Position numbers and translations under genes: made by a program | The notes under the pieces: model-generated | Databases searched by the model: none | Told to the model about the DNA's origin: nothing | What the model saw: the letters and a program-made list of their open reading frames with translations, nothing else | Assembly (NCBI GenBank): GCA_016929755.1 | Contig: JAFGIF010000187.1 | Location: 1-49,545 of the forward strand | Length of the DNA: 49,545 nucleotides | Origin: Deltaproteobacteria bacterium | GTDB taxonomy: Bacteria; Desulfobacterota; Desulfomonilia; UBA1062 | Reading direction: 5' to 3' | Shown here: positions 1 through 49,545 of the stretch, one piece after another | Layout: each line of letters begins with the position of its first letter | Numbering within the stretch: the stretch's first letter is position 1

Positions 1-573
1 CACTATTTTTGCGGCGGAGTGCATGTAAATACCCAGGGCAGGACGACTTTGACCGGGCTGTATGCTGTTGGAGAGGTTTCCTGTACGGGACTGCATGGAG
101 CCAACAGGCTTGCATCCACATCTCTGCTGGAAGGTCTTGTCTGGGGCTATTTTGCGGCAAAGGACATTGCAGGAAGGATTTACCTGGGTGAAACCGTTAA
201 AACCAAAATGCTTCATTCAGCTCGAGACTGGATCTCGACCGGTAATGTCGAGAATGAAGACCCGGCCTTGATAGCACAGGACTGGATCACGCTCAAGAGT
301 ACCATGTGGAACTATGTGGGAATTGTGCGGACTCAGCCAAGGTTGAAGAGGGCTATTGAGGATCTGCGGCATATGTACCTTCGGCTCGATGATTTTTACA
401 AGGAAACTCCACTTTCAAAAGATATTATCAGCCTGTTTCTCGGGCTCCAGTCAGCAATCATGGTAGCAGAAGCTGCATTGAGAAACAATAGATCCATCGG
501 ATGCCATCTCATCAGGACTTCCCAGGGTTCGGATAAAGATTTCCCAGCCCTGAGTTCTAATTACAGCCACTAG
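1..573 (+). CDS. nadB: L-aspartate oxidase, C-terminal part (5' end outside window)
   Basis: Frame 1 is open from base 1 (HYFCGGVHVN...). GLYAVGEVSCTGLHGANRLASTSLLEGLVWG is the conserved NadB-type flavoprotein motif. Stop TAG at 571-573. Confidence 0.85.
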   Translation, partial: HYFCGGVHVNTQGRTTLTGLYAVGEVSCTGLHGANRLASTSLLEGLVWGYFAAKDIAGRIYLGETVKTKMLHSARDWISTGNVENEDPALIAQDWITLKSTMWNYVGIVRTQPRLKRAIEDLRHMYLRLDDFYKETPLSKDIISLFLGLQSAIMVAEAALRNNRSIGCHLIRTSQGSDKDFPALSSNYSH

Positions 574-1946
574 CGTATGTTATAAAAGTGTTTTTTTACA
601 GCTGAAAGGAAGCCGGCACAACGTCCGATTTCATCAAAAATTGGAATGCCCATGTCCTCGACTTCATTTCTAAAAGTATGAAACGCACTGCCCATACCGA
701 CCAGCCAGGCAATTACCGGTTTTTTCTGCTGATCTTTTAATGCGCACGCAGTTTTCAAGGAACTGCTCGGAATCCAGTTTGCGAATAGATGGAGAATGAT
801 GGAGTCTACGTTATCATCCTTTGCCAGCGCATCAATAGCGGTTTCATATACCTTTTCAACACCATTGAGTTCTATGGCAGGCCATAGATCCAGCGGGTTT
901 GTGGGATCCATCCATTGGGGAAATATCGACTTGATGGATTTAAGGGTTTCGTCTGAAAAGTGTGCCAGCGGCAAGCCGTAATCATTAAGGAAGTCCGCAG
1001 TAACGATTCCGCCTCCGCCGGAGAAAGTAATGATAGCCGTACCGCCATCATTCCTGCTGTCTTTGATTTTGGAAAAGCCACGCAAGAAATCCATGAGTTC
1101 GTTAATGTCAAAGACCTGAATAATGCCAGCCTGTTTGAAGGCGCTATTTATGATAGCATGGTTGCCGGCTATGCTGGCGGTGTGACTGATTGCAGCCTGG
1201 GCACCCTCCGGACTTCTGCCGCCTTTGAGCACCACAATAGGCTTGTGGGTGGATCTTGCCAGTTGCATGAAACGCCTGGCATCAGCAAAGGATTCCACAT
1301 ACAATCCGATTACATCGGTCAGGTCATCATTAATAAGGTATTCCAGAAGATCTGTCTCGTGGACATCGCACTTGTTTCCGATTGAACATATCTTGTTGAT
1401 GCCTATTCCACCTCTTTCGAGCACCATCATCAATAAGCCGGATGAGAGCATGCCGCTCTGGACAATCATGGAAACATTGCCTGGCACCATCAATGATTTC
1501 CAGGCAGTAGAGCGTATGAAAGAAAATACATGTCTCCTATAACCATCCAGAAGACCCATGCAATTCGGTCCCCAGAGCCTGATATTATACTCTCTGGCAA
1601 GTTTCAGACATTCATTCTGCAGTCGCCTGCCATCCTCGCCGACTTCAGCAAAGCCGGCCGATTCAATAATAATCCCCTTGACGTTCTTACGGGAGCATTC
1701 CCGGATGGTATCCGGAAGAAATCGAGCAGAAATAAAGTAGATTGCAAGTTCGAAATCATCGGGGATGGAGTCAATATCCGGATAGCAGGGTAGACCAAGC
1801 ATGGAATCGTATTTTGGATTGATCGGGTAGATTTTTCCGGTCTTATATCCATTGATGGTATTATTCAGAATGTGGTAGCCTCCCTTGCGTGGATTTGGTG
1901 TGGCTCCAACAATGGCTACTCCGTCGGGATTGAAAAAGGAATCCAT
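570..1946 (-). CDS. CoA-binding protein, NDP-forming acyl-CoA synthetase alpha-type (no ATP-grasp domain)
   Basis: 458 aa. N-terminal CoA-binding fold (VAIVGATPNPRKGG..IYPINPK) and a phosphohistidine-loop-like AISHTASIAG. ATG at 1946 is preceded by GGAGGTGG. Stop overlaps the nadB stop (CTAG). Confidence 0.75.
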   Translation of the reverse strand: MDSFFNPDGVAIVGATPNPRKGGYHILNNTINGYKTGKIYPINPKYDSMLGLPCYPDIDSIPDDFELAIYFISARFLPDTIRECSRKNVKGIIIESAGFAEVGEDGRRLQNECLKLAREYNIRLWGPNCMGLLDGYRRHVFSFIRSTAWKSLMVPGNVSMIVQSGMLSSGLLMMVLERGGIGINKICSIGNKCDVHETDLLEYLINDDLTDVIGLYVESFADARRFMQLARSTHKPIVVLKGGRSPEGAQAAISHTASIAGNHAIINSAFKQAGIIQVFDINELMDFLRGFSKIKDSRNDGGTAIITFSGGGGIVTADFLNDYGLPLAHFSDETLKSIKSIFPQWMDPTNPLDLWPAIELNGVEKVYETAIDALAKDDNVDSIILHLFANWIPSSSLKTACALKDQQKKPVIAWLVGMGSAFHTFRNEVEDMGIPIFDEIGRCAGFLSAVKKHFYNIR

Positions 1947-2161
1947 GTGTCTGTCCCACCTCCTTTAATTAAAATATAACTGGTTGAATATCCTAAAGAG
2001 TATGCCGATGATTGTCAAATAATTCCACTTTATGGGTTTATTGCCATATTATGGCAGCCAGACCAGTAAAAATATGGCACTAGTCCCAAATTAAATTAAA
2101 CATTAATTATAATATCACAAGAATATAGCCAGTTAGGTCGATTGATAGTCTTTTATCATCT

Positions 2162-2177
2162 TGGCATGGGATTAGCA
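2162..2177 (+). promoter_or_regulatory. candidate sigma54 (-24/-12) promoter
   Basis: TGGCATGGGATTAGCA versus consensus TGGCACG-N4-TTGCW. GG and GC have the correct 12-nt register. Lies ~37 nt upstream of the GTG start at 2214. Confidence 0.35.
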
Positions 2178-2213
2178 TAATCTATACACAGAACCGGAAA
2201 GGAGGAACCAACG

Positions 2214-2513
2214 GTGTCAGTCAAGCATCTTTGTGAAATATGCGCACAGCGGGTTGGCGTAGCTAAATGTGACGGATGTGGGAAAATATTATGTAAACAA
2301 TGCCGTCAGATCGAGATCTGGGGATCAGGGGCCGAAGATCTGACGGTAAAGTATTTCTGTAATAAGTGCAAAGAAGATTCAGAGATCAATCCATGGGGCG
2401 CCTGCAACATGGTTTTCGGATTGGAGGAAGTAACAGACCTTGTAAATAAGGATATAAAAGTCGAACCGGAGAGCGGTTTCAAGATAAAGGTGCATGTGTC
2501 ATATAATAAATAG
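2214..2513 (+). CDS. small Cys-rich zinc-ribbon/B-box-like protein
   Basis: 99 aa with four CxxC pairs (CEIC, CDGC, CKQC, CNKC). GTG start is preceded by GGAAAGGAGG. Confidence 0.6.
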   Translation: MSVKHLCEICAQRVGVAKCDGCGKILCKQCRQIEIWGSGAEDLTVKYFCNKCKEDSEINPWGACNMVFGLEEVTDLVNKDIKVEPESGFKIKVHVSYNK

Positions 2514-2516
2514 TCC

Positions 2517-2747
2517 ATGCAGGCCAGAAAGGATAAATTTATGGCAACAAATAAAAATATGCTGAACAGGATCTTCGACACACACAACATTGTTGAAAAA
2601 ATTGGATCTGTCTTGATTTTTCACCTGGATAGATTTCTTGAAATACTAAACGTTCCAATTGATACACTGTCCAACGGGCAGTGGGTGAAGAAAGCGGTTC
2701 TGCAGGGACTAAACGAATCCATGAACGATATAAAAGAGTTTCTTTAA
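2517..2747 (+). CDS. hypothetical protein (76 aa)
   Basis: ATG is 3 nt after the upstream stop. The ORF is followed directly by a strong terminator hairpin. No recognisable motif. Confidence 0.4.
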   Translation: MQARKDKFMATNKNMLNRIFDTHNIVEKIGSVLIFHLDRFLEILNVPIDTLSNGQWVKKAVLQGLNESMNDIKEFL

Positions 2748-2759
2748 GACCTCCTTTTT

Positions 2760-2824
2760 ATGCCAGAAGAGGGGACATTCCTACTAATCATGTCCTTTAT
2801 CCTAAAATCTTCTGGCATTTTTTT
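2760..2824 (+). terminator. rho-independent terminator
   Basis: Perfect 10-bp stem ATGCCAGAAG (2760-2769) / CTTCTGGCAT (2809-2818) with an inner GGACAT/ATGTCC hairpin, followed by a T7 run. Confidence 0.6.
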
Positions 2825-2864
2825 GTCTATGCTTCGGCAAAACAAGAAAGTGTTGCTAAAATCC

Positions 2865-2893
2865 TTGACAATCAGGGAGAGTTTCATTAATAG
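2865..2893 (+). promoter_or_regulatory. candidate sigma70 promoter of the rplU operon
   Basis: TTGACA (2865-2870), 17-nt spacer, TAATAG (2888-2893), ~40 nt upstream of rplU. Confidence 0.35.
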
Positions 2894-2934
2894 CACTTCA
2901 ACATTTCACGATAATAATCTCTTTGAGGTGAATT

Positions 2935-3258
2935 ATGTATGCGGTGATAAAGACTGGCGGAAAGCAATATAAGGTTCAAGAGGGTGACACGATCCGAATC
3001 GAGAAACTCGATGCTCAAAAAGGTGAACAGATCACTTTTGATGATATTTTGTTTGTGGGTGGTGACGAAGAATACCAGCTTGGCAAACCTATTGTAGACG
3101 GTGCCTCTGTCAAAGCTCGCGTTGTAAGGCAGATGCGAGATAAAAAGATCATAGTTTTCAAGATGAAACGTCGCAAACGCTACAGGAAAACGCAAGGGCA
3201 TAGGCAGAATCTCACGGAAATCTTTATAACAAAGGTCGAACCGGGGAAGGAGGCATAA
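2935..3258 (+). CDS. rplU: 50S ribosomal protein L21
   Basis: [14 protein letters not shown]... is a canonical L21 N-terminus; 107 aa. Confidence 0.97.
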
Positions 3259-3263
3259 CTGCC

Positions 3264-3524
3264 ATGGCTCATAAAAAATCTGGTGGAACTTCAAGGAATG
3301 GTAGAGACACCGCAGGCAAGCGACTTGGTGTCAAACGATTTGATGGACAGAGTGTCAGTGCCGGTACCATAATTGTGCGTCAGAGAGGAACCAAAATCCA
3401 TCCCGGTGAAAATGTAGGTTGCGGCAGGGATTATACCCTGTTTGCTCTGAAAGACGGTGTCGTCAAATTTGAAACCCTCTACAACGACAAGAAGAGGGTA
3501 AAGGTTATCTCCGAAGCAGCCTGA
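3264..3524 (+). CDS. rpmA: 50S ribosomal protein L27
   Basis: [15 protein letters not shown]... is a canonical L27 N-terminus; 86 aa. Confidence 0.97.
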
Positions 3525-5657
<2,133 letters not shown>

Positions 5658-5658
<1 letters not shown>

Positions 5659-6911
5659 TGAGTGCTGCTGATATCAAGACAATAGCCATGCGGACAAAAA
5701 GAGCTTCAAGAGCCCTGGTTAACCTGTCAAGCGTAGCTAAGGCCAATGCCCTAAATGCAATGGCTGAAGCCATCAGGAACAGCGCTGCCTTTTTACAGGA
5801 ACACAATCGGAAAGATATAAATAAAGCCAGGGAAAATGGCTTAAGCAACGCCATGATCGACAGGCTTACCCTGAGTGATACGGTTATTGAAGGCATGGCA
5901 ACGGCCCTGGAAGAAATAGCCGAACTGCCTGATCCTGTTGGTAAAATTACCGGAATGAACAGAAGACCCAATGGGCTTGATGTTGGCAAAATGCGCATAC
6001 CGCTTGGTGTTGTGGGTATGATTTACGAATCAAGACCGAATGTAACTGCCGATGCCGTCGGTCTCTGTCTGAAGTCAGGCAATGCCGTGATGCTGCGCGG
6101 TGGATCTGAAGCCTTCAATTCAAACAGTGCCGTGGTTGAAATCCTCAAGAAAACGTTAATCGATACAGACATTAACCCCGACATCATCGGGTTTGTCCCG
6201 GTAACCGACAGGCAGGCCGTGATGGACATGCTGAAGCTGGAAGAGTATATCGATCTGATCATTCCGCGAGGAGGAGAAGGGTTGATCAGAACCGTTGTTG
6301 AAAATTCACGCATTCCTGTTTTGAAACACTACAAGGGTGTCTGTCATATTTTTGTGGATAGCGATGCGGATTTTGATAAGGCCTATAAGATCTGTCTCAA
6401 TGCAAAGGTACAGCGTCCCGGCGTCTGCAATGCAATGGAGACATTGCTGGTTGACGAAAAAATTGCCGAGGCTTTTCTGCCTAAAATGGTACAGCTTTTT
6501 CACGACAGCGGGGTTGAAATCAGGGGCTGTGATAAATCCATGGCAATCGTGACCGGAATCTCCAGTGCAACAGAACAAGACTGGTATGAAGAATTTCTGG
6601 ATCTTGTTCTGGCGATAAAAGTCGTTGGCGGAATTAACGAGGCAATCGACCACATTGAAACCTATGGTTCAGACCACACTGAGGCAATAATTACCGAAAA
6701 TTATACCAAGGCTTTGAAATTTATAAAGGAAGTGGATTCATCAACCGTACTGGTAAATGCCAGCACACGCTTTTCAGACGGAGGAGAGTTCGGCCTCGGA
6801 GCCGAAGTAGGGATATGTACTTCAAGAATTCATGCCTATGGTCCCATGGGGGTTGAAGACCTGACCATCGAGAAATTTATCTGCTTTGGTAACGGCCAGA
6901 TCAGACAATGA
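5658..6911 (+). CDS. proA: gamma-glutamyl phosphate reductase
   Basis: Aldehyde-dehydrogenase-type ProA signature (VCNAMETLLV); TAATG junction with proB. Confidence 0.93.
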
Positions 6912-7537
6912 GACTGGGTGTATTCGGCGGTACATTTAATCCTATCCATCTTGGGCACCTGCGGGCGGCGGAAGAGGTGAGGGAGAATCTGGCGTTCGAC
7001 AAAATTATATTTGTCCCATCATTCATTCCACCGCACAAAGATCTCTATGATGTCGTTGAAGGCCATAAACGGCTCGAGATAGTCCGCAGGGCAATAAGTG
7101 AATATCCTTATTTTGATGTTTCCTCGTTCGAGATTGATCAGGGCGGGAAGTCTTATTCGATCCGTACACTTGAACATTTACGTGATACCTACAACGCAAC
7201 ACCATATTTTATTCTCGGGCAGGATGCCTTTGACGAGATATCTACCTGGTTTGATACGAAAAGATTATTTAGTGTGGCCCACTTTGTCGTGATGTCGAGA
7301 CCAGGGACTGAACGTAAACCCCTCAGTAAAATTATGGGTGGTATAGCCGATACATTTCAGACGGATGAAAACGGGTTTGTCAATAAGCTCAACAAAAAGA
7401 TCGTTTATATTGATATAACACCTCTGGATATATCTTCATCAGCAATACGCAGGATGAGCAAACAGGGCAGATCGATTACGTTCTTGGTTCCCCCTGAAGT
7501 AGAGGCCTATATCAAACAGGAAAGGATTTATACATGA
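6908..7537 (+). CDS. nadD: nicotinate-nucleotide adenylyltransferase
   Basis: GVFGGTFNPIHLGHL nucleotidyltransferase (H/T)xGH motif; ATGA overlap with proA. Confidence 0.9.
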   Translation: MRLGVFGGTFNPIHLGHLRAAEEVRENLAFDKIIFVPSFIPPHKDLYDVVEGHKRLEIVRRAISEYPYFDVSSFEIDQGGKSYSIRTLEHLRDTYNATPYFILGQDAFDEISTWFDTKRLFSVAHFVVMSRPGTERKPLSKIMGGIADTFQTDENGFVNKLNKKIVYIDITPLDISSSAIRRMSKQGRSITFLVPPEVEAYIKQERIYT

Positions 7538-7854
7538 AAGAGCTGTGGCATCAAATAGTCGATGCACTTGAAGAAAAAAAAGCTCGGAATCTGGTAGTAT
7601 TGGATGTACGAGGGATATGCTCGTTTGCGGAGTATATCATCATAGCAAACGGAATGTCAGACAGGCAGATCAAGGCAATGGCTGAGCATGTAATAGATAC
7701 CCAGGGCAAACCAAGCGGGGCTGAGGGGCTGGATCTCGGAAGATGGGTGCTGCTGGATTATATTGAGGTTATTGTACATATTTTTCAGGACGATCTCAGG
7801 CAATACTATGATCTTGACGGCATGTGGATGGAGGCCAAAAGGCTTGTAGGATGA
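7534..7854 (+). CDS. rsfS: ribosome silencing factor
   Basis: 106 aa; DYIEVIVHIFQDDLRQYYDLDGMW is typical of RsfS/iojap; ATGA overlap with nadD. Confidence 0.9.
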   Translation: MKELWHQIVDALEEKKARNLVVLDVRGICSFAEYIIIANGMSDRQIKAMAEHVIDTQGKPSGAEGLDLGRWVLLDYIEVIVHIFQDDLRQYYDLDGMWMEAKRLVG

Positions 7855-8261
7855 AGCTTGTCTTCTGCTTTAGCGGCAAAACCTTTAAAGGTCCCACACT
7901 GGACGCTGTTCAGGACTATTCGAAGCGAATAGCTAAATATGTTCCGGTCGAGATAATCGAATCAAAAAAATTACGACCCCAGGGCAGAACCGGAATACAT
8001 ATTGTTCTTTCCCCGGACGGTCGGAGTATGGACACCCATGCATTTGCCGACTTTATGGAAGATCAGCTCCTTAGCGGGACAAAGTATCTGTTTTTTTATG
8101 TTGGCGGGCCTCAAGGCCTTGATGAGGAGATTCTGGAGAGTGCGTCTAAGAGCCTTTCCCTTTCGCGCATGACATTCAACCATCAACTGATTCGGGTAAT
8201 GCTTCTGGAACAGGTCTATAGAGTTTTTACGATTATTAACAATGAACCTTACCATAAATAA
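7851..8261 (+). CDS. rlmH: 23S rRNA (pseudouridine1915-N3)-methyltransferase
   Basis: SPOUT-type C-terminus (YVGGPQGL...LSLSRMTFNHQL). ATG at 7851 forms an ATGA overlap with the rsfS stop, so it is preferred over the track start at 7824. Confidence 0.85.
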   Translation: MKLVFCFSGKTFKGPTLDAVQDYSKRIAKYVPVEIIESKKLRPQGRTGIHIVLSPDGRSMDTHAFADFMEDQLLSGTKYLFFYVGGPQGLDEEILESASKSLSLSRMTFNHQLIRVMLLEQVYRVFTIINNEPYHK

Positions 8262-8889
8262 TGCCCAAGATCATGAATTGTTGAAGAGTATAAAAAATGG
8301 AGAAAGCACTACAATAGAGTTCAAGCTCAGGCTTTCTTCAGTGGAAAAGATGGCCAAAGAAATCTGCGCTTTTGCAAATACGAAAGGCGGCAAGATCATA
8401 ACCGGCGTTGATGATACTGGTAATGTGATCGGAGTGGATTCTTACGAAGAAACCGAGACTGTTTTTATCGAGGCGATCAATCTGCTGGAACCGCGGCCTG
8501 AAATCCGTATTTCAAGGCATAGACTCGATGGCAGACTTATCGTGGTAGGTCTTGTATCCAGGGGGGAGAAGAAACCATATCGAGTTTTTTTGAATTCGGG
8601 TGATAGCTCCGTCTATATACGATTGGGTTCAACCATTCATCCACTTACACGAAAGCAAATAAAACAACTGGGCCGTGAAGATCAGGTACGTAAAAAGATC
8701 CGGATAACCCAGTTGCAGCAGGTTATGCTGGATGACATATCAAAAAATAAATCTATAACTATCAGTGAGTTGGCCCACCGGCATAATCTTTCAGTTGCAC
8801 GGACATCATGCCTGCTTGTACCAATGTTACGATCCGGCATGATAGTGAAACAAGGCCATGGCAAACAGAGTCGCTATCAGGTTCGTTAA
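8242..8889 (+). CDS. AlbA_2 (Schlafen-like) domain protein with C-terminal winged-HTH, putative regulator
   Basis: ESTTIEFK...AKEICAFANTKGGKIITGVDDTGNVIGV resembles the AlbA_2 domain. C-terminal ITISELAHRHNLSVARTSCLL looks like an HTH. Overlaps rlmH by 20 nt. Confidence 0.6.
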   Translation: MNLTINNAQDHELLKSIKNGESTTIEFKLRLSSVEKMAKEICAFANTKGGKIITGVDDTGNVIGVDSYEETETVFIEAINLLEPRPEIRISRHRLDGRLIVVGLVSRGEKKPYRVFLNSGDSSVYIRLGSTIHPLTRKQIKQLGREDQVRKKIRITQLQQVMLDDISKNKSITISELAHRHNLSVARTSCLLVPMLRSGMIVKQGHGKQSRYQVR

Positions 8890-8916
8890 CAAACCCGTTA
8901 AATCTACAGAGCTGAA

Positions 8917-10056
8917 TCAGCCCAGGGCATGCAGACCGAGTCGATGCGCGGCGCTATCCCCTAAATCGTCCAGCCAGCCGGCCTGGGGATTAAATTTTCT
9001 GCTGAAGAATTTGCCGGTATCCCTTGGGTTGCGTGCTTGATGATACTTCAAAAAGATCTGGTTGTCTTTGATGCCCACAATTTCGATTTTGCCTGTTTTG
9101 TGGGACATGATGTATTTAAAACGCTTGCTGTGACCGTTGAGGAGTCTTTTAGACTCTTCCACAATTTGATACCCTTGACTCAAGGGCACCTGAAAATGAT
9201 GCATCACCCGCTTGACCGGTCGGCATTGGAATACATAGTAGGGGTTGATACCAACACGGACCAGATTATTCTGAAGGTCTGCCAACACCTTTGGATCATC
9301 GTTGACTCCTTTGAGCAGAACGGTTTGATTATTAACAGGAACCCCGTTGCAGATCAACAGGTTTGAGGCCTCGATTGACTCCGGAGTGATTTCCTTGGGG
9401 TGATTGAACTGAGTTACAATATAGATGCGTCTGGTTTTAAGCGAATTTTTCCTCAATAAATCAAGGAGGACATTATCTTCGATGATTCTTTGCGGAAGGG
9501 TGACCGGTGTGCGGGTCCCGAATCTGATAAAGGCAAGGTGTTCAATGGGGGCAAGCATCTCGAGAAATTTGGCTATGATAGAGGTCGGCAGAACAAATGG
9601 ATCACCTCCGGTGATCAGGACGTTATTGATTTCTTCATGCAGACTGATGTAATTGGCGGCATCTTCGAATCGTTGCAGGAGTTCGCTGTTAGGGAGCCCC
9701 ACCAGTCGTTTTCGAAAACAATGCCGGCAGTACATGGCACAGCGATTGGTCGAAAGTATCAGGGCGGTTTGTAAATACTTGTGCTGCAGGCCCGGCATTT
9801 TGGTGTTCTCTCTCTCGCCGCTCGTATCATAAGAGCCCATAAGATTTAATTCCTCAACATCCGGCACTGCCATCTGTCGGATCGGATCATTCGGATCTGA
9901 TTTATCGATCAGCGAAAGATAATAGGGCGGGATGCACATAGGATGACGTTCAATAATATGCTTAAATTTTTTCTCTTCGGTTCTTGACAAGGCTAAATGA
10001 TTTTTTAATTGATATATGGTCCTGATGCTACCATCTAATTCATTTTCCCAATTCAT
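8917..10056 (-). CDS. KamA-family radical SAM aminomutase-like protein
   Basis: CAMYCRHCFRKR CxxxCxxC motif in a KamA-like context (LITGGDP, GVNDD). ATG is preceded by AAGAGGTG. Confidence 0.8.
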   Translation of the reverse strand: MNWENELDGSIRTIYQLKNHLALSRTEEKKFKHIIERHPMCIPPYYLSLIDKSDPNDPIRQMAVPDVEELNLMGSYDTSGERENTKMPGLQHKYLQTALILSTNRCAMYCRHCFRKRLVGLPNSELLQRFEDAANYISLHEEINNVLITGGDPFVLPTSIIAKFLEMLAPIEHLAFIRFGTRTPVTLPQRIIEDNVLLDLLRKNSLKTRRIYIVTQFNHPKEITPESIEASNLLICNGVPVNNQTVLLKGVNDDPKVLADLQNNLVRVGINPYYVFQCRPVKRVMHHFQVPLSQGYQIVEESKRLLNGHSKRFKYIMSHKTGKIEIVGIKDNQIFLKYHQARNPRDTGKFFSRKFNPQAGWLDDLGDSAAHRLGLHALG

Positions 10057-10548
10057 TAAACACCTCTTGATAATTATTTGGCATTATTTAAAACTACTAT
10101 AACCAATCGATAATAAACGCTATTTATAATACCAGTTTCAACAGCGAAAAATCCTCTTTTTATCAGATTCCTTTATTGTTAACATGATAATTTCGCTTGA
10201 TTATTTTGTGCGAAAAAAACTTATACCATGCAGTAGTTTTAAGAGCAAGCAAAAACAGGATGATATTGTACAAGATGTATATTAATAAAATATTAGAGCT
10301 AATTAATCAGTAAGTTAAATATAATATTGCAGGTATGATTTATAAAATCTTGATAGTAGAATACCTTAATAGTTAAAACATTTAACGCGTTGTCATGAAC
10401 ATTAAATTAATTCATAAAATAATTTATTAGAATTACGCTATGTATATGTAACATTAAATTTATATATAATTATCGATACGAACATGATATGTTGATTAAA
10501 TTGTCAATTTAATTGGACAATGGTATGTGTAGATAACAGGAGGTTAAT

Positions 10549-12678
10549 ATGGCAGCTAATCCATTGCACGTAATCATGAATCCATCATCCATTGCTGTTG
10601 TCGGTGCGAGTAATAATTTCAGCAAAATGGGAACACTCCAGTTGTTAAATATTATTTACAGCGGATTTCCCGGAGAAATTTTTCCTGTTCATCCGACAGA
10701 GAAAGAGATCTTCGGACTCAAGTCATATGCCTGTGTGGCTGATCTTCCATATCCCCCGGCTCTGGCACTTCTGGTTGTACCTACCAGGCTGGTCCCCGAA
10801 CTGCTCGAGGATTTCGGCAAACTGGAAACCCGATATGCCATTATTGTATCCGCCGGATTCAAGGAGACAGGCTCGGCGGGTATTGATCTCGAACAGGAGA
10901 TCGTATCTATAGCAAAATCTTATGGAATTCGTTTTGTCGGACCAAACTGTATGGGTATTGTAAATACGCAACACCCCCTGAATATTTCCGTTCTTCCGGT
11001 AAAGATGCCCGAAGGTGTGCTTAGTATCGCATCCCAGAGTGGAACCTATATAACCCAGACAATGCCTTATCTGCACCGTCAAGGTATAGCTGTCAGCAAG
11101 GCGATCAGTGTGGGGAATGAGGCCAATATCGATATTGTCGATTGTCTTGAATATCTGGGAGAAGACGATGAAACCAATGCAATATGCCTCTACATCGAGG
11201 GCATTCGCAGGGCGGATCGATTTCTCGAGGTTGCGAGACGGATCAGCAAGACCAAACCGATTGTAGCCCAGTATGTCGGCGGCACCAAGTCCGGCGCAAG
11301 ATCCGGTGCCAGTCATACAGGATCGCTTTCCGGTCCGGATTATGTATACGACGGCTTGTTCGCCCAGGCCGGAGTTATCCGGGTGAACACAATTGAAGAG
11401 GTCTATAAAATCGGCTGGACCCTTGCAACCCAGCCGCATCTTAATGGATCCAGAATTGGAGTAATAACACATTCAGGAGGACCAGGTACCGCGATTGTTG
11501 ATATCTGCGACCGTTTCGGAATGGATATTCCCGAATTATCGGGGAGGATTCAGGAAACCATCCGGGACATGGTTCCCGGACATGCGGCAGTTAAAAATCC
11601 GGTTGATCTGACATTCATGGTGGATTTGAAACCCCTTGTAGACGATATTCCCCGGATTATTTTTGCGTCCGATGAGATCGACGGCGTTATTATCCATGGC
11701 ATAATGGATACTGAATTCATGGGCTTCATGCATCCCGTCATCAGTCAGATTTCCGAATTGGAAAAGGAAGCTTTTGCAAAGGGATTTGAAGTAGATCTAA
11801 ATGTTTTGACTCAATTGCCATCAAAGTACAACAAACCGATTGTCGTTTCTTCATTCGTAACCCATCAGGATCACTCGACACAGGTTCTCCAACAGCACCG
11901 TATACCTCAGTTCGATATGCCTGAGAAAGCCGCCAGGGCCATGGCGGCACTTTACCAGCACCACCTCATCCGGAAACGGAAAGAGCCCCAGGCAGTGGAA
12001 TTGATGGAGATTCCTGAACAAGCTGAAAAAATTATGGAGAATCTAACAAACATTTCGGTTGATGAATTCACAGCCAAAGCGATATTGAAGACATACTCTA
12101 TCCCTGTTACCAACGAAGATATCGTACAAACTTTGGAGCAGGCAATGGCTGTTGCAGATAAGATCGGATATCCCGTAGCTCTCAAGGGGTGTTCTCCTGT
12201 TATTCAGCACAAGACAGAACAGGGGATGGTTTTTCTTGATATTAATGATTCAGACGATTTATCACAAGCGTTTGAAAAAATCCGCTCCAAAGATTCAGGA
12301 ATTCCGCTTCTTGTCTCACAGATGCTCAAAGGTGAGCGCGAGTTTATGACCGGCATAAGTTCATTTCCCGGATTCCCGCCCTGTGTCCTGTTTGGTCTCG
12401 GGGGAATTTACACCGAAGCCCTGCATGATATTGCCATACGCCTTGCTCCGTTGGGAAGAGATGATGCCGAAGAAATGATACTCTCGCTTTCTTCAAGCAA
12501 GCTGATCGGGCCCTACCGAGGAATGCCTCCGGTTGACATGGAGGCCCTCTCAAGCATTCTCATGAACTTAAGTCAACTCGCAATCCACTTTCCCCGGATT
12601 AAAGAAATTGACCTCAATCCGATCATAGTGGTAAATGGTAAACCGAAAGTGGCTGATGCGTTATTTATTATGAGCTAA
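10549..12678 (+). CDS. ADP-forming acyl-CoA synthetase, fused alpha+beta (CoA-binding + ATP-grasp)
   Basis: 709 aa. N-terminal CoA-binding fold, His loop GASHTGSLSG, and a C-terminal ATP-grasp-like region (GYPVALKG...). RBS AGGAGG. Confidence 0.85.
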   Translation: MAANPLHVIMNPSSIAVVGASNNFSKMGTLQLLNIIYSGFPGEIFPVHPTEKEIFGLKSYACVADLPYPPALALLVVPTRLVPELLEDFGKLETRYAIIVSAGFKETGSAGIDLEQEIVSIAKSYGIRFVGPNCMGIVNTQHPLNISVLPVKMPEGVLSIASQSGTYITQTMPYLHRQGIAVSKAISVGNEANIDIVDCLEYLGEDDETNAICLYIEGIRRADRFLEVARRISKTKPIVAQYVGGTKSGARSGASHTGSLSGPDYVYDGLFAQAGVIRVNTIEEVYKIGWTLATQPHLNGSRIGVITHSGGPGTAIVDICDRFGMDIPELSGRIQETIRDMVPGHAAVKNPVDLTFMVDLKPLVDDIPRIIFASDEIDGVIIHGIMDTEFMGFMHPVISQISELEKEAFAKGFEVDLNVLTQLPSKYNKPIVVSSFVTHQDHSTQVLQQHRIPQFDMPEKAARAMAALYQHHLIRKRKEPQAVELMEIPEQAEKIMENLTNISVDEFTAKAILKTYSIPVTNEDIVQTLEQAMAVADKIGYPVALKGCSPVIQHKTEQGMVFLDINDSDDLSQAFEKIRSKDSGIPLLVSQMLKGEREFMTGISSFPGFPPCVLFGLGGIYTEALHDIAIRLAPLGRDDAEEMILSLSSSKLIGPYRGMPPVDMEALSSILMNLSQLAIHFPRIKEIDLNPIIVVNGKPKVADALFIMS

Positions 12679-12687
12679 GGAGGAGTT

Positions 12688-13086
12688 ATGAGTATCGAAA
12701 AAATCAGAGAAATGATTGACATATACAAGGAAGAAAAGAAGCTTCCATGTCCGGTTGCCCATTATATTGCAGCATATCTTAAGATTGATCCGCTAGAAGT
12801 CGGCAAGGCGGCCACGGAGCTTGGGGTCATGCTCTACCAGTGTCAGATCGGCCTGTTCGGCTACGGCAGGAAAGGCAAGTCCGGCTACAAGATTATCGGA
12901 AGGAAAGTCGAGGTTCCCGAGGAAATAAACCAGCAGATACTGGCCATCACAGAAGAAAAAGGATCGATTTCCTGCAAAGAACTCTGGCAGATAGCAGAGA
13001 AGAACGGCATTAACCGTGCCGAGGCCGGTAATGCGGCGGATGCATTGAACATCAAGATTACTCCATGTCAACTGGGTGCGTTCTGA
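12688..13086 (+). CDS. hypothetical protein with internal duplication (two C..CQxGxF half-domains)
   Basis: 132 aa. RBS AAGGAGGAG lies 9 nt after the upstream stop. Residues ~18-56 and ~93-131 align without gaps (PC..IA..I..E.G.AA..L......CQ.G.F). Confidence 0.6.
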   Translation: MSIEKIREMIDIYKEEKKLPCPVAHYIAAYLKIDPLEVGKAATELGVMLYQCQIGLFGYGRKGKSGYKIIGRKVEVPEEINQQILAITEEKGSISCKELWQIAEKNGINRAEAGNAADALNIKITPCQLGAF

Positions 13087-13105
13087 ACCTTGTCAAAAAA
13101 CAGGC

Positions 13106-13660
13106 TTAAATCTGCTCGGGAGTAGGTTGTTTTGAATCCGGCCGATAGACCTTGGGTATAAGAAAAGCCATAAGTATGCATTTTAGAAAGTCTCCCGGCA
13201 GAAATACGAGCAGCCCGGCTTTAAGTGCAATTCCGATGGCATTTGGCTGTTGCAGCATATATATCATGTTGAATATGAGATAAGTCATCCCGATCAGGTA
13301 GATTGTGGCAGAGCCGACCAAGGCTGCCAGGAAAACCGAAACAGGGCTGATCCCCATTTTATTAACCACGTAACCGGCAGGAATCGGGGCCAGCATGAAT
13401 CCAATCAGGTATCCAAAAGAGGGTTTGAATATATAGGATAATCCTCCACCTCCGGCAAAGACCGGAAGTCCCATAAGGCCAATCAGCAGATAAATTACTT
13501 GACTGTAAAAACCGGCTTTAGGCCCCAGAACAATTCCGGACATGAGAACAAAGAATGTTTGTAGAGTAATAGGAACAGGTATGAATGGAATTCTGATAAG
13601 AGCCCCGAGTGCCGTCAGAGCAGCAAAGAGGGGAATGATGGATATTTGACGCATAGTCAT
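13106..13660 (-). CDS. bioY: biotin transporter BioY
   Basis: 184 aa, multi-TM. PITLQTFFVLMSGIVLGPKAG is typical of BioY. Confidence 0.8.
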   Translation of the reverse strand: MTMRQISIIPLFAALTALGALIRIPFIPVPITLQTFFVLMSGIVLGPKAGFYSQVIYLLIGLMGLPVFAGGGGLSYIFKPSFGYLIGFMLAPIPAGYVVNKMGISPVSVFLAALVGSATIYLIGMTYLIFNMIYMLQQPNAIGIALKAGLLVFLPGDFLKCILMAFLIPKVYRPDSKQPTPEQI

Positions 13661-13797
13661 ATGTATAAGCTTGATATTATAAAGAATTCTTTTAGTAAAG
13701 GCGAAATTGTGATTGAACTGGATTCCTGGTTGATGTATGTTACATTTTCCTTGCTGTTATTTACGATCTATTGAAGAAAACCGACGGAGGTGTTGTT

Positions 13798-14418
13798 ATG
13801 GCCATCGAAATAACATGGTTAGGCCATGCAAGTGTTTTGATTCGGGCTGATTCCACTGTTATATACATAGATCCCTGGAAGGTTACGGGGGCATTTCCCA
13901 AAGCTGACCTTATCCTGCTCACTCACGATCATTACGATCATTATTCCGAAGATGATATTGTAATGCTTTCATCGCAATCAACAAGGGTGGTGGCTCCCAT
14001 GAAAACCCCTCTGGTGTCTGATACAATAGCGGTTGGTGACAACCTAAGTATGAGCACATGTTCTGTTCAGGCGGTGGCATCATATAATATCGAAAAGGAG
14101 TTCCATCCCAAGGAAAAGGGGTGGGTGGGATATGTGGTAGCAATTGGCACAAAGAAGATTTATCATGCCGGTGATACAGACAGAATCCCGGAGATGAAAG
14201 ACATCCGCGTAGACCTTGTACTGCTGCCTGTTGGTGGGACCTATACCATGGATGCTGATGCTGCCAGAGAAGCCATTAAAGATATTGAGCCTCTCCACGT
14301 GATCCCGATTCACTTCGGCGATATAGTTGGTTCGCGCCATGATGCTGAAGCGCTTTTGGATGTCGAAAACAGCAAGATACATATTCTAAATCCCGGAGAA
14401 ATATTTATGCTGGAGTGA
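13798..14418 (+). CDS. MBL-fold metallo-hydrolase
   Basis: ITWLGHAS...LLTHDHYDHY (HxHxDH) motif. ATG at 13798 with GGAGG 7 nt upstream is preferred to the TTG at 13771. Confidence 0.8.
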   Translation: MAIEITWLGHASVLIRADSTVIYIDPWKVTGAFPKADLILLTHDHYDHYSEDDIVMLSSQSTRVVAPMKTPLVSDTIAVGDNLSMSTCSVQAVASYNIEKEFHPKEKGWVGYVVAIGTKKIYHAGDTDRIPEMKDIRVDLVLLPVGGTYTMDADAAREAIKDIEPLHVIPIHFGDIVGSRHDAEALLDVENSKIHILNPGEIFMLE

Positions 14419-14420
14419 TT

Positions 14421-16352
14421 ATGCATAAGCTCATCGGACAGTTACAGCATGTATTTGAGAATGCACCATTTGGTGCCTGTGTGCTGGATATTGATGGGGC
14501 CATCGTATATGTTAATCGCAGTTTTGCCTCAACGATCGCAACGGGTGATATTCCGATTACCGGCAAATCCGCCTACGATTTGATTCATGAGTTTCTGCAG
14601 GATGAAGGCTTAGCTCTCAGCATCAGAAGGCTTCTCAAAACAAATGAGCCGTTTTCCCTGATGATTGAGACGTTGAGTTCACCCAAGATTAAGACACCGG
14701 AGTTCATGAATTTTTTTGGATACCGTTTGGACACGGTTTACATTCTGATCGCAGATTTTGTCAGTGGCAGTTTCGTCCATCAGAGCAGGTATAAAAAGCT
14801 AATCCAAGATGCGCCTGATGCTATTCTGATAATGAAAAAAGGCGTGATAATTTTTTGCAATCCCGCTTTTTCAGAAATTGTGCAGAAACCACCGGAAAAA
14901 ATATTAGGAAAAGAAATTTATGAATTTATTGATGAGAAGGGTATGGGACCTCTCCTGACTCTCAAACAGGGTCGGATTAAAGGGTTTTCTTCCCGTATCT
15001 CTATTCGCACAGAGACTGATGAGGTGGTGCTGGAAGGCAAGTTCCATTCAATTGAAGATCGGCCCGGAACATCTATTGCAATGTTGCGCGATGTAACCGA
15101 AAAAGTAGCTCTTGAGAAAAGGCTTATTCGTCAGAACCAGGATCTGTCTGTGATTAATTTGATATCGGAAACCTTGAGTTCGTCCATTCATCTTGAAGAG
15201 ATTTTACAGAACACCCTGGTAAAAGTTCTGCAGATCATGAATGTTGAAGCGGGTTGGATATATCTGCTTGATGAAACAACCCAAACACTTAAGTGTGCTT
15301 ACTCTTACGGACTGCCGGACTATGTTGTGCAATCGATTAAACGACTTGCTCTGGGTGAGGGAATCGCAGGCAGGGTTGCGGTAAACGGCGAACCTATTAT
15401 CCTGGAAAATGCCTCTGAAGATCCGCGGGTAAAATCCCTGGCTATCAAACAGCAGGGCATTCAGTCCTTTGCCTCGATTCCTTTAAAATCCAGAACTAGA
15501 ATGATCGGCGCCATGAATATCGGATCATTCGGACAGCGGATCATTTCGCCTGATGATAAACGCCTGCTTATGAACATCGGACTGCATATGGGCGCTGTAA
15601 TAGAGAACGTTTTGCTTTTCAAGGAGATAACAAATACTTCTGAAGAACTAATGAAAGCGCTGAATATTATCGAACAGCGCAATGATGAATTGAGGAATCT
15701 GGTTTATACAGTCTCACACGATTTGAAAAATCCCATCATTGCGATCAACGGCTTTGCCAGGCGACTTATTAAAGATGTCGGATCCAAGTTAAGCAGTAAG
15801 GAAATGGATTATATAAATGCCATAACAGAAAGCGGCATTCACATGGAAAAATTTGTTACTAATTTATTGACTCTATCCACTGTGGAGCAACTCAAAATCG
15901 AAAAAGAACAATTTGCCGCTCGGGAAGTTGTCGATGATGTGCTTCGAGAACTGGTTCAACAGCTGGAAGAAAAAAATGGCAAAATCAAGATAGATGATAA
16001 CTTGCCGGTTATTTTTGCAGACCGGATACGCATTACCCAGGTCTTTTCCAATTTCATCTCGAATGCTATAAAATACGCGCACCCCGATAGAGACCTTGAG
16101 CTATATATCGGTTACGAGCGCGAAAACAAAGTCCATGTGTTTTTTGTTAAGGACAATGGTATCGGCATCCCTGCAGAACACGTGCGATCTGTTTTTGATA
16201 TGTTCTACCGGGCATACGAAGACGTTGCCGACGGAACCGGCATAGGCCTTTCAATCGCCAAGAAGGCCGTGAACATGATGGGAGGGGATGTATGGCTTGA
16301 ATCCCAAAAGGGTATTGGATCAGTATTTTACTTTTCAATTCCCATAATATAA
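14421..16352 (+). CDS. PAS/GAF sensor histidine kinase
   Basis: H-box VSHDLKNPI, N-box NAIKY, G-boxes DNGIGI and GTGIGLSI. A GAF-like segment lies upstream. An alternative GTG start at 14415 overlaps the upstream stop. Confidence 0.85.
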   Translation: MHKLIGQLQHVFENAPFGACVLDIDGAIVYVNRSFASTIATGDIPITGKSAYDLIHEFLQDEGLALSIRRLLKTNEPFSLMIETLSSPKIKTPEFMNFFGYRLDTVYILIADFVSGSFVHQSRYKKLIQDAPDAILIMKKGVIIFCNPAFSEIVQKPPEKILGKEIYEFIDEKGMGPLLTLKQGRIKGFSSRISIRTETDEVVLEGKFHSIEDRPGTSIAMLRDVTEKVALEKRLIRQNQDLSVINLISETLSSSIHLEEILQNTLVKVLQIMNVEAGWIYLLDETTQTLKCAYSYGLPDYVVQSIKRLALGEGIAGRVAVNGEPIILENASEDPRVKSLAIKQQGIQSFASIPLKSRTRMIGAMNIGSFGQRIISPDDKRLLMNIGLHMGAVIENVLLFKEITNTSEELMKALNIIEQRNDELRNLVYTVSHDLKNPIIAINGFARRLIKDVGSKLSSKEMDYINAITESGIHMEKFVTNLLTLSTVEQLKIEKEQFAAREVVDDVLRELVQQLEEKNGKIKIDDNLPVIFADRIRITQVFSNFISNAIKYAHPDRDLELYIGYERENKVHVFFVKDNGIGIPAEHVRSVFDMFYRAYEDVADGTGIGLSIAKKAVNMMGGDVWLESQKGIGSVFYFSIPII

Positions 16353-16512
16353 TGATTGGAATCTTCACAAAACGCGCTTTTCATAAATAACATTCCTGTT
16401 TGTCGCATGCAAAGATATTTCGGAAGGCGCTATCATAAATGACATAAATCAAAAATAAAACAAATGGTTATAAATTAAATCATCACTAAAAAGATAATTT
16501 AAAGCACACTTG

Positions 16513-16540
16513 TTGACTTTTAAAAGACTGACCCTATTAT
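16513..16540 (+). promoter_or_regulatory. candidate sigma70 promoter
   Basis: TTGACT (16513-16518), 16-nt spacer, TATTAT (16535-16540). Confidence 0.4.
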
Positions 16541-16668
16541 ATTGTGAAAAAGTTTACACGTGAGGAAATAATATCGTCAAAAGTCACCTGAAGTTGGTGA
16601 GATTAAATGCAAATGAAAATTTATTATATTTCAAAGGCTTTATCAAGATACATAAAAAGGAGGAAAAA

Positions 16669-17127
16669 ATGAGAAAAAGTATTCTGCTGGCGGTGTTTTT
16701 TGTCGCGTTGTTCACAGCAGCAAATCTGTATGCTCAACAGACAGAGGGGGCTGTTCAGACAGCCCAACAGGCAGAGGTCCATGGCCAGGGAGACTGGTGT
16801 TGTCCATGGTGCGGTCGTAGTTGTGAAGTTGAAACTAAAAGGGATGCTGGGATGAAGCATCGCTACGGAAGTACAGACTGGGGTAATGTCGCACCTTTTT
16901 CCGGTCGTAGCAGTGCCAGGAGCAGGACCCAGGCACCTTTAAATGAACAACAGGCCAGAGTGTCTGTTCAACATTATCTGGACATGATGGGTAATCCGAA
17001 TCTCGCAATTGGTGAGATAGCTGAAAAAGGTGATTATTTTGAGATCGGAGTGGTTACCAAGGAAGGATCTCAGGTAAATACTATTTTCGTTGATAGAAGT
17101 ACGGGCTGGATAAAATCCAAATACTGA
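16669..17127 (+). CDS. secreted protein with CCPWCG motif and PepSY-like C-terminus
   Basis: ATG at 16669 follows AAAGGAGGA. Signal peptide MRKSILLAVFFVALFTAANLYAQ. The track start at 16594 has no RBS. Confidence 0.6.
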   Translation: MRKSILLAVFFVALFTAANLYAQQTEGAVQTAQQAEVHGQGDWCCPWCGRSCEVETKRDAGMKHRYGSTDWGNVAPFSGRSSARSRTQAPLNEQQARVSVQHYLDMMGNPNLAIGEIAEKGDYFEIGVVTKEGSQVNTIFVDRSTGWIKSKY

Positions 17128-17156
17128 TTTATCAAGCCTGAAGATTAACAAAAGAA

Positions 17157-17201
17157 ATCTGGTCAGGTTTGCAATGCTGATGCAGCCTGATCAGATTTTT
17201 T
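17157..17201 (+). terminator. rho-independent terminator
   Basis: 11-bp stem ATCTGGTCAGG / CCTGATCAGAT (one G-U pair) followed by a T6 run. Confidence 0.65.
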
Positions 17202-17321
17202 ATGAAATGGATAGTGACCGCTAATTAATTTTTCCAATAACACAGTTTTGTGAGGGTACTGATTGAAAGTGTTTAAAGACATTTCAGGTTTTTTCAGTAC
17301 ATATTAAGATGAGGGATCGAT

Positions 17322-18161
17322 ATGAAGAAATTGGTGGAAGGTTTTTCAATTTTGATCATACTTACTCTCTACAGTCCTTTCGCGCAGGCAAACGATGGAG
17401 AAATTTTCACATTTGGCGATGACATTGTTGTTCATGAATCTGAATCAGTGCGCAGCGCAGTTTCTCTGGGTGGAAACGTCTCTGTTCTGGGTTCGGTTGA
17501 AAAGGATGTGATCTCTGTCGGGGGGTCAGTTTTTCTGGGAGAGCACTCAACAGTGGGCGGAAACGTTGTCTCGGTCGGGGGTTCAATAACGAGGCAGGAT
17601 GGGGCACAGATAAATGGGAATGTGAAAGTTATTGATATGACTAGCCTTCCTTCGATTGCTTCACTCGTACCAGGTTGTTTCTGGCCGAAGTTGCCTCGGC
17701 ACTTCGGGGTCTATTCTTTTCTGGCATTTTTAGCCCTTGCACTGGTTATCGTGGCAATAATGCCCACAACAATCGGCACAGTATCTTCTACTGCAGAGCA
17801 TAAACTCGTAGGATCTATTCTGTGGGGATGTCTCGGACTGATCCTCATTGTTCCACTGGCTATTGGGCTTCTGATATCTATCCTCGGGATCGTGTTGATT
17901 CCTGTCGAAATTGTCCTGGTTGGCTGTGCATTCCTCCTGGGCTACATTGCCGTGATACAACTCGTCGGAAAGAAAATTACCATTGTTCTTAAGCACAAAA
18001 ATCAGCCGATCCTTATTGAAACCATTATCGGTCTGGTTGTATTCTGGATTCTGGGGCTGATACCGCTTCTTGGGTGGCTGATAAAAAGTATAGCAGCTTT
18101 CATCGGGTTCGGGGCAATCATTAACACTATTATCATGCGCCAACGGCGAGTTTACAGATAG
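17322..18161 (+). CDS. membrane protein with bactofilin-like Gly/Val beta-repeats and a C-terminal multi-TM region
   Basis: Signal peptide, then repeated (V)S(V/L)GG(N/S)V units, then about five hydrophobic segments. Confidence 0.6.
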   Translation: MKKLVEGFSILIILTLYSPFAQANDGEIFTFGDDIVVHESESVRSAVSLGGNVSVLGSVEKDVISVGGSVFLGEHSTVGGNVVSVGGSITRQDGAQINGNVKVIDMTSLPSIASLVPGCFWPKLPRHFGVYSFLAFLALALVIVAIMPTTIGTVSSTAEHKLVGSILWGCLGLILIVPLAIGLLISILGIVLIPVEIVLVGCAFLLGYIAVIQLVGKKITIVLKHKNQPILIETIIGLVVFWILGLIPLLGWLIKSIAAFIGFGAIINTIIMRQRRVYR

Positions 18162-18234
18162 ACAACAGTATTGGAAGATGTAATTTTTAAAACTCAAGAG
18201 CATTTCAGCTGCTAATTATTTAAATATATCGTAA

Positions 18235-18621
18235 TTACGCGCCAGAACCGACCAGCGGCAGTACTTTCTCAATTTTGAAATATACAAGGTACTTGGACTT
18301 TGTATTGTTTTCATGTTTTGGCACATAGTGATGTTTTTCACGCAGAACATCTATCAATTGGCTGTTTTCTTCTTCTTTGATTTTAGACAGAAAGATCCTT
18401 TTCCCCGCAAAAGCATCGCTATTTTCCATGAACAGATAGGCTGCCGAAGGATTTGACTTCAAATTTGCATGAGAAAGTTTATCAGACATGATGAACGCCA
18501 CTATGTCTTTAGCTATGAAGTGGGGCCTGCCATAGAGCGCAATATCTACTTTCCCGGAAGAATCAGCCGTGGCCAGCATTCCCCTGCCACTGGCATGTTC
18601 AAAGTATTGATCCAGTTCCAT
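18235..18621 (-). CDS. pyridoxamine 5'-phosphate oxidase-like FMN-binding protein
   Basis: Split-barrel-like sequence (GMLATADSSGKVDIALYG...AAYLFME). ATG at 18621 has GGAGG 8 nt upstream, so it is preferred to 18636. Confidence 0.6.
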   Translation of the reverse strand: MELDQYFEHASGRGMLATADSSGKVDIALYGRPHFIAKDIVAFIMSDKLSHANLKSNPSAAYLFMENSDAFAGKRIFLSKIKEEENSQLIDVLREKHHYVPKHENNTKSKYLVYFKIEKVLPLVGSGA

Positions 18622-18719
18622 GATTATTTCCTCCATTTATTATGTTTGATAGGACTTTGTGCAGGTAAAGTCAAACGACTGCAGATTTGAAATCTTAACA
18701 CTTGTATAAAAGATAATGT

Positions 18720-19727
18720 TCATGAGATTGATTGCATCTTTACATCGAAACATTCGTGAGCCAATTTGGTAAGTTCAGCCAAGCCCCATCTTCCTTTGTC
18801 GGTAAGAAGTTTTACCATTTCATTGGGTAGGGCGTTCCTTCCGAGAAAGGCTCCGCTGATGGCCCCGGCCATGGCTGCCGTGCTGTCTACATCGCCGCCG
18901 ACACTGATCGCAGTTACGATAGTATCAAGGTAACGCTGCGGGGTATGCAGGAATGAATACAGGCTCCAAAGAACAGTTCCCGTGACAAATGGAGTAAGGC
19001 CCTGCCATTCGTTTGAATATCCCGGGGCATAACCTGCCTGAGCGATCAGGCTCATAGTGTTCTCGGGTGGCATTTCAACCCACTCGGCCAATCGCTTCAG
19101 CGCGTTTGACACTGAAGATTCAATAGGACCGGTCCACTCTGAGAGTTCAATGAGAAAATCTTTTGAATCGAGAGACTTTTTTCTCAGGCAGAGCGCCACG
19201 GCACCCGCAATGGCGACAGAACAGGCACAGCAGCGCGGATCCTGATGCGTTATGCGACTCTGGTCATAGGCAGAGCGAATGAGATCCCCGACATTGTCAA
19301 AGAAAAGAAGCCCTACTGGACCGGCACGCATGGCACTGCCGTTTCCGGCTGATGGGCTCGGTGTACCCGCCTCCTGCCAGGGAGTACCGGCGTCAAGACG
19401 CATAGCAGCCTCGAATGTTGCTCTGCCTGAACCGACAATTCTTCCCCGAGAAAATATATCGGCTATGCGGCGGGCATAATCTCCAGGATCGAACATCTTA
19501 CAATCGCGATAGCTGATGAGTAATTCGCGGGCAAGTTGAGAATCATCGGAATACTGTCCTAAAGGGTATGGTTCTCTCCCCGTCATATTAACTGAAAGCT
19601 TTAACAGTTGTTTTCCATAATCTTTGCAGATTTCATGCTGTGCACCTTCAACAGGAAAGCCAAGGGCATCACCCAGGCTCTGGCCTATAAGACACCCGCT
19701 GAACTGCTCTTTTTTCGGCAGGTCCAT
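18720..19727 (-). CDS. ADP-ribosylglycohydrolase family protein
   Basis: GCLIGQSLGDALGFPVEG and GGDVDSTAAMAGAISGA are typical ARH/DraG-family motifs. Starts 3 nt after the kinase stop. Confidence 0.85.
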   Translation of the reverse strand: MDLPKKEQFSGCLIGQSLGDALGFPVEGAQHEICKDYGKQLLKLSVNMTGREPYPLGQYSDDSQLARELLISYRDCKMFDPGDYARRIADIFSRGRIVGSGRATFEAAMRLDAGTPWQEAGTPSPSAGNGSAMRAGPVGLLFFDNVGDLIRSAYDQSRITHQDPRCCACSVAIAGAVALCLRKKSLDSKDFLIELSEWTGPIESSVSNALKRLAEWVEMPPENTMSLIAQAGYAPGYSNEWQGLTPFVTGTVLWSLYSFLHTPQRYLDTIVTAISVGGDVDSTAAMAGAISGAFLGRNALPNEMVKLLTDKGRWGLAELTKLAHECFDVKMQSIS

Positions 19728-19730
19728 TTC

Positions 19731-22601
19731 TTACCCCTTTTCAAGAACTTTGCTCAAGACTTCGCTGAGGTCCTGGATTTTATAGGGCTTTACAATAACT
19801 GAACTAAATCCGAAAATTTCAGGATTCGCTATGACGGGGTCGTTTGAATACCCGCTGGATGCAATAGCCCTTACTTGTGGATCCATCTTTAAAAGATGCT
19901 CGATACACTTAAGTCCTCCCATGCCTCCTGGAATCGTAAGATCCAGCACAACAGCTCTAAAGGAAGATTTTTCTTCCAGAGATTTCTTGAACAGCTCGAT
20001 TGTTTCCTGCCCGTCTTTAGCAAGGACCACATCGAAACCAAGATGATTGAGCATGCTTGAGGTAATATCCCTGATAAATTCTTCATCATCCATTAACAGG
20101 ATACTGCCGCTGCCTTTGATTAGTTCCTTATTTTTATAAGCTTTCCCCGGTAGTGAATCTTTAGCCGACGATGCTGGCAAATATATGAAAAAGGATGAGC
20201 CCCGGTTCGGTGACGATATAGCGGTGATATGTCCGCTATGCTTTTTTACAATAGAGTATGAGATGGCAAGGCCGAGACCGGACCCGCCTTCTTTCGTGCT
20301 GAAAAACGGATCAAAAATCTTGTCGAGTACTTCCTTTTCAATGCCGACACCTTCATCGTGGAAGGATATTTTTACATAGCGGCCTTTCGAAAGCGGGAGT
20401 GCGTTATTTTTTTTAATCGTGACATTTTCAGTGACAACCCTGATGGTTCCACCCTGGGGCATTGCTTCAACGGCATTGATGACGATATTATGTATCACCT
20501 GGGCAATCTGGCCTTCATCAATTTCCAATGGCCATAGAGTGTTTTCTGCAGAAAACTCAGCCTTGATATTAGATCCATGCAGGGCAAAGGTGCAGGTATC
20601 TACCAGTAATCCTCTAATGGCGGTTTTCTTTTTTATCGGCATGCCGCCTTTGGAAAAAGTAAGTAATTGCTGGGCGAGTTCCTTGGCCCTAAAGGATGCT
20701 TTTTCAACATCACTCAGACGTTTGAATATTTTGCTATCGCTCGCAATGAGCATTTTAGACAACGAGATATTACCGATGATTGCAGTCAATATGTTGTTGA
20801 AGTCATGAGCGATTCCACCAGCCAGTCTGCCCAGGGAATCGAGCATCTCCCTTTTCTGCATTTCTTCCTCGAGTTTTTTCTTGCTCGTAACATTTCTGGA
20901 AATCTCGATTGCACCTCGGACCTTTCCATTTTCATCCTGCAGAGGAAAAGCCCGAATCTCCCAGTGGTTACCATCCGGTGTTTGAAATGTACCATCCTGG
21001 TTGGAGTTTGTTTTAAGTGCTTGCACCACTGGGTGATCTTCAGATGCATCCGATCGATTGTGCCATAATTCGAAACGTTTTTTTCCGATTAATTCGTTCG
21101 GCATCAATTTCAGGGAATCTGCTGCAGCTTTATTCGCCAGCAGAATCTTCAAATCATGATCCTGCAGGGTGATATTGTCCGTGATACCGTCGAGTACTAC
21201 CTGCAGTTCCTCTACTTTTTGGCGGTACTGCTTTCGGCTCTTTATCAATTCAATTTGTGCTTTTTTTCGGCCAGTGATTTCCTTTCGAAGTTTTTCGTTT
21301 ATTGTCCTGAGTTCGGAGGTACGTTTTTCCACAATAAATTCAAGATCATCATAAGCTTCATGCAGGGCCTGCTCAGCCAGTTTTCGTTTGGTGATATCAG
21401 TAACGACACCGGTAATTCCTGTGGTCTTTCCCTCCTGGTACACAGGCCTTGAGAATGATCGAATCCATCGGATATCATTGTTCTTGGTGACGAGACGATA
21501 TTCCAACGGCACAATGACGCCGGAGAGTAATTTGTCGAAACGTTGAATCAGGGCGTTCTTATCCTCTTTGTAGATGATCTCAAGAAAATTTTTCCCTATC
21601 AATTCCTCGGGCGTATATCCGATAATGGTCTTAATGACAGGGCTTATGTAGGTAATTAATCCCTGATTATCAACTGAAAAAAGCGCATCGTTAATATTTT
21701 CTACTAAAAAACGATACTTCTCCTGGCTTTTTTTCAAAGCCTCTTCGGTTTGCGTTTGTTCAGAAATATCTCTGACAACAGCGGCGATCAATCTTGTTTC
21801 TTTGTACTCAAAGCGGTTGAGCAATACATCGGCAGGAAAAACGGATCCGTCTGCGCGCATGTGCATCCAGTGGAATTTATCGAAACCCTGTTCCATGGCA
21901 ATGCTGATATGTTCACGGGCTGCGTCTTTTGAAGATCTTCCGTCAGGTTGTTCAGGTGGCGATACATCGCCGGGGTGCAAGGTAAGAAATTGTTCTTTGG
22001 TAATTGGACCGAAGATTGAAAGGGTTGTATCATTACAGTCAATAAATCTGTTTTCTTCAAGCAGCATTATAGCATCATTGGAAGATTGAAAAATAGCCCA
22101 GTACTTGTCCAGTGCCTCGATCAAGTTCTCTTCAGTCATTATCTGAGACGTAATATTCCGGGCTTCAGCCTGAAATTCCACCAGAGTGCCGTGTTCGTCG
22201 AAGAGGGCCCGGTTAAGCCATTGCAGCCAGATAGTATTTTTGCCGGGAATATCTAACCTTAATTCAATAGTTCCGAAAGGAGCTTTATTATCCAGGGAAG
22301 CAAGGTTCTTTCTGAAGGTGTCCCGCTCTTCATGCGGGATCAATTCATAGATGGTTCTGCCAAGCATCTCTTTTCGAGGTTGATTAAAGAATGCGCACAA
22401 TGCATTGTTCACAAAGGTGAGGGTGCCGTCAGCAAGAAAGCGACAGATCAGGTCGCTCTGCAGATCCATAATCGATTCGAGCTGTTGCAGATCTTTGCCC
22501 CATTGTGACAAACGGGAATTTTGATCTTCCAAATCTGCAAGTTTTTCCCTGAGGATTTCAAGTTCTTTCTCGATAGTTTTTGGTTCGTTGTGTTGAGTCA
22601 T
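19731..22601 (-). CDS. multi-PAS hybrid sensor histidine kinase/response regulator
   Basis: 956 aa. H-box IAHDFNNIL, G-box GSGLGLAISY, and a C-terminal receiver domain (ILLMDDEE...VLDLTIPG). Confidence 0.9.
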   Translation of the reverse strand: MTQHNEPKTIEKELEILREKLADLEDQNSRLSQWGKDLQQLESIMDLQSDLICRFLADGTLTFVNNALCAFFNQPRKEMLGRTIYELIPHEERDTFRKNLASLDNKAPFGTIELRLDIPGKNTIWLQWLNRALFDEHGTLVEFQAEARNITSQIMTEENLIEALDKYWAIFQSSNDAIMLLEENRFIDCNDTTLSIFGPITKEQFLTLHPGDVSPPEQPDGRSSKDAAREHISIAMEQGFDKFHWMHMRADGSVFPADVLLNRFEYKETRLIAAVVRDISEQTQTEEALKKSQEKYRFLVENINDALFSVDNQGLITYISPVIKTIIGYTPEELIGKNFLEIIYKEDKNALIQRFDKLLSGVIVPLEYRLVTKNNDIRWIRSFSRPVYQEGKTTGITGVVTDITKRKLAEQALHEAYDDLEFIVEKRTSELRTINEKLRKEITGRKKAQIELIKSRKQYRQKVEELQVVLDGITDNITLQDHDLKILLANKAAADSLKLMPNELIGKKRFELWHNRSDASEDHPVVQALKTNSNQDGTFQTPDGNHWEIRAFPLQDENGKVRGAIEISRNVTSKKKLEEEMQKREMLDSLGRLAGGIAHDFNNILTAIIGNISLSKMLIASDSKIFKRLSDVEKASFRAKELAQQLLTFSKGGMPIKKKTAIRGLLVDTCTFALHGSNIKAEFSAENTLWPLEIDEGQIAQVIHNIVINAVEAMPQGGTIRVVTENVTIKKNNALPLSKGRYVKISFHDEGVGIEKEVLDKIFDPFFSTKEGGSGLGLAISYSIVKKHSGHITAISSPNRGSSFFIYLPASSAKDSLPGKAYKNKELIKGSGSILLMDDEEFIRDITSSMLNHLGFDVVLAKDGQETIELFKKSLEEKSSFRAVVLDLTIPGGMGGLKCIEHLLKMDPQVRAIASSGYSNDPVIANPEIFGFSSVIVKPYKIQDLSEVLSKVLEKG

Positions 22602-22813
22602 AATGTCTTATGATTGGTACATTCATCCGGATTATGCTTAGTCAAAGCTATATCATAATAGTAATGACAATATCTGTTTTGTCAAATTACAAATATTTCC
22701 GATCGTTGCCTAGTATATTGTAAATACGAAGGAAATACTATTGAACCTCATTGTGTTGCCATGTTGTGTACAAAACACTATGCAAAATGAAGAATTGATG
22801 TAACAGCCTTTGT

Positions 22814-23659
22814 TTAGAGCTGTTTATCCATATGGGATTGAATCAGGTCAGTGCCGTTTTCCCGGAATACCCGGGTATAGAATTCAGCCGAAAGATCAAG
22901 ATCCTTTAAATAGTCAATCTCTTCTTCCCGCGGGTAAATCAGGTTTGGAAAGTCCGAGCCGTAGAGAATACGGTTTTTGTGGCGCTCAAGGAAATCCGGC
23001 GTAAGATCGCATACCAGGGATGCACTGGGCAGAAAAGACCAGGCGGTGTCGAAGTAAATGTTATCGTGTTCTTTCAGCAGGTCGAAAAAATCCCAATACT
23101 CAAAACCTCCCATATGGGCTATATTTGCAGGAAGATCCGAATATCGTTTAAGAAGACGTTTGAAATTATGGACACCAACATACTTTGTGCCTATGGGGCC
23201 TGTCCCCACGTGGAAGAGGATTCTCTTGGAGTTTTCAATCACAAGCTCATAAAGCGGAAAAAGTCGTTCATCATCAGGATAAATATTTTGAACAAGAAGC
23301 TGTAGCTTGAATCCCAGGACCTTTGGGTGTTTCAATACTTTGCGGGCCATGTCCAGGGCATGCTCGTCTCCTGGATGAAAAGCAGCAAAACAGTAGAGAT
23401 CGTCAATCTCGTCCAAGATCCGAAGATTCCATGCATTCAACCCCGGAGCTATACCTTCGCGGTGAGCATAGTTGGAATATACTATGGGGCTTACTCCACG
23501 CTGCCGGAGATAATCAACGCATTGACGATAGTAAAGCCGGTGGATAATATCCAGTTTGTATACCGAGGAAAAATACTCCCAGACGGCATCAAAGAGTCTG
23601 TCCGGGAACAGATGAACATGAAAGTCAATAATATTATCCGGAATTTTCTGCATAATCAT
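22814..23659 (-). CDS. amidohydrolase-2 family metal-dependent hydrolase/decarboxylase-like protein
   Basis: IDFHVHLFPD N-terminal metal motif; TIM-barrel amidohydrolase-2-like length (281 aa). Confidence 0.75.
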   Translation of the reverse strand: MIMQKIPDNIIDFHVHLFPDRLFDAVWEYFSSVYKLDIIHRLYYRQCVDYLRQRGVSPIVYSNYAHREGIAPGLNAWNLRILDEIDDLYCFAAFHPGDEHALDMARKVLKHPKVLGFKLQLLVQNIYPDDERLFPLYELVIENSKRILFHVGTGPIGTKYVGVHNFKRLLKRYSDLPANIAHMGGFEYWDFFDLLKEHDNIYFDTAWSFLPSASLVCDLTPDFLERHKNRILYGSDFPNLIYPREEEIDYLKDLDLSAEFYTRVFRENGTDLIQSHMDKQL

Positions 23660-23719
23660 TGCCTTGTATTGAATCTTTTTAATATATTAAATATATCAGA
23701 TAATCAAGTACTTGAATGA

Positions 23720-24628
23720 TTATTTGTTGTTCAGAAATATTCTCCAGCCAGCCAGCAGTGAGCCTGGAATGAGGTCGAATGCACCCGAGGCCTCGGCAAC
23801 AGGAGTAAAACCGCACTGGCTGCAGTCGATTTCACCCCTGCTTTTCACATAACAACCTTGGGTAATAGTGCCGTCGGGGTCTACATTTGTCAGCAGATGT
23901 TCATGGCATTTCCAGCTATTGTTGATCATGGCTTTCAAAGACCAGGTAGAATTCAGAATCGGGTAACCCTGTCTTTTTAGCATGATTGCACTTTCCATGG
24001 CCAGTCTACGTGTTTTGCGATCAAGTGCCAGCGAAGTTTCGCCCTGGTTGTAGGGGTAGAACAACTGAAGTGTAACTCCTTTAACCTGTGGGATTTGATT
24101 GAGCATATCAAGTAAATTTTCCAACTCCATCCAGTTCTGGTTGTTGATAGTGAAATGAACAAGGATTTTAGGATGAGTTGCTTTCGAAAGGTTTGCTACT
24201 ATCTTGTCAAATGAATTACAGCGCAATCTGTTATGCGTGGATTTGCTGCCATCAATACTGACCCATACAATATCAGTCGGAACATTAAGGTTGAATGTTC
24301 CGTTGGTGGTGACAGCTGTACGCAGAAATTTATTATGTGCAAGTCGGGCCAAATCAGAAAACGTATATTTACCATCTCTCCACATCAGGGGTTCCCCGCC
24401 CTCGAAGACCAGGATCCGACATGCATCATGATACAGACGTTCGATGGATTCAACGGCCGTATTCCAGCTCATGTGGTAGTTTTCCTGTTGAGATCGAAGA
24501 TGAAAAGGGCAGCCTTGGCATGTAAGATTACAGCGGTAGGTCAGCTTGAAACTGGCGATGAGCGCAACTTTCTGCCGCAGAAGTTTTGACCGTAAGAAAA
24601 ATTCTGCAAGTGACGGCAGTACACTCAT
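23720..24628 (-). CDS. radical SAM protein with C-terminal Cys-rich (SPASM/twitch-like) region
   Basis: CNLTCQGCPF CxxxCxxC motif; C-terminal CHEH..GCYVKSRGEIDCSQCGF. The start is ambiguous: ATG at 24628, or TTG at 24679 overlapping the upstream stop. Confidence 0.8.
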   Translation of the reverse strand: MSVLPSLAEFFLRSKLLRQKVALIASFKLTYRCNLTCQGCPFHLRSQQENYHMSWNTAVESIERLYHDACRILVFEGGEPLMWRDGKYTFSDLARLAHNKFLRTAVTTNGTFNLNVPTDIVWVSIDGSKSTHNRLRCNSFDKIVANLSKATHPKILVHFTINNQNWMELENLLDMLNQIPQVKGVTLQLFYPYNQGETSLALDRKTRRLAMESAIMLKRQGYPILNSTWSLKAMINNSWKCHEHLLTNVDPDGTITQGCYVKSRGEIDCSQCGFTPVAEASGAFDLIPGSLLAGWRIFLNNK

Positions 24629-24675
24629 GGCGTCTGCTTTCACATCCAAAGCAAAGTCAGACAAATGCCGTGAAA

Positions 24676-26178
24676 TCAACTGCGTCGACTTTTGGCATAC
24701 CAGACAACTTTCGCAAGGGCTTTCACCGCTGTTTCCGGGCAGGGATAGGCCATGATTCCCTGCTGGTCAAGATAATCGACAGGATTGTTATCAATAGCCA
24801 TGTCGAACATTGCAAGGTCGATAACCGGGATAACGGGTTTGCCGTGTTTTTTGATCAGATCCGTGACCATTTGGAAGAGATTCATTTCCTGGGAGATCAT
24901 GGATTCCGCCTGGCCCTGTGTGAGTTCCTGCGGAATCAATTTCGAATTCTTCCAGCTGATGGCCCTCAGTGTCATGTATCCCAGTCCCATCATGAGAACG
25001 GAATCAATTGCGGAATGTTCCATGAGGATATTAATCGAGTCTGTGATAACTTCAACATGCGATGGGGCTACAAGATCGATGGGGTTGTTTCTGCTCCAGT
25101 AAGCCGGAAGGATTCTGTCGAGTTTCTGTATCAACTCATCATCAAGTGGCTCGACGATCAATCCTTTCCTGAGGCACATGTCAGTGGCAATAACACCCCA
25201 GCCGCCTCCCAGGGTAATGATACCCACCCGGTTGCCTTCGGGAAGGGGCTGAGCGTTCAAGATTCCGGCAACATCTATCATCTCGTCCATGGTTTCCACC
25301 TGAATAATTCCGGCCTGTCTGCACATGGCGCTGAAAACTGTATCATTACTTGCGATTGCGCCCGTATGAGACATGGCGGCCTCGGCACCTTTTTGTGTAC
25401 GGCCGCCCTTGAGCAGGATGATAGGCTTTTCTCTCGAGATTCTCCTGGCGTTGTTAAAAAAGCGCTGGCCATCCCTGATACCCTCGACATACAGGCAAAT
25501 GATGCGAGTTTTTGGGTCCTGCCCAAGGTATTCCAGAAAATCTTCCGTATTGAGATCGCCCTCATTACCTGAACTGATCAGCCGGCTGATTCCGATTTTG
25601 CGGCGCAGCAAACGATAAGAAATGGATGATCCGATATTTCCGCTTTGGGCGATCATACCTACGGAACCGGGTTGCAAGGGTGCTCCGCTCATTAGGATAT
25701 GCATGATAGAAGGGTAGGCGCTGAAAATACCCATAGTGTTGGGACCTGCCAGATGCATTCCCCCGGCACGGGCCACACTGACAATTTCTTTTTCGAGCTC
25801 AGCTCCTTTTGAACCTGTTTCGGAAAATCCGGCTGTTATTATAATTCCAAACGGAATGTTTTTGGCCACGCATTTTTTTACTGTATCAAGCACCAAAGAT
25901 TCTCTGACAACGATGACGACCAGATCGATTGGTTCTGGAATACTATTCAGATCAGGATATACCTCGTGGCCGAACCATGTCCCTCCCTGTGGGTTAACCG
26001 GAAAAACATGGCCTTGAAAACCCCGGTTAACCAGGTGGTGAAGTATTATAAAACCCCATTTAAATATATTATTTGAGGCGCCGATAAAGGCGATCGTTCT
26101 CGGTTCGAAAAGGGAATTCAGCTTCGGCATACTTTCGAGAGTTGAAGGTTGCCCGTAAAGACTTGCATGTTCATTCAT
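24676..26178 (-). CDS. CoA-binding protein, NDP-forming acyl-CoA synthetase alpha-type (no ATP-grasp domain)
   Basis: 500 aa. IAFIGASNN..VFPVNP CoA-binding fold and His loop AMSHTGAIAS. RBS GGGGGGAA. Confidence 0.8.
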   Translation of the reverse strand: MNEHASLYGQPSTLESMPKLNSLFEPRTIAFIGASNNIFKWGFIILHHLVNRGFQGHVFPVNPQGGTWFGHEVYPDLNSIPEPIDLVVIVVRESLVLDTVKKCVAKNIPFGIIITAGFSETGSKGAELEKEIVSVARAGGMHLAGPNTMGIFSAYPSIMHILMSGAPLQPGSVGMIAQSGNIGSSISYRLLRRKIGISRLISSGNEGDLNTEDFLEYLGQDPKTRIICLYVEGIRDGQRFFNNARRISREKPIILLKGGRTQKGAEAAMSHTGAIASNDTVFSAMCRQAGIIQVETMDEMIDVAGILNAQPLPEGNRVGIITLGGGWGVIATDMCLRKGLIVEPLDDELIQKLDRILPAYWSRNNPIDLVAPSHVEVITDSINILMEHSAIDSVLMMGLGYMTLRAISWKNSKLIPQELTQGQAESMISQEMNLFQMVTDLIKKHGKPVIPVIDLAMFDMAIDNNPVDYLDQQGIMAYPCPETAVKALAKVVWYAKSRRS

Positions 26179-26261
26179 TTAATGTTCCCCCCTAATCATT
26201 CTCTCCCGTGCAGAATCATTCTTTTAAGATTCGATAACTTATCCAATTTCATTAGAAATTG

Positions 26262-26990
26262 TCAACCATCGTTGAGTTTTTTCCGGTAGGACTCACGCAT
26301 GCTTTTCAGGTCTGTGGCTTCAACGCAAACGTCCTGGTATTCGCATGTGTCACAATCAAAGTCCATTTCCTGGGCCATCTTGTTCATGGCAGCGATAATC
26401 CTGGTCGTATCATGCGTTATTGCAGCCAGTTTGCGTATGTCCTGCGGGCTGGATGTCACCAGGATGCATTCTACCGCTGCTACAAAATTTAGTTTTTTGA
26501 AATTCCGGATCTGTTTTGATGCAAGCACATCAAAACAGAATCCCTCATCAAGTGCCTCATGGCTGATTCGGCACCATTCACGCTTGAACTGTGAAACAGC
26601 CCTGAGCATGTAACCCTTTAGATCGAGTCCATACCGGACCAGTTCCATTTCACGGTAGCGCTCATACGTGTTTTCTGCGTCAAAGCCGCTGACTTCAATT
26701 AGCACGATTTTACCGAATGGCAGGCTTGCCCCTCGGCTTTCCGGCAGGTCAGGGCCAATCAGGGTAATGTAATTGTCTCTGATTGTGCCTATTTTTTCAG
26801 TCCAGAGTATACAGGAAACTGATTCCATCTGGGGATTTCCCAGCTCGACGGCCATATCGCTTCCCAAAACGACATTTCGGCCCCGGCCTGAAGGCCAGTT
26901 GGTGTCCGGACTGGCCGGCCATGATCTGGGGTTGTCTTTGTGTGCCAGAAAATCCCGGAGATCATAGATTGTGTCTGCAAAAAGTTCCAT
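26262..26990 (-). CDS. stand-alone homologue of the central domain of acetyl-CoA synthase (AcsB/CdhC-like), C-terminal CxxCx5C
   Basis: 242 aa. GSDMAVELGNP...ITLIGPDLPE...LPFGKIVLIEV...W.RISHEALDEGFCF...VT resembles, from memory, the Moorella AcsB middle domain (GDMYVEMGGN...IEVIGPDIDQ...LPLGILVDIY...WLRVSKDAVAKGFRF). The ATG abuts the upstream stop. Confidence 0.55.
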   Translation of the reverse strand: MELFADTIYDLRDFLAHKDNPRSWPASPDTNWPSGRGRNVVLGSDMAVELGNPQMESVSCILWTEKIGTIRDNYITLIGPDLPESRGASLPFGKIVLIEVSGFDAENTYERYREMELVRYGLDLKGYMLRAVSQFKREWCRISHEALDEGFCFDVLASKQIRNFKKLNFVAAVECILVTSSPQDIRKLAAITHDTTRIIAAMNKMAQEMDFDCDTCEYQDVCVEATDLKSMRESYRKKLNDG

Positions 26991-27776
26991 CTAGGATCTG
27001 TCCTGTAGCGCTTTTCGGGCAACCAGGGCTGCGCCGAGGGCTCCATTGATTTGTGGATCCAACCCGGTTTTTGTGAGATTTCTCCCCAGGGCCGCTTCGA
27101 GGGCCGCAACCATGCCCGGATTTTTTGCAACGCCACCGGTAAAGGCAATGTGCTCTTCCAGTTCGATACTCTTGGCAAGTGCTGCAACACGGTGGGCCAG
27201 TGCTCTATGCAGGCCACTGATAATATCGGGCGGGGACGTCCCCTCATTGACAAGGGAGATAATTTCTGTTTCGGCAAAAATTACACACTGGTTAGAAATA
27301 GTAACCGGAGATTTTGAAGTTTGCGATACCCTGCCCATTTCTTCAATACCAATACCAAGAGCATCGGCCATGACCTCAAGGAAACGCCCGGTGCCGGAAG
27401 CACATTTGTCATTATAAATATATCGGATTACATTACCGTGGGCATCCAGTCGGATGGCCTTGGCATCCTGACCGCCGATATCGATCACCATGCGTATGGA
27501 TGCATCTTTCCACTGGGCACCCTTGCCATGACATGAAATTTCTGATTCGACAGCATCAGCAAACGGGATTTGATTGCGACCGTAGCCGGTTCCCACACAA
27601 TACGCAATTGAATCCACTAAGACTCCCGCCTGCTTGAGTGCCAGATCCATGACTTGTCTGGCCGATGTTTCAGGTTCGGGTGCGTCCTGAATAATCTGTG
27701 AAGCGAGAATGTTATTTTCATCCAGGATGACAGCCTTGGCAGTCAGAGAACCCAAATCACATCCGGCAACTATCAT
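26991..27776 (-). CDS. BcrAD/BadFG/HgdC-type activase ATPase (subunit 2)
   Basis: MIVAGCDLGS acetate/sugar-kinase fold start. Cluster cysteines in NDKCASGTGRFLE and SNQCVIFAETE. ATGA overlap with the upstream gene. Confidence 0.9.
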   Translation of the reverse strand: MIVAGCDLGSLTAKAVILDENNILASQIIQDAPEPETSARQVMDLALKQAGVLVDSIAYCVGTGYGRNQIPFADAVESEISCHGKGAQWKDASIRMVIDIGGQDAKAIRLDAHGNVIRYIYNDKCASGTGRFLEVMADALGIGIEEMGRVSQTSKSPVTISNQCVIFAETEIISLVNEGTSPPDIISGLHRALAHRVAALAKSIELEEHIAFTGGVAKNPGMVAALEAALGRNLTKTGLDPQINGALGAALVARKALQDRS

Positions 27777-28564
27777 GGATTTTCTCCTGTATACATTTGT
27801 TTGGCTATAATAGCCGCCCCGAGGGCCCCCATAATTTGAGGATCAAACTTCAATCGTTTGATTTTCACACCCAGCATTTTTTCAAGATGGCGAACTACCC
27901 CGGTATTTTTGGCTACACCCCCGGTCATACACACATCTTTTTCCAGGCCGACGTTGCCCACGAGAATGGCAACCCTGCCGGCCATGGCCCGGTTGATGGC
28001 TTCGGCAATATCACCTTTCGACTTCCCAATATTCAGGTGATGAATTACTTCGGCCTGGGCCCAGACAGTACAGGCCGATGAAAGTGTAAGTGGTTCCTGG
28101 TTTTGCCCGCCTTTTAGACCCCCGAGTTCATCAATCGCCACTCCCAGAAGCTTGGCCATGACCTCCAGAAATCTGCCGGTACCGGCGGCACATTTATCAT
28201 TTGTGGTAAATTTCTGGATGGTTCCTTCTTTATCGATTCTAATGGCCTTGCAATCCTGGCCGCCGATATCTATAACCGTCCGCACACGGGGCATAACCCA
28301 CAGGGCACCTTTTCCATGGCAGGTAATTTCCGATACCGCCTCTTGAATAAATGGGATCTTGTTGCGTCCATAGCCGGTACCCACACAGCACATAACCTGT
28401 TCCTCATGCACGGCTGCCTTTTTCAGAGCCAGCTCAAAAACCTCCCTGGCTGATTCTTCCGGTCTGGTTTTCGATCTGATAACACAATAACCCAAAACAT
28501 TTTTGTTGTTGAGAATTAAGGCCTTGCTGGTAAGTGAGCCGACATCGCACCCCGCAACGATCAT
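27773..28564 (-). CDS. BcrAD/BadFG/HgdC-type activase ATPase (subunit 1)
   Basis: MIVAGCDVGS; NDKCAAGTGRFLE and SSACTVWAQAE. ATGA overlap with the upstream gene. Confidence 0.9.
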   Translation of the reverse strand: MIVAGCDVGSLTSKALILNNKNVLGYCVIRSKTRPEESAREVFELALKKAAVHEEQVMCCVGTGYGRNKIPFIQEAVSEITCHGKGALWVMPRVRTVIDIGGQDCKAIRIDKEGTIQKFTTNDKCAAGTGRFLEVMAKLLGVAIDELGGLKGGQNQEPLTLSSACTVWAQAEVIHHLNIGKSKGDIAEAINRAMAGRVAILVGNVGLEKDVCMTGGVAKNTGVVRHLEKMLGVKIKRLKFDPQIMGALGAAIIAKQMYTGENP

Positions 28565-29964
28565 GCTCCGATCCTCCTTAATGAAATAAACTCGTTTAAT
28601 TTATCCGTTATTGATTCCCATGACTGCACCCTGTCATCAAACCCATCGGCATACAAAACAAGGGTAGGGTAGCCCGCCTTTTCAAGGTCGCGCGCAATGC
28701 ACTTGATTACACCCCAGGTATTCCGGCAGCCCATGGTGCCGACATACACAATGAAATCGACATTGAGCACTCTGGCGGCCCCCAGGGTATCATCGAGCAT
28801 CATCCCCGGTGCATCATACGGGCCCCGTATCTGCTTGACCATGGGCATGCGCGAAACCTGGTCAGCCAGCGAATCGATGATAGCCTCATCCGAGCTGTCG
28901 TCTATATCGTACGTCTGGTCCTGTTTTTCTTTTGCGTACACTACATCTTTTTGCCAGAAGGTGAACAGCATTGAGCCCAACATGCTGATATCGTGCTCAT
29001 CGATCCAGTACCAGAAACGGGCATTCGTGGTATAGTGATCGATATAACAGAACAGAGCTCTGGCTTTTTCCCTGCCCGAAAGGGTGCCGGACAGATTTTT
29101 ATCGGCGATTCCTTTTGCGGTTTGCAGCATTGATTCCAACAGCAGAGTGTATTCTCTGGTGCCACCCATCATAAACTTGCCGCCATAGAGCATCAGATCG
29201 TACATGCCGGGCAGCGGCGAAGGGACCAGGCTGGCCAGATCAAAAAGCTCGCAGGCAATCTCGTCCTGTCTTTTAATCTCGCCAACGATTTCTTTGAGAC
29301 GTGCGAAATCAAGTTTTTTGCCGGTCTGCTTTTCCAGAAAGGTAATCAGGTTGCGGAAGTCTCGCCGGTGATATTTTGTAGCCCGCTCGTCGCTGAGAGT
29401 AGGAGGGCTGTTGAGCTGAAACATGGGTTTGTCGAGAAAGGCCGAGGCAAATGCAAAGGAATTGGCATTGGTGTCACAGATGCCGGGAGAATCAAACACG
29501 ATAAAATCGGGTTGTGTGCATAAACCGGCCAGGTAGGCGCCAAGGGCTCCGCGCTGAGCTGAACAGGATGTCTCGGTAAAACCAACTTCGCAGCAGTAAT
29601 CCAGGAATTCAGTTGTGCCGCGACGCAGTACAATTGTACCCAGTACGGTCCAGACTTCGAGACACATGGGCACGATATCAAAAGCATACAGGATCGGGGG
29701 TGCCATGCAGAACGATGTCAGGGCCGTGAATTTGCCGTTTTCCTTGGAAGTTACACACATTTTCATGTAGCCGGCCATCAGTTTCAGGAAGATATCACCG
29801 GGCTGGCCAAAGCGCATGAATGCTTCCAATACAGGCCCGTAGTGCGGCACATATTTCAAGAGATTGTGATACTCCTTGCAAAAGCCTTCATTGGTTTTTG
29901 AGGCGCATTCCAGGATGGTCCAGAGATTCCAGTCGTAATTATATTCCATGGTCTCGCGTTTCAT
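28561..29964 (-). CDS. 2-hydroxyacyl-CoA dehydratase / benzoyl-CoA reductase BcrB/BzdO-like large subunit (paralogue B)
   Basis: 467 aa. Conserved cysteines in YCCEVGFTETSCS, GICDTNANSF, FCYIDHY and GTMGCRNTWG. Confidence 0.8.
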   Translation of the reverse strand: MKRETMEYNYDWNLWTILECASKTNEGFCKEYHNLLKYVPHYGPVLEAFMRFGQPGDIFLKLMAGYMKMCVTSKENGKFTALTSFCMAPPILYAFDIVPMCLEVWTVLGTIVLRRGTTEFLDYCCEVGFTETSCSAQRGALGAYLAGLCTQPDFIVFDSPGICDTNANSFAFASAFLDKPMFQLNSPPTLSDERATKYHRRDFRNLITFLEKQTGKKLDFARLKEIVGEIKRQDEIACELFDLASLVPSPLPGMYDLMLYGGKFMMGGTREYTLLLESMLQTAKGIADKNLSGTLSGREKARALFCYIDHYTTNARFWYWIDEHDISMLGSMLFTFWQKDVVYAKEKQDQTYDIDDSSDEAIIDSLADQVSRMPMVKQIRGPYDAPGMMLDDTLGAARVLNVDFIVYVGTMGCRNTWGVIKCIARDLEKAGYPTLVLYADGFDDRVQSWESITDKLNEFISLRRIGA

Positions 29965-30002
29965 TCTAATTCATCATAGTATTGTAATATAAATTAGTTT
30001 AA

Positions 30003-31409
30003 TCAATGCGCACCAATACGACGCAGTTTCATAAATTCATCCATACGATCCGTTATTGCTTCCCATGATTGAATCCTGTCATCAAAGGCGTCTGCATACA
30101 GGACCAGGCACGGGATGCCGTAGCGTTCGAGGTCACGCGTAAATGGTTTTACCATGCCCCAGGTATTCCGGCAGCCCATAGTTCCGATATAGACCACAAA
30201 GTCGGTCTTCAGAAGACTGGCAGCACCCAGGGTATCGTCCAACCACATGCCCGGTGCATCGTAGGGCCCCCTTATCGATTTAACCATGGGCATTCGTGAT
30301 ACCTGGTCAGCCAGGGAGTCGATCATGCCCTCGAGACTGTGATCGTCGATACAATAGCCCTGTTCCTCTTTAGAATGTGCCTGGGGATTGTCGGCCTGCC
30401 AGAAATTATACAGGATGGAACCCATGTGGCTAATTTCATGCGAGTCGAGCCAGTCCCAGAACCTGACATCGGTGGTGTAGTGATCGATGTAACAGAACAA
30501 TCCGCGGGCCTTCTCCCTTGTCGATGTAGTGCCGGCAATGCCGAGTCTGGAATTTTTCCTGGTAACAGCGAGCATGGCCTCGAGCAATTCGGAATACTCG
30601 CTGGTTCCACTCATGAGGAATCTTCCTGAATACAAAAACAGATCATATATAGGCGGCATTGGGCAGGGAATCAGTCGCTGCAGTTCCATCAGTTCGATAG
30701 CCAGCTCATCCTGGCGTTTGACGTGCTCAATGATTTGGGAAAGCCTTGAAAGGTCGAGTTTTTTGCCGGTCTGTTTTTCGAGGAATTCAATCAGACTGTG
30801 GAAATCCTGGCGGTGATAGCGGCGGGCCCGTTCATCGGTGAGCGTAGGCGGAAAGTTCAGCTGAAAAAAAGGGATATCGAGATAGGCCGAGGCAAAGGAA
30901 AATGAGTTTGCATTGGTATCACAGATGCCGGGCGAGTCGCAGATAATGAAATCGATGTCTACTCCCAGCCCGGCCAGGTATGCACCCAGCGCACCGCGTT
31001 GAGATGAGCAGGATGTTTCGGTAAAGCCCAGTTCGCAGCAGTAATCCATAAACTCTCCGGTTCCGCGCTGCAGTATTACGGTGCCGAACACACTCCAGGG
31101 CTCGAGTATCAGGGGCTGGACATCAAACGCATACAGGATGGGGGCGGCAAAACAGAATGTTGAGGCAGCTATTTTTCTGCCTTCTGCATAGGCCTGGATG
31201 CAATTGCGCGTGTAGGAAGCCAGCAGCTTTAAAAAGAGAATACCCGGTTCGCCGTGCCTGACGAATGCTTCCAGAACCCCCCGGAAATTCGGTATAAGTG
31301 AAAGCAGATGCTGATACTCTTTTTCAAAGCCGTCGTATGCGCGCGATGCGTTTTCAACGATGGTCCACAGGTTCCAGTCGTAGTTGTATTCCCTGGATTC
31401 CTTTCGCAT
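30003..31409 (-). CDS. 2-hydroxyacyl-CoA dehydratase / benzoyl-CoA reductase BcrB/BzdO-like large subunit (paralogue A)
   Basis: 468 aa. Collinear with the 467-aa neighbour, with well over half the positions identical by eye. Same Cys motifs. RBS AAGGAGAG. Confidence 0.8.
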   Translation of the reverse strand: MRKESREYNYDWNLWTIVENASRAYDGFEKEYQHLLSLIPNFRGVLEAFVRHGEPGILFLKLLASYTRNCIQAYAEGRKIAASTFCFAAPILYAFDVQPLILEPWSVFGTVILQRGTGEFMDYCCELGFTETSCSSQRGALGAYLAGLGVDIDFIICDSPGICDTNANSFSFASAYLDIPFFQLNFPPTLTDERARRYHRQDFHSLIEFLEKQTGKKLDLSRLSQIIEHVKRQDELAIELMELQRLIPCPMPPIYDLFLYSGRFLMSGTSEYSELLEAMLAVTRKNSRLGIAGTTSTREKARGLFCYIDHYTTDVRFWDWLDSHEISHMGSILYNFWQADNPQAHSKEEQGYCIDDHSLEGMIDSLADQVSRMPMVKSIRGPYDAPGMWLDDTLGAASLLKTDFVVYIGTMGCRNTWGMVKPFTRDLERYGIPCLVLYADAFDDRIQSWEAITDRMDEFMKLRRIGAH

Positions 31410-31421
31410 TCAAACTCTCCT

Positions 31422-31652
31422 TTACAGATTCATGTTGAGGGTGGCACCCTCTTTGATGCGGCTGATATAAAAACCGGCCCGTTCCTTTAGTATGCCCACA
31501 TCAGTTTTCTTTGAGATGTTTTTGAGTGCCTTGAGTGCTGACTCGTGAAACAGCGTCAGGGCATCGATGGACCGTTGCCTTTCAGCCAGAATGCGGTTTG
31601 AATCAAGGGCAATTTTTTTTAACACCTCAATGGTAATCGCTTCGGTATCCAT
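31422..31652 (-). CDS. small helical protein (76 aa), HEAT-repeat-like
   Basis: Good RBS (AGGGAAGGAA). Sits between dehydratase-family genes with 12- and 17-nt gaps. No cysteines. Confidence 0.5.
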   Translation of the reverse strand: MDTEAITIEVLKKIALDSNRILAERQRSIDALTLFHESALKALKNISKKTDVGILKERAGFYISRIKEGATLNMNL

Positions 31653-31669
31653 CAGTTCCTTCCCTTTGA

Positions 31670-32800
31670 TCAGATTTTTTCCAGAAATGCGTCGATACGC
31701 ATTTTGACCCTGCCGGATTCGACCAACGGTCCGTACTCCCGCTCCATTTTCAGGCAGGCAATGCCCGCTGCCTCGAGATCGCGCACAAAGATGCCGTTTT
31801 CAGAACCATGCAGATCACAAAAGCGGATGTTCTGCAGGATCACTCCATCGACCCTAGCCTCGACAACCTTCTGCTTGATGAAATTCAGGCGCTCTTTATA
31901 GTACCCGAACATGCGCGGACAGTAGGCATGATTTAAATACCTTTTTGCCAGAGCCTTTACGGGATCAGTGGTTTCTTCAACCAGATCATGGTGTGTTCTG
32001 GATCCAAAACACATGCTGTCGGCAACGATCACGGCACCGCAGTCTTCGATTACCTTGAAAAAGTCAAGATCATCATTAATGCTGCCCACTATCATCAGGC
32101 GTTTTCGTCCCGGTATGATCTTGCAGGTGGTTTCAATGTTATCCAGAAACCCGCTAAGAATTGGAATATACGTTTCTTTTGGCATGGCTGTGTTTGCAAC
32201 GACCAGAGCCAGGGCATCCTCGCCGGTTATTCTGCAATCTTCACCGATTTTGATTTGATCCAGCTGCTTCAAGAGACGGCGGCCTTGGTTGTAGAGTTTT
32301 ATCGAATTGTTCAGGTCTTGATCCGTAACAGAGATCGAAAAATGCTCTTCAATACTTTTGATGAAAAGTTGAATTTCCTCTTCAAACCATTGAAGGCTGT
32401 AATCCGTGACCTTGTGCGGCACCCCGAAGTAGTGGAAATACCCGGGCCGGATACCCGGGATATCTTTATCCGCCTTTCGCCAGCATTCATCAAGGCGGCG
32501 CATGGAATCACAGCCGTTTGACATCACGGTCCCGTCGAGGAAGGAGTATTTTTTGTTTCCGGCCAGTTCAAGCACGCATTTCGGGAAACTGCAGATTACC
32601 GGGCCGAAATAGGTGTCACCTACGGAAAGTGATGAAATGCCGATACCCCGCAAACGAAACGGCAACAGACCGGCAGCATGAATAATCTCTTCGGGTACAT
32701 AGGTGCACGGATAACCAACAACGAATTTACCGGATTTTTTCCAGGCCTCGACATACTCATTGAAAATACTTCGGGCTACCTGCTTGAAGTTTTCGATCAT
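31670..32800 (-). CDS. 2-hydroxyacyl-CoA dehydratase / benzoyl-CoA reductase HgdB/BcrC/BzdN-like small subunit
   Basis: 376 aa. YPCTYVPEEIIHAAGLLPFR, SNGCDSMRR, YCPRM and RFCDLH are typical of the HGD-D family. ATGA overlap with the upstream gene. Confidence 0.85.
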   Translation of the reverse strand: MIENFKQVARSIFNEYVEAWKKSGKFVVGYPCTYVPEEIIHAAGLLPFRLRGIGISSLSVGDTYFGPVICSFPKCVLELAGNKKYSFLDGTVMSNGCDSMRRLDECWRKADKDIPGIRPGYFHYFGVPHKVTDYSLQWFEEEIQLFIKSIEEHFSISVTDQDLNNSIKLYNQGRRLLKQLDQIKIGEDCRITGEDALALVVANTAMPKETYIPILSGFLDNIETTCKIIPGRKRLMIVGSINDDLDFFKVIEDCGAVIVADSMCFGSRTHHDLVEETTDPVKALAKRYLNHAYCPRMFGYYKERLNFIKQKVVEARVDGVILQNIRFCDLHGSENGIFVRDLEAAGIACLKMEREYGPLVESGRVKMRIDAFLEKI

Positions 32801-34086
32801 GATTCACTCCAGTTTGCTGCAAGCATGGAGCGCAAGGCCTGCAAGGCCTCTTCCATTTCGTCTGTATGATCGATATCAGTTGAGCCAATCAATTCACACA
32901 AGCCCAGGATCAATGGGGGCAAGAGTTCTGTAACAACAGGAGTGAGAGCGTCTGATACTTCCGGGATCAACCACTCACAGGTATCCTTAAGCGCAGATGT
33001 ATCGATTGAATCGGCGAAATCCTTAAGCAGTCCACCAAAGAGTTCGGGCCTGACTGTATGCATACGGTTGATTATTGAGAGCAAAGAATTCGTAATATCG
33101 GCCATCTTCTGGGTATCAATGTCAGAAATGCCGCTGTTGGCAGCTTCTGCAAATTCATCATCCAGGTCGTCATAGAAAGCAATTTTGTGGGAAACGCTGC
33201 GGATGCCGGGATTTTTCAGTGCTGCATATGATTTCATGCTAAAAAGCAGGGTCTGCGGGTTCTGGCTGAGAACATTGGCCAAAGAACTGGCGATGGTTTC
33301 CTTGTCCTCAGCAAGAGCAATGCGGGACTTGGTGAGTATTTCCGGATCGATAGCGGCAAGGAAATCGTTAAGAAAGTCTAAAAGATAAAATTCGAAAAGT
33401 GATTTGTCGCCTTTTGCCAGCAGTGCACTGCCGGTATGCAGCCTCCTGATCAGCTCGGATATTGAATTGGTCAGTTTCGCTGTTTCTTCTCCACTTAGTT
33501 CACGCAAGATCGAAAGCAGAATATCGGCGGTCAGGTCAGGGCCAAGGTTCTGTAAGAGCGGTCGTATGATTTCAGAAAGACCCTTGATCGATGTGTTACC
33601 GATAGACAGTAAAATTCCCACCAGACAACCGATTTTAGCCGGGTAGGGCCAGATTGCATTATTGATCGATTCAAGAGTCTTCAGCAGGCACGCTTCTGAG
33701 CCTTCCACCAGTTCTTTCAGTTCCCCGAAGTCAGTATGGCCTATCAGATCGGTTATCGATCCAGTGCGTTCTTCGGCATGGCAAACCGGATTCTTCTGGT
33801 GGGCGGCATTGATGTTCCTGGCATAGTTGGTAAGAAGGTCACCCAGGTCACAGGAAAGTGTTGCATTGTTTTGCGGTGATTCATTTTTCAGTGAGCGGGA
33901 AATAAGCCCATTAAAAGGTTTGGCGATTTTTTGCCGTATCCGACTGCCCAGCGACCACTGGCCGAGTATATCACGGGCGATGCAGAGAATCAGCCTTCTG
34001 GGTCCAGCGGAAAACAGCGCCCTGGATATGATCTTGCTGGTCTGATCTGTCAGATTACCTGCATCCTGCCGGCTTAATTCATTCAT
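32797..34086 (-). CDS. helical protein of unknown function (long paralogue)
   Basis: ATG at 34086 has GGAGG 9 nt upstream; the track start at 34095 is a TTG abutting the RBS. Shares a module with the 214-aa and 144-aa proteins upstream. Confidence 0.6.
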   Translation of the reverse strand: MNELSRQDAGNLTDQTSKIISRALFSAGPRRLILCIARDILGQWSLGSRIRQKIAKPFNGLISRSLKNESPQNNATLSCDLGDLLTNYARNINAAHQKNPVCHAEERTGSITDLIGHTDFGELKELVEGSEACLLKTLESINNAIWPYPAKIGCLVGILLSIGNTSIKGLSEIIRPLLQNLGPDLTADILLSILRELSGEETAKLTNSISELIRRLHTGSALLAKGDKSLFEFYLLDFLNDFLAAIDPEILTKSRIALAEDKETIASSLANVLSQNPQTLLFSMKSYAALKNPGIRSVSHKIAFYDDLDDEFAEAANSGISDIDTQKMADITNSLLSIINRMHTVRPELFGGLLKDFADSIDTSALKDTCEWLIPEVSDALTPVVTELLPPLILGLCELIGSTDIDHTDEMEEALQALRSMLAANWSES

Positions 34087-34178
34087 ATTATTCAACCTCC
34101 AATGTATTATAATCGTGTCAGTTTCGTGAAACCTGATGCTTCATCACATTACAAATTCTTTTTTGCCGGGTTTACTCC

Positions 34179-34805
34179 TTATTTCCCTTTGTCTGTAAGG
34201 TAGGCTTCGAACATTGCCATGTTGCATACGATAAGTGTTTTAATACATTCTTTGCGCGATGCATCTTTCTCCATCAGATAACTATGTAGGACCTGTAACG
34301 CCATACCCACGGCTGCATGTCCGAAAAGGAATGGATCAACCCCGTCGATAATTCCTTGATCTATCCAGCGCGTTGTGTCTTCAGCCAGATCATGGGCGAG
34401 ATTGCAGAAATAATTCCAGGAATTGTAGTCGAATTCTTTATCCACTCCGAAGCTTCCACGCAAGATCATCATCAGTTGCTGGGGATGGCTGTCGACAAAA
34501 TCAAACAGGGCGGTGTACATCTCAAGGAGCGTTTTTCTGCGGTCATGGTAATCCCAGATGTCAACAGGTTCTCTGATGAGTTTGAGGTGAAGCCTGAGGT
34601 TTTCAACGCTGTTAATGGTAATCTGCTCAAAGAGGTCGCGTTTGTCATTGAAGTAATTATAGAATGTTCCTGCAGAAACACCCGCGGCTTTGACAATATC
34701 CATTACCTGAGTATTGTGATAACCTTTCTTGCTGAACAACTCACGGGCAGTATCGAAGATTAATTCCCGGGTTATTTCGCGCCTTTTCTTCGCAATATTT
34801 GACAT
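34179..34805 (-). CDS. TetR/AcrR family transcriptional regulator
   Basis: N-terminal HTH FDTARELFSKKGYHNTQVMDIVKAAGVSAGTFYNYFNDKRDLF. Confidence 0.9.
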   Translation of the reverse strand: MSNIAKKRREITRELIFDTARELFSKKGYHNTQVMDIVKAAGVSAGTFYNYFNDKRDLFEQITINSVENLRLHLKLIREPVDIWDYHDRRKTLLEMYTALFDFVDSHPQQLMMILRGSFGVDKEFDYNSWNYFCNLAHDLAEDTTRWIDQGIIDGVDPFLFGHAAVGMALQVLHSYLMEKDASRKECIKTLIVCNMAMFEAYLTDKGK

Positions 34806-34918
34806 ATCTGGGCTATGCCTCCTGAATACAAAAAAATTGAAAATATGTTACTAAAAGACAGTGAAGAGTCATTACCTGTCAATGGTTGTATCTCCCATAT
34901 CAATTCCATTTTTTGGTA

Positions 34919-35563
34919 CTATATTAATTTAGCAAAGCGTTTACGCAGCCTTGTGATCAGGAGCTTGCCGCTCCACGGCAGGATCGGAAACAGTTTCAGA
35001 TCCAGCAGGGCATGGGCCATTACCTGGGCCGCATCACTGAGTTCGTCGGTATCGAGGTTGCTGATCACATCGGAAACAAATGTGCCTATGCTTTGAGGAT
35101 CATCTCTGCTGAGGTCATTGATCCGGGTAGTTATTGCATTTATACTCTCTGCAATAATACCCGGTCCCCTCTCCATGATACTCTGCTTTAGTTCGGGTGA
35201 ATTCCTCCATGCATCTGTTGCCAGCTTGTTGATTGCCTGCCCGCACGCTTTTAGAGAATCCTGATTGATATCATCAACAAGACTCGTGGTAAATTGAACT
35301 AAAAGCCGGGGTGAAAATTTGTCGCCCATTTCGCTGACAAGTTGAAAAACCGTATGTATCCCCGAGTTGATCAAGGCGGGCAGGGTTGCAATGAGTGCCA
35401 GGGTCAGCTCAGGATCCTGCCACAGGTTGGTTGGTTTGCAATGGCTGTAATCCTTTGAGACCATAGAACGCATTTGTACACGCAGCATGTCCTTGATAAA
35501 CGGGGTGCTGATAAGCTCTTTCAGAATACCGACGTGCTTGTTTCCATCAGTGGATATCTGCAT
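34919..35563 (-). CDS. helical protein of unknown function (214-aa paralogue)
   Basis: LWQDPELTLALIATLPALINS...MGDKFSPRLLVQFTTSLVDDIN parallels the 144-aa protein. TAATG coupling with the upstream gene. Confidence 0.55.
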   Translation of the reverse strand: MQISTDGNKHVGILKELISTPFIKDMLRVQMRSMVSKDYSHCKPTNLWQDPELTLALIATLPALINSGIHTVFQLVSEMGDKFSPRLLVQFTTSLVDDINQDSLKACGQAINKLATDAWRNSPELKQSIMERGPGIIAESINAITTRINDLSRDDPQSIGTFVSDVISNLDTDELSDAAQVMAHALLDLKLFPILPWSGKLLITRLRKRFAKLI

Positions 35564-35997
35564 TATGGTTGGCCTTTGTCTTGAGTTACTGAATCATGAC
35601 CGGCTTGCTGCAGCAACTCTTTCAATAGCGGAGAGAGATCCCGTGCCAGTGGTTGTAGGTTTTGAATGATGCGCTGCAGTCTGACTGCATCAATTTCATC
35701 AAGCAGCGATCCCACGAATCCGGCCAGCAAATCCGGGGTAAATTTATCATGGATCTGTATAAGCAGTTCATCAATGGCCCTGATCAGAGAGTTTGCTACA
35801 CCAGGAAGTGCCCCCAGAAGCCCCAGGCTCACTTCGATATCCTGCCATAGCAGAGTTTTTACCAGTTCAGGGCTTGATTCAGGATCAATGTTTTTCAGCG
35901 TGATACGCAGATTTTCTTTGAACTCAGGCTTATTCAGAAACCCGGCCAGCATCCGGTTGGTAGTATTGATAACACCTCTGTTATGGTTGGCATGCAT
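35563..35997 (-). CDS. helical protein of unknown function (144-aa paralogue)
   Basis: LLWQDIEVSLGLLGALPGVANS...IHDKFTPDLLAGFVGSLLDEID. The AGGAGA RBS lies inside the end of the upstream acyl-CoA dehydrogenase gene. Confidence 0.55.
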   Translation of the reverse strand: MHANHNRGVINTTNRMLAGFLNKPEFKENLRITLKNIDPESSPELVKTLLWQDIEVSLGLLGALPGVANSLIRAIDELLIQIHDKFTPDLLAGFVGSLLDEIDAVRLQRIIQNLQPLARDLSPLLKELLQQAGHDSVTQDKGQP

Positions 35998-36009
35998 TGT
36001 TTGTCTCCT

Positions 36010-37290
36010 TTAGAGGGTTTTACAGTTGAAGAAATACCGGGCGGCTTCCATCTGGCAGAGCTGCTTGCCGCCCATCCAGAGCTGGATAATCTTGACATCA
36101 CGCCAGTGTTTCTCGATATCCCATTCACGGTCAGGACCATATGCACCCAGCACATCCATGGCACGGCCGAATATCTCCACGGACTTGTCCGAAATAAAGT
36201 CTTTGATATTGCGGATTTTAGCGATGGTTTCCTCTGAGCCGAGTTCGTTGCCGAAGGGCATGTTGCGGCGGTCACCGATCCTGGCGGCTTCGTGCCCTAA
36301 TATCCGGCAGATATCTATATCTCCGGCAATACGTCCGATCACACCGGCTACGGCATCGTTTTCCTTGAGTGTGCGATTACAATAGGTACGTGTTGAAACG
36401 AATTCATAGAGCCGTTCATACAGGTTCAGCATGGCGCCGGTAAGAAAGCCGCAACTTGCAACCTGGCCCCAGGGAATTACCTCTACGAAGGTCTGGGCAT
36501 CCAGGACCGGGCCGTGGGCCCGGTACCAGGAAGGTACCCGCACATCCTCGAACCAGATATCACTGTTTTTGTCGGCTGCCATGCCGGCTTTTTCATACGG
36601 GTTGCCCTCGCTCACGCCTTTGGTATCTGTCGGCACGAAGATAATGGCAAAATCATCTAAGTCACTGGAGCCGAGCTTTGTTGTACAGGGCACACCGAAC
36701 AGTTTTGATACCCCGGCCGAATTGGTCGGCCAAAGTTTATGTCCGTTGATAACCCATTCGTCACCATCCAACCGGGCAGTGGTTCGTAGTGTTTTCCCGC
36801 CCAGAAGCCCTATATTTTCGATATCAGCGCCACCCTGGGGCTCGGTCATGGTAAGCGCTGAGAATACGGCACAATCGGAATTGCAGAACATGGGGGCGAA
36901 TTCTTTAGCCAAGCGCCAGTTTACATGTGGTTCGATCAGGATGGTGGTCAGTGGCCATAATGTGACCAGAAAGGCCACTGCCATGCCGGTGTCTGCCCGG
37001 CCGACTTCTTCTGAAAGGGCATAGGAAGTCATGAAGGTGCTGTCTGAATGGCCGAGTCCCCAGCCGCCAAGTTCCTCCGGAAAAAGGGCTTTCTGTAAAC
37101 CCAGTCCCTTGTTGCCCATGAGCTTGTCAAAGGCGGGCTCGATCAGCTTGTGCTCTTTCCAGTCTTCGTCAAAGCGCCTGCGGAATGGGAGAACTTCCTC
37201 GTCGGCCCATTTCCGGATAACCGTGCGCAGGTGTTTGTCCATGGGCGATATGTATTCCAGCGGACGAGAGAAATCGTCAAAATGTTTCAT
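36010..37290 (-). CDS. acyl-CoA dehydrogenase family protein
   Basis: ACAD-like N, middle and C-terminal domains (LTMTEPQGGADI, ...IQLWMGG). ATG at 37290 forms an ATGA overlap with the upstream stop, with AAGAGG 8 nt upstream. Confidence 0.88.
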   Translation of the reverse strand: MKHFDDFSRPLEYISPMDKHLRTVIRKWADEEVLPFRRRFDEDWKEHKLIEPAFDKLMGNKGLGLQKALFPEELGGWGLGHSDSTFMTSYALSEEVGRADTGMAVAFLVTLWPLTTILIEPHVNWRLAKEFAPMFCNSDCAVFSALTMTEPQGGADIENIGLLGGKTLRTTARLDGDEWVINGHKLWPTNSAGVSKLFGVPCTTKLGSSDLDDFAIIFVPTDTKGVSEGNPYEKAGMAADKNSDIWFEDVRVPSWYRAHGPVLDAQTFVEVIPWGQVASCGFLTGAMLNLYERLYEFVSTRTYCNRTLKENDAVAGVIGRIAGDIDICRILGHEAARIGDRRNMPFGNELGSEETIAKIRNIKDFISDKSVEIFGRAMDVLGAYGPDREWDIEKHWRDVKIIQLWMGGKQLCQMEAARYFFNCKTL

Positions 37291-38534
37291 GAGCATACCT
37301 CTTTGCAGTCATAGAAAAAGCGGGCAATATCCATTTTGACCGGAATGTCTGCGGCCACACCGCACAGGGAGGACTGCACAGTCTTTATATCACGCCAGTG
37401 TTTTTCAACATGCCATTCTCTGGCATAGCCGGCCGAACCCATCAGTTCCATTCCACGGTTGAGCGCATTCAGTGCACTGTCCTGTACACTGGACCCAATC
37501 ATGCGGGCAATGGTGTAGATGCTCTCGCCGCCGATGCCCCTAAGTGCAAGGGGATCGGCCATGATCTGGCTCAGACTGTAGCACAACAGGCGGGCGCAGG
37601 TGATTTCTTGGGCAACCGTTGCCAGGACAGAGGCGCACAAAGGATTTTCCTTCATGGGTATGCCGCCCTTGATCGTGCGGCTTTGGGCCCATTCGGTCAG
37701 GATCTCGAAAAAATTCATGGCGGCCCCGATGCTTACTCCCCCCAGCAGCAGGTTCAGCCACACGTACAGCTCTTCCACAGCACCATCCCTTGAAATGATA
37801 TATTCTTTGGGTATTCTGACAGATTCAAACGAGATATCTGTGTTTTCAGAGGCATCCAGGCCGGTCTGTTTTATCGGCAATCCTTTTTTTACGCCAGAGA
37901 TGTCTGCGGGGACAAAGGCCAGGCATATCTTCCCGCTGCTTTGCGCACAAACCACACACAACAGGTCGGATGCTTTTCCAAAGCCGAAAGGTCTCAGGTT
38001 TTCGCCGCTGACCACGTATTCGTTATCATCGGCTGCAATCCCGGCAAGCACGGACATGCCCCTGAATAGTGGTGTTTTCCGATCGTTTATACCGGCACCT
38101 GGCAGGATCGCTGTGGAAGTCTTGAGTTTATCGCTTAAATAGAGTGGAGCGAGGGCATCGCACAGGTCGTCCTTAATGTTAGGATGCATAGTAATAGTGG
38201 CAAAAATTGCATAGTCAAGAGCGTTAGCCAGACCAATGGAGGCATCCCCCCGGCCAATTTCAGTGAATGCTGTCAGAATTGCGGGTGCATACGAGGGGCT
38301 GTTCCAGCCATAACCATCGTATTTTTCGGACAAAACAAGCCGCTTCAGGCCGATATCTATGCCGAGTTTTCTGCATTTTTCAGGGAAGAGCAGGGTATAA
38401 TTCTGCTGATAGTTCAGCCTGTCGGATATGATTTCTTTGTCGGCCCACTGCCTGATTGTGGTGGAAAAACTGCGGGCATCTTCATCCACCCAGTGCTTGG
38501 GGTATATGAACAGTTTATCCAGATCGACACTCAT
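37287..38534 (-). CDS. acyl-CoA dehydrogenase family protein
   Basis: ACAD-like C-terminus (GSAGYAREWHVEKHWRDIKT). ATG at 38534 has AGGAGG 5 nt upstream, so it is preferred to the track start at 38552. Confidence 0.88.
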   Translation of the reverse strand: MSVDLDKLFIYPKHWVDEDARSFSTTIRQWADKEIISDRLNYQQNYTLLFPEKCRKLGIDIGLKRLVLSEKYDGYGWNSPSYAPAILTAFTEIGRGDASIGLANALDYAIFATITMHPNIKDDLCDALAPLYLSDKLKTSTAILPGAGINDRKTPLFRGMSVLAGIAADDNEYVVSGENLRPFGFGKASDLLCVVCAQSSGKICLAFVPADISGVKKGLPIKQTGLDASENTDISFESVRIPKEYIISRDGAVEELYVWLNLLLGGVSIGAAMNFFEILTEWAQSRTIKGGIPMKENPLCASVLATVAQEITCARLLCYSLSQIMADPLALRGIGGESIYTIARMIGSSVQDSALNALNRGMELMGSAGYAREWHVEKHWRDIKTVQSSLCGVAADIPVKMDIARFFYDCKEVCS

Positions 38535-38552
38535 ATGCCCTCCTTTAATCAA

Positions 38553-38624
38553 AATTCATGGATAATTTTACATCCAATAAAAACCGAATGAATTCAAAAT
38601 AATACTTGGTAATGAAAATTCATT
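38553..38624. promoter_or_regulatory. candidate operator set (AATTCAT/ATGAATT heptamers, palindrome AATGA-N4-TCATT) upstream of the supercluster
   Basis: AATTCAT at 38553-38559 and 38617-38623, and its reverse complement ATGAATT at 38588-38594. Palindromes GAATGAATTC (38586-38595) and AATGAAAATTCATT (38611-38624). Confidence 0.3.
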
Positions 38625-38812
38625 ATCATAAAAAATAGACTTGATAAATAAAAAGTCAAGCAGTGCTGTCGTATTAGTGATCATCACTGCATACCCATAC
38701 GCCGGCAACTTTGCAGCTTGCAAATTTGTGGTTGTTCTTTACTATAAGAAAATAAGGATACTTGTCGATTCTGATGCTGTCTTGAGCGTTTGCGTGAGGA
38801 GGAGTGGAATAA

Positions 38813-39379
38813 ATGGCAATATCTCATCCGTTTGAAAAACTTTCTTTATCAGTAAAGAAACGAGCATTTCTGGTATTTCTGGTGCTGGCACTTGTCATCA
38901 TGGCTCTGCTCAATATCATCGGCGCACCTTTGATTACCGATGCAGCCCCTGCGGGCATTGTGTCATACGAGCTGGCAAAAAACATTGATATGACAGCAGG
39001 CATCCTTGCTTCCTGGGATGAAACGGCGCGTATAAGCGCCGGGTTGAGCCTGGGGTTTGATTATCTTTTCATGGTGGCCTACTCAGTTGCAATTGCATTG
39101 GCCTGTGTGCTCTCGGCCGGATTGTTCCGATCGGCGCTGACTTCTTTGGGTATGATTCTGGCCTGGCTGCAGTTTGTTGCCGCTATCCTTGATGCAATTG
39201 AAAACTATGCCCTTATCAGGCTGCTCTATGGTGCTGTTTCTCAGCCGTGGCCTTTGATCGCCTGGGCTTGTGCAATCCCCAAGTTTGCTTTTGTGCTTTT
39301 GGGAATTTTGTATGCACTAGTGGGATTAATCGCCCTGATGGTTGTCTCTGCAAAAAAGAAAGCCCGGGTTGACACATAA
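38813..39379 (+). CDS. integral membrane protein, unknown function
   Basis: 188 aa with about five hydrophobic segments. RBS GAGGAGGAG. Divergent from the supercluster. Confidence 0.6.
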   Translation: MAISHPFEKLSLSVKKRAFLVFLVLALVIMALLNIIGAPLITDAAPAGIVSYELAKNIDMTAGILASWDETARISAGLSLGFDYLFMVAYSVAIALACVLSAGLFRSALTSLGMILAWLQFVAAILDAIENYALIRLLYGAVSQPWPLIAWACAIPKFAFVLLGILYALVGLIALMVVSAKKKARVDT

Positions 39380-39526
39380 ACTCAATTTTAAAGCACCGCC
39401 CGGCTGGTTGTTTTTCTTTTTAAACTTGCGGGCATCTTATATAGACTGGTGGTGTTTTTTATGTTAGTTACTTGCTTTATGCGGGCTTGCGCTTGCATAA
39501 GATCAATCATAATGGGGAGGTTTTCT

Positions 39527-40300
39527 ATGAAGAAGTTTTGGTGGATAATACTTGCTGTTTTCGTTGTGAGCATCTTTGCAGTTGCATGTGGCAAAAAAGA
39601 AGAAAAAGCTGTTGTGGAAGCGGCTAAGGAAGTCAAGACCTTCGTAGTGGCTACCGATGCTACCTGGCCGCCAATGGAAATGGTCAATGAAAACAAAGAA
39701 ATTGTCGGTTTTGATATTGATTTTCTAAATGCCGTTGCTGCAGAGGGCGGCTTCAAGGTTGAATATAAGAACACCGCCTGGGACGGTATCTTTGAAGGTG
39801 TTGAAATTGACAAGTACGATGCGGTCATTTCATCGGTCACCATCACGGAAGAGCGTCAGAAGAAGTATGACTTCTCGATGCCCTACCTGAATGCCGGCCA
39901 GGTTCTTATAATTCCCAATGATATGGATGCTTCCACCCTTGCGGATATGGGCGGCAAGTCTGTTGGTGCTCAGCTTGGTACAACCGGCGCTTTCGAGATC
40001 GCCAAAAACAAGGAAATAACCCAGAAAAACTACGATGAGATCGGCCTGGCATTTGAAGACATGGCAGCCGGCAGAATCCAGGGTGTAGTCTGTGATACCC
40101 CGGTCGCGGCTGACTATGCATTGCAGCGTCCCGAATACAAAGAAAAATTCAAGATTGCCGGAGATCCGTTCACCGAAGAACACTATGGAATCGTGATCAA
40201 AAAAGGCAATCAGGAATTACTTGACCTTTTGAACACCGGGATTAAAGCCGTGCAGGCAAAAGGCATAGACAAACAACTTGAGAAAAAGTGGCTGAGATAA
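39527..40300 (+). CDS. amino-acid ABC transporter substrate-binding lipoprotein
   Basis: ATG at 39527 follows GGGGAGG. Lipobox-like signal MKKFWWIILAVFVVSIFAVACG. Family-3 SBP features (ATDATWPPME, GFDIDF). Confidence 0.85.
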   Translation: MKKFWWIILAVFVVSIFAVACGKKEEKAVVEAAKEVKTFVVATDATWPPMEMVNENKEIVGFDIDFLNAVAAEGGFKVEYKNTAWDGIFEGVEIDKYDAVISSVTITEERQKKYDFSMPYLNAGQVLIIPNDMDASTLADMGGKSVGAQLGTTGAFEIAKNKEITQKNYDEIGLAFEDMAAGRIQGVVCDTPVAADYALQRPEYKEKFKIAGDPFTEEHYGIVIKKGNQELLDLLNTGIKAVQAKGIDKQLEKKWLR

Positions 40301-41094
40301 AACCTAAACCAAAAGCCAGCGAGCAACCAAAAAAGGTTACCATAGATATCGGGGATGGCGTTGCCATCCCCTCCAAGGAAGATGTCGGCCTCTTCACCGC
40401 CTGGAGAGTTGCCTTTTTCGGAGCCATCGGCATAATAGTGTTTCTTGCGCTCTTCAAGCCCGATCCATATCTGAAAATCATGCGATTTGTGCCGGATGGC
40501 ATTCTGGTAACCTTCCAGGTGACAGTGGAATCCATCCTGCTGGCGCTGGTATTAGGGTTGTTTACCGGGTTGGGCCGGGTTTCCAAAAACCGCTTTATCA
40601 ACGGCATCGCCTCATTGTATGTGGAGGTGATCCGGGGCATACCTCTGCTGGTACAGCTCTTTTATATCTATTTTGCCCTGGGCCGTATCGTTAAGTTGCC
40701 GCCCATTACCAGCGCAGTGTTCGCCATGGCCATCTGTTACGGTGCCTACATGGGCGAAATTTTCCGGGCCGGAATTACCTCCATCCCACCCGGGCAGACC
40801 GAGGCGGCCCGTTCTCTGGGTATGACATCTTCCCAGTCAATGTATCACGTAATCTTGCCCCAGGCTTTCAAGACCATCCTGCCGCCGGTGGGCAATGAAT
40901 TCGTGGCCCTGCTCAAAGATTCATCGCTGGTATCTATCCTGGCCGTGTCCGACCTGCTCAGGCGGGGCAGGGAGTTTGCTTCGGAGACATTCACCTATTT
41001 TGAAACATACACCACCGTTGCCCTGGTTTATCTGATCATAACCCTGTTCCTCTCAAAGCTTATCAGCATCATGGAGGAGAGAATCAATGATTAA
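40288..41094 (+). CDS. amino-acid ABC transporter permease (His/Glu/Gln/Arg/opine family)
   Basis: EAA-type loop [27 protein letters not shown] start overlaps the SBP gene end. Confidence 0.9.
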
Positions 41095-41833
41095 AGAAGA
41101 TAGGCGCAAAATGGTGGAGATGCAGGGCGTCTACAAATTTTTCGGCACATTAAAGGCGCTTAACAATGTTTCGCTCGATATCTATGACGGAGAGAAGGTC
41201 GTGATTGTCGGCCCCAGCGGTTCAGGCAAGAGCACCCTTTTGCGCTCGATAAACAAGCTCGAGGAAATTGATGCGGGCAGCATAATTGTAGATGGTTTTG
41301 AAATAAATGATCCTGCCACCAATATAAACAAGGTGCGCGAAGAAGTCGGCATGGTCTTTCAGCAGTTCAATGTCTTTCCACATAAAAGTGTGCTGGAGAA
41401 CCTGACCCTGGCCCAGATCGTTGTACGCAAACGATCCAAAGCCGAAGCCCTTGAAATTGCTCGCAAGTTGTTGAAAAAGGTAGGCATTCTCGACAAGGCC
41501 GATAACAAGCCCCACAAGCTTTCCGGCGGGCAGCAGCAGCGCGTTGCTATTGCCCGGGCCCTGGCAATGCAGCCCAAGCTAATGCTTTTTGACGAGCCGA
41601 CCTCGGCCCTCGATCCTGAGATGATCGGCGAGGTGCTGGATGTCATGGTGACCTTGGCCAAAGAAGGCATGACCATGATCGTGGTCACCCACGAGATGGG
41701 TTTTGCCCGCGAAGTGGCCGACCGAGTAATTTTTATGGACGAAGGCCGGATCCTTGAGACCGGCACGCCCGAGCATTTCTTCAGCAATCCTCAGCATGAA
41801 CGCACCAAGCAGTTCATGAGCCAAATCCTGTAA
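41087..41833 (+). CDS. amino-acid ABC transporter ATP-binding protein (GlnQ-like)
   Basis: Walker [10 protein letters not shown], signature [15 protein letters not shown], Walker [13 protein letters not shown]. Confidence 0.93.
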
Positions 41834-41851
41834 AACCATGTCTTTAGATTA

Positions 41852-41880
41852 TTGACAAGGCAATAGAGTATATGTAAAAA
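41852..41880 (+). promoter_or_regulatory. candidate sigma70 promoter for tRNA-Thr
   Basis: TTGACA (41852-41857), 17-nt spacer, TAAAAA (41875-41880), 12 nt before the tRNA 5' end. Confidence 0.35.
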
Positions 41881-41892
41881 ACACAGATCTGT

Positions 41893-41964
41893 GCCAGCGT
41901 AGCTCAGTGGTAGAGCAGCTGATTCGTAATCAGCAGGTCGTCGGTTCAACCCCGACCGCTGGCT
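41893..41964 (+). tRNA. tRNA-Thr (anticodon CGT)
   Basis: Hand-folded cloverleaf. Acceptor GCCAGCG/CGCTGGC, D arm GCTC..GAGC, anticodon stem GCTGA/TCAGC with loop TTCGTAA, T arm GTCGG-TTCAACC-CCGAC. No encoded CCA. Confidence 0.9.
41919..41964 (+). repeat. attL core (3' 46 nt of the functional tRNA-Thr)
   Basis: CTGATTCGTAATCAGCAGGTCGTCGGTTCAACCCCGACCGCTGGCT is identical to 49437-49482. Confidence 0.85.
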
Positions 41965-42027
41965 TATTAATATTATTGAAGAAATTATCAATTTATTGAT
42001 TAAATAAAATCTCCTTCGTTATCACCA

Positions 42028-42050
42028 GTCCCCATTCTGTCCCCATAAAA
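42028..42050 (+). repeat. 23-bp direct repeat with two GTCCCCAT units (candidate integrase arm-type sites, left arm)
   Basis: GTCCCCATTCTGTCCCCATAAAA is identical to 49301-49323. Confidence 0.6.
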
Positions 42051-42293
42051 AATAAATAGTACGGAATCAATATACAGATTATCAATGCAAACCGTTTGGC
42101 CGCTCCGGGAAAAAAGGAATATTATGGAATACTCAAGGTAATACGTTAGAAATAATACAAGAACACTATAGAGTCTTCACCAGAGCGCCACCACGCGAAT
42201 ATTTAAGCATGATTAAGGTAATTAGCTAGGTGATATAGAATAAGGCGCGCCATGAGGGCGCACCGATGACCATTCCAGCCTTGCAAGGAAAAA

Positions 42294-42560
42294 TTATAAC
42301 ATCCTCTGTACAATAGACTCCGGGCTTAGGTGGCAAGACACCCATTCGATCAATTCCGGACTGCCTGCATTGAACGGCCCCTCTATTTCTTCCAGGTGCC
42401 CCACATCCAGAGCCAAGCAAGGTGATAGGGCATAGTGGATGTAAAATTTGCCGTCCTGGGCCTTATACAACGATTCCTTAACCTTTTCCTCAGGGTAATC
42501 TAATACGCCGGATTCCAGGTTACCGATAAACTTCATTCCGTTAGTTGTAGTTTTTTTCAT
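42294..42560 (-). CDS. hypothetical protein (88 aa)
   Basis: ATG is preceded by AGGAG. No recognisable motif. Confidence 0.5.
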   Translation of the reverse strand: MKKTTTNGMKFIGNLESGVLDYPEEKVKESLYKAQDGKFYIHYALSPCLALDVGHLEEIEGPFNAGSPELIEWVSCHLSPESIVQRML

Positions 42561-42597
42561 TTTTCCAAATCTCCTTTTTGGGTTTATTTTTTACTGT

Positions 42598-42900
42598 TCA
42601 TGCATCTTGAATATCAAAATGCTTTTCTAGGACATCATACAGCCGTTCCCTCTCAAGGAAAGCTAGAACGGCGCTCTTGGACAGAGGGTTTATGGTTTCA
42701 CCCTTTTTGCCTGTGTTACCTGTGTTATAGGAATGGTAATGATACCTAAAATAACTCCCTTTAAAAGTCTTATACAGAATCCAGCCTGAATCCAATTCAA
42801 CACACTCACCGTCTTCAGTTTGGTAGTAATCCTTTTTGCTACGGCATATTTCAATAGAGGCATCTGTATTGTAACGCTTGCCTTTTATTATGGCGATCAT
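42598..42900 (-). CDS. hypothetical protein (100 aa)
   Basis: ATGA overlap with the upstream terminase-like gene. No recognisable motif. Confidence 0.55.
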   Translation of the reverse strand: MIAIIKGKRYNTDASIEICRSKKDYYQTEDGECVELDSGWILYKTFKGSYFRYHYHSYNTGNTGKKGETINPLSKSAVLAFLERERLYDVLEKHFDIQDA

Positions 42901-43382
42901 ATTTGAGATTCCTTCTTGCCCGGCAACGGGGTGTATTTCCCTGGCCTGGCATAATTCTTCACCAGTTCACCTATTTCAGCCCGGATAACATCTTGAACGC
43001 TATTGAGTGGTTTACCAAACAACAAAGGCGGCAACCTATCGGACATTGATTCCATACCGGCCGTTACCGCAATTACGCGCGCGGTCCATTCCTTTTCTAT
43101 GTCCGGCCAGGCAACCAAATTGCCTTTTAGCTGATCTGCTTTTAACGTTTCATTGCTTGCTTTACTCCACCAGTATTTACGTTTAGCTTCGTTTATGGAT
43201 TCATCACCCGACTTGGCCGCGGCCCGTTCTTCCGCTATGTTTTCCCACCACCAATCGAAAACAGCCTTTGCATCAAAAGAATTTACCCCGGACTTCGGGC
43301 AACCCATTGCATGCCAAGCATTTACAGTTCGGGGTGTTACATTAAATAGGTCTGCAATTTCTTTAGTTGATAACTTTCTCAT
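42897..43382 (-). CDS. Nu1-like terminase small subunit / HTH DNA-binding protein
   Basis: ATG at 43382 follows AAGGAAGG. STKEIADLFNVTPRTVNAWHAMGCP and AVFDWWWEN parallel lambda Nu1 (KKQLADIFGASIRTIQNWQEQGMP, AVIKWYAE; recalled). The track start at 43673 overlaps the upstream gene. Confidence 0.6.
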   Translation of the reverse strand: MRKLSTKEIADLFNVTPRTVNAWHAMGCPKSGVNSFDAKAVFDWWWENIAEERAAAKSGDESINEAKRKYWWSKASNETLKADQLKGNLVAWPDIEKEWTARVIAVTAGMESMSDRLPPLLFGKPLNSVQDVIRAEIGELVKNYARPGKYTPLPGKKESQI

Positions 43383-43402
43383 TCTACCTTCCTTTCTATT
43401 CG

Positions 43403-43514
43403 TTCCCTCAGGGAAGAGGGAAGTAAGATTTTCTTCCCACAAGTGGACAAATTCCGCGCTTTTCTTAGCCGCGCAGGGTCCGCCCTGCTGGAAGGACCCG
43501 TGCCTTTCGGCACG
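43403..43514 (-). other. hairpin-dense GC-rich intergenic segment upstream of the terminase-like gene
   Basis: Stems TTCCC/GGGAA (43403-43415), GGGAAG/CTTCCC (43418-43438), GGGTCC/GGACCC (43476-43499) and CGTGCC/GGCACG (43499-43514; GAAA loop on the transcribed strand). Confidence 0.4.
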
Positions 43515-43530
43515 AGCCCCCAGTCTGTTA

Positions 43531-44124
43531 TTACAGCTTTGTAATTCCATACTCTGCACGGATGTTTTCCTGGAGTGCCTTGACCTCTTCAGGTTTTGGT
43601 ATCTCGAGCAACCCGGCCAACGGGCTGTTGAAAACATTTTCTTGAAAGGCACCTGCCATACAAGCCGCCGCATGGTAACGATTCAATAGTTGAACAATGT
43701 GATCGTCCCCAAGAGTCTGAGCCTTGATCTCATCGAACACAGCGTTGTGTAGCATCCTCTGACAACCATTCCTGATATTGACTGCCTGTTGAATCTTAGT
43801 CGATACAAGCCCTTGAGCACGAATACAGGCATTGATCAGATCTTCATGATGCTTCAGGTTCTTCTCTGCATCCCGGTGCTTTCTTTTGGCATCGGCCAAC
43901 TGCTCCTTGGTTATCTCGCCCATCGCATGCCGTTCAAATGCATGATCCAGGTCCTTTTTGCATTCATCGACGACCATCCGTAATCCAGACAATTTAGAGC
44001 GGGCATCTTCCTGATTATTCTGCAATGACACCATCTGAGCATTAGCCTGGTCATAATTGGCCTTGGCCTGTACGGCGTTCCGCTTTAATTGCTCAATATC
44101 CACAGGCTTTCTCGGTCTAGGCAT
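43531..44124 (-). CDS. hypothetical coiled-coil protein (197 aa)
   Basis: Charged, heptad-like N-terminal two-thirds. The ATG lies 1 nt after the upstream stop. Confidence 0.55.
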   Translation of the reverse strand: MPRPRKPVDIEQLKRNAVQAKANYDQANAQMVSLQNNQEDARSKLSGLRMVVDECKKDLDHAFERHAMGEITKEQLADAKRKHRDAEKNLKHHEDLINACIRAQGLVSTKIQQAVNIRNGCQRMLHNAVFDEIKAQTLGDDHIVQLLNRYHAAACMAGAFQENVFNSPLAGLLEIPKPEEVKALQENIRAEYGITKL

Positions 44125-44125
44125 A

Positions 44126-44482
44126 TTATTTATCCTCCTTCGACTCGTATATCCCGACGCGGCCTTGATCCTTGGCTTTCAGATAGGATTTAAAGCTATC
44201 CCGATCTCCATTGAACTCTTTCCGGGTGTCCGCATTCTGCCAAAGAGCATTGACGCGCTCATCCAGAATGAATGCATCAACATCACCCTTATATGATGTT
44301 CTGATATTGGCATCCTGTTTCCAGATTTTCATAGCCTGGGCCTCTGAGCGCTTGTGTTCCTCATACGCGGCCAGGTTCCCGAACTCCGAACGAACGGCAG
44401 CATCTGCCTTCCAATTTAAAATGATTTCCTCTGCTAATTTTCCATCTTGTGACATGATCGTGTTTCCCCTTTCATTTTTCAT
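44126..44482 (-). CDS. hypothetical protein with three tandem W-x-x-D/A-A-x-x-R repeats
   Basis: NWKADAAVRSEFGNLAAY / IWKQDANIRTSYKGDVDAF / LWQNADTRKEFNGDRDSF. An alternative start at ATG 44455 is possible. Confidence 0.55.
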   Translation of the reverse strand: MKNERGNTIMSQDGKLAEEIILNWKADAAVRSEFGNLAAYEEHKRSEAQAMKIWKQDANIRTSYKGDVDAFILDERVNALWQNADTRKEFNGDRDSFKSYLKAKDQGRVGIYESKEDK

Positions 44483-44566
44483 TTATTTTGAGTTTTTGAA
44501 AATAAATCTGTTTGGTTATCCGGCCCTTAGTTAGGGGCCTCTTATGACACTCATAAAAATCCCCCT

Positions 44567-47122
44567 TCATCGGTTAAAATTCCATGGGCCGGCAACTTGG
44601 CCGGTATCGTTTTTCAAATTGTCCGTAGAAAATTGCTCGAATTGTCTGACTTGTCTGCTAACACTGGATTGGTGCAGGTTTGCGGGTGCAGACTTCATGT
44701 CTGCAATGTCTGAGTTGTCTGCAAGACATCCTGTCCCTTGCAGACATTGCAGACTTTGTTTTTCCAATGTCTGCGCTTGCGAATCCTCACCAGTGCTGAC
44801 CTCGCAGACATCTCGGACAATTCGAACTTGTTTTAATAGACTATTTATTTTTTTATCCCATTGCAGACATTTCACAGATCGGCGTCCGTTGGCTGTAAAC
44901 GCTCTATCCGGTATAGTCAGACCCAAAGACCGCAAAAATGCGCCCATTGCATGGGGTGAACTTATCTCGACATGCTCCGGGCAACCCCGACTGTATCGTT
45001 CATGAATATAACCAACCGCAAGCCTTCCAGAATCCAATTCAGGTTTTAATGCTTCCAGGGTCCGGGCAAGGTGTATGTTCTGTTCATTAATCTCAGGTGT
45101 TGCCTCGGTATCGTCAGAGACGAGCCCCCGCGCGGCGTCCACGGTATGACCCATGTAAAATTCAGCGCAGGCGATACCTCGGTTAATGCCTTGCAAATCA
45201 AGAACAGTTCCGGGCTCTTCCTCTTCATAGAAAGCATGTAAACAGTGAAGAACACCCGCCATACGCAAGGCGGCCCCTACTATTTTAGGGATAAACCCGC
45301 GCAGGATCTTAGGGAGATCAAAACGTGTCGATCGTATATCATTTGCCCAATCAAAAAACCGTTTTTGAGCCTCGGGATTAAGCCGGATTACTCGCGGGCT
45401 CCATTCCGGATCAGATATAATGTTATCTGCCCACGCCATAGCATTTCTGAGCGGGATGTCCCAAAAAACACGATTCGTTTCTTCCCAACTTTCATTGGTA
45501 AGCTCCCGGACCTGGTCAATTTCAAAAGTAAATAAGAATCTATAAACCGTACCATCAGACAGATAGCGGCCATTATCGCCAGCAAAGGTTATGGCAAATG
45601 TTTCGGGCTGAATACCACCGATAATTGAAATGCAAGAACCCTCAATAAATTTTGAACCAGATACCCGCACAAGACGAACAACCGAACCGTCATATAAAGA
45701 CAGCCAAGCTTCACGATCAGTTCCTTTACCGGCCTTGTATTGATTCTGACCACCGATAAAGGCTGACAATTCATCGAAATAACATAACGTTCCGCCGTGC
45801 CCTGAAATATCTGACCTTATTCCCTCTGTTGTAGGGTCTGTGGTTACATACCCACGCTCACGCGGCGGTGGTGGTGTTTGCTTCTTGTCTTTGGGTGAGA
45901 GGAGGTCCCATTCACTACAGGCCTGCTTGTATTCCCTGTAAGCCTTTGCCTGGACCTCATAAATCGTCCGCATCATCATCTTGACAGGCGGGGTTTTGCC
46001 TTCGCCGGACGCTCGGATATCACAGATCCACAAGATAAGCGGTTCCTTCCATGATTTTTTTGGAGATACAATAACGGTTCGACCCAGCACGGATGCCATT
46101 ATTGACATTGCAACACCTAGCAATGGTGTCGGGCTCGTGGCGCATGAGCGCGCCAATTGGTTCAAGCTCTCTGGCAGTTCATACGGAAAAATCCACCAGG
46201 GACAAGGTTTTTTAGGAAAAAGTTCGCGCGCCCGGTTCCATTTATCGAACTGGGTATCTTCAGTCTCTTCCAGGTCCTCAGGCACATACTCCGGGGTATT
46301 CTCGATGATCTTTAAAAGCTCTTCCTTGGTGCCGCCGCGCTCGATCCAATCGGCAACATCTTCAGAATAGCCTAGGCCCGGCAAGGAAACAACTTTCAAA
46401 GACTTGACATATGCTGTAATTTCAGATACTATTCTGTTACAGTATTTCTTGCCTGGTTCATCATTATCGGACAGGATTACAAAGTGTTTCCTATCAAACG
46501 TTTCATTGTAGTTTTCAGACCATCGGCCCCCGCTCCCACCGGGTGCCGTGGTGCCTACAATTTCCGGTGGTAGCTTCAAGCCATTAACAGCATCAGCACA
46601 TTTCTCACCCTCAACATAAATAACCGTGTGTGCCGCCAGGACATCGGGCAGGTTGTATAAGACCTCTGGCACCTTGCCTGGGATCTCCTGGCCGTTCTCA
46701 ATACGAAATTGCCGTATGTCTTTACCGCCGCCTTCATAATCCCATCTCCGAACAATCCCGACCGGCTGCCCGGATTCATCACGGTAGACATAATCAGCCG
46801 TATGTTTCCGGGTCCCGGTTTTGGCTTTCTTCTGTTGCCCGGCAGGAAGATATTTCTTCATGAGTCCGGCAACGTCTGTGCTTTCGATCTTGCAAAAAAC
46901 ATCAAGTATATCCCCGCCGGGCATCCAATCTTGTCGAACAAAGACATGTTCAACATTCCCCGCATTATCCAAGCGCACAACCAACCGGTCATCACCGACC
47001 GGCGCGCCATTCAGGAAATTAGGTCCGCACATCTCGTGAGCGTTTTTCTTTTTGAGTAGGGGAAGATACTCGCGTTTGAATTTGTCTTGAAGAATTTCCT
47101 TCAGTTGTTCGATATTATTCAT
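44567..47122 (-). CDS. bifunctional primase (Toprim) / P-loop helicase-like replication protein
   Basis: 851 aa. Toprim motifs VIYVEGEKCADAV and ILSDNDEPGKKY. Walker-A-like SGEGKT and Walker-B-like LCYFDE. RBS GAGAGGGGAAA. Confidence 0.8.
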   Translation of the reverse strand: MNNIEQLKEILQDKFKREYLPLLKKKNAHEMCGPNFLNGAPVGDDRLVVRLDNAGNVEHVFVRQDWMPGGDILDVFCKIESTDVAGLMKKYLPAGQQKKAKTGTRKHTADYVYRDESGQPVGIVRRWDYEGGGKDIRQFRIENGQEIPGKVPEVLYNLPDVLAAHTVIYVEGEKCADAVNGLKLPPEIVGTTAPGGSGGRWSENYNETFDRKHFVILSDNDEPGKKYCNRIVSEITAYVKSLKVVSLPGLGYSEDVADWIERGGTKEELLKIIENTPEYVPEDLEETEDTQFDKWNRARELFPKKPCPWWIFPYELPESLNQLARSCATSPTPLLGVAMSIMASVLGRTVIVSPKKSWKEPLILWICDIRASGEGKTPPVKMMMRTIYEVQAKAYREYKQACSEWDLLSPKDKKQTPPPPRERGYVTTDPTTEGIRSDISGHGGTLCYFDELSAFIGGQNQYKAGKGTDREAWLSLYDGSVVRLVRVSGSKFIEGSCISIIGGIQPETFAITFAGDNGRYLSDGTVYRFLFTFEIDQVRELTNESWEETNRVFWDIPLRNAMAWADNIISDPEWSPRVIRLNPEAQKRFFDWANDIRSTRFDLPKILRGFIPKIVGAALRMAGVLHCLHAFYEEEEPGTVLDLQGINRGIACAEFYMGHTVDAARGLVSDDTEATPEINEQNIHLARTLEALKPELDSGRLAVGYIHERYSRGCPEHVEISSPHAMGAFLRSLGLTIPDRAFTANGRRSVKCLQWDKKINSLLKQVRIVRDVCEVSTGEDSQAQTLEKQSLQCLQGTGCLADNSDIADMKSAPANLHQSSVSRQVRQFEQFSTDNLKNDTGQVAGPWNFNR
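44643..44869. repeat. iteron field (TGTCTGC/GCAGACA heptamers), candidate replication origin
   Basis: Forward TGTCTG(C/A) at 44643, 44652, 44698, 44707, 44716 and 44768. Reverse GCAGAC(A/T) at 44688, 44740, 44749, 44804 and 44863. An AT-rich stretch at 44829-44860 lies between the last two. Confidence 0.6.
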
Positions 47123-47140
47123 TTTCCCCTCTCATCCCTG

Positions 47141-47374
47141 TTAAAGCTGTGTGCTCTTATCTTCCAGAAACTTAATCAATGATTCCACGGGATAGGCAAT
47201 TCTTCTTTTCCCGATACGTACTCGATCCTTTACGCCTTTCCCCATGCAATCCAGGTTTGCCATAGTTCTGGGATTCAATATTCCACCGGAAAATTTGCCG
47301 ACTTCGCTTCTTGCTACCAAAGCCGACGGCCACTGTTCTGCCATTTTTGTAAAATCAAAATTTGCTCGTTTCAT
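47141..47374 (-). CDS. excisionase/AlpA-like small DNA-binding protein
   Basis: 77 aa, GGAGG RBS. The pattern ARSEVGKFSGG..NPRTMANL...RIGKRRIAYPVESLIKFLE resembles excisionase-type HTH proteins. Confidence 0.5.
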   Translation of the reverse strand: MKRANFDFTKMAEQWPSALVARSEVGKFSGGILNPRTMANLDCMGKGVKDRVRIGKRRIAYPVESLIKFLEDKSTQL

Positions 47375-47440
47375 AAAAAAAACCTCCGTTCTTATTTTGT
47401 GATCACGGATGTAATCTTATGAAAACAAACGTAAAGAATC

Positions 47441-47492
47441 TTGGGAAACAAATGCGGCACTTATTTCCCTGATAAGGTTGGCTTTGGGAAAT
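47441..47492. promoter_or_regulatory. candidate operator triplet (GGGAAA / TTTCCC / GGGAAA)
   Basis: TTGGGAAA at 47441-47448, ATTTCCC at 47463-47469 and TTTGGGAAAT at 47483-47492, at ~21-22 bp spacing in the intergenic region upstream of the excisionase-like gene. Confidence 0.3.
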
Positions 47493-47565
47493 GTTTTAGA
47501 AACGGGTTCTGAAAATTCTATTTCATAAAACCAGCATATTGAAATTTTTTAACACATTAAGATAT

Positions 47566-48084
47566 TTATTTTTTAGCAGCAATTAGATTATTATTTTCAT
47601 CATACAATGAGTCTATTTCTCTCTGAACTTCCGAAGCGGCCTTTACAGCCTGTTGAGCTTTTTTATAGAGTTTTTCTACTGTTGCAGAGTGATCCCCACT
47701 ACCGATCATATCTTTACCAATGTCATAAAATATGCTTCCCTTTTGACCCCTGGTACGGGTTTCCATTTCTTCACGAACCCTATCATAAACAACCATCATA
47801 AAACTGAAAGAGTGTCTATATCTGTCCTCAAACGTGGAAAAACATCGAGCATCATTAAATCCCAAAGCGTTCTTAATCATAACGCCAGCTTTGCCGGTTG
47901 GTGGATTCAATTCTAATATTTTTTCTGAGGATCGCCCTAGATACCTCATAACCCATTTTGGTAAGCTCTTTTCGGCTTTCCAACATTCATTAATTTTTTT
48001 CCATGCTAATAAGGGGTTTTTAGGCACTCCATCTTCAAAATCATCTAGTTCATAATTAAAATCGAGCATTATTTCTTTATCCAT
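47566..48084 (-). CDS. hypothetical protein (172 aa), abuts the integrase gene
   Basis: The ATG at 48084 directly abuts the integrase stop (48085-48087). No recognisable motif. AT-rich coding sequence. Confidence 0.55.
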   Translation of the reverse strand: MDKEIMLDFNYELDDFEDGVPKNPLLAWKKINECWKAEKSLPKWVMRYLGRSSEKILELNPPTGKAGVMIKNALGFNDARCFSTFEDRYRHSFSFMMVVYDRVREEMETRTRGQKGSIFYDIGKDMIGSGDHSATVEKLYKKAQQAVKAASEVQREIDSLYDENNNLIAAKK

Positions 48085-49308
48085 TCAAGTGACCCTTTTT
48101 GGAATTTGGTTGCTGGTTTTACTCTCTGTATTTAAGAATTTCTCAAGATTTTTCACTGCATCCTGCATGGTATTTTGCCCAAGGTGGGAATACCTTTCTG
48201 TCATTGCAATTGTACTATGTCCAAGCAGTTCTTTTACTGTGTAAAGATCTGTTCCATTTTCAACCAGCCATGAAGCATATGTATGCCGTAGGGTGTGAAA
48301 AACTACTTTGTCGCGCCTGTCAGAAATGCCCTTATTCAAATTAAGATCATTGATTACACGGTCGAAGGTTTTGGAGATTTCCCTTTGAGGTTTTCCTTTA
48401 TTATCTTTGAAAATATACTCTTCTGGTTGACCTCTTTTTAATTCATCGAACATTTCTTTAACGTCTTGCGTCATGTATCCTTTTCGATTTTTACTTGTTT
48501 TCGTATCTCTAACGGTAATTAATCCCTTATCAATTAAAAGATCCTTCCATTTTAAGTTGAAAATTTCCCCGGCCCGCAAGCCACAACGAAGGGATATTAA
48601 CGAAACATCATGAACTTGCTGACTTCGGACTTTCAGGGCATTAAGTAGGTGATTGGCTTCATCCTTGGTTAAAAACCTCATGCGCCGGTTATCAACGGAC
48701 GGTTTTTTGATCTTTGATACGGGATTGTCTTTTTCATAGAGGTTTAAAATCCTTGCAAGGTTGAAAACTTGCCGTATGACCGCCAGGCAATACTGAATGC
48801 TTCTGGGTGAAAGATTTTTGACCGACATATTCTTTTTGATGCGTTCAAGGTCAAGGGGTGATACTTTCTTCAATGGCTTATCTCCAATAACTGGACATAT
48901 CCATTTTTTATACATTGATTTTTCATTTCTGTATGAATTGTGAGACTTGTTATCTTTAGCCTGGGGTAGGTAGGTGTCACTAAAAAATGTATTGAATGTC
49001 ATCTCGTTAACCTTGGCCAGTCTTTTTTCTTCCTTATTTTGTTCTCGCTGTTCAGATAATCGCGACGGACCTTGGCATTTTTTGGCATTCTCTTTCAATT
49101 CACACAGTCTATTAAAGGCCCCCTCTGCGGTTTTTCCTTCACTGGCCCACCCAAAACCTTCCTCCATTCGTTCACCATCAACCTGGTATCTGATTGAGAA
49201 GTATTGATCATATTTAACGCCATGCTTCCGGGTAGGGTGCTTGCGATACCTGACCCCCCGATATTTCGTTTTTTGCCATTTAGTCCCCATCTTTTTATCT
49301 GTCCCCAT
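48085..49308 (-). CDS. tyrosine recombinase / phage-type integrase
   Basis: Catalytic signature LRAGE (R), HTLRHTYASW (HxxR) and LLGHSTIAMTERYSHL (H, Y). N-terminal arm-binding-like domain. An alternative ATG at 49290 is possible. Confidence 0.92.
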   Translation of the reverse strand: MGTDKKMGTKWQKTKYRGVRYRKHPTRKHGVKYDQYFSIRYQVDGERMEEGFGWASEGKTAEGAFNRLCELKENAKKCQGPSRLSEQREQNKEEKRLAKVNEMTFNTFFSDTYLPQAKDNKSHNSYRNEKSMYKKWICPVIGDKPLKKVSPLDLERIKKNMSVKNLSPRSIQYCLAVIRQVFNLARILNLYEKDNPVSKIKKPSVDNRRMRFLTKDEANHLLNALKVRSQQVHDVSLISLRCGLRAGEIFNLKWKDLLIDKGLITVRDTKTSKNRKGYMTQDVKEMFDELKRGQPEEYIFKDNKGKPQREISKTFDRVINDLNLNKGISDRRDKVVFHTLRHTYASWLVENGTDLYTVKELLGHSTIAMTERYSHLGQNTMQDAVKNLEKFLNTESKTSNQIPKRVT

Positions 49309-49323
49309 TCTGTCCCCATAAAA
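49301..49323 (+). repeat. 23-bp direct repeat with GTCCCCAT units (candidate arm-type sites, right arm)
   Basis: Identical to 42028-42050. A third GTCCCCAT lies at 49283-49290. The repeat overlaps the integrase start codon. Confidence 0.6.
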
Positions 49324-49436
49324 TTAATGAAACAGTAGTTTTTTAAATGACACAATATGAACATATATATCTTATAAAACCAGTAATAGTCAATAGTTAA
49401 ATGATGCTAGGTGAGATTGGATGAAATGCATAAAAA

Positions 49437-49482
49437 CTGATTCGTAATCAGCAGGTCGTCGGTTCAACCCCGACCGCTGGCT
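49437..49482 (+). repeat. attR core (displaced 3' fragment of tRNA-Thr)
   Basis: 46 nt identical to 41919-41964. It lacks the tRNA 5' half, so it is not a gene. Confidence 0.85.
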
Positions 49483-49545
49483 CCATGCTTTACGGGTTTT
49501 AAATATGCTTCTGCTAACGAATTACTAACTCTTGACCAAAAAACA

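Follow-up and report, generated by a model that had tools for sequence, protein, structure and literature searches.

A Gene Cluster, Conserved across Several Phyla, for an ATP-Driven Iron-Sulfur Enzyme of the Benzoyl-CoA Reductase/2-Hydroxyacyl-CoA Dehydratase Family

Which enzyme does a long co-directional gene cluster in a Desulfobacterota genome encode, and does it belong to a branch that has already been studied? The cluster occupies positions 22814–38534 of the window, by which we mean the whole 49,545-nt stretch of DNA that was analyzed, and the original prediction assigned it to an ATP-driven enzyme of the benzoyl-CoA reductase (BCR)/2-hydroxyacyl-CoA dehydratase (HAD) type that acts on a CoA thioester and has additional parts unknown from either enzyme class. 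This assignment was supported and held in every test that we ran: the cluster is genuine and occurs widely, and its ATP-powered iron-sulfur enzyme has the benzoyl-CoA reductases and the 2-hydroxyacyl-CoA dehydratases as its relatives but, judged from its sequences, belongs to no studied branch of them.

Organization of the Gene Cluster

The cluster is an unbroken run of 16 ORFs, all of which, as predicted, lie on the minus strand from 38534 down to 22814. The earlier count of 17 genes was incorrect; the gene list that accompanied it also sums to 16, and there is no space for a 17th gene because the widest intergenic gaps are only 113, 83, 83, and 60 nt. The junctions described previously are all present in the sequence, that is, ATGA overlaps at 37287–37290, 32797–32800, 28561–28564, and 27773–27776, a TAATG at 35561–35565, and an abutting stop/start at 26990/26991 (TAG/ATG), and we found an additional TTGA overlap at 24676–24679. 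The first ORF opens at TTG 38552; its most likely start is the ATG at 38534 that had been proposed, which is preceded by an AAGGAGG Shine-Dalgarno sequence. Pfam and NCBIfam analyses agree with the listed gene content, identifying two acyl-CoA dehydrogenase (ACAD)-like proteins, a TetR regulator, three HGD-D proteins, two BcrAD ATPases, a CdhC-like protein, a CoA_binding/Succ_CoA_lig protein, a radical SAM protein, and an Amidohydro_2 protein.

Conservation of the Core and Its Neighbors

The gene arrangement is far above chance expectation. The core order is shared by 79 loci of other genomes, which were fetched from a total of 267 matches. The conserved order comprises the genes for a helical protein (hel432), a 376-aa HGD-D subunit (HGD376), a 76-aa protein, one or two copies of a 468-aa HGD-D subunit (HGD468), ATPase 1, ATPase 2, and a CdhC-like protein similar to acetyl-CoA synthase (ACS), and its hosts span several phyla; among them are members of Smithella, Syntrophaceae, Desulfomonilia, Desulfobacterales, Leptospirales, and Bacillota. 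The kept order and the translational coupling of its genes suggest that this core, from which the 76-aa protein gene can be missing, is a unit of selection. The predicted "supercluster" is not one indivisible block; the comparison of loci revealed a modular make-up that consists of the seven-gene core, a frequent module of ACAD-like and helical protein genes, and a variable tail of genes for an ADP-forming acyl-CoA synthetase alpha-type protein (ACD-alpha), a radical SAM protein, and an amidohydrolase. The ACAD pair and two small helical paralogs are often found upstream of the core, with ACAD-like genes adjoining it in about 40 loci, and in other related loci the adjoining genes encode ECH, AMP-ligase, or thiolase. 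A gene for a CooC-like ATPase is present in 47 related loci, that is, in most of them, but not in this window.

Iron-Sulfur Subunits and ATPases

HGD376 (31670–32800) is a beta-type subunit with the six-Cys signature of a double-cubane [8Fe-9S] cluster. Its best PDB match is BzdN (8s02_B, e value 1.9e-38, 28% identity), and its residues C32, C70, C97, C264, C294, and C328 align with Cys36/73/100/263/293/327, the double-cubane ligands of BzdN (PMC11971306). All six are kept in 80–81 of the 81 family members. HGD376 scores 172 bits against the NCBIfam double_cubane model (cut-off 350) and 141 bits against bzdN (cut-off 454), and in a rough neighbor-joining tree it is separate from BzdN, MbdN, HadC, and DCCP.

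HGD468 (30003–31409) and a second, 467-aa subunit (HGD467; 28561–29964) that is 64% identical to it are alpha-type, that is, catalytic, subunits matching Pfam HGD-D. The duplication is found in some lineages (Smithella and some Desulfomonilia) and is missing from others. Invariant C134, C163, and C413 of HGD468 align with Cys95/128/380 of BzdO, and both subunits carry the three Cys residues that would bind an open-site catalytic [4Fe-4S] cluster. The 598 homologs of HGD468 share 53–70% identity with it, and a score gap delimits the family, with members at 429 bits or more and the next full-length HGD-D proteins at about 290 bits.

ATPase 1 (263 aa; 27773–28564; Pfam BcrAD_BadFG, e value 1.9e-55) is encoded by a gene with ATGA coupling at both ends, and ATPase 2 (261 aa; 26991–27776) is 52% identical to it. 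ATPase 1 scores above the cut-off of the TIGR00241 domain model and below those of bzdQ, bcrA, and bcrD. C125 and C165 of ATPase 1 and C125 and C164 of ATPase 2 are invariant in their families; each ATPase has the two Cys residues for a bridging [4Fe-4S] cluster. Both are retained in nearly all complete loci; class I benzoyl-CoA reductases likewise have two distinct ATPase paralogs.

The catalytic subunits were predicted to lie outside characterized clades, and this is what we find, for the beta-type subunit in the rough tree and for the alpha type by the score gap. No cluster protein reaches any NCBIfam equivalog cut-off, all tested models (bzdN/O/Q, bcrA/B/C/D, HadB/C, and double_cubane) scoring far below their curated thresholds. 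A literature search found no paper describing this cassette and no published pathway operon syntenic with it, in agreement with the prediction.

Helical and ACS-Like Proteins

The three helical proteins and a cut-down ACS domain are absent from every described BCR/HAD relative. The hel432 ORF (32797–34095) encodes 429 aa from the ATG at 34086 (32797–34086) and is ATGA-coupled to HGD376, to which it is immediately upstream in 67 loci. Its homologs are all annotated as hypothetical, and its family alignment contains no conserved Cys. An AF2 model is all-helical (pLDDT 78.7) and has no match at E<1 in a Foldseek search of the PDB. The proteins hel214 (214 aa; 34919–35563) and hel144 (144 aa; 35563–35997), whose genes meet at the TAATG, match no Pfam or NCBIfam family, and hel144 is syntenic in loci with the ACAD pair. 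That these three proteins are paralogous, as proposed, is borne out by hhalign probabilities of 99.9% for hel144 versus hel214, 98.6% for hel214 versus hel432, and 97.5% for hel144 versus hel432. The 76-aa helical protein (31422–31652) is not related to them and also matches no Pfam or NCBIfam model; about half of the loci have its gene beside that of HGD468 or beside both copies, with 51–71% identity, and ORF clustering recovers it in 25.

The ACS-like protein (242 aa; 26262–26990; Pfam CdhC, e value 2.4e-11) is a cut-down, stand-alone A2 (middle) domain of ACS, which is the acetyl-CoA-binding part of that enzyme. Sequence and profile matches are confined to ACS residues from about 334 to 482, and Foldseek matches to its AF2 model (pLDDT 81.6) are ACS chains only (e values 1e-11 to 3e-6). 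W139, which aligns with the CoA-stacking Trp405 of Clostridium autoethanogenum ACS, is invariant, as are C213, C216, and C222 of a C-terminal CxxCx5C motif; one homolog (P0277) carries a 2x[4Fe-4S] ferredoxin domain as a fusion.

The ACAD Pair and the Variable Tail

ACAD428 (428 aa; 36010–37296) has all three ACAD Pfam domains, is 70–82% identical across most loci, and has best NCBIfam matches far below their cut-offs. Its TEPQGGAD loop is invariant, and so is an LWMGG at the place where the canonical catalytic Glu would stand in YEGT. ACAD421 (37287–38552; about 415 aa from the ATG, 37287–38534), whose gene overlaps that of ACAD428 by 10 nt and is kept beside it in about 40 loci, matches Pfam Acyl-CoA_dh_1/_2/_N alone and lacks the middle domain. 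It is degenerate, with AILPGAGIND where TEPxxGxD is expected, an FAD loop that is not conserved, and no canonical catalytic Glu in the family alignment. Because both proteins lack this Glu, their role as dehydrogenases is uncertain.

ACD-alpha (500 aa; 24676–26178; Pfam CoA_binding_2, Succ_CoA_lig, and Ligase_CoA_2) scores 428 bits against TIGR02717 (cut-off 567), has no ATP-grasp part or partner by Pfam, and is also found downstream of the cassette in five loci (L015, L017, L019, L085, and L086). The radical SAM protein (319 aa; 23720–24679; Pfam Radical_SAM) is PTO1314-family-like (TIGR03961, 120 bits vs. a cut-off of 306), carries a CNLTCQGC motif, and has no relative in the PDB. Its gene adjoins ACD-alpha in L017 and, in L029, the gene for the Amidohydrolase_2-family protein (281 aa; 22814–23659; Pfam Amidohydro_2, e value 3e-24), which has no NCBIfam or PDB match.

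Proposed Function

A CoA-thioester context is suggested by the adjoining ACAD-like, ECH, AMP-ligase, and thiolase genes, by ACD-alpha, and by the A2 domain with its invariant Trp. The reading that we favor, to which we give about an even chance, is a new clade of ATP-dependent BCR/HAD-family radical enzyme that would most likely act as a two-electron reductase on an acyl-CoA thioester. A 2-hydroxyacyl-CoA dehydratase is less likely, although the alpha family profile is closer to the dehydratase subunit HadB (2.4e-17) than to BzdO (1e-8). HGD468 and HGD467 share the three catalytic Cys residues with BzdO and HadB but differ in neighboring residues; where BzdO has His131 and Glu381, these proteins have Asn166 and Arg414, both invariant, and the chemistry therefore need not be BCR-like. 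On the other hand, the six-Cys double-cubane subunit together with two different ATPases is a Bzd-like architecture that narrows the options toward a reductase, which we consider more likely.

In such a reductase, a low-potential donor would reduce the ATPase heterodimer, and MgATP hydrolysis would drive electrons into the [8Fe-9S] store of the 376-aa subunit. The catalytic cluster of the 468-aa and 467-aa subunits would receive them next; there, the thioester carbonyl would be activated by conversion to a ketyl-type radical, and reduction of the substrate would follow. The A2 domain may grip the CoA moiety via its conserved Trp and may also pass electrons on through its three-Cys site, and the helical paralogs and the 76-aa protein may be structural or adaptor subunits. 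The ACAD-like heteromer could perform an adjacent acyl-CoA redox step, with ACD-alpha supplying or recycling thioesters. Counted against the favored reading are the lack in this window of an electron donor gene (Pfam on flanks and tblastn) and of the CooC-like ATPase, the missing ATP-grasp partner of ACD-alpha, and the missing catalytic Glu of both ACAD-like proteins.

The predicted absence of dch/had/oah-type genes, ferredoxin, AMP-forming ligase, and CoA-transferase agrees with our searches, which found none in the part of the window covered. Pfam was applied to the 16 cluster genes and flanks and NCBIfam to selected ORFs elsewhere, these profile searches covering ORFs outside positions 1–8900, and the whole window was searched by tblastn with FeS436, flavodoxin-ferredoxin, GMC, ECH, and AMP-ligase representatives from related loci. 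Pfam detected no family-III CoA-transferase among cluster genes and flanks, and the Pfam and NCBIfam searches detected no dch/had/oah-type dehydrogenase or hydrolase; enoyl-CoA hydratase, the only dch/had/oah-type function covered window-wide, was not found by tblastn. Because the hosts include Smithella, Desulfomonilia, Desulfatiferula, Desulfatibacillaceae, and Leptospirales, there are hints that the substrate, at a guess, is an acyl-CoA derived from fatty acids or hydrocarbons rather than benzoyl-CoA.

The TetR-family protein (34179–34805; Pfam TetR_N, e value 1e-18) may regulate the cluster. It has weak NCBIfam matches to FadR, FasR, KstR, and AcrR types, and many loci have its gene either here or upstream of the two ACAD genes. 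Scans of the cluster for promoters and terminators gave signals no better than chance. The divergent promoter region contains a near-perfect 22-bp palindrome at 38607–38628 (TGGTAATGAA-AA-TTCATTATCA) that is a candidate operator.

Gene Organization of the Cluster

The genes between 38552/38534 and 22814 form an unbroken co-directional run on the minus strand, as proposed in the original prediction; the proposed number of 17 genes, however, did not hold, as the ORF table gives 16, the genes listed in the prediction itself sum to 16, and the gaps of at most 113 nt leave no space for an additional gene. Pfam and NCBIfam searches recovered the predicted gene content, that is, two acyl-CoA dehydrogenases (ACAD421, 37287–38534, and ACAD428, 36010–37296), three helical proteins of 432, 214, and 144 aa (hel432, hel214, and hel144), a TetR regulator, three subunits of the benzoyl-CoA reductase/2-hydroxyacyl-CoA dehydratase (BCR/HAD) family (the beta-type HGD376, 31670–32800, and the alpha-type, catalytic HGD468, 30003–31409, and HGD467, 28561–29964), a 76-aa protein (p76), two BcrAD/HgdC-type ATPases, a 242-aa protein resembling the central domain of acetyl-CoA synthase (ACS; CdhC-like, 26262–26990), a CoA-binding synthetase-alpha-like protein (ACD-alpha, 24676–26178), a radical SAM protein (rSAM, 23720–24679), and an amidohydrolase (22814–23659). 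The predicted ATGA overlaps at 37287–37290, 32797–32800, 28561–28564, and 27773–27776, the TAATG at 35561–35565, and the abutting TAG and ATG at 26990/26991 are all present, and a TTGA overlap lies at 24676–24679 beyond the junctions quoted there. Seven junctions in the cluster are coupled or abutting (five overlaps of 4–10 nt, one TAATG overlap, and one abutment), and the TetR gene is flanked by gaps of 83–113 nt. Promoter and terminator scans for operon boundaries gave counts equal to chance and were uninformative, and an Rfam search for a riboswitch or other RNA clue to the ligand found only a tRNA-Thr. The three helical proteins are true paralogs, as predicted (hhalign on family alignments, probability 97.5–99.9%), and p76 is unrelated to them by the same comparison.

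Distribution and Core of the Cassette

Homologs of HGD468 number 598 at 53–70% identity, all from uncultured anaerobes and carrying generic names only. A scan of one genome per species identified 267 matching loci; we fetched 79 of these, mapped the 16 window proteins onto them, and clustered all their ORFs. Nearly every complete locus contains a core of constant order, hel432–HGD376–(p76)–HGD468 (one or two copies)–ATPase1–ATPase2–CdhC-like, and the neighborhood check proposed in the original prediction thus finds the core order recurring in several lineages. According to the records, the hosts belong to Smithella, Syntrophaceae, Desulfomonilia, Desulfobacterales, Desulfatibacillaceae, Leptospirales/Spirochaetes, and Bacillota, together with one Myxococcota metagenome-assembled genome (MAG), and one cultured carrier is Desulfatiferula olefinivorans JCM 14469 (JCM14469_16980). 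The carriers, at least 267 species-level genomes, are syntrophs, sulfate reducers, and spirochaetes of digesters, sediments, and oil-impacted sites.

After the CdhC-like gene, 47 related loci encode a CooC-like P-loop ATPase of ~255 aa, in which a CGKGGVGKT Walker motif is conserved alongside a GCxC motif, and further downstream there is a ferredoxin-domain protein in 13 loci and a flavodoxin-ferredoxin fusion in seven. In many loci the CooC-like gene is also followed by a second, distant set of genes encoding HGD-beta', HGD-alpha', and a single ATPase (L069, 9968–13377; also, e.g., L008, L015, L021, L024, L030, L038, L042, L070, and L073), with identities of ~32% for the six-Cys HGD-beta', ~25% for HGD-alpha', and ~43% for the ATPase. 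This second set, which may be a separate, uncharacterized double-cubane enzyme, is succeeded by a GntR-like regulator in Desulfobacterales-type loci (e.g., L064, L069, L070, and L073) and by a TRAP-type binding protein in L064 and L069. A search of the window found neither the second set nor the flavodoxin-ferredoxin fusion, nor the CooC-like, ferredoxin-domain, GMC, enoyl-CoA hydratase (ECH), and AMP-ligase partners of other loci.

The Catalytic Core

The [8Fe-9S] double cubane of BzdN is ligated by Cys36, Cys73, Cys100, Cys263, Cys293, and Cys327, and the [4Fe-4S]-OH2 cluster of BzdO by Cys95, Cys128, and Cys380 (BzdNO structure 8S02; PMC11971306). HGD376 aligns with BzdN (8s02_B) with an e value of 1.9e-38 at 28% identity (pairwise alignment; identities are BLASTP values, which we preferred to the Biopython "identity" of the tree alignment) and has Cys at all six ligand positions (C32, C70, C97, C264, C294, and C328), which are kept in 80–81 of 81 relatives. 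HGD376 therefore carries the six-Cys double-cubane signature, and it is predicted to bind such a cluster. The HGD468-family profile matches HadB (2.4e-17), the double-cubane cluster protein DCCP (1e-11), and BzdO (1e-8), and the invariant C134, C163, and C413 of the family align with Cys95, Cys128, and Cys380 of BzdO. His131 and Glu381 of BzdO correspond to an invariant Asn166 and an invariant Arg414, respectively, and Trp46 and Glu65 of BzdO lie outside the aligned region. The family is further marked by the signatures GFTETSCS, GICDTNAN, and GTMGCRNTWG, and in the window this catalytic subunit is duplicated. ATPase1 and ATPase2 are 52% identical to each other, almost every complete locus retains the two, and each has invariant Cys residues (C125 and C164/165) that presumably match the cluster ligands of HgdC. 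An apparent fused ATPase of 523 aa in one locus (L083) was read as an ORF-calling artefact because only residues 259–510 match an ATPase. Together, the six-Cys subunit, the three-Cys catalytic subunit, and two different ATPases amount to the layout of a Bzd-type reductase.

Profile searches of the cluster proteins, which the original prediction had called for, left every protein below every NCBIfam equivalog cut-off, and only the generic TIGR00241 activase domain model was passed. Scores were 141 bits for bzdN (cut-off 454), 26 for bzdO (449), 192–214 for bzdQ (380), 126 for bcrC (421), 160 for bcrA (578), 124–134 for bcrD (313), 32–43 for HadB (750), and 143 for HadC (700), with HGD376 reaching 172 bits against double_cubane (NF040772; 350) and the 242-aa protein 42 bits against cdhC (356). 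In a rough neighbor-joining tree built without support values, the 376-aa family and the second-set family are sister clades, apart from all four references (BzdN, MbdN, HadC, and DCCP, taken from PDB alignments). When the alpha-family profile was searched against 1.84 billion cluster representatives, seven full-length or near-full-length matches scored at least 429 bits, and the next full-length proteins followed at ~290 bits and led into a continuous tail; given this gap, the alpha family is compact and well separated. A published syntenic operon, which would have spoken against novelty, was looked for in the full-text literature, where no description of the cassette was found; genome papers on Smithella M82 and Desulfomonile, carriers or relatives, do not mention these genes, and a benzene-degrader paper notes only an undetected Hgd-like cluster. 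Judged by sequence, the cluster enzyme is a distinct, widespread clade outside every characterized branch. It has a predicted hybrid architecture, in which a double-cubane subunit is joined to a dehydratase-like catalytic subunit, and, as far as gene content tells, accessory subunits found in no described member, namely the helical paralogs, p76, a cut-down ACS module, and, in the majority of genomes, a CooC-like ATPase. The catalytic core itself falls within a known superfamily, and in that sense the cluster is not new in kind.

Dehydratase and Aryl-CoA Reductase as Possible Alternatives

The alpha subunit has HadB as its nearest solved relative and lies nearer to it than to BzdO, which makes a dehydratase-type reaction a serious rival, although we consider it unlikely. 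The enzyme would then be a 2-hydroxyacyl-CoA dehydratase comparable to HadBC/HadI, HgdAB/HgdC, FldBC/FldI, or LcdAB/LcdC (3O3M), with the HGD pair removing water from a 2-hydroxyacyl-CoA, the ATPases merely activating the enzyme with one electron, and the ACAD-like pair interconverting enoyl-CoA and acyl-CoA. The catalytic [4Fe-4S] cluster with three Cys is common to both, and near-identical loci L001–L003 have a D-2-hydroxyacid dehydrogenase gene near the cassette; 2-Hacid_dh was seen in these three loci only, and a 2-hydroxyacid dehydrogenase is absent from the cluster and flanks of the window. The combination of dehydratase, activator, and adjoining ACAD gene also follows the logic of had and fld operons. 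The activators of dehydratases, however, are homodimers encoded by a single gene, whereas two distinct ATPase paralogs are conserved everywhere in the cassette. Moreover, the beta subunit has the complete six-Cys double-cubane set, whereas HadC lacks Cys at the first position, the one read off the pairwise alignment; the best scores against the HadB and HadC models (43 and 143 bits) are far below their cut-offs; and a family-III CoA-transferase, predicted to be absent, was not found in the cluster and its flanks. An amino-acid-type ABC transporter encoded divergently upstream, both here and in 12 related loci, would suit a dehydratase, but this synteny does not extend beyond a single lineage, and the transporter exceeds the cluster in conservation.

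Compared with BzdNOPQ, the cluster has a BzdN-like subunit with the six double-cubane Cys, a BzdO-like subunit with the three open-site [4Fe-4S] Cys, and two different BcrAD-type ATPases with bridging-cluster Cys. This N/O/P/Q-like set raises the possibility of another dearomatizing aryl-CoA reductase isoenzyme, acting on benzoyl-, methyl-, hydroxy-, or halobenzoyl-CoA or a bicyclic analog; the alicyclic product would then be the substrate of the ACAD pair. Aromatic degraders are known among the relatives of many of the hosts, which are Desulfobacterota, and the best, if weak, NCBIfam matches of ACAD428 are cyclohexane-1-carbonyl-CoA and Desulfococcus-type glutaryl-CoA dehydrogenases. We nevertheless regard such an isoenzyme as very unlikely. 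The identity to BzdN is just 28%, BzdO is found by profile alone (1e-8), all bzd equivalog scores, including those for bzdO and bzdN, are far under their cut-offs, and His131 and Glu381 of BzdO are not kept. As predicted, no dienoyl-CoA hydratase, hydroxyacyl-CoA dehydrogenase, ring hydrolase (dch/had/oah), or ferredoxin gene occurs among the window ORFs searched, and ring-pathway genes are likewise not seen among the recurrent neighbor clusters of the 79 loci, bar a generic ECH in seven (most of these clusters were labeled by tblastn to window proteins, and some representatives only were profiled). In addition, MAGs of Leptospirales and Bacillota are among the carriers, the window has two copies of the catalytic subunit, and the conserved hel432, p76, and ACS-A2-like protein, as well as the usual CooC-like ATPase, are extra to BzdNOPQ, with the helical, ACS-like, and CooC-like parts having no place in known benzoyl-CoA reductases. 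The differing active-site residues, the lack of ring-pathway genes among the searched window ORFs and the recurrent neighbors, and the Leptospirales and Bacillota carriers make a plain benzoyl-CoA reductase unlikely.

The ACS-Like Protein

The 242-aa protein matches the middle (A2) domain of ACS only (residues 334–482 of the Moorella enzyme), and its AF2 model (pLDDT 81.6) retrieves ACS chains only in Foldseek (E 1e-11 to 3e-6). A structure preprint reports that acetyl-CoA binds mainly to A2 of ACS with its adenine stacked on Trp405. This Trp (6ytt_A) pairs with W139 of the 242-aa protein, a residue that does not vary across the family. A Cys-Gly-Cys nickel site is absent, and a C213-x2-C216-x5-C222 motif, likewise invariant, is located ~24 residues past the end of the A2 match. 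We take this spacing, by position and not by alignment, to be that of the first A-cluster cubane ligands, Cys506 and Cys509, of Moorella ACS. One homolog (P0277) is naturally fused to a C-terminal 2x[4Fe-4S] ferredoxin domain, which hints at a role of the ACS-like protein in electron transfer. The likeness to AcsB/CdhC thus comprises the A2 fold with the adenine-stacking Trp, a CxxC where, arguing from spacing, the A-cluster cubane ligands begin, and, with regard to the CooC/AcsF-type maturation ATPases of such systems, the CooC-like ATPase with its conserved CxC motif in the 47 related loci. In contrast to AcsB/CdhC, A1 and A3 are missing, three conserved Cys stand against four cubane Cys plus the Cys-Gly-Cys for Ni-Ni, and genes for CODH and CoFeSP are absent, as is the CooC-like gene from the window.

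Acyl-CoA Dehydrogenase-Like Pair and Helical Proteins

An upstream module, (TetR)–ACAD421–ACAD428–hel144–hel214–(TetR), is present in ~40 loci. A short GMC-family flavoprotein, sometimes together with an enoyl-CoA hydratase, stands in for the ACAD module in loci of Desulfobacterales, Leptospirales, and Bacillota. ACAD428 is 70–82% identical in most loci. Its TEPxxGAD loop is retained; at the site of the canonical catalytic Glu ("YEGT"), however, its family has an invariant "LWMGG", the position of MCAD-E376 being Met, and the position of IVD-E254, placed by hand on the 7szv alignment, appears to be Gly. In ACAD421, neither the FAD loop nor the catalytic Glu is present. The pair is therefore probably heteromeric, with flavin bound by one of the subunits and an active site that departs from the canonical one. 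Heteromeric ACADs of the alpha2beta2 type include the steroid ChsE/FadE pairs and PimCD, in which, as here, two adjacent overlapping ACAD genes are found, one of them without the FAD-binding loop. Unlike those pairs, however, both cluster ACADs lack the canonical C-terminal catalytic Glu, similarity to the pimC and pimD models is negligible, and two helical paralogs always accompany the cluster pair.

Besides the window copy, hel432 has 46 homologs (47 proteins in the search), none of which is meaningfully named; most are "hypothetical" or unnamed, and three bear evidently spurious JGI labels. The protein has no conserved Cys, its AF2 model is all-helical (pLDDT 78.7), and Foldseek against the PDB returned nothing with E<1; BAR- and ESCRT-like matches were rejected as generic long helices.

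A further alternative is an enzyme whose substrate is not a CoA thioester, that is, a DCCP-like small-molecule reductase or a lipid-modifying enzyme in which the helical paralogs would attach to a membrane surface or take up a hydrophobic substrate, and PlsA/PlsR plasmalogen synthase is presumably a lipid-modifying precedent from the same superfamily. HGD376 has the six-Cys signature of DCCP/DCCP-R and scores highest, below the cut-off (172 against 350 bits), with double_cubane among the NCBIfam models scanned; the Foldseek neighbors of the long, all-helical hel432, all non-significant, are membrane binders of the BAR, ESCRT-III, and Vipp1 type; the hosts are lipid and hydrocarbon degraders; and a GMC-family flavoprotein takes the place of the ACAD pair in many loci. 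The Foldseek matches have E>1, however, and so provide no evidence for membrane binding. The cassette also sits amid acyl-CoA genes (ACAD, ECH, AMP-ligase, thiolase, and ACD-alpha), and its ACS A2 domain still has the CoA-stacking Trp. DCCP is a homodimer with the double cubane as its active site and a single ATPase gene (6ENO; PMC7317905), whereas the gene context of HGD376 is heteromeric, with a three-Cys catalytic partner and two ATPases. Taken together, we find a non-CoA substrate quite improbable, to about the same degree as an aryl-CoA reductase isoenzyme.

Modularity of the Cassette

The tail of the window cluster (ACD-alpha, rSAM, and the amidohydrolase) is missing from most related loci, and it is rare but recurrent: L015, L017, and L019 carry ACD-alpha, as do the 85%-identical relatives L085 and L086, ACD-alpha and rSAM are adjacent in L017, and rSAM and the amidohydrolase are adjacent in L029. 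In every such locus the tail genes are on the same strand, 2–6 kb after the CdhC-like gene. ACD-alpha comprises CoA-binding and ligase-CoA domains with an SHTGA loop (TIGR02717, 428 bits against a cut-off of 567), and ATP-grasp is absent from it and from the cluster. The searches found no PDB relatives and no close characterized relative of rSAM or the amidohydrolase.

That the 16 genes are not one system, with only the HGD and ATPase genes belonging together and the rest co-directional by chance, is extremely improbable: the patchy tail, the GMC flavoprotein standing in for the ACAD module, the 83–113-nt gaps on either side of the TetR gene, and the uninformative promoter and terminator scans would allow it, but the 13 genes from ACAD421 to the CdhC-like gene keep their order in many loci of different genera, hel144 and hel214 are paralogous to the core hel432 and thereby tie the ACAD module to the core, the ACD-alpha/rSAM and rSAM/amidohydrolase pairs recur after the cassette in independent lineages, and seven junctions are coupled or abutting. 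Comparative gene order thus indicates that the cassette is conserved as a system, though one built of modules.

A full-length fused ADP-forming acyl-CoA synthetase of 709 aa, with an alpha part and ATP-grasp and with NCBIfam scores under the cut-offs, is encoded at 10549–12678 on the plus strand, next to a 132-aa ORF at 12688–13086, and could in principle supply the ATP-grasp function missing from ACD-alpha.

Proposed Mechanism and Significance

What the sequence shows is the set of subunits, their cofactor-binding residues, and the conservation of gene order; from these a reductase mechanism can be proposed, which we consider the most likely one. A low-potential donor, for which the ferredoxin-domain proteins of related loci are candidates and in which the ACS-like protein may take part, would reduce the ATPase heterodimer. 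ATP hydrolysis would drive electrons to the double cubane of HGD376, from where they would pass to the open-site cluster in HGD468 and HGD467; the thioester carbonyl would be activated at this cluster and the substrate reduced. The A2-like protein would bind the CoA moiety, and the ACAD-like heteromer would handle an adjacent acyl-CoA redox step. The host range suggests, circumstantially, that the substrate is a fatty-acid- or hydrocarbon-derived acyl-CoA.

In a more specific form of this proposal, the cassette would encode an as yet undescribed multi-component metalloenzyme in which a cut-down ACS module serves an ATP-driven double-cubane reductase on a helical scaffold. The A2 domain and a three-Cys site for a metal or an Fe-S cluster, which most genomes would mature with the CooC/AcsF-like ATPase, would present the acyl-CoA or wire it to the reductase, a dedicated family of helical scaffold proteins would hold the assembly, and a low-potential reaction would remove an obstacle to the anaerobic degradation of acyl-CoA derived from fatty acids, alkenes, or alkanes by chemistry known from neither benzoyl-CoA reductases nor dehydratases. 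We put this forward tentatively, as it is distinctly unlikely that all of these elements apply jointly.

The BCR/HAD family includes some of the most reducing enzymes known. To our knowledge, only a handful of reactions have been assigned within it, and a double-cubane subunit has previously been tied to a defined catabolic function in BzdN only. The cassette represents a compact, highly conserved branch of this family, present in at least 267 species-level genomes, without an assigned reaction. With its substrate identified, anaerobic carbon metabolism would gain a new low-potential reaction, and an ACS-derived domain would have a function outside the Wood–Ljungdahl pathway.

Flanking Features

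The divergent ABC transporter at 38813–41833 on the plus strand is of the polar-amino-acid type and consists of SBP_bac_3, a permease, and an ATPase, together with a 188-aa ORF. The same divergent arrangement in the 12 related loci has 61–86% identity. As a clue to the substrate the transporter was rejected: it is 80–86% conserved, more than the cluster, and found in one lineage only, so we treat it as shared ancestry; the arrangement is probably synteny within a lineage and not a sign of joint function. A near-perfect 22-bp palindrome in the divergent promoter region, TGGTAATGAA-AA-TTCATTATCA (38607–38628), is a putative operator for TetR.

Directly downstream of the cluster, 18720–22601 on the minus strand encodes a 956-aa PAS/histidine-kinase/receiver hybrid sensor and an ADP-ribosylglycohydrolase; a weak neighbor labeled as this sensor was found in one related locus only (L051), and the two are therefore no conserved partners. 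The minus strand at 8917–10056 encodes a KamA-family radical SAM aminomutase, scoring above the cut-off of TIGR00238 and below those of the lysine, glutamate, and arginine 2,3-aminomutase equivalogs. On the other side of the transporter, tRNA-Thr(CGT) at 41893–41964 is followed by a minus-strand block, which contains an 851-aa, possibly primase-like protein (44567–47122) whose sole match is weak and to a family annotated "hypothetical protein," and a tyrosine recombinase (48085–49308). The GC content falls to 0.38 at the window end, and the region 41893–49308 is probably a mobile element integrated at the tRNA.

Follow-up and report, generated by a model that had tools for sequence, protein, structure and literature searches.

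A stand-alone homologue of the acetyl-CoA synthase middle domain encoded with an ATP-driven benzoyl-CoA-reductase-like enzyme

The ATP-driven benzoyl-CoA reductases (BCRs), 2-hydroxyacyl-CoA dehydratases and double-cubane proteins carry out reductions that are among those with the lowest potential in biology, and these systems have been described as consisting of two modules, i.e. a catalytic dimer and an ATPase activator, with a ferredoxin as the donor. In the locus analyzed here, an operon for an enzyme of this type also contains a gene for a protein derived from a part of acetyl-CoA synthase (ACS). In the 49.5-kb stretch of DNA that was analyzed as a whole (the window), this gene is an ORF on the minus strand (26262..26990) encoding a protein of 242 aa, to which we refer as the CdhC-like protein (CdhCL). 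The ATG of CdhCL (26988-26990, 'cat' on the plus strand) directly abuts the TAG (26991-26993, 'cta') of the gene for a 261-aa ATPase of the BcrAD/BadFG type, an arrangement on which an earlier note on this DNA had remarked. That note knew of no description of such a combination, and the literature searched, including reviews on double-cubane proteins, likewise contained no paper on CdhCL together with a BcrAD/HGD-D enzyme. Judged by this literature, CdhCL is a component not described before; it is conserved as an addition to ATP-driven BCR-like enzymes that form a widespread family in anaerobes.

Residues ~42-194 of CdhCL (26409..26867, minus strand; HMM alignment, translation checked) are a true homologue of the middle (A2) domain of ACS. 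Three types of searches gave matches far above chance: (i) the Pfam family CdhC (PF03598) matches aa 42-179 over profile positions 15-150 of 155 with an E-value of 2.4e-11 and 44.2 bits, thus passing the cutoff of 24, (ii) family profiles of CdhCL find ACS in the PDB at E-values of 2.4e-10 and 2.8e-18, the latter with a profile built from both CdhCL subfamilies, and (iii) Foldseek searches with an AF2 model of CdhCL (pLDDT 84.5) gave 23 matches at E<=1e-3, every one of which is an ACS chain (best E-value 1.4e-11; TM ~0.57 and rmsd ~3 A over ~170 columns), the next match following only at E 0.4. In HMM alignments the core lies on residues 334-482 of Moorella AcsB and residues 18-164 of CdhC from M. 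thermophila, and the NCBIfam matches map to positions 310-456 of the 705-aa AcsB-type models while staying below the equivalog cutoffs (42 bits vs 356 for cdhC; 41 vs 800 for CODH_ACS alpha/beta). These profile and structure searches, which the earlier note had proposed as a check, confirm the parallel to AcsB that it had drawn. All of the sequence blocks that it had quoted are present in the translation, i.e. GSDMAVELGNP (aa 43-53), ITLIGPDLPE (aa 75-84), LPFGKIVLIEV (aa 90-100), WCRISHEALDEGFCF (aa 139-153), LVTS (aa 177-180) and DCDTCEYQDVC (aa 212-222). CdhCL and ACS (AcsB/CdhC) share fold and sequence homology over ~150-200 residues; however, CdhCL is a stand-alone protein that lacks both the N-terminal A1 domain and the A-cluster (A3) domain of ACS, and on this point the sequence, the HMM alignments and the earlier note agree.

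The relationship to ACS extends beyond the A2 domain. The cubane of the ACS A-cluster has the Cys residues C506, C509, C518 and C528 (Moorella numbering) in the spacing C-x2-C-x8-C-x9-C, and Cys509 bridges the cubane and Ni. With the profile of both subfamilies, C213 and C216 of CdhCL align with the first two of these residues: the stretch '..ldCdsCey' pairs with 'YSCLLCQS' in C. hydrogenoformans ACS, where the alignment ends at residue 510, and with 'YGCTLCQS' in M. thermophila CdhC, where it ends at residue 194, and C216 is the equivalent of Cys509. CdhCL is a descendant of ACS that comprises the A2 domain and the first part of the loop binding the [4Fe-4S] cubane of the A-cluster, and the CxxC motif is located where the A-cluster motif of AcsB begins, as previously proposed. 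Establishing this link required the two-subfamily profile; searches of PDB sequences with the C-terminal 59 aa of CdhCL gave zinc-finger matches at E>1, which we rejected as spurious. The protein had also been claimed to end with DCDTCEYQDVC; this motif is present, but 20 residues with predicted helical structure follow C222.

After the aligned CxxC, the spacing in CdhCL differs from that in ACS in that one more Cys follows at x5 (C-x2-C-x5-C), and a Glu is present at position -5, giving the putative [4Fe-4S] binding loop E208-x4-C213-x2-C216-x5-C222 (26325..26369, minus strand). C213, C216 and C222 are invariant in 31 sequences and likewise when 17 sequences from the two subfamilies are aligned. 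Of 117 members of the main subfamily, to which the window protein belongs, 111 have E and two have D at position -5, and all 117 sister-subfamily sequences contain a fourth Cys (C-x3-C-x2-C-x5-C in 112 and C-x5-C-x2-C-x5-C in five), though in a spacing other than that of ACS. Because of this conservation of the three Cys and the acidic residue, and of the fourth Cys in the sister subfamily, we suggest that CdhCL binds one [4Fe-4S] cluster that would be held by E208, C213, C216 and C222, and by four Cys in the sister subfamily. By spacing (E-x4-C vs C-x3-C/C-x5-C), E208 may correspond to the fourth Cys; in the MAFFT alignment the two are in different columns. Three Cys and a carboxylate would make an unusual ligand set, and the AF2 confidence in the Cys loop is low (pLDDT 60-76); both observations speak against the redox model proposed below.

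Clustered at 50% identity, the main subfamily has at least 220 clusters, the representatives of which are nearly all full length (230-270 aa), and the sister subfamily gave 557 matches. Members of the CdhCL branch are found in the Desulfobacterota (Smithella, Syntrophaceae, Desulfomonilia), Spirochaetota, Chloroflexota and Binatia. A protein that is truncated relative to ACS and devoid of the Ni site could be the remnant of a decaying ACS gene or a functionless chance ORF; however, the number of full-length clusters, the 26 invariant residues among sequences of ~50% mutual identity and the synteny kept across phyla refute this reading, and its probability is close to nil.

What is the enzyme with which CdhCL is encoded? 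All genes of the host operon in the window are on the minus strand. From upstream to downstream, they code for a conserved 432-aa protein (32797..34095) that has no Pfam or NCBIfam match and occupies the same position, directly upstream of the N-like gene, in ~50 related loci; a BzdN/DCCP-like subunit of the HGD-D family (376 aa, 31670..32800; Pfam E 1.6e-81) with six Cys (C32, C70, C97, C264, C294, C328) that are invariant in 53 orthologues; a conserved ORF of 76 aa (31422..31652), located between the N-like gene and the O-like ones, with homologues in 30 related loci and annotated as a gene in the loci L004 and L093; two paralogous BzdO-like HGD-D subunits that match each other with 716 bits, one of 468 aa (30003..31409; Pfam E 4.5e-43) and a BzdO/HadB-like one of 467 aa (28561..29964; Pfam E 4e-48) in which C134, C163 and C413 are invariant (56 orthologues); and two BcrAD/BadFG-type ATPases, one P-like (263 aa, 27773..28564; Pfam E 1.9e-55; invariant C125 and C165) and the other Q-like (261 aa, 26991..27776; Pfam E 9.7e-55; invariant C125 and C164; BzdQ model 192 bits, below cutoff). 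Downstream of CdhCL lies a gene for an ADP-forming acyl-CoA synthetase alpha-type protein (500 aa, 24676..26178; Pfam and NCBIfam). With its acyl-CoA dehydrogenases and this synthetase, the operon has a CoA-thioester context. A scan of the operon for promoters and terminators gave counts not above those of shuffled controls, and the minus strand has no terminator-like site.

In the BZD-type class I BCR, BzdN carries an [8Fe-9S] cluster on six Cys, BzdO a [4Fe-4S] cluster on three Cys and a water as an open site, and the ATPase dimer a bridging cluster (PMC11971306). The Cys pattern of the host enzyme corresponds to that of this type: across 53-61 orthologues, six Cys are invariant in the N-like subunit, three in the O-like subunit and two per ATPase subunit (C125 with C164 or C165), and C82 is invariant as well. 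Thus, the host enzyme shares with the Aromatoleum system (BzdNOPQ with the ferredoxin BzdM) a six-Cys N subunit, a three-Cys O subunit, two BcrAD-type ATPases and the CoA-thioester context. Nevertheless, its subunits fall far short of the NCBIfam equivalog cutoffs (141 vs 454 for BzdN, 26 vs 449 for BzdO, 192-214 vs 380 for BzdQ) and are not orthologues of BzdN/O/P/Q. The double-cubane protein DCCP with its ATPase DCCP-R, and the 2-hydroxyacyl-CoA dehydratases with their activators, belong to the same ATP-driven, low-potential HGD-D-fold superfamily; 'double_cubane' is the best NCBIfam match of the 376-aa subunit, below cutoff with 171.8 bits vs 350, and the DCCP and dehydratase systems have been described without an ACS-derived or CooC-like accessory protein. 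Host operons add CdhCL, a CooC-like ATPase and family-less proteins of 432, 214, 144 and 76 aa, none of which occurs in the described BCR systems. While the BZD-type BCR has the ferredoxin BzdM, the host operon in the window has no ferredoxin gene, and the ferredoxin motif CxxCxxCxxxCP is found neither in CdhCL nor anywhere else in the 49.5-kb window.

Across 80 species genomes the CdhCL gene is found at the end of a BZD-type BCR-like operon, and this location is kept almost always: an ATPase gene is directly upstream of CdhCL in 59 of the 73 evaluable species loci, with a gene for a polyferredoxin intervening in four more, and within 10 kb of CdhCL there is an ATPase gene in 72/80 and an HGD-D gene in 71/80 loci. 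CdhCL is tightly linked to the genes of an ATP-driven BcrAD/HGD-D enzyme. The one clear exception among the 80 species loci is an orphan (L069) in which CdhCL lies beside recC/recB and has no partner genes within 10 kb. Unlike ACS, which is encoded with CODH, CFeSP and methyltransferase genes, CdhCL travels with the genes for the BCR-like enzyme, and no CODH, CFeSP or methyltransferase gene was found among the scanned ORFs of the window or in the related loci shown.

The linkage to BcrAD/HGD-D genes supports in part the earlier description of CdhCL as coupled to the activase ATPases. However, the neighbor that is most constant in both subfamilies is a CooC/AcsF-type ATPase rather than the activase; the CooC/AcsF-type gene lies directly downstream of CdhCL in 69/77 loci and beside it in four sister-subfamily loci. 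In the sister subfamily, moreover, CdhCL comes after the BzdO-like gene. Three of these loci show the full context, and two of them (L090 and L091; ATPase, N, O, CdhCL, CooCL) have the activase gene at another place of the module, the order in L092 being N, O, ATPase, CdhCL, CooCL. This arrangement weakens the case for the activase ATPase as the primary partner, and since the gene preceding CdhCL is that of the ATPase in one subfamily and that of the O-like subunit in the other, a specific CdhCL-ATPase contact is not implied.

AcsF matures the metal center of ACS, and CooC and AcsF are the nickel-insertion ATPases of CODH/ACS. The CooC-like partner of CdhCL has the P-loop and the CxC motif in common with them; its best match in the PDB is CooC1 of C. 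hydrogenoformans (E 1.1e-17, with P-loop and CxC aligned), and CxC is kept without exception in 69 orthologues. In most relatives CdhCL is, like ACS, paired with an ATPase of this type, the gene for which, however, accompanies those of HGD-D/BcrAD enzymes and not those of CODH or ACS. The window has no homologue of the CooC-like gene, nor of the EFR1-type or polyferredoxin genes found in relatives; here, the acyl-CoA synthetase gene fills the downstream slot that the CooC-like ATPase holds in most relatives, and a relative with 85% identity has the same arrangement.

These data raise the possibility, which we consider rather unlikely, that CdhCL is not part of the working enzyme and that the CooC-type ATPase as a metallochaperone and CdhCL as a scaffold or docking adaptor form a maturation pair that builds or repairs the metal center of N/O. 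The constancy of the CooC-like gene in both subfamilies, the metal-binding CxC motif, the match to CooC1 and the finding that relatives with two N/O modules have a single CdhCL-CooCL pair between them are all consistent with this idea. So is a gene for the nickel chaperone CooT in a sister-subfamily locus; however, it is present in only 1 of 92 loci and absent from the other 91 and from the window, and we have dropped it as evidence for a nickel link. Against this idea, CdhCL is kept in the window lineage without an adjacent CooC-like gene, and the start codon abutting the ATPase stop suggests expression at the levels of a subunit. Finally, in plain E. coli BzdNO acquires its [8Fe-9S] and [4Fe-4S] clusters without such factors (PMC11971306), and from this it follows that a CooC-like factor is more likely needed for CdhCL than for N/O.

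CdhCL retains residues that in ACS contact CoA. In C. autoethanogenum ACS, Trp405 stacks on the adenine of acetyl-CoA and an Arg383/His386 pair has been proposed to act in acetyl transfer (bioRxiv 10.1101/2024.08.05.606187). The counterpart of the motif W139-C-R141-I-S143 of CdhCL (26562..26576, minus strand; alignments and translation) is 'NWLRVS' in Moorella ACS and 'TWVRIS' in the C. hydrogenoformans enzyme, so that both families carry W-x-R-[IV]-S. W139 corresponds to Trp405, in that the spacing R-x2-H-x12-G-x5-W fits the residues named in that work, and the W-x-R motif is kept in 234/234 family members. In contrast, the Arg/His pair near the A-cluster of ACS is not conserved in CdhCL, in which the residues are L117 or E116 and Y120 or R119 depending on the alignment used. 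The W139-x-R141 surface may, in addition, be a binding site for the ADP moiety of CoA or of the substrate, a CoA thioester; alternatively, its conservation could be structural.

One could take these residues, and the location in an operon of CoA-thioester metabolism, to mean that CdhCL is a non-redox binding or regulatory subunit that presents or senses acyl-CoA, with a Cys motif that is structural (Zn/Fe) or serves in docking. We regard this as improbable: the acetyl-transfer pair is lost, the CoA substrates of BzdO and HadB are bound by these subunits themselves (PMC11971306), the CooC-like partner would be left unexplained, and both the four-Cys motif of the sister subfamily and the C-terminal 2x[4Fe-4S] ferredoxin fusion of a family member (P0110), in which the fused extra domain alone carries CxxCxxCxxxCP, point to a redox cluster.

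Together, the retained Trp and Arg, the alignment of C213/C216 with the first two Cys of the ACS cubane, the partner with its CxC motif and the single CooT gene could also be read as traces of a nickel catalytic center, in which C216 would link the cubane to Ni delivered by the CooC/AcsF-like ATPase to form an A-cluster-like site with its own acyl-CoA chemistry. This is very improbable. As noted earlier, the CGCF-type Ni-site motif is missing: Cys-Gly-Cys is absent from the CdhCL sequence, the ACS alignments stop at residue ~510, and the family alignments contain no other conserved Cys or His as a Ni ligand beyond the Cys motif; the A3 domain and the catalytic Arg/His pair are lost as well, and the window lacks the CooC-like gene. 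Equally far-fetched to us is the idea that CdhCL and its CooC/AcsF-type partner constitute a transplanted 'mini A-cluster' module with C216 tying the [4Fe-4S] cubane to Ni or another heterometal. If it were true, a branch of the BCR/dehydratase enzymes would have a second, organometallic-type CoA-thioester site fed with ATP-boosted electrons, a combination that to our knowledge is not known in enzymology.

Combining the homology, conservation and neighborhood data, we tentatively suggest, with a confidence somewhat short of even, that CdhCL is a [4Fe-4S] accessory redox protein that is normally matured by the CooC-like ATPase and feeds electrons to the ATP-driven enzyme. In this model, (i) the CooC-like ATPase would install or mature the center of CdhCL in most lineages, as AcsF does for ACS, (ii) CdhCL would be a dedicated low-potential redox partner receiving electrons from ferredoxin- or flavodoxin-type donors, and (iii) CdhCL would hand these electrons to the ATPase dimer, which spends ATP and drives them into the catalytic clusters of N/O. 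We suggest a redox role because of the ferredoxin fusion in P0110, because a gene for an EFR1 flavodoxin-ferredoxin or a 434-aa polyferredoxin-domain protein adjoins CdhCL in relatives, and because CxxCxxCxxxCP is absent from the window, where the operon would encode no small Fe-S protein other than CdhCL, which would take the place of a BzdM-type ferredoxin. That CdhCL would be dedicated to this enzyme is suggested by the ATPase/HGD-D linkage, the abutting start codon and the presence of the same module in the sister subfamily. Electron entry and CoA binding by CdhCL, the two functions that the earlier note had suggested, are both plausible as proposals. Against the redox model, a maturation role would account just as well for the constant CooC-type pairing, the window lineage (the window and its 85%-identical relative) lacks an adjacent CooC-like gene, and the ferredoxin fusion is a single case among the proteins listed in the protein searches.

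With CdhCL and its CooC-like partner, a widespread branch of ATP-driven enzymes gains two further conserved components of CODH/ACS ancestry, and the middle domain of ACS has been given a life outside the Wood-Ljungdahl pathway. The pairing also raises the question of why a BCR-like enzyme would need a CooC-type metallochaperone. Among syntrophic and hydrocarbon-associated anaerobes, the host operon is common. CdhCL-type proteins are annotated by IMG as 'CO dehydrogenase/acetyl-CoA synthase beta subunit'; our analyses correct this mis-annotation, which could yield false Wood-Ljungdahl calls in metagenome bins.

CdhCL, a 242-aa CdhC-like protein (positions 26262..26990, minus strand), comprises the middle (A2) domain of acetyl-CoA synthase (ACS) and the start of the ACS cubane-binding loop. 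The ORF, to which an earlier note had drawn attention, is real and lies on the minus strand; its ATG (26988-26990) abuts the TAG (26991-26993) of the gene for a 261-aa BcrAD/BadFG-type ATPase, as that note had it, and all sequence blocks quoted for the protein occur in its translation. Pfam CdhC (PF03598) matches residues 42-179 (E 2.4e-11, 44 bits versus a cutoff of 24), and the NCBIfam ACS models place CdhCL at positions 310-456 of 705, i.e. in the middle domain, with scores far under the equivalog cutoffs. In the PDB, a profile built from 31 CdhCL-family sequences matched ACS chains only (E about 1e-10), residues 42-194 aligning with 334-482 of Moorella AcsB. With a profile combining CdhCL's own (main) subfamily with the more distant stand-alone relatives (sister subfamily), E improved to 2.8e-18 and the alignment grew at both ends: it begins at ~ACS residue 312, about where the middle-domain match starts, and it sets '..ldCdsCey' of the profile opposite 'YSCLLCQS' of C. 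hydrogenoformans ACS (end at 510) and 'YGCTLCQS' of M. thermophila CdhC (end at 194). In Moorella ACS (1oao) the aligned range stops at 510, so that C213 and C216 fall on Cys506 and Cys509, the first two Cys that ligate the A-cluster cubane. Foldseek with the AF2 model (pLDDT 84.5, pTM 0.84) gave 23 matches at E<=1e-3, all of them ACS chains (best 1.4e-11; TM about 0.57 and rmsd about 3 Å over about 170 columns), and the best match after these has an E of 0.4. Several independent methods concur on homology to the ACS middle domain, and the agreement of profile and structure searches, both of which had been proposed as checks, means that the AcsB alignment given in the earlier note is right, including the placement of the Cys motif at the start of that of the A-cluster. 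The protein does not end at this motif, as had been thought: 20 residues, predicted to be helical, follow.

A protein search returned 334 relatives of CdhCL, nearly all stand-alone proteins of about 244 aa, which are annotated as 'hypothetical' by NCBI and as 'CO dehydrogenase/acetyl-CoA synthase beta subunit' by IMG; in the whole representative library, the number of matching clusters is 220 at E<=1e-30 and rises to 523 when the limit is relaxed to E<=1e-10, and almost all have 230-270 aa. Invariant residues include E49-L50-G51, W63, D123, G126, E138-W139-x-R141-x-S143, E208, C213, C216, Y218 and C222. The sister-subfamily search gave 557 matches, from Chloroflexi, Dehalococcoidia, Binatia and others, and the sister subfamily has a four-Cys motif (C-x3-C-x2-C-x5-C in 112/117 members, C-x5-C-x2-C-x5-C in 5/117). 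The fourth Cys is absent in 113 of 117 main-subfamily members, which carry, five residues N-terminal to the first Cys, E (111 members) or D (two members). This pattern suggests a [4Fe-4S] site with four Cys ligands in the sister subfamily and three Cys plus a carboxylate in the main subfamily; this reading we only infer, because MAFFT does not align E208 and the extra sister-subfamily Cys in one column. One family member, P0110, has a C-terminal 2x[4Fe-4S] ferredoxin domain.

In C. autoethanogenum ACS, bound acetyl-CoA lies mainly on the A2 domain, Trp405 stacks with its adenine, the main chain of Gly399 touches it, and Arg383 and His386 are the proposed acetyl-transfer residues (bioRxiv 10.1101/2024.08.05.606187). 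Moorella ACS has the exact R-x2-H-x12-G-x5-W spacing (R404, H407, G420 and W426 in 3i04 numbering). HMM alignments equate the adenine-stacking Trp with W139 of CdhCL and the Arg two residues on with R141, and W-x-R-[IVL]-[SNG] is found in 234/234 members across both subfamilies; the Arg/His pair of ACS is not kept in CdhCL, the corresponding residues being, depending on the alignment, L117 or E116 and Y120 or R119. Retention of the W139/R141 motif and loss of the pair suggest that the family has conserved that part of the CoA surface which binds the nucleotide, without the catalytic residues. Such a surface would suit a non-redox CoA-binding subunit, a role that we consider improbable and to which the Cys pattern does not point. 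That CdhCL is a Ni-containing mini A-cluster seems more improbable still: the position of C213 and C216 would fit, and the sequence contains, as the earlier note had observed, neither a Cys-Gly-Cys Ni motif nor the N-terminal (A1) and A-cluster (A3) domains.

The proposed survey of co-occurrence with BcrAD-type ATPases was run with one genome per species; 143 genomes have a CdhCL relative, and 80 loci, all from MAGs (Smithella, Syntrophaceae, Desulfomonilia, Desulfobacteraceae, Spirochaetota and others), were taken and annotated with phmmer. Within 10 kb of CdhCL, a BcrAD ATPase gene occurs in 72/80 loci and an HGD-D gene in 71/80, loci without an ATPase or HGD-D gene being mostly short contigs. 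Among the 73 loci that could be evaluated for this, 59 have an ATPase gene directly upstream of CdhCL, and in four more a gene for a 434-aa polyferredoxin-domain protein intervenes. Directly downstream, in 69 of 77 evaluable loci, is the gene for a MinD/ParA-superfamily ATPase whose closest solved structure is that of CooC1 (E 1.1e-17); the alignment includes the CxC metal-binding motif, which is invariant in this ATPase (n=69 orthologues). Many loci go on with an EFR1-type flavodoxin-ferredoxin gene and a second enzyme module, after the CdhC-like/CooC-like pair. This module (positions 11516..17204 in related locus L001, and in many other loci), which is absent from the window, encodes the EFR1-type protein, BzdN- and BzdO-like HGD-D subunits (N-like and O-like), the 434-aa protein with its 2x[4Fe-4S] domain and a single ATPase.

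The sister subfamily offers three full-context loci: two of them read ATPase, N, O, CdhCL, CooC-like, whereas the remaining one (L092) reads N, O, ATPase, CdhCL, CooC-like; a truncated fourth locus has HGD-D, CdhCL, CooC-like, and in a fifth CdhCL precedes N and O. The constant pair is therefore CdhCL and the CooC-like ATPase, and the coupling to the activase claimed in the earlier note holds for the main subfamily but, among the sister-subfamily loci examined, adjacency is seen in L092 only. CdhCL is conserved, is dedicated to a BCR-like enzyme system and is mostly paired with a CooC/AcsF-type ATPase; no CooC-like gene was found in the window, in an 85%-identical relative with an identical operon or in related locus L004. 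One true orphan occurs among the 80 loci (L069, 10001..10723, plus strand), beside recC/recB, a PilZ-LuxR regulator and a SET-domain gene, with no ATPase, HGD-D or CooC-like gene within 10 kb. The conservation of CdhCL excludes, to near certainty, that it is a functionless remnant. In sister-subfamily locus L090, a CooT-family nickel chaperone gene (5246..5434, plus strand) lies just upstream of the ATPase/HGD-D/CdhC-like/CooC-like module; a search of the remaining 91 loci and of the window gave no CooT homologue. In L091 (10639..15190, plus strand), also of the sister subfamily, the CdhC-like/CooC-like pair is followed by a 986-aa molybdopterin oxidoreductase and a four-cluster ferredoxin subunit; evidently the module has been recruited into different pathways.

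On the minus strand of the window, the gene order is two acyl-CoA dehydrogenases, 144- and 214-aa proteins without assigned function, a TetR regulator, a 432-aa protein likewise without assigned function, a 376-aa HGD-D protein, a 76-aa ORF, 468- and 467-aa HGD-D paralogues, two BcrAD ATPases and CdhCL, after which come the genes for an ADP-forming acyl-CoA synthetase alpha-type protein, a radical SAM protein and an amidohydrolase. Across 53-61 orthologues, six Cys are invariant in the 376-aa subunit, three in the 467-aa subunit and three in each ATPase (C82, C125 and C164/C165), of which we take C125 and C164/C165 as the likely pair holding the bridging cluster. BzdN binds an [8Fe-9S] cluster on six Cys, BzdO a [4Fe-4S] cluster on three Cys and water, and BzdPQ has a bridging cluster (PMC11971306). 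The Cys patterns of the N-like, O-like and ATPase subunits match those of BzdN, BzdO and BzdPQ, whereas all subunit scores are far under the Bzd and Bcr equivalog cutoffs; the host enzyme is therefore BZD-type-like and not orthologous to Bzd/Bcr.

We tentatively favor, at somewhat less than even confidence, a model in which CdhCL is a [4Fe-4S] low-potential carrier into the ATPase module. CdhCL would carry one [4Fe-4S] cluster, matured, where present, by the CooC-like partner by analogy with AcsF and ACS, would bring low-potential electrons to the ATPases as a carrier encoded by the operon itself, and might also hold the ADP part of the CoA substrate. The Cys pattern and the ferredoxin fusion speak for this model, flavodoxin/ferredoxin genes lie next to CdhCL in relatives, and the lack of any ferredoxin motif in the window counts in the same direction. 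A further point in favor is that BzdNO obtains its clusters in ordinary E. coli (PMC11971306), so that a CooC-type factor should be dispensable for the N/O subunits. Alternatively, the CdhCL/CooC-like pair could mature the N/O subunits, which we regard as unlikely. The CdhC domain assignment is not new, since Pfam recognises it automatically. The family, its Cys motif variants, the synteny and the CooC-like partner appear undescribed: as the earlier note had supposed of the combination, the literature searched describes no accessory protein of ACS descent or of CooC type in BCR, HAD or DCCP systems. The host system can be described as an ATP-driven enzyme of the BCR/HAD/DCCP type that has two additional components, both of CODH/ACS ancestry.

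Several other genes deserve mention. The 76-aa ORF (31422..31652, minus strand), between the N-like and O-like genes, has no Pfam match; 30 related loci have a homologue at this position, with a gene call in L004 and L093, and its product may be a small extra subunit. The 432-, 214- and 144-aa proteins upstream of the enzyme genes (32797..34095, 34919..35563 and 35563..35997, minus strand) have no Pfam/NCBIfam match and are shared by 42-51 related loci; no Cys is conserved in the one of 432 aa. The O-like subunit is duplicated (28561..29964 and 30003..31409, minus strand; 467 and 468 aa, 716 bits mutually), and relatives have one copy or two. Downstream of CdhCL, the 500-aa synthetase alpha-type protein lacks an ATP-grasp domain and the radical SAM protein has a partial DUF3463 match; their genes (23720..26178, minus strand) overlap over 4 bp; the two occur together in L028 as well, and L034 has the radical SAM gene without the synthetase. 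Two more synthetase alpha-type genes lie at 570..1946 and 10549..12678. At a distance of about 6.5 kb, the cluster is followed downstream by an ADP-ribosylglycohydrolase gene (18720..19727, minus strand; Pfam E 5.5e-60), with homologues near the cluster in L004/L005/L039 and L034 and in none of the other loci; this recalls the way in which DraG controls the nitrogenase Fe protein, but may be a coincidence. At the window end (44567..49308, minus strand), genes for an 851-aa DUF3987 protein and a 407-aa tyrosine integrase probably represent an integrated mobile element without relation to the operon.

Follow-up and report, generated by a model that had tools for sequence, protein, structure and literature searches.

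A bzdNOPQ-like operon with a duplicated catalytic-type large subunit, possibly two alternative partners of one small subunit and one ATPase pair

The operon described here lies in a stretch of 49,545 nucleotides that was analyzed as a whole (the window), and it is best read as coding for an ATP-dependent iron-sulfur radical enzyme of the benzoyl-CoA reductase/2-hydroxyacyl-CoA dehydratase superfamily, laid out on the bzdNOPQ plan. We consider the chances somewhat better than even that its two large subunits, L468 and L467, are alternative catalytic partners that share the single small subunit, S376, and the ATPase pair. The original prediction had offered two alternatives, namely two catalytic modules with a common small subunit and ATPase module, or a three-subunit core; the former fits best, because the state with one large gene is the ancestral and commonest one, each large-subunit type occurs alone, and both copies keep catalytic-type residues.

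Composition of the operon

All five open reading frames of the original prediction were recovered, each on the minus strand: S376 (31670-32800), a small electron-transfer-type HGD-D subunit of 376 amino acids; L468 (30003-31409) and its tandem paralogue L467 (28561-29964), the first and second copies of a catalytic-type HGD-D subunit; and two ASKHA-type electron-transfer ATPases, ATP263 (27773-28564) and ATP261 (26991-27776). By Pfam, all three core proteins contain the HGD-D domain (PF06050; E = 2e-81, 5e-43 and 4e-48) and both ATPases the BcrAD_BadFG domain (PF01869), and the same screen revealed no further HGD-D gene among p76 (below) and 23 of the window's non-operon ORFs of at least 150 amino acids. 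While the inventory of five subunits thus stands, it is incomplete, since three more proteins of the locus, p76, U432 and a CdhC-like protein, also belong to it.

The first of these, p76 (31422-31652, minus strand), fills the 260-nt 'gap' between S376 and L468 and was missed in the first reading. It is a conserved, Cys-free, helical protein of 76 amino acids, preceded by the ribosome-binding site GGGAAGGA, and the gene is called at the same length in the close relative (L079/L080). By tblastn, 41 of 78 related loci encode p76 (51-71% identity), in each case with a large-subunit gene just downstream; its dN/dS was 0.015-0.21 in the six pairs with computable dS, and neither Pfam nor NCBIfam returned a match.

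U432 (32797-34095, minus strand) is an all-helical protein of 429-432 amino acids, translationally coupled to S376, its stop overlapping the S376 start by 4 nt; gene callers begin it at Met4, giving 429 residues. A homologue lies upstream of the small-subunit gene in 69 of the 78 loci, the exceptions being those that have no complete small-subunit gene or are cut at a contig end. All homologues are annotated 'hypothetical', no Pfam or NCBIfam match was obtained for U432, and its all-alpha AF2 model (pLDDT 80) had no fold match in the PDB (best E 2.2).

The CdhC-like protein of 242 amino acids (26262-26990, minus strand), whose gene abuts ATP261 with zero gap, comprises an acetyl-CoA-synthase middle domain (PF03598, E 2e-11) and a C-terminal CxxCx5C motif, whose cysteines (C213, C216 and C222) do not vary among 58 orthologues. 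On the 705-residue NF040764 profile (bifunctional, bacterial-type ACS) the protein covers positions 310-456, and it aligns as well to the first 160 positions of archaeal CdhC. The gene is found 3' of the ATPases in about 60 of the 78 loci, i.e., in most of those whose contig reaches that far, and is on the opposite strand in one (L046); the protein appears to be an accessory one.

The remainder of the cluster is also on the minus strand. At the head of the cluster stand ACAD428 and ACAD421 (36010-38552), two divergent genes in tandem that resemble acyl-CoA dehydrogenases, both with ACAD domains by Pfam; their best NCBIfam models, all far under cut-off, were cyclohexane-1-carbonyl-CoA dehydrogenase, glutaryl-CoA dehydrogenase and acryloyl-CoA reductase, and no protein of the locus is better conserved than ACAD428 (70-82% identity in nearly all loci). 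Next to these are U144, U214 and a regulator with a TetR_N domain (together 34179-35997), which are kept in many loci; U144 and U214 are paralogous helical proteins (33% identical, E 2e-19). At the 3' end, an NDP-forming acyl-CoA synthetase alpha-like gene (24676-26178; CoA_binding_2, Succ_CoA_lig, TIGR02717), which recurs downstream in the close relative L079 and in L010, L012 and L015, is a candidate for the CoA activation step. Hints at the substrate are limited to general acyl-CoA metabolism.

The small subunit

Among solved structures, S376 is closest to BzdN (E 1.9e-38, 135 bits), which has the same length (~376 amino acids) and six ligand cysteines; HadC, MbdN and DCCP (97 bits) rank behind it. 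Six cysteines of S376 (C32, C70, C97, C264, C294 and C328) lie opposite those of BzdN and DCCP and are invariant in 72 orthologues. Since six such cysteines have been implicated in binding a double-cubane [8Fe-9S] cluster (PMC11971306, PMC7317905), those of S376 are expected to do the same. HadC differs in that it has Cys at only four of the six aligned positions and binds just one [4Fe-4S] cluster, through three Cys ligands. No BLASTP similarity was detected between S376 and L467. That only one small subunit is present, as originally predicted, was borne out in the window and in all 78 related loci, none of which has a second small-subunit gene close by.

The resemblance to DCCP raises the question of two separate enzymes, in which S376 would form a DCCP-like homodimeric double-cubane reductase with one homodimeric ATPase, and the L dimer would work with the other. 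Both DCCP and its ATPase are indeed homodimers, and the 7-Cys motif of DCCP includes six cluster ligands (PMC7317905); among NCBIfam models, S376 scores highest with double_cubane, its six cysteines match six of the seven motif positions, ATP263 and ATP261 are of one, Q/HgdC-like, type, and both systems would share ATP-driven electron transfer from an ASKHA ATPase (DCCP-R in the known one). However, the score of 172 bits is half of the model cut-off of 350, the seventh cysteine is missing from S376, and the nearest solved relative is BzdN, a heterodimer partner. Moreover, DCCP is served by one ATPase gene and lacks a separate catalytic subunit, whereas here every complete locus has the small- and large-subunit genes side by side, arranged as in bzdN-bzdO, and the large subunit has no second cluster to accept electrons. 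We therefore regard two separate enzymes as decidedly unlikely.

The ATPase pair

ATP263 and ATP261 are 52% identical, and both match TIGR00241. As had been claimed, both keep the motifs NDKCA(A/S)GTGRFLE and C(T/V)(V/I)(W/F)A, the two cluster cysteines being invariant in 70 orthologues of ATP263 (C125 and C165) and in 68 of ATP261 (C125 and C164). The helix after the second cysteine is diverged in ATP263 only (C-T-V-W-A-Q), that of ATP261 being canonical (C-V-I-F-A-E). Overlaps of 4 nt join the L467 stop to the ATP263 start, and ATP263 in turn to ATP261. One gene of each type, in the same order, occurs in nearly all loci with a contig that reaches that far, while separate S'-L' modules in those loci carry a single ATPase. 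Two distinct ATPase genes are thus a constant of the family, in agreement with the heterodimer originally proposed, but the likeness to BcrA/BcrD does not hold: the best solved relative of both is MbdQ (204 bits for ATP263, against 121 for MbdP; 208 against 137 for ATP261). Since both are of the MbdQ/HgdC type, rather than a P/Q or A/D pair, the pairing would have arisen independently. We infer an ATP263-ATP261 heterodimer, although two ATPase homodimers are possible on the same sequences.

The two large subunits

The duplication of the large subunit is real, L468 and L467 being 64% identical over 467 residues in a gap-free pairwise alignment. The family profile aligns to HadB (3e-15) and BzdO (7e-8), such that E103 corresponds to the catalytic E65 of BzdO, and C134 and C163 to the cysteines of its DLCS and QICCSH stretches, which we read as ligands C95 and C128; in a profile-profile comparison C413 was opposite the last ligand Cys of the small-subunit family. 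The AF2 model of L468 (pLDDT 81, pTM 0.87) retrieved HadB, BzdO and MbdO as top Foldseek matches (TM 0.73-0.79), with catalytic subunits ranking above support subunits. On these grounds the large subunits are catalytic-type, like BzdO and HadB, presumably with a three-Cys [4Fe-4S] site. All six cysteine motifs noted earlier exist, but only C134 (TSCS), C163 (ICDT) and C413 (GCR) are invariant in the 99 family members; C124 is kept in 92, C86 in 76 and C125 in 69 of them, and C306 (FCY) is replaced by Ser, Ala or Phe in some. Both copies retain 16 checked residues that are invariant across the 99 members (the three Cys ligands, E103, N166 and others), those of L467 including E103, C134, Q137, R138, C163, D164, N166, H310, C413, R414 and N415. 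Where BzdO has its proton donor, H131, this family has an invariant Asn, so that a reaction other than ring reduction is possible.

It is conceivable that the duplication is redundant, the copies doing the same job (for dosage or robustness) or one of them slowly decaying. Within the window type, only 10 positions consistently distinguish the copy-1 from the copy-2 lineages, so that evidence for divergence in substrate specificity is thin; L468 has a strong Shine-Dalgarno sequence (AAAGGAGAG), whereas L467 has none in the preceding AT-rich spacer of 38 nt, and its production may be low; and one copy seems to have been lost again in L010, L017 and L024 (S-L-p76-ATPase). Against this, synonymous sites between the copies are saturated (dS 1.9), yet in comparison with the close relative of the same architecture (L079) dN/dS was 0.080 for L468 and 0.112 for L467, alongside 0.104 for S376 and 0.12-0.13 for the ATPases. 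Both large copies are under strong purifying selection and, with all cluster and catalytic residues kept, neither is decaying. The pair is also retained across divergent lineages, no frameshifts or partial remnants were seen in any locus, and the surroundings of the catalytic Glu differ (I-L-E-P-W in L468, C-L-E-V-W in L467). Redundancy is accordingly given little credence.

The 23-nt stretch shared by the two genes was confirmed (plus strand, 28712-28734, identical to 30157-30179); on the coding strand it specifies MGCRNTWG, the motif with the third Cys ligand. In simulations preserving both protein sequences and the codon usage of the genes, a run of at least 23 nt arose in 15% of trials (P ~0.15), and the identity is therefore within chance and no evidence of gene conversion.

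Related loci and the history of the duplication

Exactly one small and one large gene were found in 51 of the 78 loci, in the order S-(p76)-L-ATPase-ATPase that matches bzdNOPQ, and one small with two large genes in 20, in at least two different arrangements. The extra large gene lies after p76 in the window, Smithella and L018, and before it in L007, L008, L012-14, L019, L021-23, L025 and L030, which calls for at least two separate duplications or insertions, their number being uncertain given the weak support for deep nodes in the L tree. The ancestral and commonest state is one small and one large gene, and the duplication is a lineage-specific addition. The composition called non-canonical in the original prediction is therefore so for this duplicated lineage, but it is not a new stoichiometry of the family, the baseline of which is the canonical small-large-ATPase-ATPase.

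The same loci bear on a three-subunit or L468-L467 heteromeric core, in which the paralogues would be obligate partners with S376 attached, a stoichiometry not seen before. Pseudo-symmetric dimers of two HGD-D subunits do occur in superfamily members (PMC11971306); the window, the close relative and seven Smithella loci all have both genes together, in a constant order; and 19 of the 20 tandem pairs have Ser in one copy and Ala in the other two residues after C134. Nevertheless, a single large subunit suffices in the 51 loci, and each type is also found as the sole one: clade-A copies, paired with a second L in L007, L008 and others, stand alone in L010, L017, L024 and L026, and a relative of Smithella copy 2 is the sole L of L020. 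Each can therefore work without the other. Orphan large genes also occur apart from any second one, next to pairs of acyl-CoA dehydrogenase genes (L028, L029), the genomes having a complete locus elsewhere (L040, L053), and catalytic-type residues are kept in both copies, although their loss would be expected in a partner with a structural role alone. An obligate heteromer is thus unlikely; a mixed (S-L468)(S-L467) assembly or an L468-L467 pairing is possible.

Relation to known enzymes and proposed mechanism

The closest overall likeness is to BzdNOPQ (also MbdONPQ): a small HGD-D subunit, a large HGD-D subunit with three ligand cysteines and the catalytic Glu, and two ATPase genes with two cluster cysteines each, in this order. 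The operon nonetheless scores well below the NCBIfam equivalog cut-offs (bzdN, 141 against 454; bzdO, 26 against 449; bzdQ, 213 and 192 against 380), its ATPases are both Q-like with no P-like one, it adds p76, U432, the CdhC-like protein and the duplicated catalytic subunit, and it contains no ferredoxin or dienoyl-CoA pathway genes. Of the dehydratases HadBC/HadI and HgdAB/HgdC, HadB is the best match of the large subunit in both sequence and fold, and the had operon of Clostridioides difficile has an acyl-CoA dehydrogenase encoded nearby, as at this locus. However, dehydratases use one homodimeric activator gene, whereas two ATPase genes are present here, without a CoA-transferase gene, and the dehydratase scores are far under cut-off. 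Several bamB active-site paralogues beside fewer copies of the electron-transfer module are found in class II benzoyl-CoA reductase, although this is an unrelated tungsten enzyme that is not ATP-driven, with paralogues mostly dispersed in the genome.

In the shared-module enzyme that we favor, a low-potential donor would reduce the [4Fe-4S] cluster held between ATP263 and ATP261, and ATP hydrolysis would push the electron onto S376, whose six-Cys cluster is presumably of the [8Fe-9S] kind, and from there it would move to the three-Cys [4Fe-4S] cluster, with one open iron, of a large subunit. At this catalytic site the substrate, a thioester and probably an acyl-CoA, would be reduced (more likely) or dehydrated via a ketyl radical, and the duplication would yield two isoenzymes with different active-site surroundings. 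The locus thus suggests a single electron-injecting unit that supplies two catalytic subunits.

Composition of the operon and identity of its subunits

The five core genes are tightly packed on the minus strand, and the inventory that had been predicted from the sequence, namely two ATPases, two large subunits of about 467 residues and one small subunit of 376 residues, was indeed found as such. The small subunit S376 (31670-32800, minus) and the large subunits L468 (30003-31409, minus) and L467 (28561-29964, minus) each matched the HGD-D family (PF06050) above the Pfam cut-off, and the two ATPases, ATP263 (27773-28564, minus) and ATP261 (26991-27776, minus), passed both BcrAD_BadFG (PF01869) and TIGR00241. 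Tandem duplication of the large subunit was likewise borne out, as L468 and L467 align without gaps over 467 residues at 64% identity; identity between ATP263 and ATP261 is 52%. Pairwise similarity between S376 and the large proteins was absent, although hhalign relates the profiles of the two families (probability 92%). Every cysteine motif quoted in the original prediction is present.

The closest solved relative of S376 is BzdN (E 2e-38), with HadC, MbdN and the double-cubane cluster protein (DCCP) behind. An [8Fe-9S] double cubane is held by six cysteines in BzdN (PMC11971306), and by the same six, inside a seven-cysteine motif, in DCCP (PMC7317905). In S376, C32, C70, C97, C264, C294 and C328 align to the BzdN cysteines and are invariant in 72 orthologues, so that the six-cysteine feature of the small subunit of Bzd-type benzoyl-CoA reductases (BCR) is present. 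The seventh DCCP cysteine is missing, the second cysteine position of the motif being G52, and S376 is also unlike the support subunit of 2-hydroxyacyl-CoA dehydratases (HAD), which has a single three-cysteine [4Fe-4S] cluster; the HadC cysteines fall at four of the six S376 positions.

The profile of the large-subunit family aligns to HadB (3e-15) and BzdO (7e-8). On BzdO, C134 and C163 fall on the ligands C95 and C128, and E103, a glutamate in 99 of 99 members, falls on the catalytic E65, but where BzdO has its proton donor H131, this family has an invariant Asn166; thus, only the glutamate of the Bzd-type Glu65/His131 pair is kept. Along with C413, C134 and C163 are invariant in all 99 sequences, align to cysteines of HadB, BzdO and the small-subunit family, and form a three-cysteine site for a predicted [4Fe-4S] cluster. 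Comparison of the C-terminal fragment of L468 with solved structures by sequence gave nothing on the third cysteine ligand; in profile-profile comparison, C413 aligns with the last ligand cysteine of the small-subunit family, and between the two families C163 and C413 correspond exactly and C134 lies within one position of the small-subunit C75. The AlphaFold model of L468 (pLDDT 81, pTM 0.87) found its best fold matches in HadB, BzdO and MbdO (TM 0.73-0.79), the support subunits ranking lower. Together, the profile alignments and the fold ranking identify the large proteins as the catalytic subunit and S376 as the electron-transfer subunit.

Both ATPases are closest to MbdQ, which scored 204 bits with ATP263 and 208 bits with ATP261, against 121 and 137 bits, respectively, for MbdP; they are also closer to HgdC and HadI than to MbdP. 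Judged from these similarities, the pair appears to stem from a duplication inside its own family, and not to be a P/Q pair. Two cluster cysteines, C125 and C164/165, are invariant and kept in both. After the second cysteine, the helix of ATP261 follows the canonical pattern (C-V-I-F-A-E), from which that of ATP263 (C-T-V-W-A-Q) has diverged, and this difference is consistent across orthologues.

Relation to characterised enzymes

The hallmarks of the BCR/HAD radical enzyme superfamily, i.e., two HGD-D core subunits, an ASKHA-type ATPase with two cysteines per monomer and a three-cysteine catalytic site, are all present. The operon belongs to this superfamily, yet to no characterised family inside it, since the equivalog scores are far below cut-off, the BzdO histidine is replaced, the small subunit does not resemble HadC, and the DCCP motif is incomplete. 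The NCBIfam scores were 141 for bzdN (cut-off 453.8), 26 for bzdO (cut-off 448.6), 213 and 192 for bzdQ (cut-off 380.2), and 171.8 for the DCCP model NF040772 (cut-off 350), whose motif retains six of its seven cysteines in S376.

The closest systems are the class I benzoyl-CoA reductases BzdNOPQ and MbdONPQ, the dehydratase system HadBC/HadI, and DCCP with its reductase DCCP-R. As regards the P- and Q-type ATPases of the first, two distinct, conserved ATPase genes are present, both nearer MbdQ than MbdP. HAD systems have one homodimeric activator gene, whereas two ATPase genes are found here, and the CoA-transferase domain that is a feature of HAD operons was not found in the cluster. Gene content argues against a DCCP-like homodimer served by a single ATPase gene, as a large subunit and two ATPase genes always accompany the small subunit. 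By analogy, the operon would be most like the Bzd-type reductase in its working.

Conservation of the duplicated large subunit

The duplication of the catalytic subunit is genuine, and it is conserved and under selection. Sixteen checked residues, including the three cysteine ligands, E103 and N166, are invariant in all 99 family members, and both copies in the window carry them. The dN/dS ratio of orthologous pairs is 0.03-0.12, for upstream and downstream copies alike. A close relative, retrieved through a homologue search with the upstream protein U432, has exactly the gene order and gene lengths of the window; against it, at a synonymous divergence of just 0.3-0.4, dN/dS is 0.080 for L468, 0.112 for L467, 0.104 for S376 and 0.12-0.13 for the ATPases. 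The invariant residues and these ratios rule out that either paralogue is a decaying duplicate, which the original prediction had named as a condition that would refute it.

The two copies do differ near the catalytic glutamate, where L468 has I-L-E-P-W and L467 has C-L-E-V-W, and at residue 136 (codons at about 31002-31004 in L468 and 29557-29559 in L467), two residues after the ligand C134, which is Ser in the upstream and Ala in the downstream copy of 19 out of 20 tandem pairs; single-copy loci have Ser or Ala. However, few substitutions are consistent between the copy-1 and copy-2 lineages, which weakens the reading of L468 and L467 as alternative catalytic subunits.

A stretch of 23 nucleotides that had been noted as identical between the paralogues does exist, and encodes the conserved ligand motif MGCRNTWG. 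A run this long arose in 15% of simulated trials under a null that keeps both proteins and the codon usage, and the stretch by itself therefore says nothing on gene conversion. Identity at synonymous codons is even along the two genes, at about 48%, and with the frequency of such runs, this rules out gene conversion as the source of the identity.

L468 has a strong Shine-Dalgarno sequence, whereas L467 is preceded by a 38-nucleotide AT-rich spacer (29965-30002, minus) that has none; this spacer is partly conserved in the close relative. The missing signal before L467 is a further weakness of that reading. Promoter and terminator scans returned counts equal to the shuffled expectation and were uninformative, and the one metatranscriptome of the source study contained none of the window sequence and so gives no reading on expression.

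Related loci in other genomes

A scan of species-representative genomes, annotated with the proteins of the window, yielded 78 loci. Each of these lies in a metagenome-assembled genome of an anaerobe, the groups represented being Smithella, Syntrophaceae, Desulfomonilia, Desulfobacteraceae, Leptospirales and Bacillota. The conserved core order is U432, small subunit, the 76-residue p76 in some, large subunit, ATP263-type ATPase, ATP261-type ATPase and a CdhC-like protein. One small and one large subunit were found in 51 of the 78 loci, and one small and two large subunits in 20, one of these being cut by a contig end; the remaining seven, with a large but no complete small subunit, are contig ends or orphan copies. 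A second close small subunit was found in none of the 78 loci, nor among the larger reading frames of the window screened with Pfam, which agrees with the single small subunit originally proposed and rules out that a nearby second one had simply been missed. A distant second module, comprising its own small and large subunits, one ATPase and often a ferredoxin-domain protein, lies downstream in 24 loci and is absent from the window; in the locus L068 (14481-19340), it consists of a six-cysteine small subunit, a 503-residue large subunit, a ferredoxin-domain protein and a single ATPase. Since the small subunit of this module always occurs with its own large subunit, it is not a missing partner for the duplicated one.

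An arrangement with the extra large subunit behind p76 is shared by the window, its close relative, L018 and seven Smithella loci, whereas the extra copy precedes p76 in eleven other loci. Three loci (L010, L017, L024) have the order small subunit, large subunit, p76, ATPase, as would result from loss of the copy behind p76. In a bootstrapped neighbour-joining tree of the large subunits, several paralogue groups reached 100%, deep nodes being unresolved; L468 grouped with the Smithella upstream copies (63%) and L467 with the second copy of L018 (100%). Orphan large subunits lie beside an acyl-CoA dehydrogenase pair in L028 and L029, the latter also adjoining a CdhC-like gene; a small subunit or ATPases were not found near either orphan, and the same genomes hold the complete loci L040 and L053.

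Accessory and neighbouring genes

The 260-nucleotide gap between S376 and L468 is filled by p76 (31422-31652, minus), a cysteine-free reading frame with a ribosome-binding site. Its homologues, 51-71% identical and with the core motif ERQRAIDALTLF, occur in 41 of the 78 loci, always immediately upstream of a large-subunit gene; the more distant half of the family lacks them. The frame evolves as coding sequence (dN/dS 0.015-0.21 in the six pairs with computable dS) and was annotated by gene callers in the close relative. An RNA element in the gap was ruled out, as Rfam found nothing and p76 occupies the space.

Directly downstream of the core lies the 242-residue CdhC-like protein, combining the acetyl-CoA synthase middle domain with an invariant C-terminal CxxCx5C. 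A CooC/CbiA-like P-loop ATPase immediately follows it in 54 of the 78 loci (e.g., L068, 13710-14480), and is absent in the window and the close relative. Acetyl-CoA synthase is similarly accompanied by a Ni-insertion ATPase, and this analogy suggests a role at a metal site or in maturation.

U432 is an all-helical protein of 429-432 residues, encoded upstream of S376 and translationally coupled to it. It has no family assignment, its homologue search returned hypothetical proteins only, and its confident, all-alpha model found no fold match in the PDB. Further upstream are a TetR regulator, U144 and U214, and two divergent acyl-CoA dehydrogenases; as the matches of the latter are all far below the family cut-offs, the substrate is not assignable. 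The region 32797-35997 (minus) encodes three helical proteins, U144 and U214 being paralogues (33% identity) and U432 weakly related to them (E 0.004).

The cluster is closed by a PTO1314-type radical SAM protein and an Amidohydro_2 protein (22814-24679, minus), homologues of which recur downstream in L012, L014 and L025. Three NDP-forming acyl-CoA synthetase-like genes are also found in the window (570-1946, minus; 10549-12678, plus; 24676-26178, minus). At its end (44567-49308, minus), an 851-residue DUF3987 protein and a 407-residue tyrosine integrase probably mark an integrated mobile element.

Proposed working and implications

By homology, a [4Fe-4S] cluster would bridge the two ATPases, and ATP hydrolysis would push a low-potential electron into the S376 cluster, from which it would pass to the open-site [4Fe-4S] cluster of a large subunit, where a thioester would be turned over through a radical. 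The six-cysteine small subunit, the two ATPase genes and the bzdNOPQ-like gene order make us lean, by analogy, towards a reductase more than a dehydratase.

Going by the comparison of loci and residues, L468 and L467 are best read as alternative catalytic subunits common to one S376 and one ATPase pair, since the combination of one small and one large subunit is ancestral and commonest, each paralogue type occurs alone in some genomes, orphan copies exist, and the two copies are both still catalytic in type and differ beside the catalytic glutamate and two residues after C134. We would only tentatively extend this to a modular ATP-driven radical reductase, in which one injector, made of two ATPases and the [8Fe-9S] small subunit, feeds interchangeable catalytic subunits, i.e., the tandem copies here and the orphan copies beside acyl-CoA dehydrogenases elsewhere. 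None of the accessory proteins, namely p76, U432 and the three-cysteine protein derived from acetyl-CoA synthase, is known to accompany a benzoyl-CoA reductase or a dehydratase; they may reflect a metal site or a maturation route out of the ordinary, and substrates of a class new to the enzyme family.

With about six full-length clusters (50% identity) above 400 bits, and 122 proteins at E 1e-30 or better, in a set of 1.84 billion representative proteins, the large-subunit family is compact; the sources name its members just 'dehydratase family protein' or 'hypothetical protein'. The full-text literature searches found no published description of the family, and neither literature on dehydratases or reductases of Smithella and Syntrophales nor a paper on limonene degradation offered a link.

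Among biological reactions, some of the most strongly reducing are catalysed by ATP-driven BCR/HAD enzymes, for which, to our knowledge, only a handful of substrates are known. Should L468 and L467 really draw on the same small subunit and ATPase pair, the operon would offer a clear example from nature of swapped subunits in this class of enzymes, and the determinants of substrate specificity could conveniently be studied in it. A modular design, if true, would allow a wider range of substrates to be handled with a single set of the costly ATPases. Lastly, two divergent acyl-CoA dehydrogenases constantly accompany the enzyme, which points to an acyl-CoA pathway of syntrophic and sediment bacteria that has so far gone unrecognised.

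Follow-up and report, generated by a model that had tools for sequence, protein, structure and literature searches.

A 7,518-bp unit within the 49,545-nt stretch of DNA analysed here (the window) is likely an integrative, PICI-like phage satellite with lambda-type cos self-packaging via its own small terminase subunit (TerS). Because it encodes an integrase, a replication enzyme and TerS and carries a cos-like site but no shell genes, it most likely spreads by taking the capsids of a lambda-like helper phage. The initial annotation had described a helper-dependent, phage-satellite-like island, and this description is supported by TerS and cos homology, the absence of a large terminase (TerL) and the existence of TerL-less relatives. 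Together these elements probably represent a PICI-like, cos-packaged satellite family whose hosts are anaerobic and probably deltaproteobacterial.

Island architecture and integration site

The island is inserted in tRNA-Thr(CGU), the one tRNA gene found by ARAGORN and Rfam, and is flanked by 46-bp att cores. The tRNA-Thr gene is intact, its 3' 46 nt being the attL core, and the encoded CCA is absent after integration (TAT follows the attL copy and CCA the attR copy). In agreement with the initial annotation, the identity block starts within the anticodon stem, at its second base (tRNA position 27), and extends as far as the discriminator base; a perfect 46-mer repeat within 49.5 kb is far above chance. 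The empty attB and circular attP junctions that it proposed to look for were sought by exact-match scans, and none were found. The island comprises the following features, in window coordinates.

41893..41964, plus strand: tRNA-Thr(CGU) (ARAGORN; Rfam RF00005, 71.7 bits)
41919..41964, plus strand: attL core, 46-bp identity block (perfect direct repeat)
42028..42046, plus strand: two GTCCCCAT repeats in the tRNA-proximal arm, candidate arm-type integrase binding sites
42244..42264, minus strand: terminator-like G+C-rich hairpin (8-bp stem, 7 GC pairs), 3' of the operon's last ORF
42294..42560, minus strand: orf88, no profile matches
42598..42900, minus strand: orf100, no profile matches
42897..43382, minus strand: Nu1/DUF1441-type TerS, 161 aa (phrog_57, 1.7e-21)
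43400..43516, minus strand: cos-like packaging site (homology to phage cos regions)
43531..44124, minus strand: orf197, orphan coiled-coil protein with homologues in the related islands L005 and L055
44126..44482, minus strand: orf118, three internal W-x-x-D/A-x-x-R-x-E/S-F/Y repeats seen in the translation
44567..47122, minus strand: primase-helicase (PF13148, phrog_239, NF005477)
44687..44879, both strands: TGCAGACW iteron-like repeat cluster within the primase-helicase gene, at its 3' end
47141..47374, minus strand: 77-aa basic protein without profile match, directly upstream of the primase gene
47566..48084, minus strand: orf172, possible regulator, no significant profile match
48085..49308, minus strand: tyrosine integrase, N-terminal SAM-like and arm-binding-type domains (PF00589, PF14659, phrog_1)
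49283..49319, plus strand: three GTCCCCAT repeats, candidate arm-type sites that overlap with the region of the integrase start codon
49437..49482, plus strand: attR core, displaced 3' fragment of tRNA-Thr, then CCA (direct repeat and sequence reading)

The ORFs are co-directional on the minus strand as first reported, but nine rather than ten are credible. The tyrosine integrase was correctly recognised (PF00589, 3.5e-32; PF14659, 2.4e-8; phrog_1, 9.7e-68), as was its position beside the displaced tRNA fragment and distal from the intact tRNA. GTCCCCAT occurs five times in the window, always at an end of the island and always on the same strand, and the TGTCCCCACTCTGTCCCCAC pair upstream of the L005 integrase is homologous to these arm repeats. 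The Toprim/P-loop primase-helicase call was likewise borne out, with a Toprim-type primase at approximately residues 70-300, a DUF3987 P-loop helicase-like region at 334-660, and matches to PF13148 (DUF3987, 1.2e-43), phrog_239 (primase/helicase, 6.6e-20) and NF005477 (2.5e-27); tblastn matched it to annotated phage primase/helicases. The TGCAGACW cluster within its gene holds six of the nine window occurrences of this motif (nine were reached in 0 of 100 shuffles), coincides with repeat families D1, D2, I1, I3 and I5, and is a candidate replication origin. The 77-aa protein had been called excisionase-like, for which Pfam, PHROGs, NCBIfam and PDB searches gave no support, and its AlphaFold model is unusable (pLDDT 38.8); judged by position alone, it is possibly a Xis/AlpA-type regulator. 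The C-terminal 15 aa of orf118, which had no profile matches, match an ORF fragment that precedes the orf197 homologue of L005, and orf88 resembles the C-terminal part of a 211-aa protein encoded after terS in L005 (blastp, 27% identity, E 1e-6). Consistent with the initial annotation, no ORF matched a large terminase, portal, capsid, tail or lysis gene in the Pfam, PHROGs and NCBIfam profiles.

Beyond attR, the window contains 63 nt before the contig ends. These resemble the arm of an element, and something therefore appears to continue past the window, the 7.5-kb unit itself being bounded by its own att sites. Positions 49513-49529 (GCTAACGAATTACTAAC), 30 nt outside attR, match the arm repeat of L015, share its orientation with respect to the tRNA end and are followed by a similar A-run; the chance expectation of this match is ~0.01 per window. 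At the sequence level, the motif suggests a second element in tandem. The 7.5-kb unit could also be a single module within a larger array, composite or tandem, at tRNA-Thr, which is a real if tentative possibility; it may then depend on or belong to the element beginning just beyond attR, which could even be the helper prophage. However, the unit has a complete att pair, an integrase and arm sites of its own, and so can recombine autonomously.

The small terminase, the cos-like site and related islands

The Nu1-like small terminase of the initial annotation was confirmed, with a shorter reading frame. Translation most likely starts at Met-98 of the longer ORF, giving 161 aa (42897-43382) instead of 258; a putative ribosome-binding site, AAGGAAGG, lies 5 nt upstream of this start, and the 258-aa form would overlap orf197. 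Homologues of this TerS carry PF07278, and its profile matches TerS DNA-binding domains in the PDB (7lwr, 6hn7_B and 1j9i; E 1e-4 to 6e-4), the sequence and fold matches being DNA-binding domains from cos phages, lambda gpNu1 included. In the AlphaFold model the N-terminal part has a pLDDT of 83-89, and its top five Foldseek matches are TerS DNA-binding domains (prob 1.0). Approximately 26 distinct phage homologues lie directly upstream of a lambda GpA-type TerL, an adjacency seen in phages L006, L009 and L012, in 14 of 14 IMG/VR loci and in most metagenome loci.

The 148 bp between orf197 and terS are homologous to the cos region of phages with a GpA-type TerL (nhmmer E 4e-16 to 4e-4). The cos-like site contains the following elements.

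43499-43488, minus strand: GGGTCCTTCCAG box
between 43470 and 43469, minus strand: predicted end-generating cut
43447-43441, minus strand: heptamer TCCACTT
43423-43411, minus strand: CTTCCCTCTTCCC box

The first nucleotides of five different phage contigs (L030, L016, L017, L018 and L020) align with one another, each exactly 23 nt before a conserved heptamer, C-C-N-[AC]-C-T-T. The first four start at profile position 63, and the start of L020, which had no profile match, was placed by manual alignment only. L054 is the same phage as L030 with its cos junction uncut, and the islands also carry the junction uncut, the site described here being an uncut homologue of phage cos. Compared with L005, the cos-like region is 74% identical in nucleotides versus 61-63% in the flanking genes. 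In the TerS phylogeny, the window, L005 and L015 cluster beside the phages that have these cos ends. At the predicted cut the island reads GCG/GCTAAG (slash at the cut) versus GAGAC in the closest phages, a difference that weighs against the satellite reading.

Related TerL-less islands were found in L005, L015, L055, L011 and L033/34, and L005, L015, L011 and L055 each carry an integrase and a replicase. The integrase is 53% identical to that of L005, where orf197 (57%) and TerS (61%) are also conserved, and 38% identical to that of L015. L015, the one island among these that comes from a MAG with the label 'Deltaproteobacteria bacterium', is 15.7 kb long, lies between copies of a 49-bp tRNA-Lys repeat and has its integrase at the distal end. 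The orf197 homologue of L005 is encoded directly upstream of cos and terS, and the only other relative among 1.84 billion representatives searched is P0084 from L055, encoded two genes upstream of a TerS of the DUF1441 type. The linkage of orf197 with TerS is thus seen in three islands, and orf197 is a candidate packaging or capsid accessory factor.

The phage origin of TerS and cos is clear, and the integrase, replication genes, TerS and cos could be what is left of a decayed, lambda-like temperate prophage that lost TerL and its structural genes and has no satellite life cycle; a 599-aa protein of L015 with tape-measure-like PHROG matches is readable as such a relic. We regard this as unlikely. 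The nine ORFs are all intact and closely packed, and the att repeats are perfect. The island terS is followed by small unrelated ORFs, the terminator and the att site, whereas TerL directly follows in phages, and tblastn detected no TerL fragment. Moreover, at least four further contigs show the same compact layout of int, replicase, (orf197), cos and terS, with replicases and cargo that differ, which argues for selection on this layout.

Transfer without phage particles seems unlikely. An integrative element could be moved by conjugative mobilisation, vesicles or natural transformation, its TerS-like winged-helix protein acting not in packaging but as a DNA-binding regulator, excision factor or anti-phage decoy. 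The N-terminal fold is common to MerR, BldC and excisionase proteins (weak matches), the protein could serve as a recombination directionality factor since none was identified in the island, and defence genes are frequent cargo of satellites and islands, with a STAND NTPase and a UvrD helicase in L005. However, the homology to phage TerS extends beyond the HTH over the full length (92-100% coverage, C-terminal helical part included), a cos homologue lies beside the gene, and profile and PADLOC searches found no relaxase, T4SS or PADLOC system.

Proposed satellite life cycle

The helper of the proposed satellite would be a phage with a lambda-like head module, i.e. a Nu1/GpA terminase, a lambda-type portal and an S49/ClpP protease; none is present on the 49.5-kb contig. 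Helper growth in the cell would induce the island, which would be excised as a circle through Int, perhaps with help of the 77-aa protein, and replicated into concatemers by the primase-helicase from an origin that may be the TGCAGACW iterons. TerS would then bind the cosB-like boxes (TCCACTT and TTCCC repeats) and recruit the helper TerL, which would cut near 43470/43469 and pump satellite DNA into helper proheads. Because the unit is only 7.5 kb, far under one headful of a lambda-like capsid, it would probably be packaged as multimers of ~5-6 copies in full-size heads. Alternatively, the capsid or motor could be remodelled by one of the island proteins of unknown function, e.g. the TerS-linked orf197. 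IMG/VR contained no close relatives of the island primase or orf197.

Comparison with known satellites

Gram-negative PICIs have their genes in one transcription direction, as does the island. PICIs, above all the terS-bearing SaPI type and Gram-negative types such as EcCICFT073, are the nearest known systems (Fillol-Salom 2018; de Sousa 2023), with a core set of int, regulator, pri-rep, capsid morphogenesis and terS (PMC10085698). The island shares their site-specific integrase, primase-replicase, packaging module with a small terminase and lack of structural or lysis genes, and its size is near the 9.5-kb PICI median. Unlike PICIs, it has no recognisable AlpA, MerR or Stl regulator and no detectable capsid-morphogenesis gene; its proteins have no close counterparts among known PICI proteins, and its host is apparently an anaerobe outside the taxa holding >99.9% of PICIs. 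The cos-type site is shared with EcCICFT073, whose multimers are packaged in full-size heads as in cos-type PICIs generally (PMC6092414). Multimer packaging has been reported for EcCICFT073, PICMIs and marine VEIMEs (PMC6092414, PMC10803314, PMC9618062).

A similar combination of tyrosine recombinase, primase/helicase and terS occurs in the PICI-like tycheposons known from Prochlorococcus and further marine bacteria, which integrate in tRNA genes with a partial tRNA at the far end, form tandem arrays at tRNAs and presumably hijack the capsids of phages (Hackl et al., bioRxiv 10.1101/2020.12.28.424599). Host and habitat differ, and the available part of that account describes neither a cos site nor a Nu1/GpA helper link. 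The elements of PMC9618062 and the PICMIs (Barcia-Cruz et al. 2024, PMC10803314) are also small, with integrase and primase/helicase, without capsid genes and sometimes with AlpA and TerS. They were physically found inside virions, whereas the island is known as an integrated copy only; PICMIs integrate next to fis and lack TerS (PMC10803314), whereas the island occupies tRNA-Thr and has TerS. Their concatemers are packaged in full-size capsids (PMC9618062, PMC10803314), and by analogy a cos element of 7.5 kb would most plausibly share this fate.

Satellite phage P4 (~10 kb) is likewise integrated in a tRNA gene and encodes an integrase together with the alpha protein, a large primase-helicase. 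In contrast to P4, the island has its integrase at the far end from the intact tRNA, and no homologue of Psu, Delta, Sid or Epsilon was detected in it. P4 is packaged at a cos site by its helper's terminase, as the island would be. The cos-type satellites P4, SaPIbov5 and EcCICFT073 use the helper's cos (that of P2 in the case of P4) and have no TerS of their own, the phage TerS being retargeted by Rpp in EcCICFT073. Unlike these known cos-type satellites, the island carries a Nu1-type TerS and a cos-like site together.

Integration site and flanking sequence

The window holds a single tRNA gene, a tRNA-Thr(CGU) identified by both ARAGORN and Rfam (Rfam detected no other RNA in the window), and a repeat search recovered a perfect 46-nt direct repeat with one copy in the intact gene and the other in a displaced tRNA 3' fragment, which bears out the target and the repeat proposed in the initial annotation. 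The repeat spans tRNA position 27 (the second base of the anticodon stem) to position 72 (the discriminator base).

41893-41964, plus strand: tRNA-Thr(CGU)
41919-41964: proximal repeat copy, within the intact tRNA gene (attL core)
49437-49482: distal repeat copy, in the displaced fragment (attR core)
42028 and 42039; 49283, 49301 and 49312, all on the same strand: GTCCCCAT octamers, candidate arm-type integrase sites

CCA follows the distal copy and TAT the proximal one; integration therefore displaced the original tRNA 3' segment and supplied a replacement. The anticodon-loop sublocation class that Williams reportedly defined in 2002 comprises identity blocks running from the anticodon stem-loop to the tRNA 3' end, and the block found here (tRNA positions 27-72) has this form, as do those of the retrieved island L015 and of the tRNA fragment in another, L005. 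The three elements occupy different targets, namely tRNA-Thr(CGU) in the window, a tRNA-Arg(CCU)-like fragment in L005 and tRNA-Lys(CUU) in L015; the identity block begins in the anticodon stem-loop in each, and in all three the integrase gene adjoins the displaced fragment and reads inward (L005 9340-9514, L015 2804-3057). The integrase thus lies beside the displaced fragment and away from the intact tRNA, as originally described.

Within the 49.5-kb window, GTCCCCAT is found five times, always on the same strand and always at the island ends. On the coding strand the distal three arm repeats (window 49283-49319) read ATGGGGAC, and two of them encode Met-Gly-Thr, at residues 1-3 and 7-9 of the integrase. 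The arm sites overlap the integrase translation start, and autoregulation could therefore occur; Met-7 may be the true start of the protein.

The predicted circular attP junction (...GATGAAATGCATAAAAA, the 46-bp core, then TATTAATATTATTG...) gave no matches in IMG/VR, and the predicted empty-site attB junction (the tRNA followed by CCATGCTTT...) gave none in JGI metagenomes, the latter being a weak test because the right flank used may belong to a second element; the junction searches advised in the initial annotation were thus negative. The window is the entire contig, which ends 63 nt past attR. Within this short flank, 30 nt right of attR and outside the island, GCTAACGAATTACTAAC (49513-49529) matches an arm-type repeat of L015 (2980-2996 and 18482-18498; chance expectation about 0.01); the copies agree in orientation, lie about equally far from the tRNA 3' end and are each followed by an A-run. 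This sequence match suggests a second, L015-like integrative element in tandem, possibly even a prophage, cut off by the contig end, and such an element may account for the break in the contig as well as for the lack of empty-site matches. No helper phage was found on the 49.5-kb contig. The host genes, by Pfam, indicate anaerobe-type metabolism without a taxon-diagnostic feature, and their annotations are consistent with a host that degrades organic acids or aromatic compounds anaerobically. Host-part genes lie at window 570-1946, 10549-12678, 24676-26178 and 28561-29964; this part encodes three ADP-forming acyl-CoA synthetase-like proteins and one 2-hydroxyglutaryl-CoA dehydratase D-component-like protein, as well as large PAS/GAF histidine kinases.

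Gene content of the island

Nine credible ORFs lie between the repeats, all on the minus strand, so that the co-direction originally described holds and the count of ten does not.

48085-49308, minus strand: integrase gene (int), PF00589 at 3.5e-32, N-terminal SAM-like domain, phrog_1 at 9.7e-68
47566-48084, minus strand: orf172 (172 aa), without annotation
47141-47374, minus strand: 77-aa ORF, upstream of the primase gene
44567-47122, minus strand: 851-aa primase-helicase ORF, DUF3987 at 1.2e-43, PHROG primase/helicase phrog_239 at 6.6e-20
44126-44482, minus strand: orf118 (118 aa), three visible internal repeats, without annotation
43531-44124, minus strand: orf197 (197 aa), without annotation
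42897-43382, minus strand: terS, small terminase gene, 161 aa, best read from Met-98 of the longest frame
42598-42900, minus strand: orf100 (100 aa), without annotation
42294-42560, minus strand: orf88 (88 aa), without annotation
42264-42244: terminator-like hairpin after orf88, the last island ORF

These profile matches uphold the tyrosine integrase and the 851-aa primase-helicase of the initial annotation. The latter protein also matches NCBIfam PRK07078 (2.5e-27), and its residues ~70-290 match annotated phage primase/helicases by tblastn; it has no relative in the PDB. The excisionase-like call for the 77-aa protein, by comparison of the protein with Pfam, PHROGs, NCBIfam and the PDB, retains no support except position: no profile or PDB match was obtained even at E up to 10, and a single-sequence AlphaFold model was unusable. 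Neither this protein nor the 172-aa one matches an AlpA, MerR or Stl regulator in Pfam, PHROGs or NCBIfam, the location of the 77-aa ORF upstream of the primase gene being its sole hint of a regulatory role.

Pfam, PHROGs and NCBIfam reveal no capsid, scaffold or Cpm/Ccm-like gene among the island ORFs, five of which are without annotation. Tail, holin, portal and head-tail connector/adaptor genes are likewise absent by Pfam and PHROGs, and tblastn with phage references found neither a large terminase (TerL) nor a portal in the island proteins, in agreement with the originally reported lack of a large terminase and structural genes. PADLOC gave no convincing defence match, only weak ones of coiled-coil/HTH type (E 0.002-0.05).

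TGCAGACW repeats on both strands are clustered at 44687-44879, inside the 3' end of the primase-helicase gene; the cluster contains six of the nine occurrences in the window, and none of 100 shuffles reached nine. This iteron-like cluster is a candidate replication origin. A 190-bp AT-rich spacer (window 47375-47565) separates orf172 from the 77-aa ORF, with a 25-nt tandem repeat in 2.2 copies (47544-47597) and a hairpin with a 12-bp stem (47469-47443) in this area. The spacer is likely a regulatory region that divides an int-orf172 unit from a replication/packaging operon.

Small terminase and probable cos site

The Met-98 start of terS is preceded by a ribosome-binding site, AAGGAAGG, and the protein is matched at 1.7e-21 by phrog_57 ('terminase small subunit'). 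When a profile built from its family was run against the PDB with hmmsearch, it retrieved the DNA-binding domains of small terminases at E 1e-4 to 6e-4, including 7lwr (1.3e-4), 6hn7_B and lambda gpNu1 (1j9i, 5.6e-4). The AlphaFold model has pLDDT 83-89 across the first 50 residues, and its best five Foldseek matches are the same domains (prob 1.0, target-normalised TM-score 0.62-0.83). The identity of the Nu1-like small terminase in the initial annotation is thus confirmed by phrog_57, the PDB and Foldseek, and the protein is of lambda Nu1 type, with a gpNu1-like N-terminal winged helix-turn-helix and phage homologues encoded upstream of GpA TerL.

Homologues were gathered from the protein database, IMG/VR, JGI metagenomes and GTDB genomes, and their loci were sorted by the presence of TerL, portal and protease genes, as judged by tblastn with reference sequences. 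In phages, about 26 distinct TerS genes have a lambda GpA-type TerL (PF05876 and PF20454) directly downstream, with a lambda-type portal and an S49/ClpP protease after it. The island TerS can be aligned over its full length to the conserved core of the phage proteins, some versions of which carry a variable N-terminal extension. In a neighbour-joining tree without bootstrap, the TerS of the window, L005 and L015 group together, beside those of the phages L030, L016, L017 and L018.

Between orf197 and terS lies a spacer of 148 bp that shares 74% identity with its L005 counterpart, versus 61-63% for the flanking genes. The window, the phage contig L054 and the islands L015 and L005 have four blocks of this spacer in common. 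GGGTCCTTYCAG comes first; a ...GCG|GAGAC-type junction lies ~30 nt beyond it, the heptamer C-C-N-[AC]-C-T-T follows 23 nt after the junction, and the fourth block is a TTCC-N-TTCC box. Five different phage contigs (L030, L016, L017, L018 and L020) start exactly at the junction, 23 nt before the heptamer. Duplicates were recognized as such (L016 equals the L031 contig, L017 the L032 contig and L018 the L035 contig), and the L020 sequence recurs as L012, L013 and L014, recovered in three independent assemblies. An nhmmer profile of uncut sites places the starts of L030, L016, L017 and L018 at E 4e-16 to 4e-4, all at profile position 63, while the L020 start, which has no profile match, was aligned by hand. 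L054 is the same phage as L030 with the junction spanned uncut, a form also present in L009, and the profile found internal cos-like copies in L009, L033/L034 and L039. No right-end phage contigs were recovered. That different phages start at one and the same position is most readily explained by cos cleavage leaving physical DNA ends there, and the island therefore bears a homologue of the phage cos region beside its own TerS. The window copy scores E ~1e-36 with nhmmer, but its sequence is part of the model. By its homology to physical phage genome ends and its proximity to terS, the site is probably of lambda cos type.

43499-43488, minus strand: GGGTCCTTCCAG box of the island cos
between 43470 and 43469, minus strand: predicted cos cut
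43447-43441, minus strand: cos heptamer TCCACTT
43423-43411, minus strand: TTCC box of the island cos

At the predicted island cut the bases are GCTAAG, versus GAGAC in the nearest phages, and the cognate helper is therefore not among the retrieved sequences. A symmetric cosN around a GGGTCC...GGACCC palindrome was dropped, its implied ~36-nt overhang being implausible. A GAAA-loop hairpin at 43516-43497, just past the orf197 stop codon, shows covariation between the window and L005 (CGTGCC/GGCACG vs CGCGGC/GTCGCG); it was dropped as a conserved RNA/DNA structure, being missing from L015 and L054.

Related islands, proposed cycle and known satellites

An indexed search for orf197 homologues returned only orf197 itself, and a full HMMER scan of 1.84 billion representatives added one remote relative, P0084 (E 5e-5), from the TerL-less 5.6-kb contig L055. 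The gene order there is primase fragment, 90-aa ORF, P0084, 141-aa ORF, DUF1441 TerS (162 aa), small ORFs, HTH_17 protein and integrase. Three TerL-less islands thus have an orf197-family gene upstream of terS: in the window and in L005 it is the immediate neighbour, ahead of cos, and in L055 one gene intervenes. This TerS-linked family could be a new motor-redirection or capsid-size factor. L005, the island most closely related to that of the window, resembles it in its orf197 homologue (57% identity), TerS (61%) and integrase (53%), and also bears orf118 traces and an orf88-like domain. Its terS is followed (2698-7134) by genes for an 808-aa protein that combines an Mrr nuclease with a STAND/NACHT NTPase and for a UvrD-type helicase; they occupy the place taken by orf100 and orf88 in the window and probably form an anti-phage defence module. 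L015, a TerL-less 15.7-kb island from a MAG labelled 'Deltaproteobacteria bacterium', is bounded by a perfect 49-bp repeat of the tRNA-Lys(CUU) 3' part, with an integrase (38% identity) adjoining the displaced fragment and arm repeats at both ends. Among the PHROG matches of its 599-aa protein (10490-12289) are several 'tail length tape measure' families, the best at E 1e-14; the protein is either a phage relic or a helical/lytic-domain protein misattracted by tape-measure profiles. L011, also without TerL, has a DnaG/AAA_25 primase-helicase, an HTH_17 protein and a TerS at 48-49% identity; in L033/L034, again without TerL, TerS is followed by a coiled-coil protein 30% identical to that of L015. 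Terminal overlaps indicating circularity were absent from L001, L005, L011 and L055, and IMG/VR held no relatives of the island primase or orf197.

From the elements directly seen, namely the att pair, integrase, arm repeats, primase-helicase, Nu1-type TerS, cos homologue and the lack of TerL and structural genes, we infer the following cycle. Induction would come from a helper phage that has a Nu1/GpA terminase and a lambda-like head, and Int would excise a 7,518-bp circle to be replicated by the primase-helicase, perhaps from the TGCAGACW cluster at 44687-44879. The satellite TerS is predicted to bind cosB-like boxes and recruit the helper TerL, which would cut cos and package satellite concatemers. 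Filling a 40-45-kb head would take ~5-6 copies of the 7.5-kb unit, and multimer packaging has been reported for EcCICFT073 (PMC6092414), VEIMEs (PMC9618062) and PICMIs (PMC10803314). Alternatively, an island protein such as orf197 might downsize the capsid.

Phage satellites drive gene transfer and phage resistance, and to our knowledge nearly all those characterised so far were found in medically relevant Proteobacteria and Firmicutes. These two phyla account for more than 99.9% of the PICIs detected by SatelliteFinder (PMC10085698), and the literature searched contained no paper linking phage satellites with Desulfobacterota. The island and its relatives would carry the known range of satellites into sediment and digester anaerobes and, with nine genes in 7.5 kb, would provide a minimal hijacking kit. 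The pairing of a satellite TerS with a recognizable cos would offer a sequence-level handle for satellite-helper matching in metagenomes, and the orphan proteins linked to TerS may have new functions in packaging interference.

SatelliteFinder recognizes five core PICI components (int, regulator, pri-rep, capsid morphogenesis and terS) and forbids tail, holin, portal and head-tail connector/adaptor genes (PMC10085698). When such rules, suggested in the initial annotation, were applied by hand, int, pri-rep, terS and the absence of forbidden genes agreed, and the capsid-morphogenesis gene was missing. The island shares only integrase and primase-helicase with P4-like elements and is not one of them, because Pfam and PHROGs detect no Psu, Sid, Delta or Epsilon. 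PICMIs lie next to fis and have a three-gene core of int, alpA and primase without TerS (PMC10803314); the island is not a PICMI, because TerS is present and its site is a tRNA-Thr gene, not beside fis. It is similar in architecture to TerS-bearing VEIMEs and to PICI-like tycheposons, which combine a tyrosine recombinase, pri and terS in a tRNA gene (bioRxiv 10.1101/2020.12.28.424599). Tentatively, and with more doubt than conviction, it may be the first example of a family of cos-type satellites that has not been described before and has anaerobic Desulfobacterota-like hosts, with its own Nu1-type TerS, a private cos and a satellite-specific coiled-coil partner of the orf197 family. The characterised cos satellites P4, SaPIbov5 and EcCICFT073/Rpp borrow or retarget the helper TerS, whereas this island pairs its own Nu1-type TerS with cos and adds orphan proteins linked to TerS; its host range, too, appears to differ.
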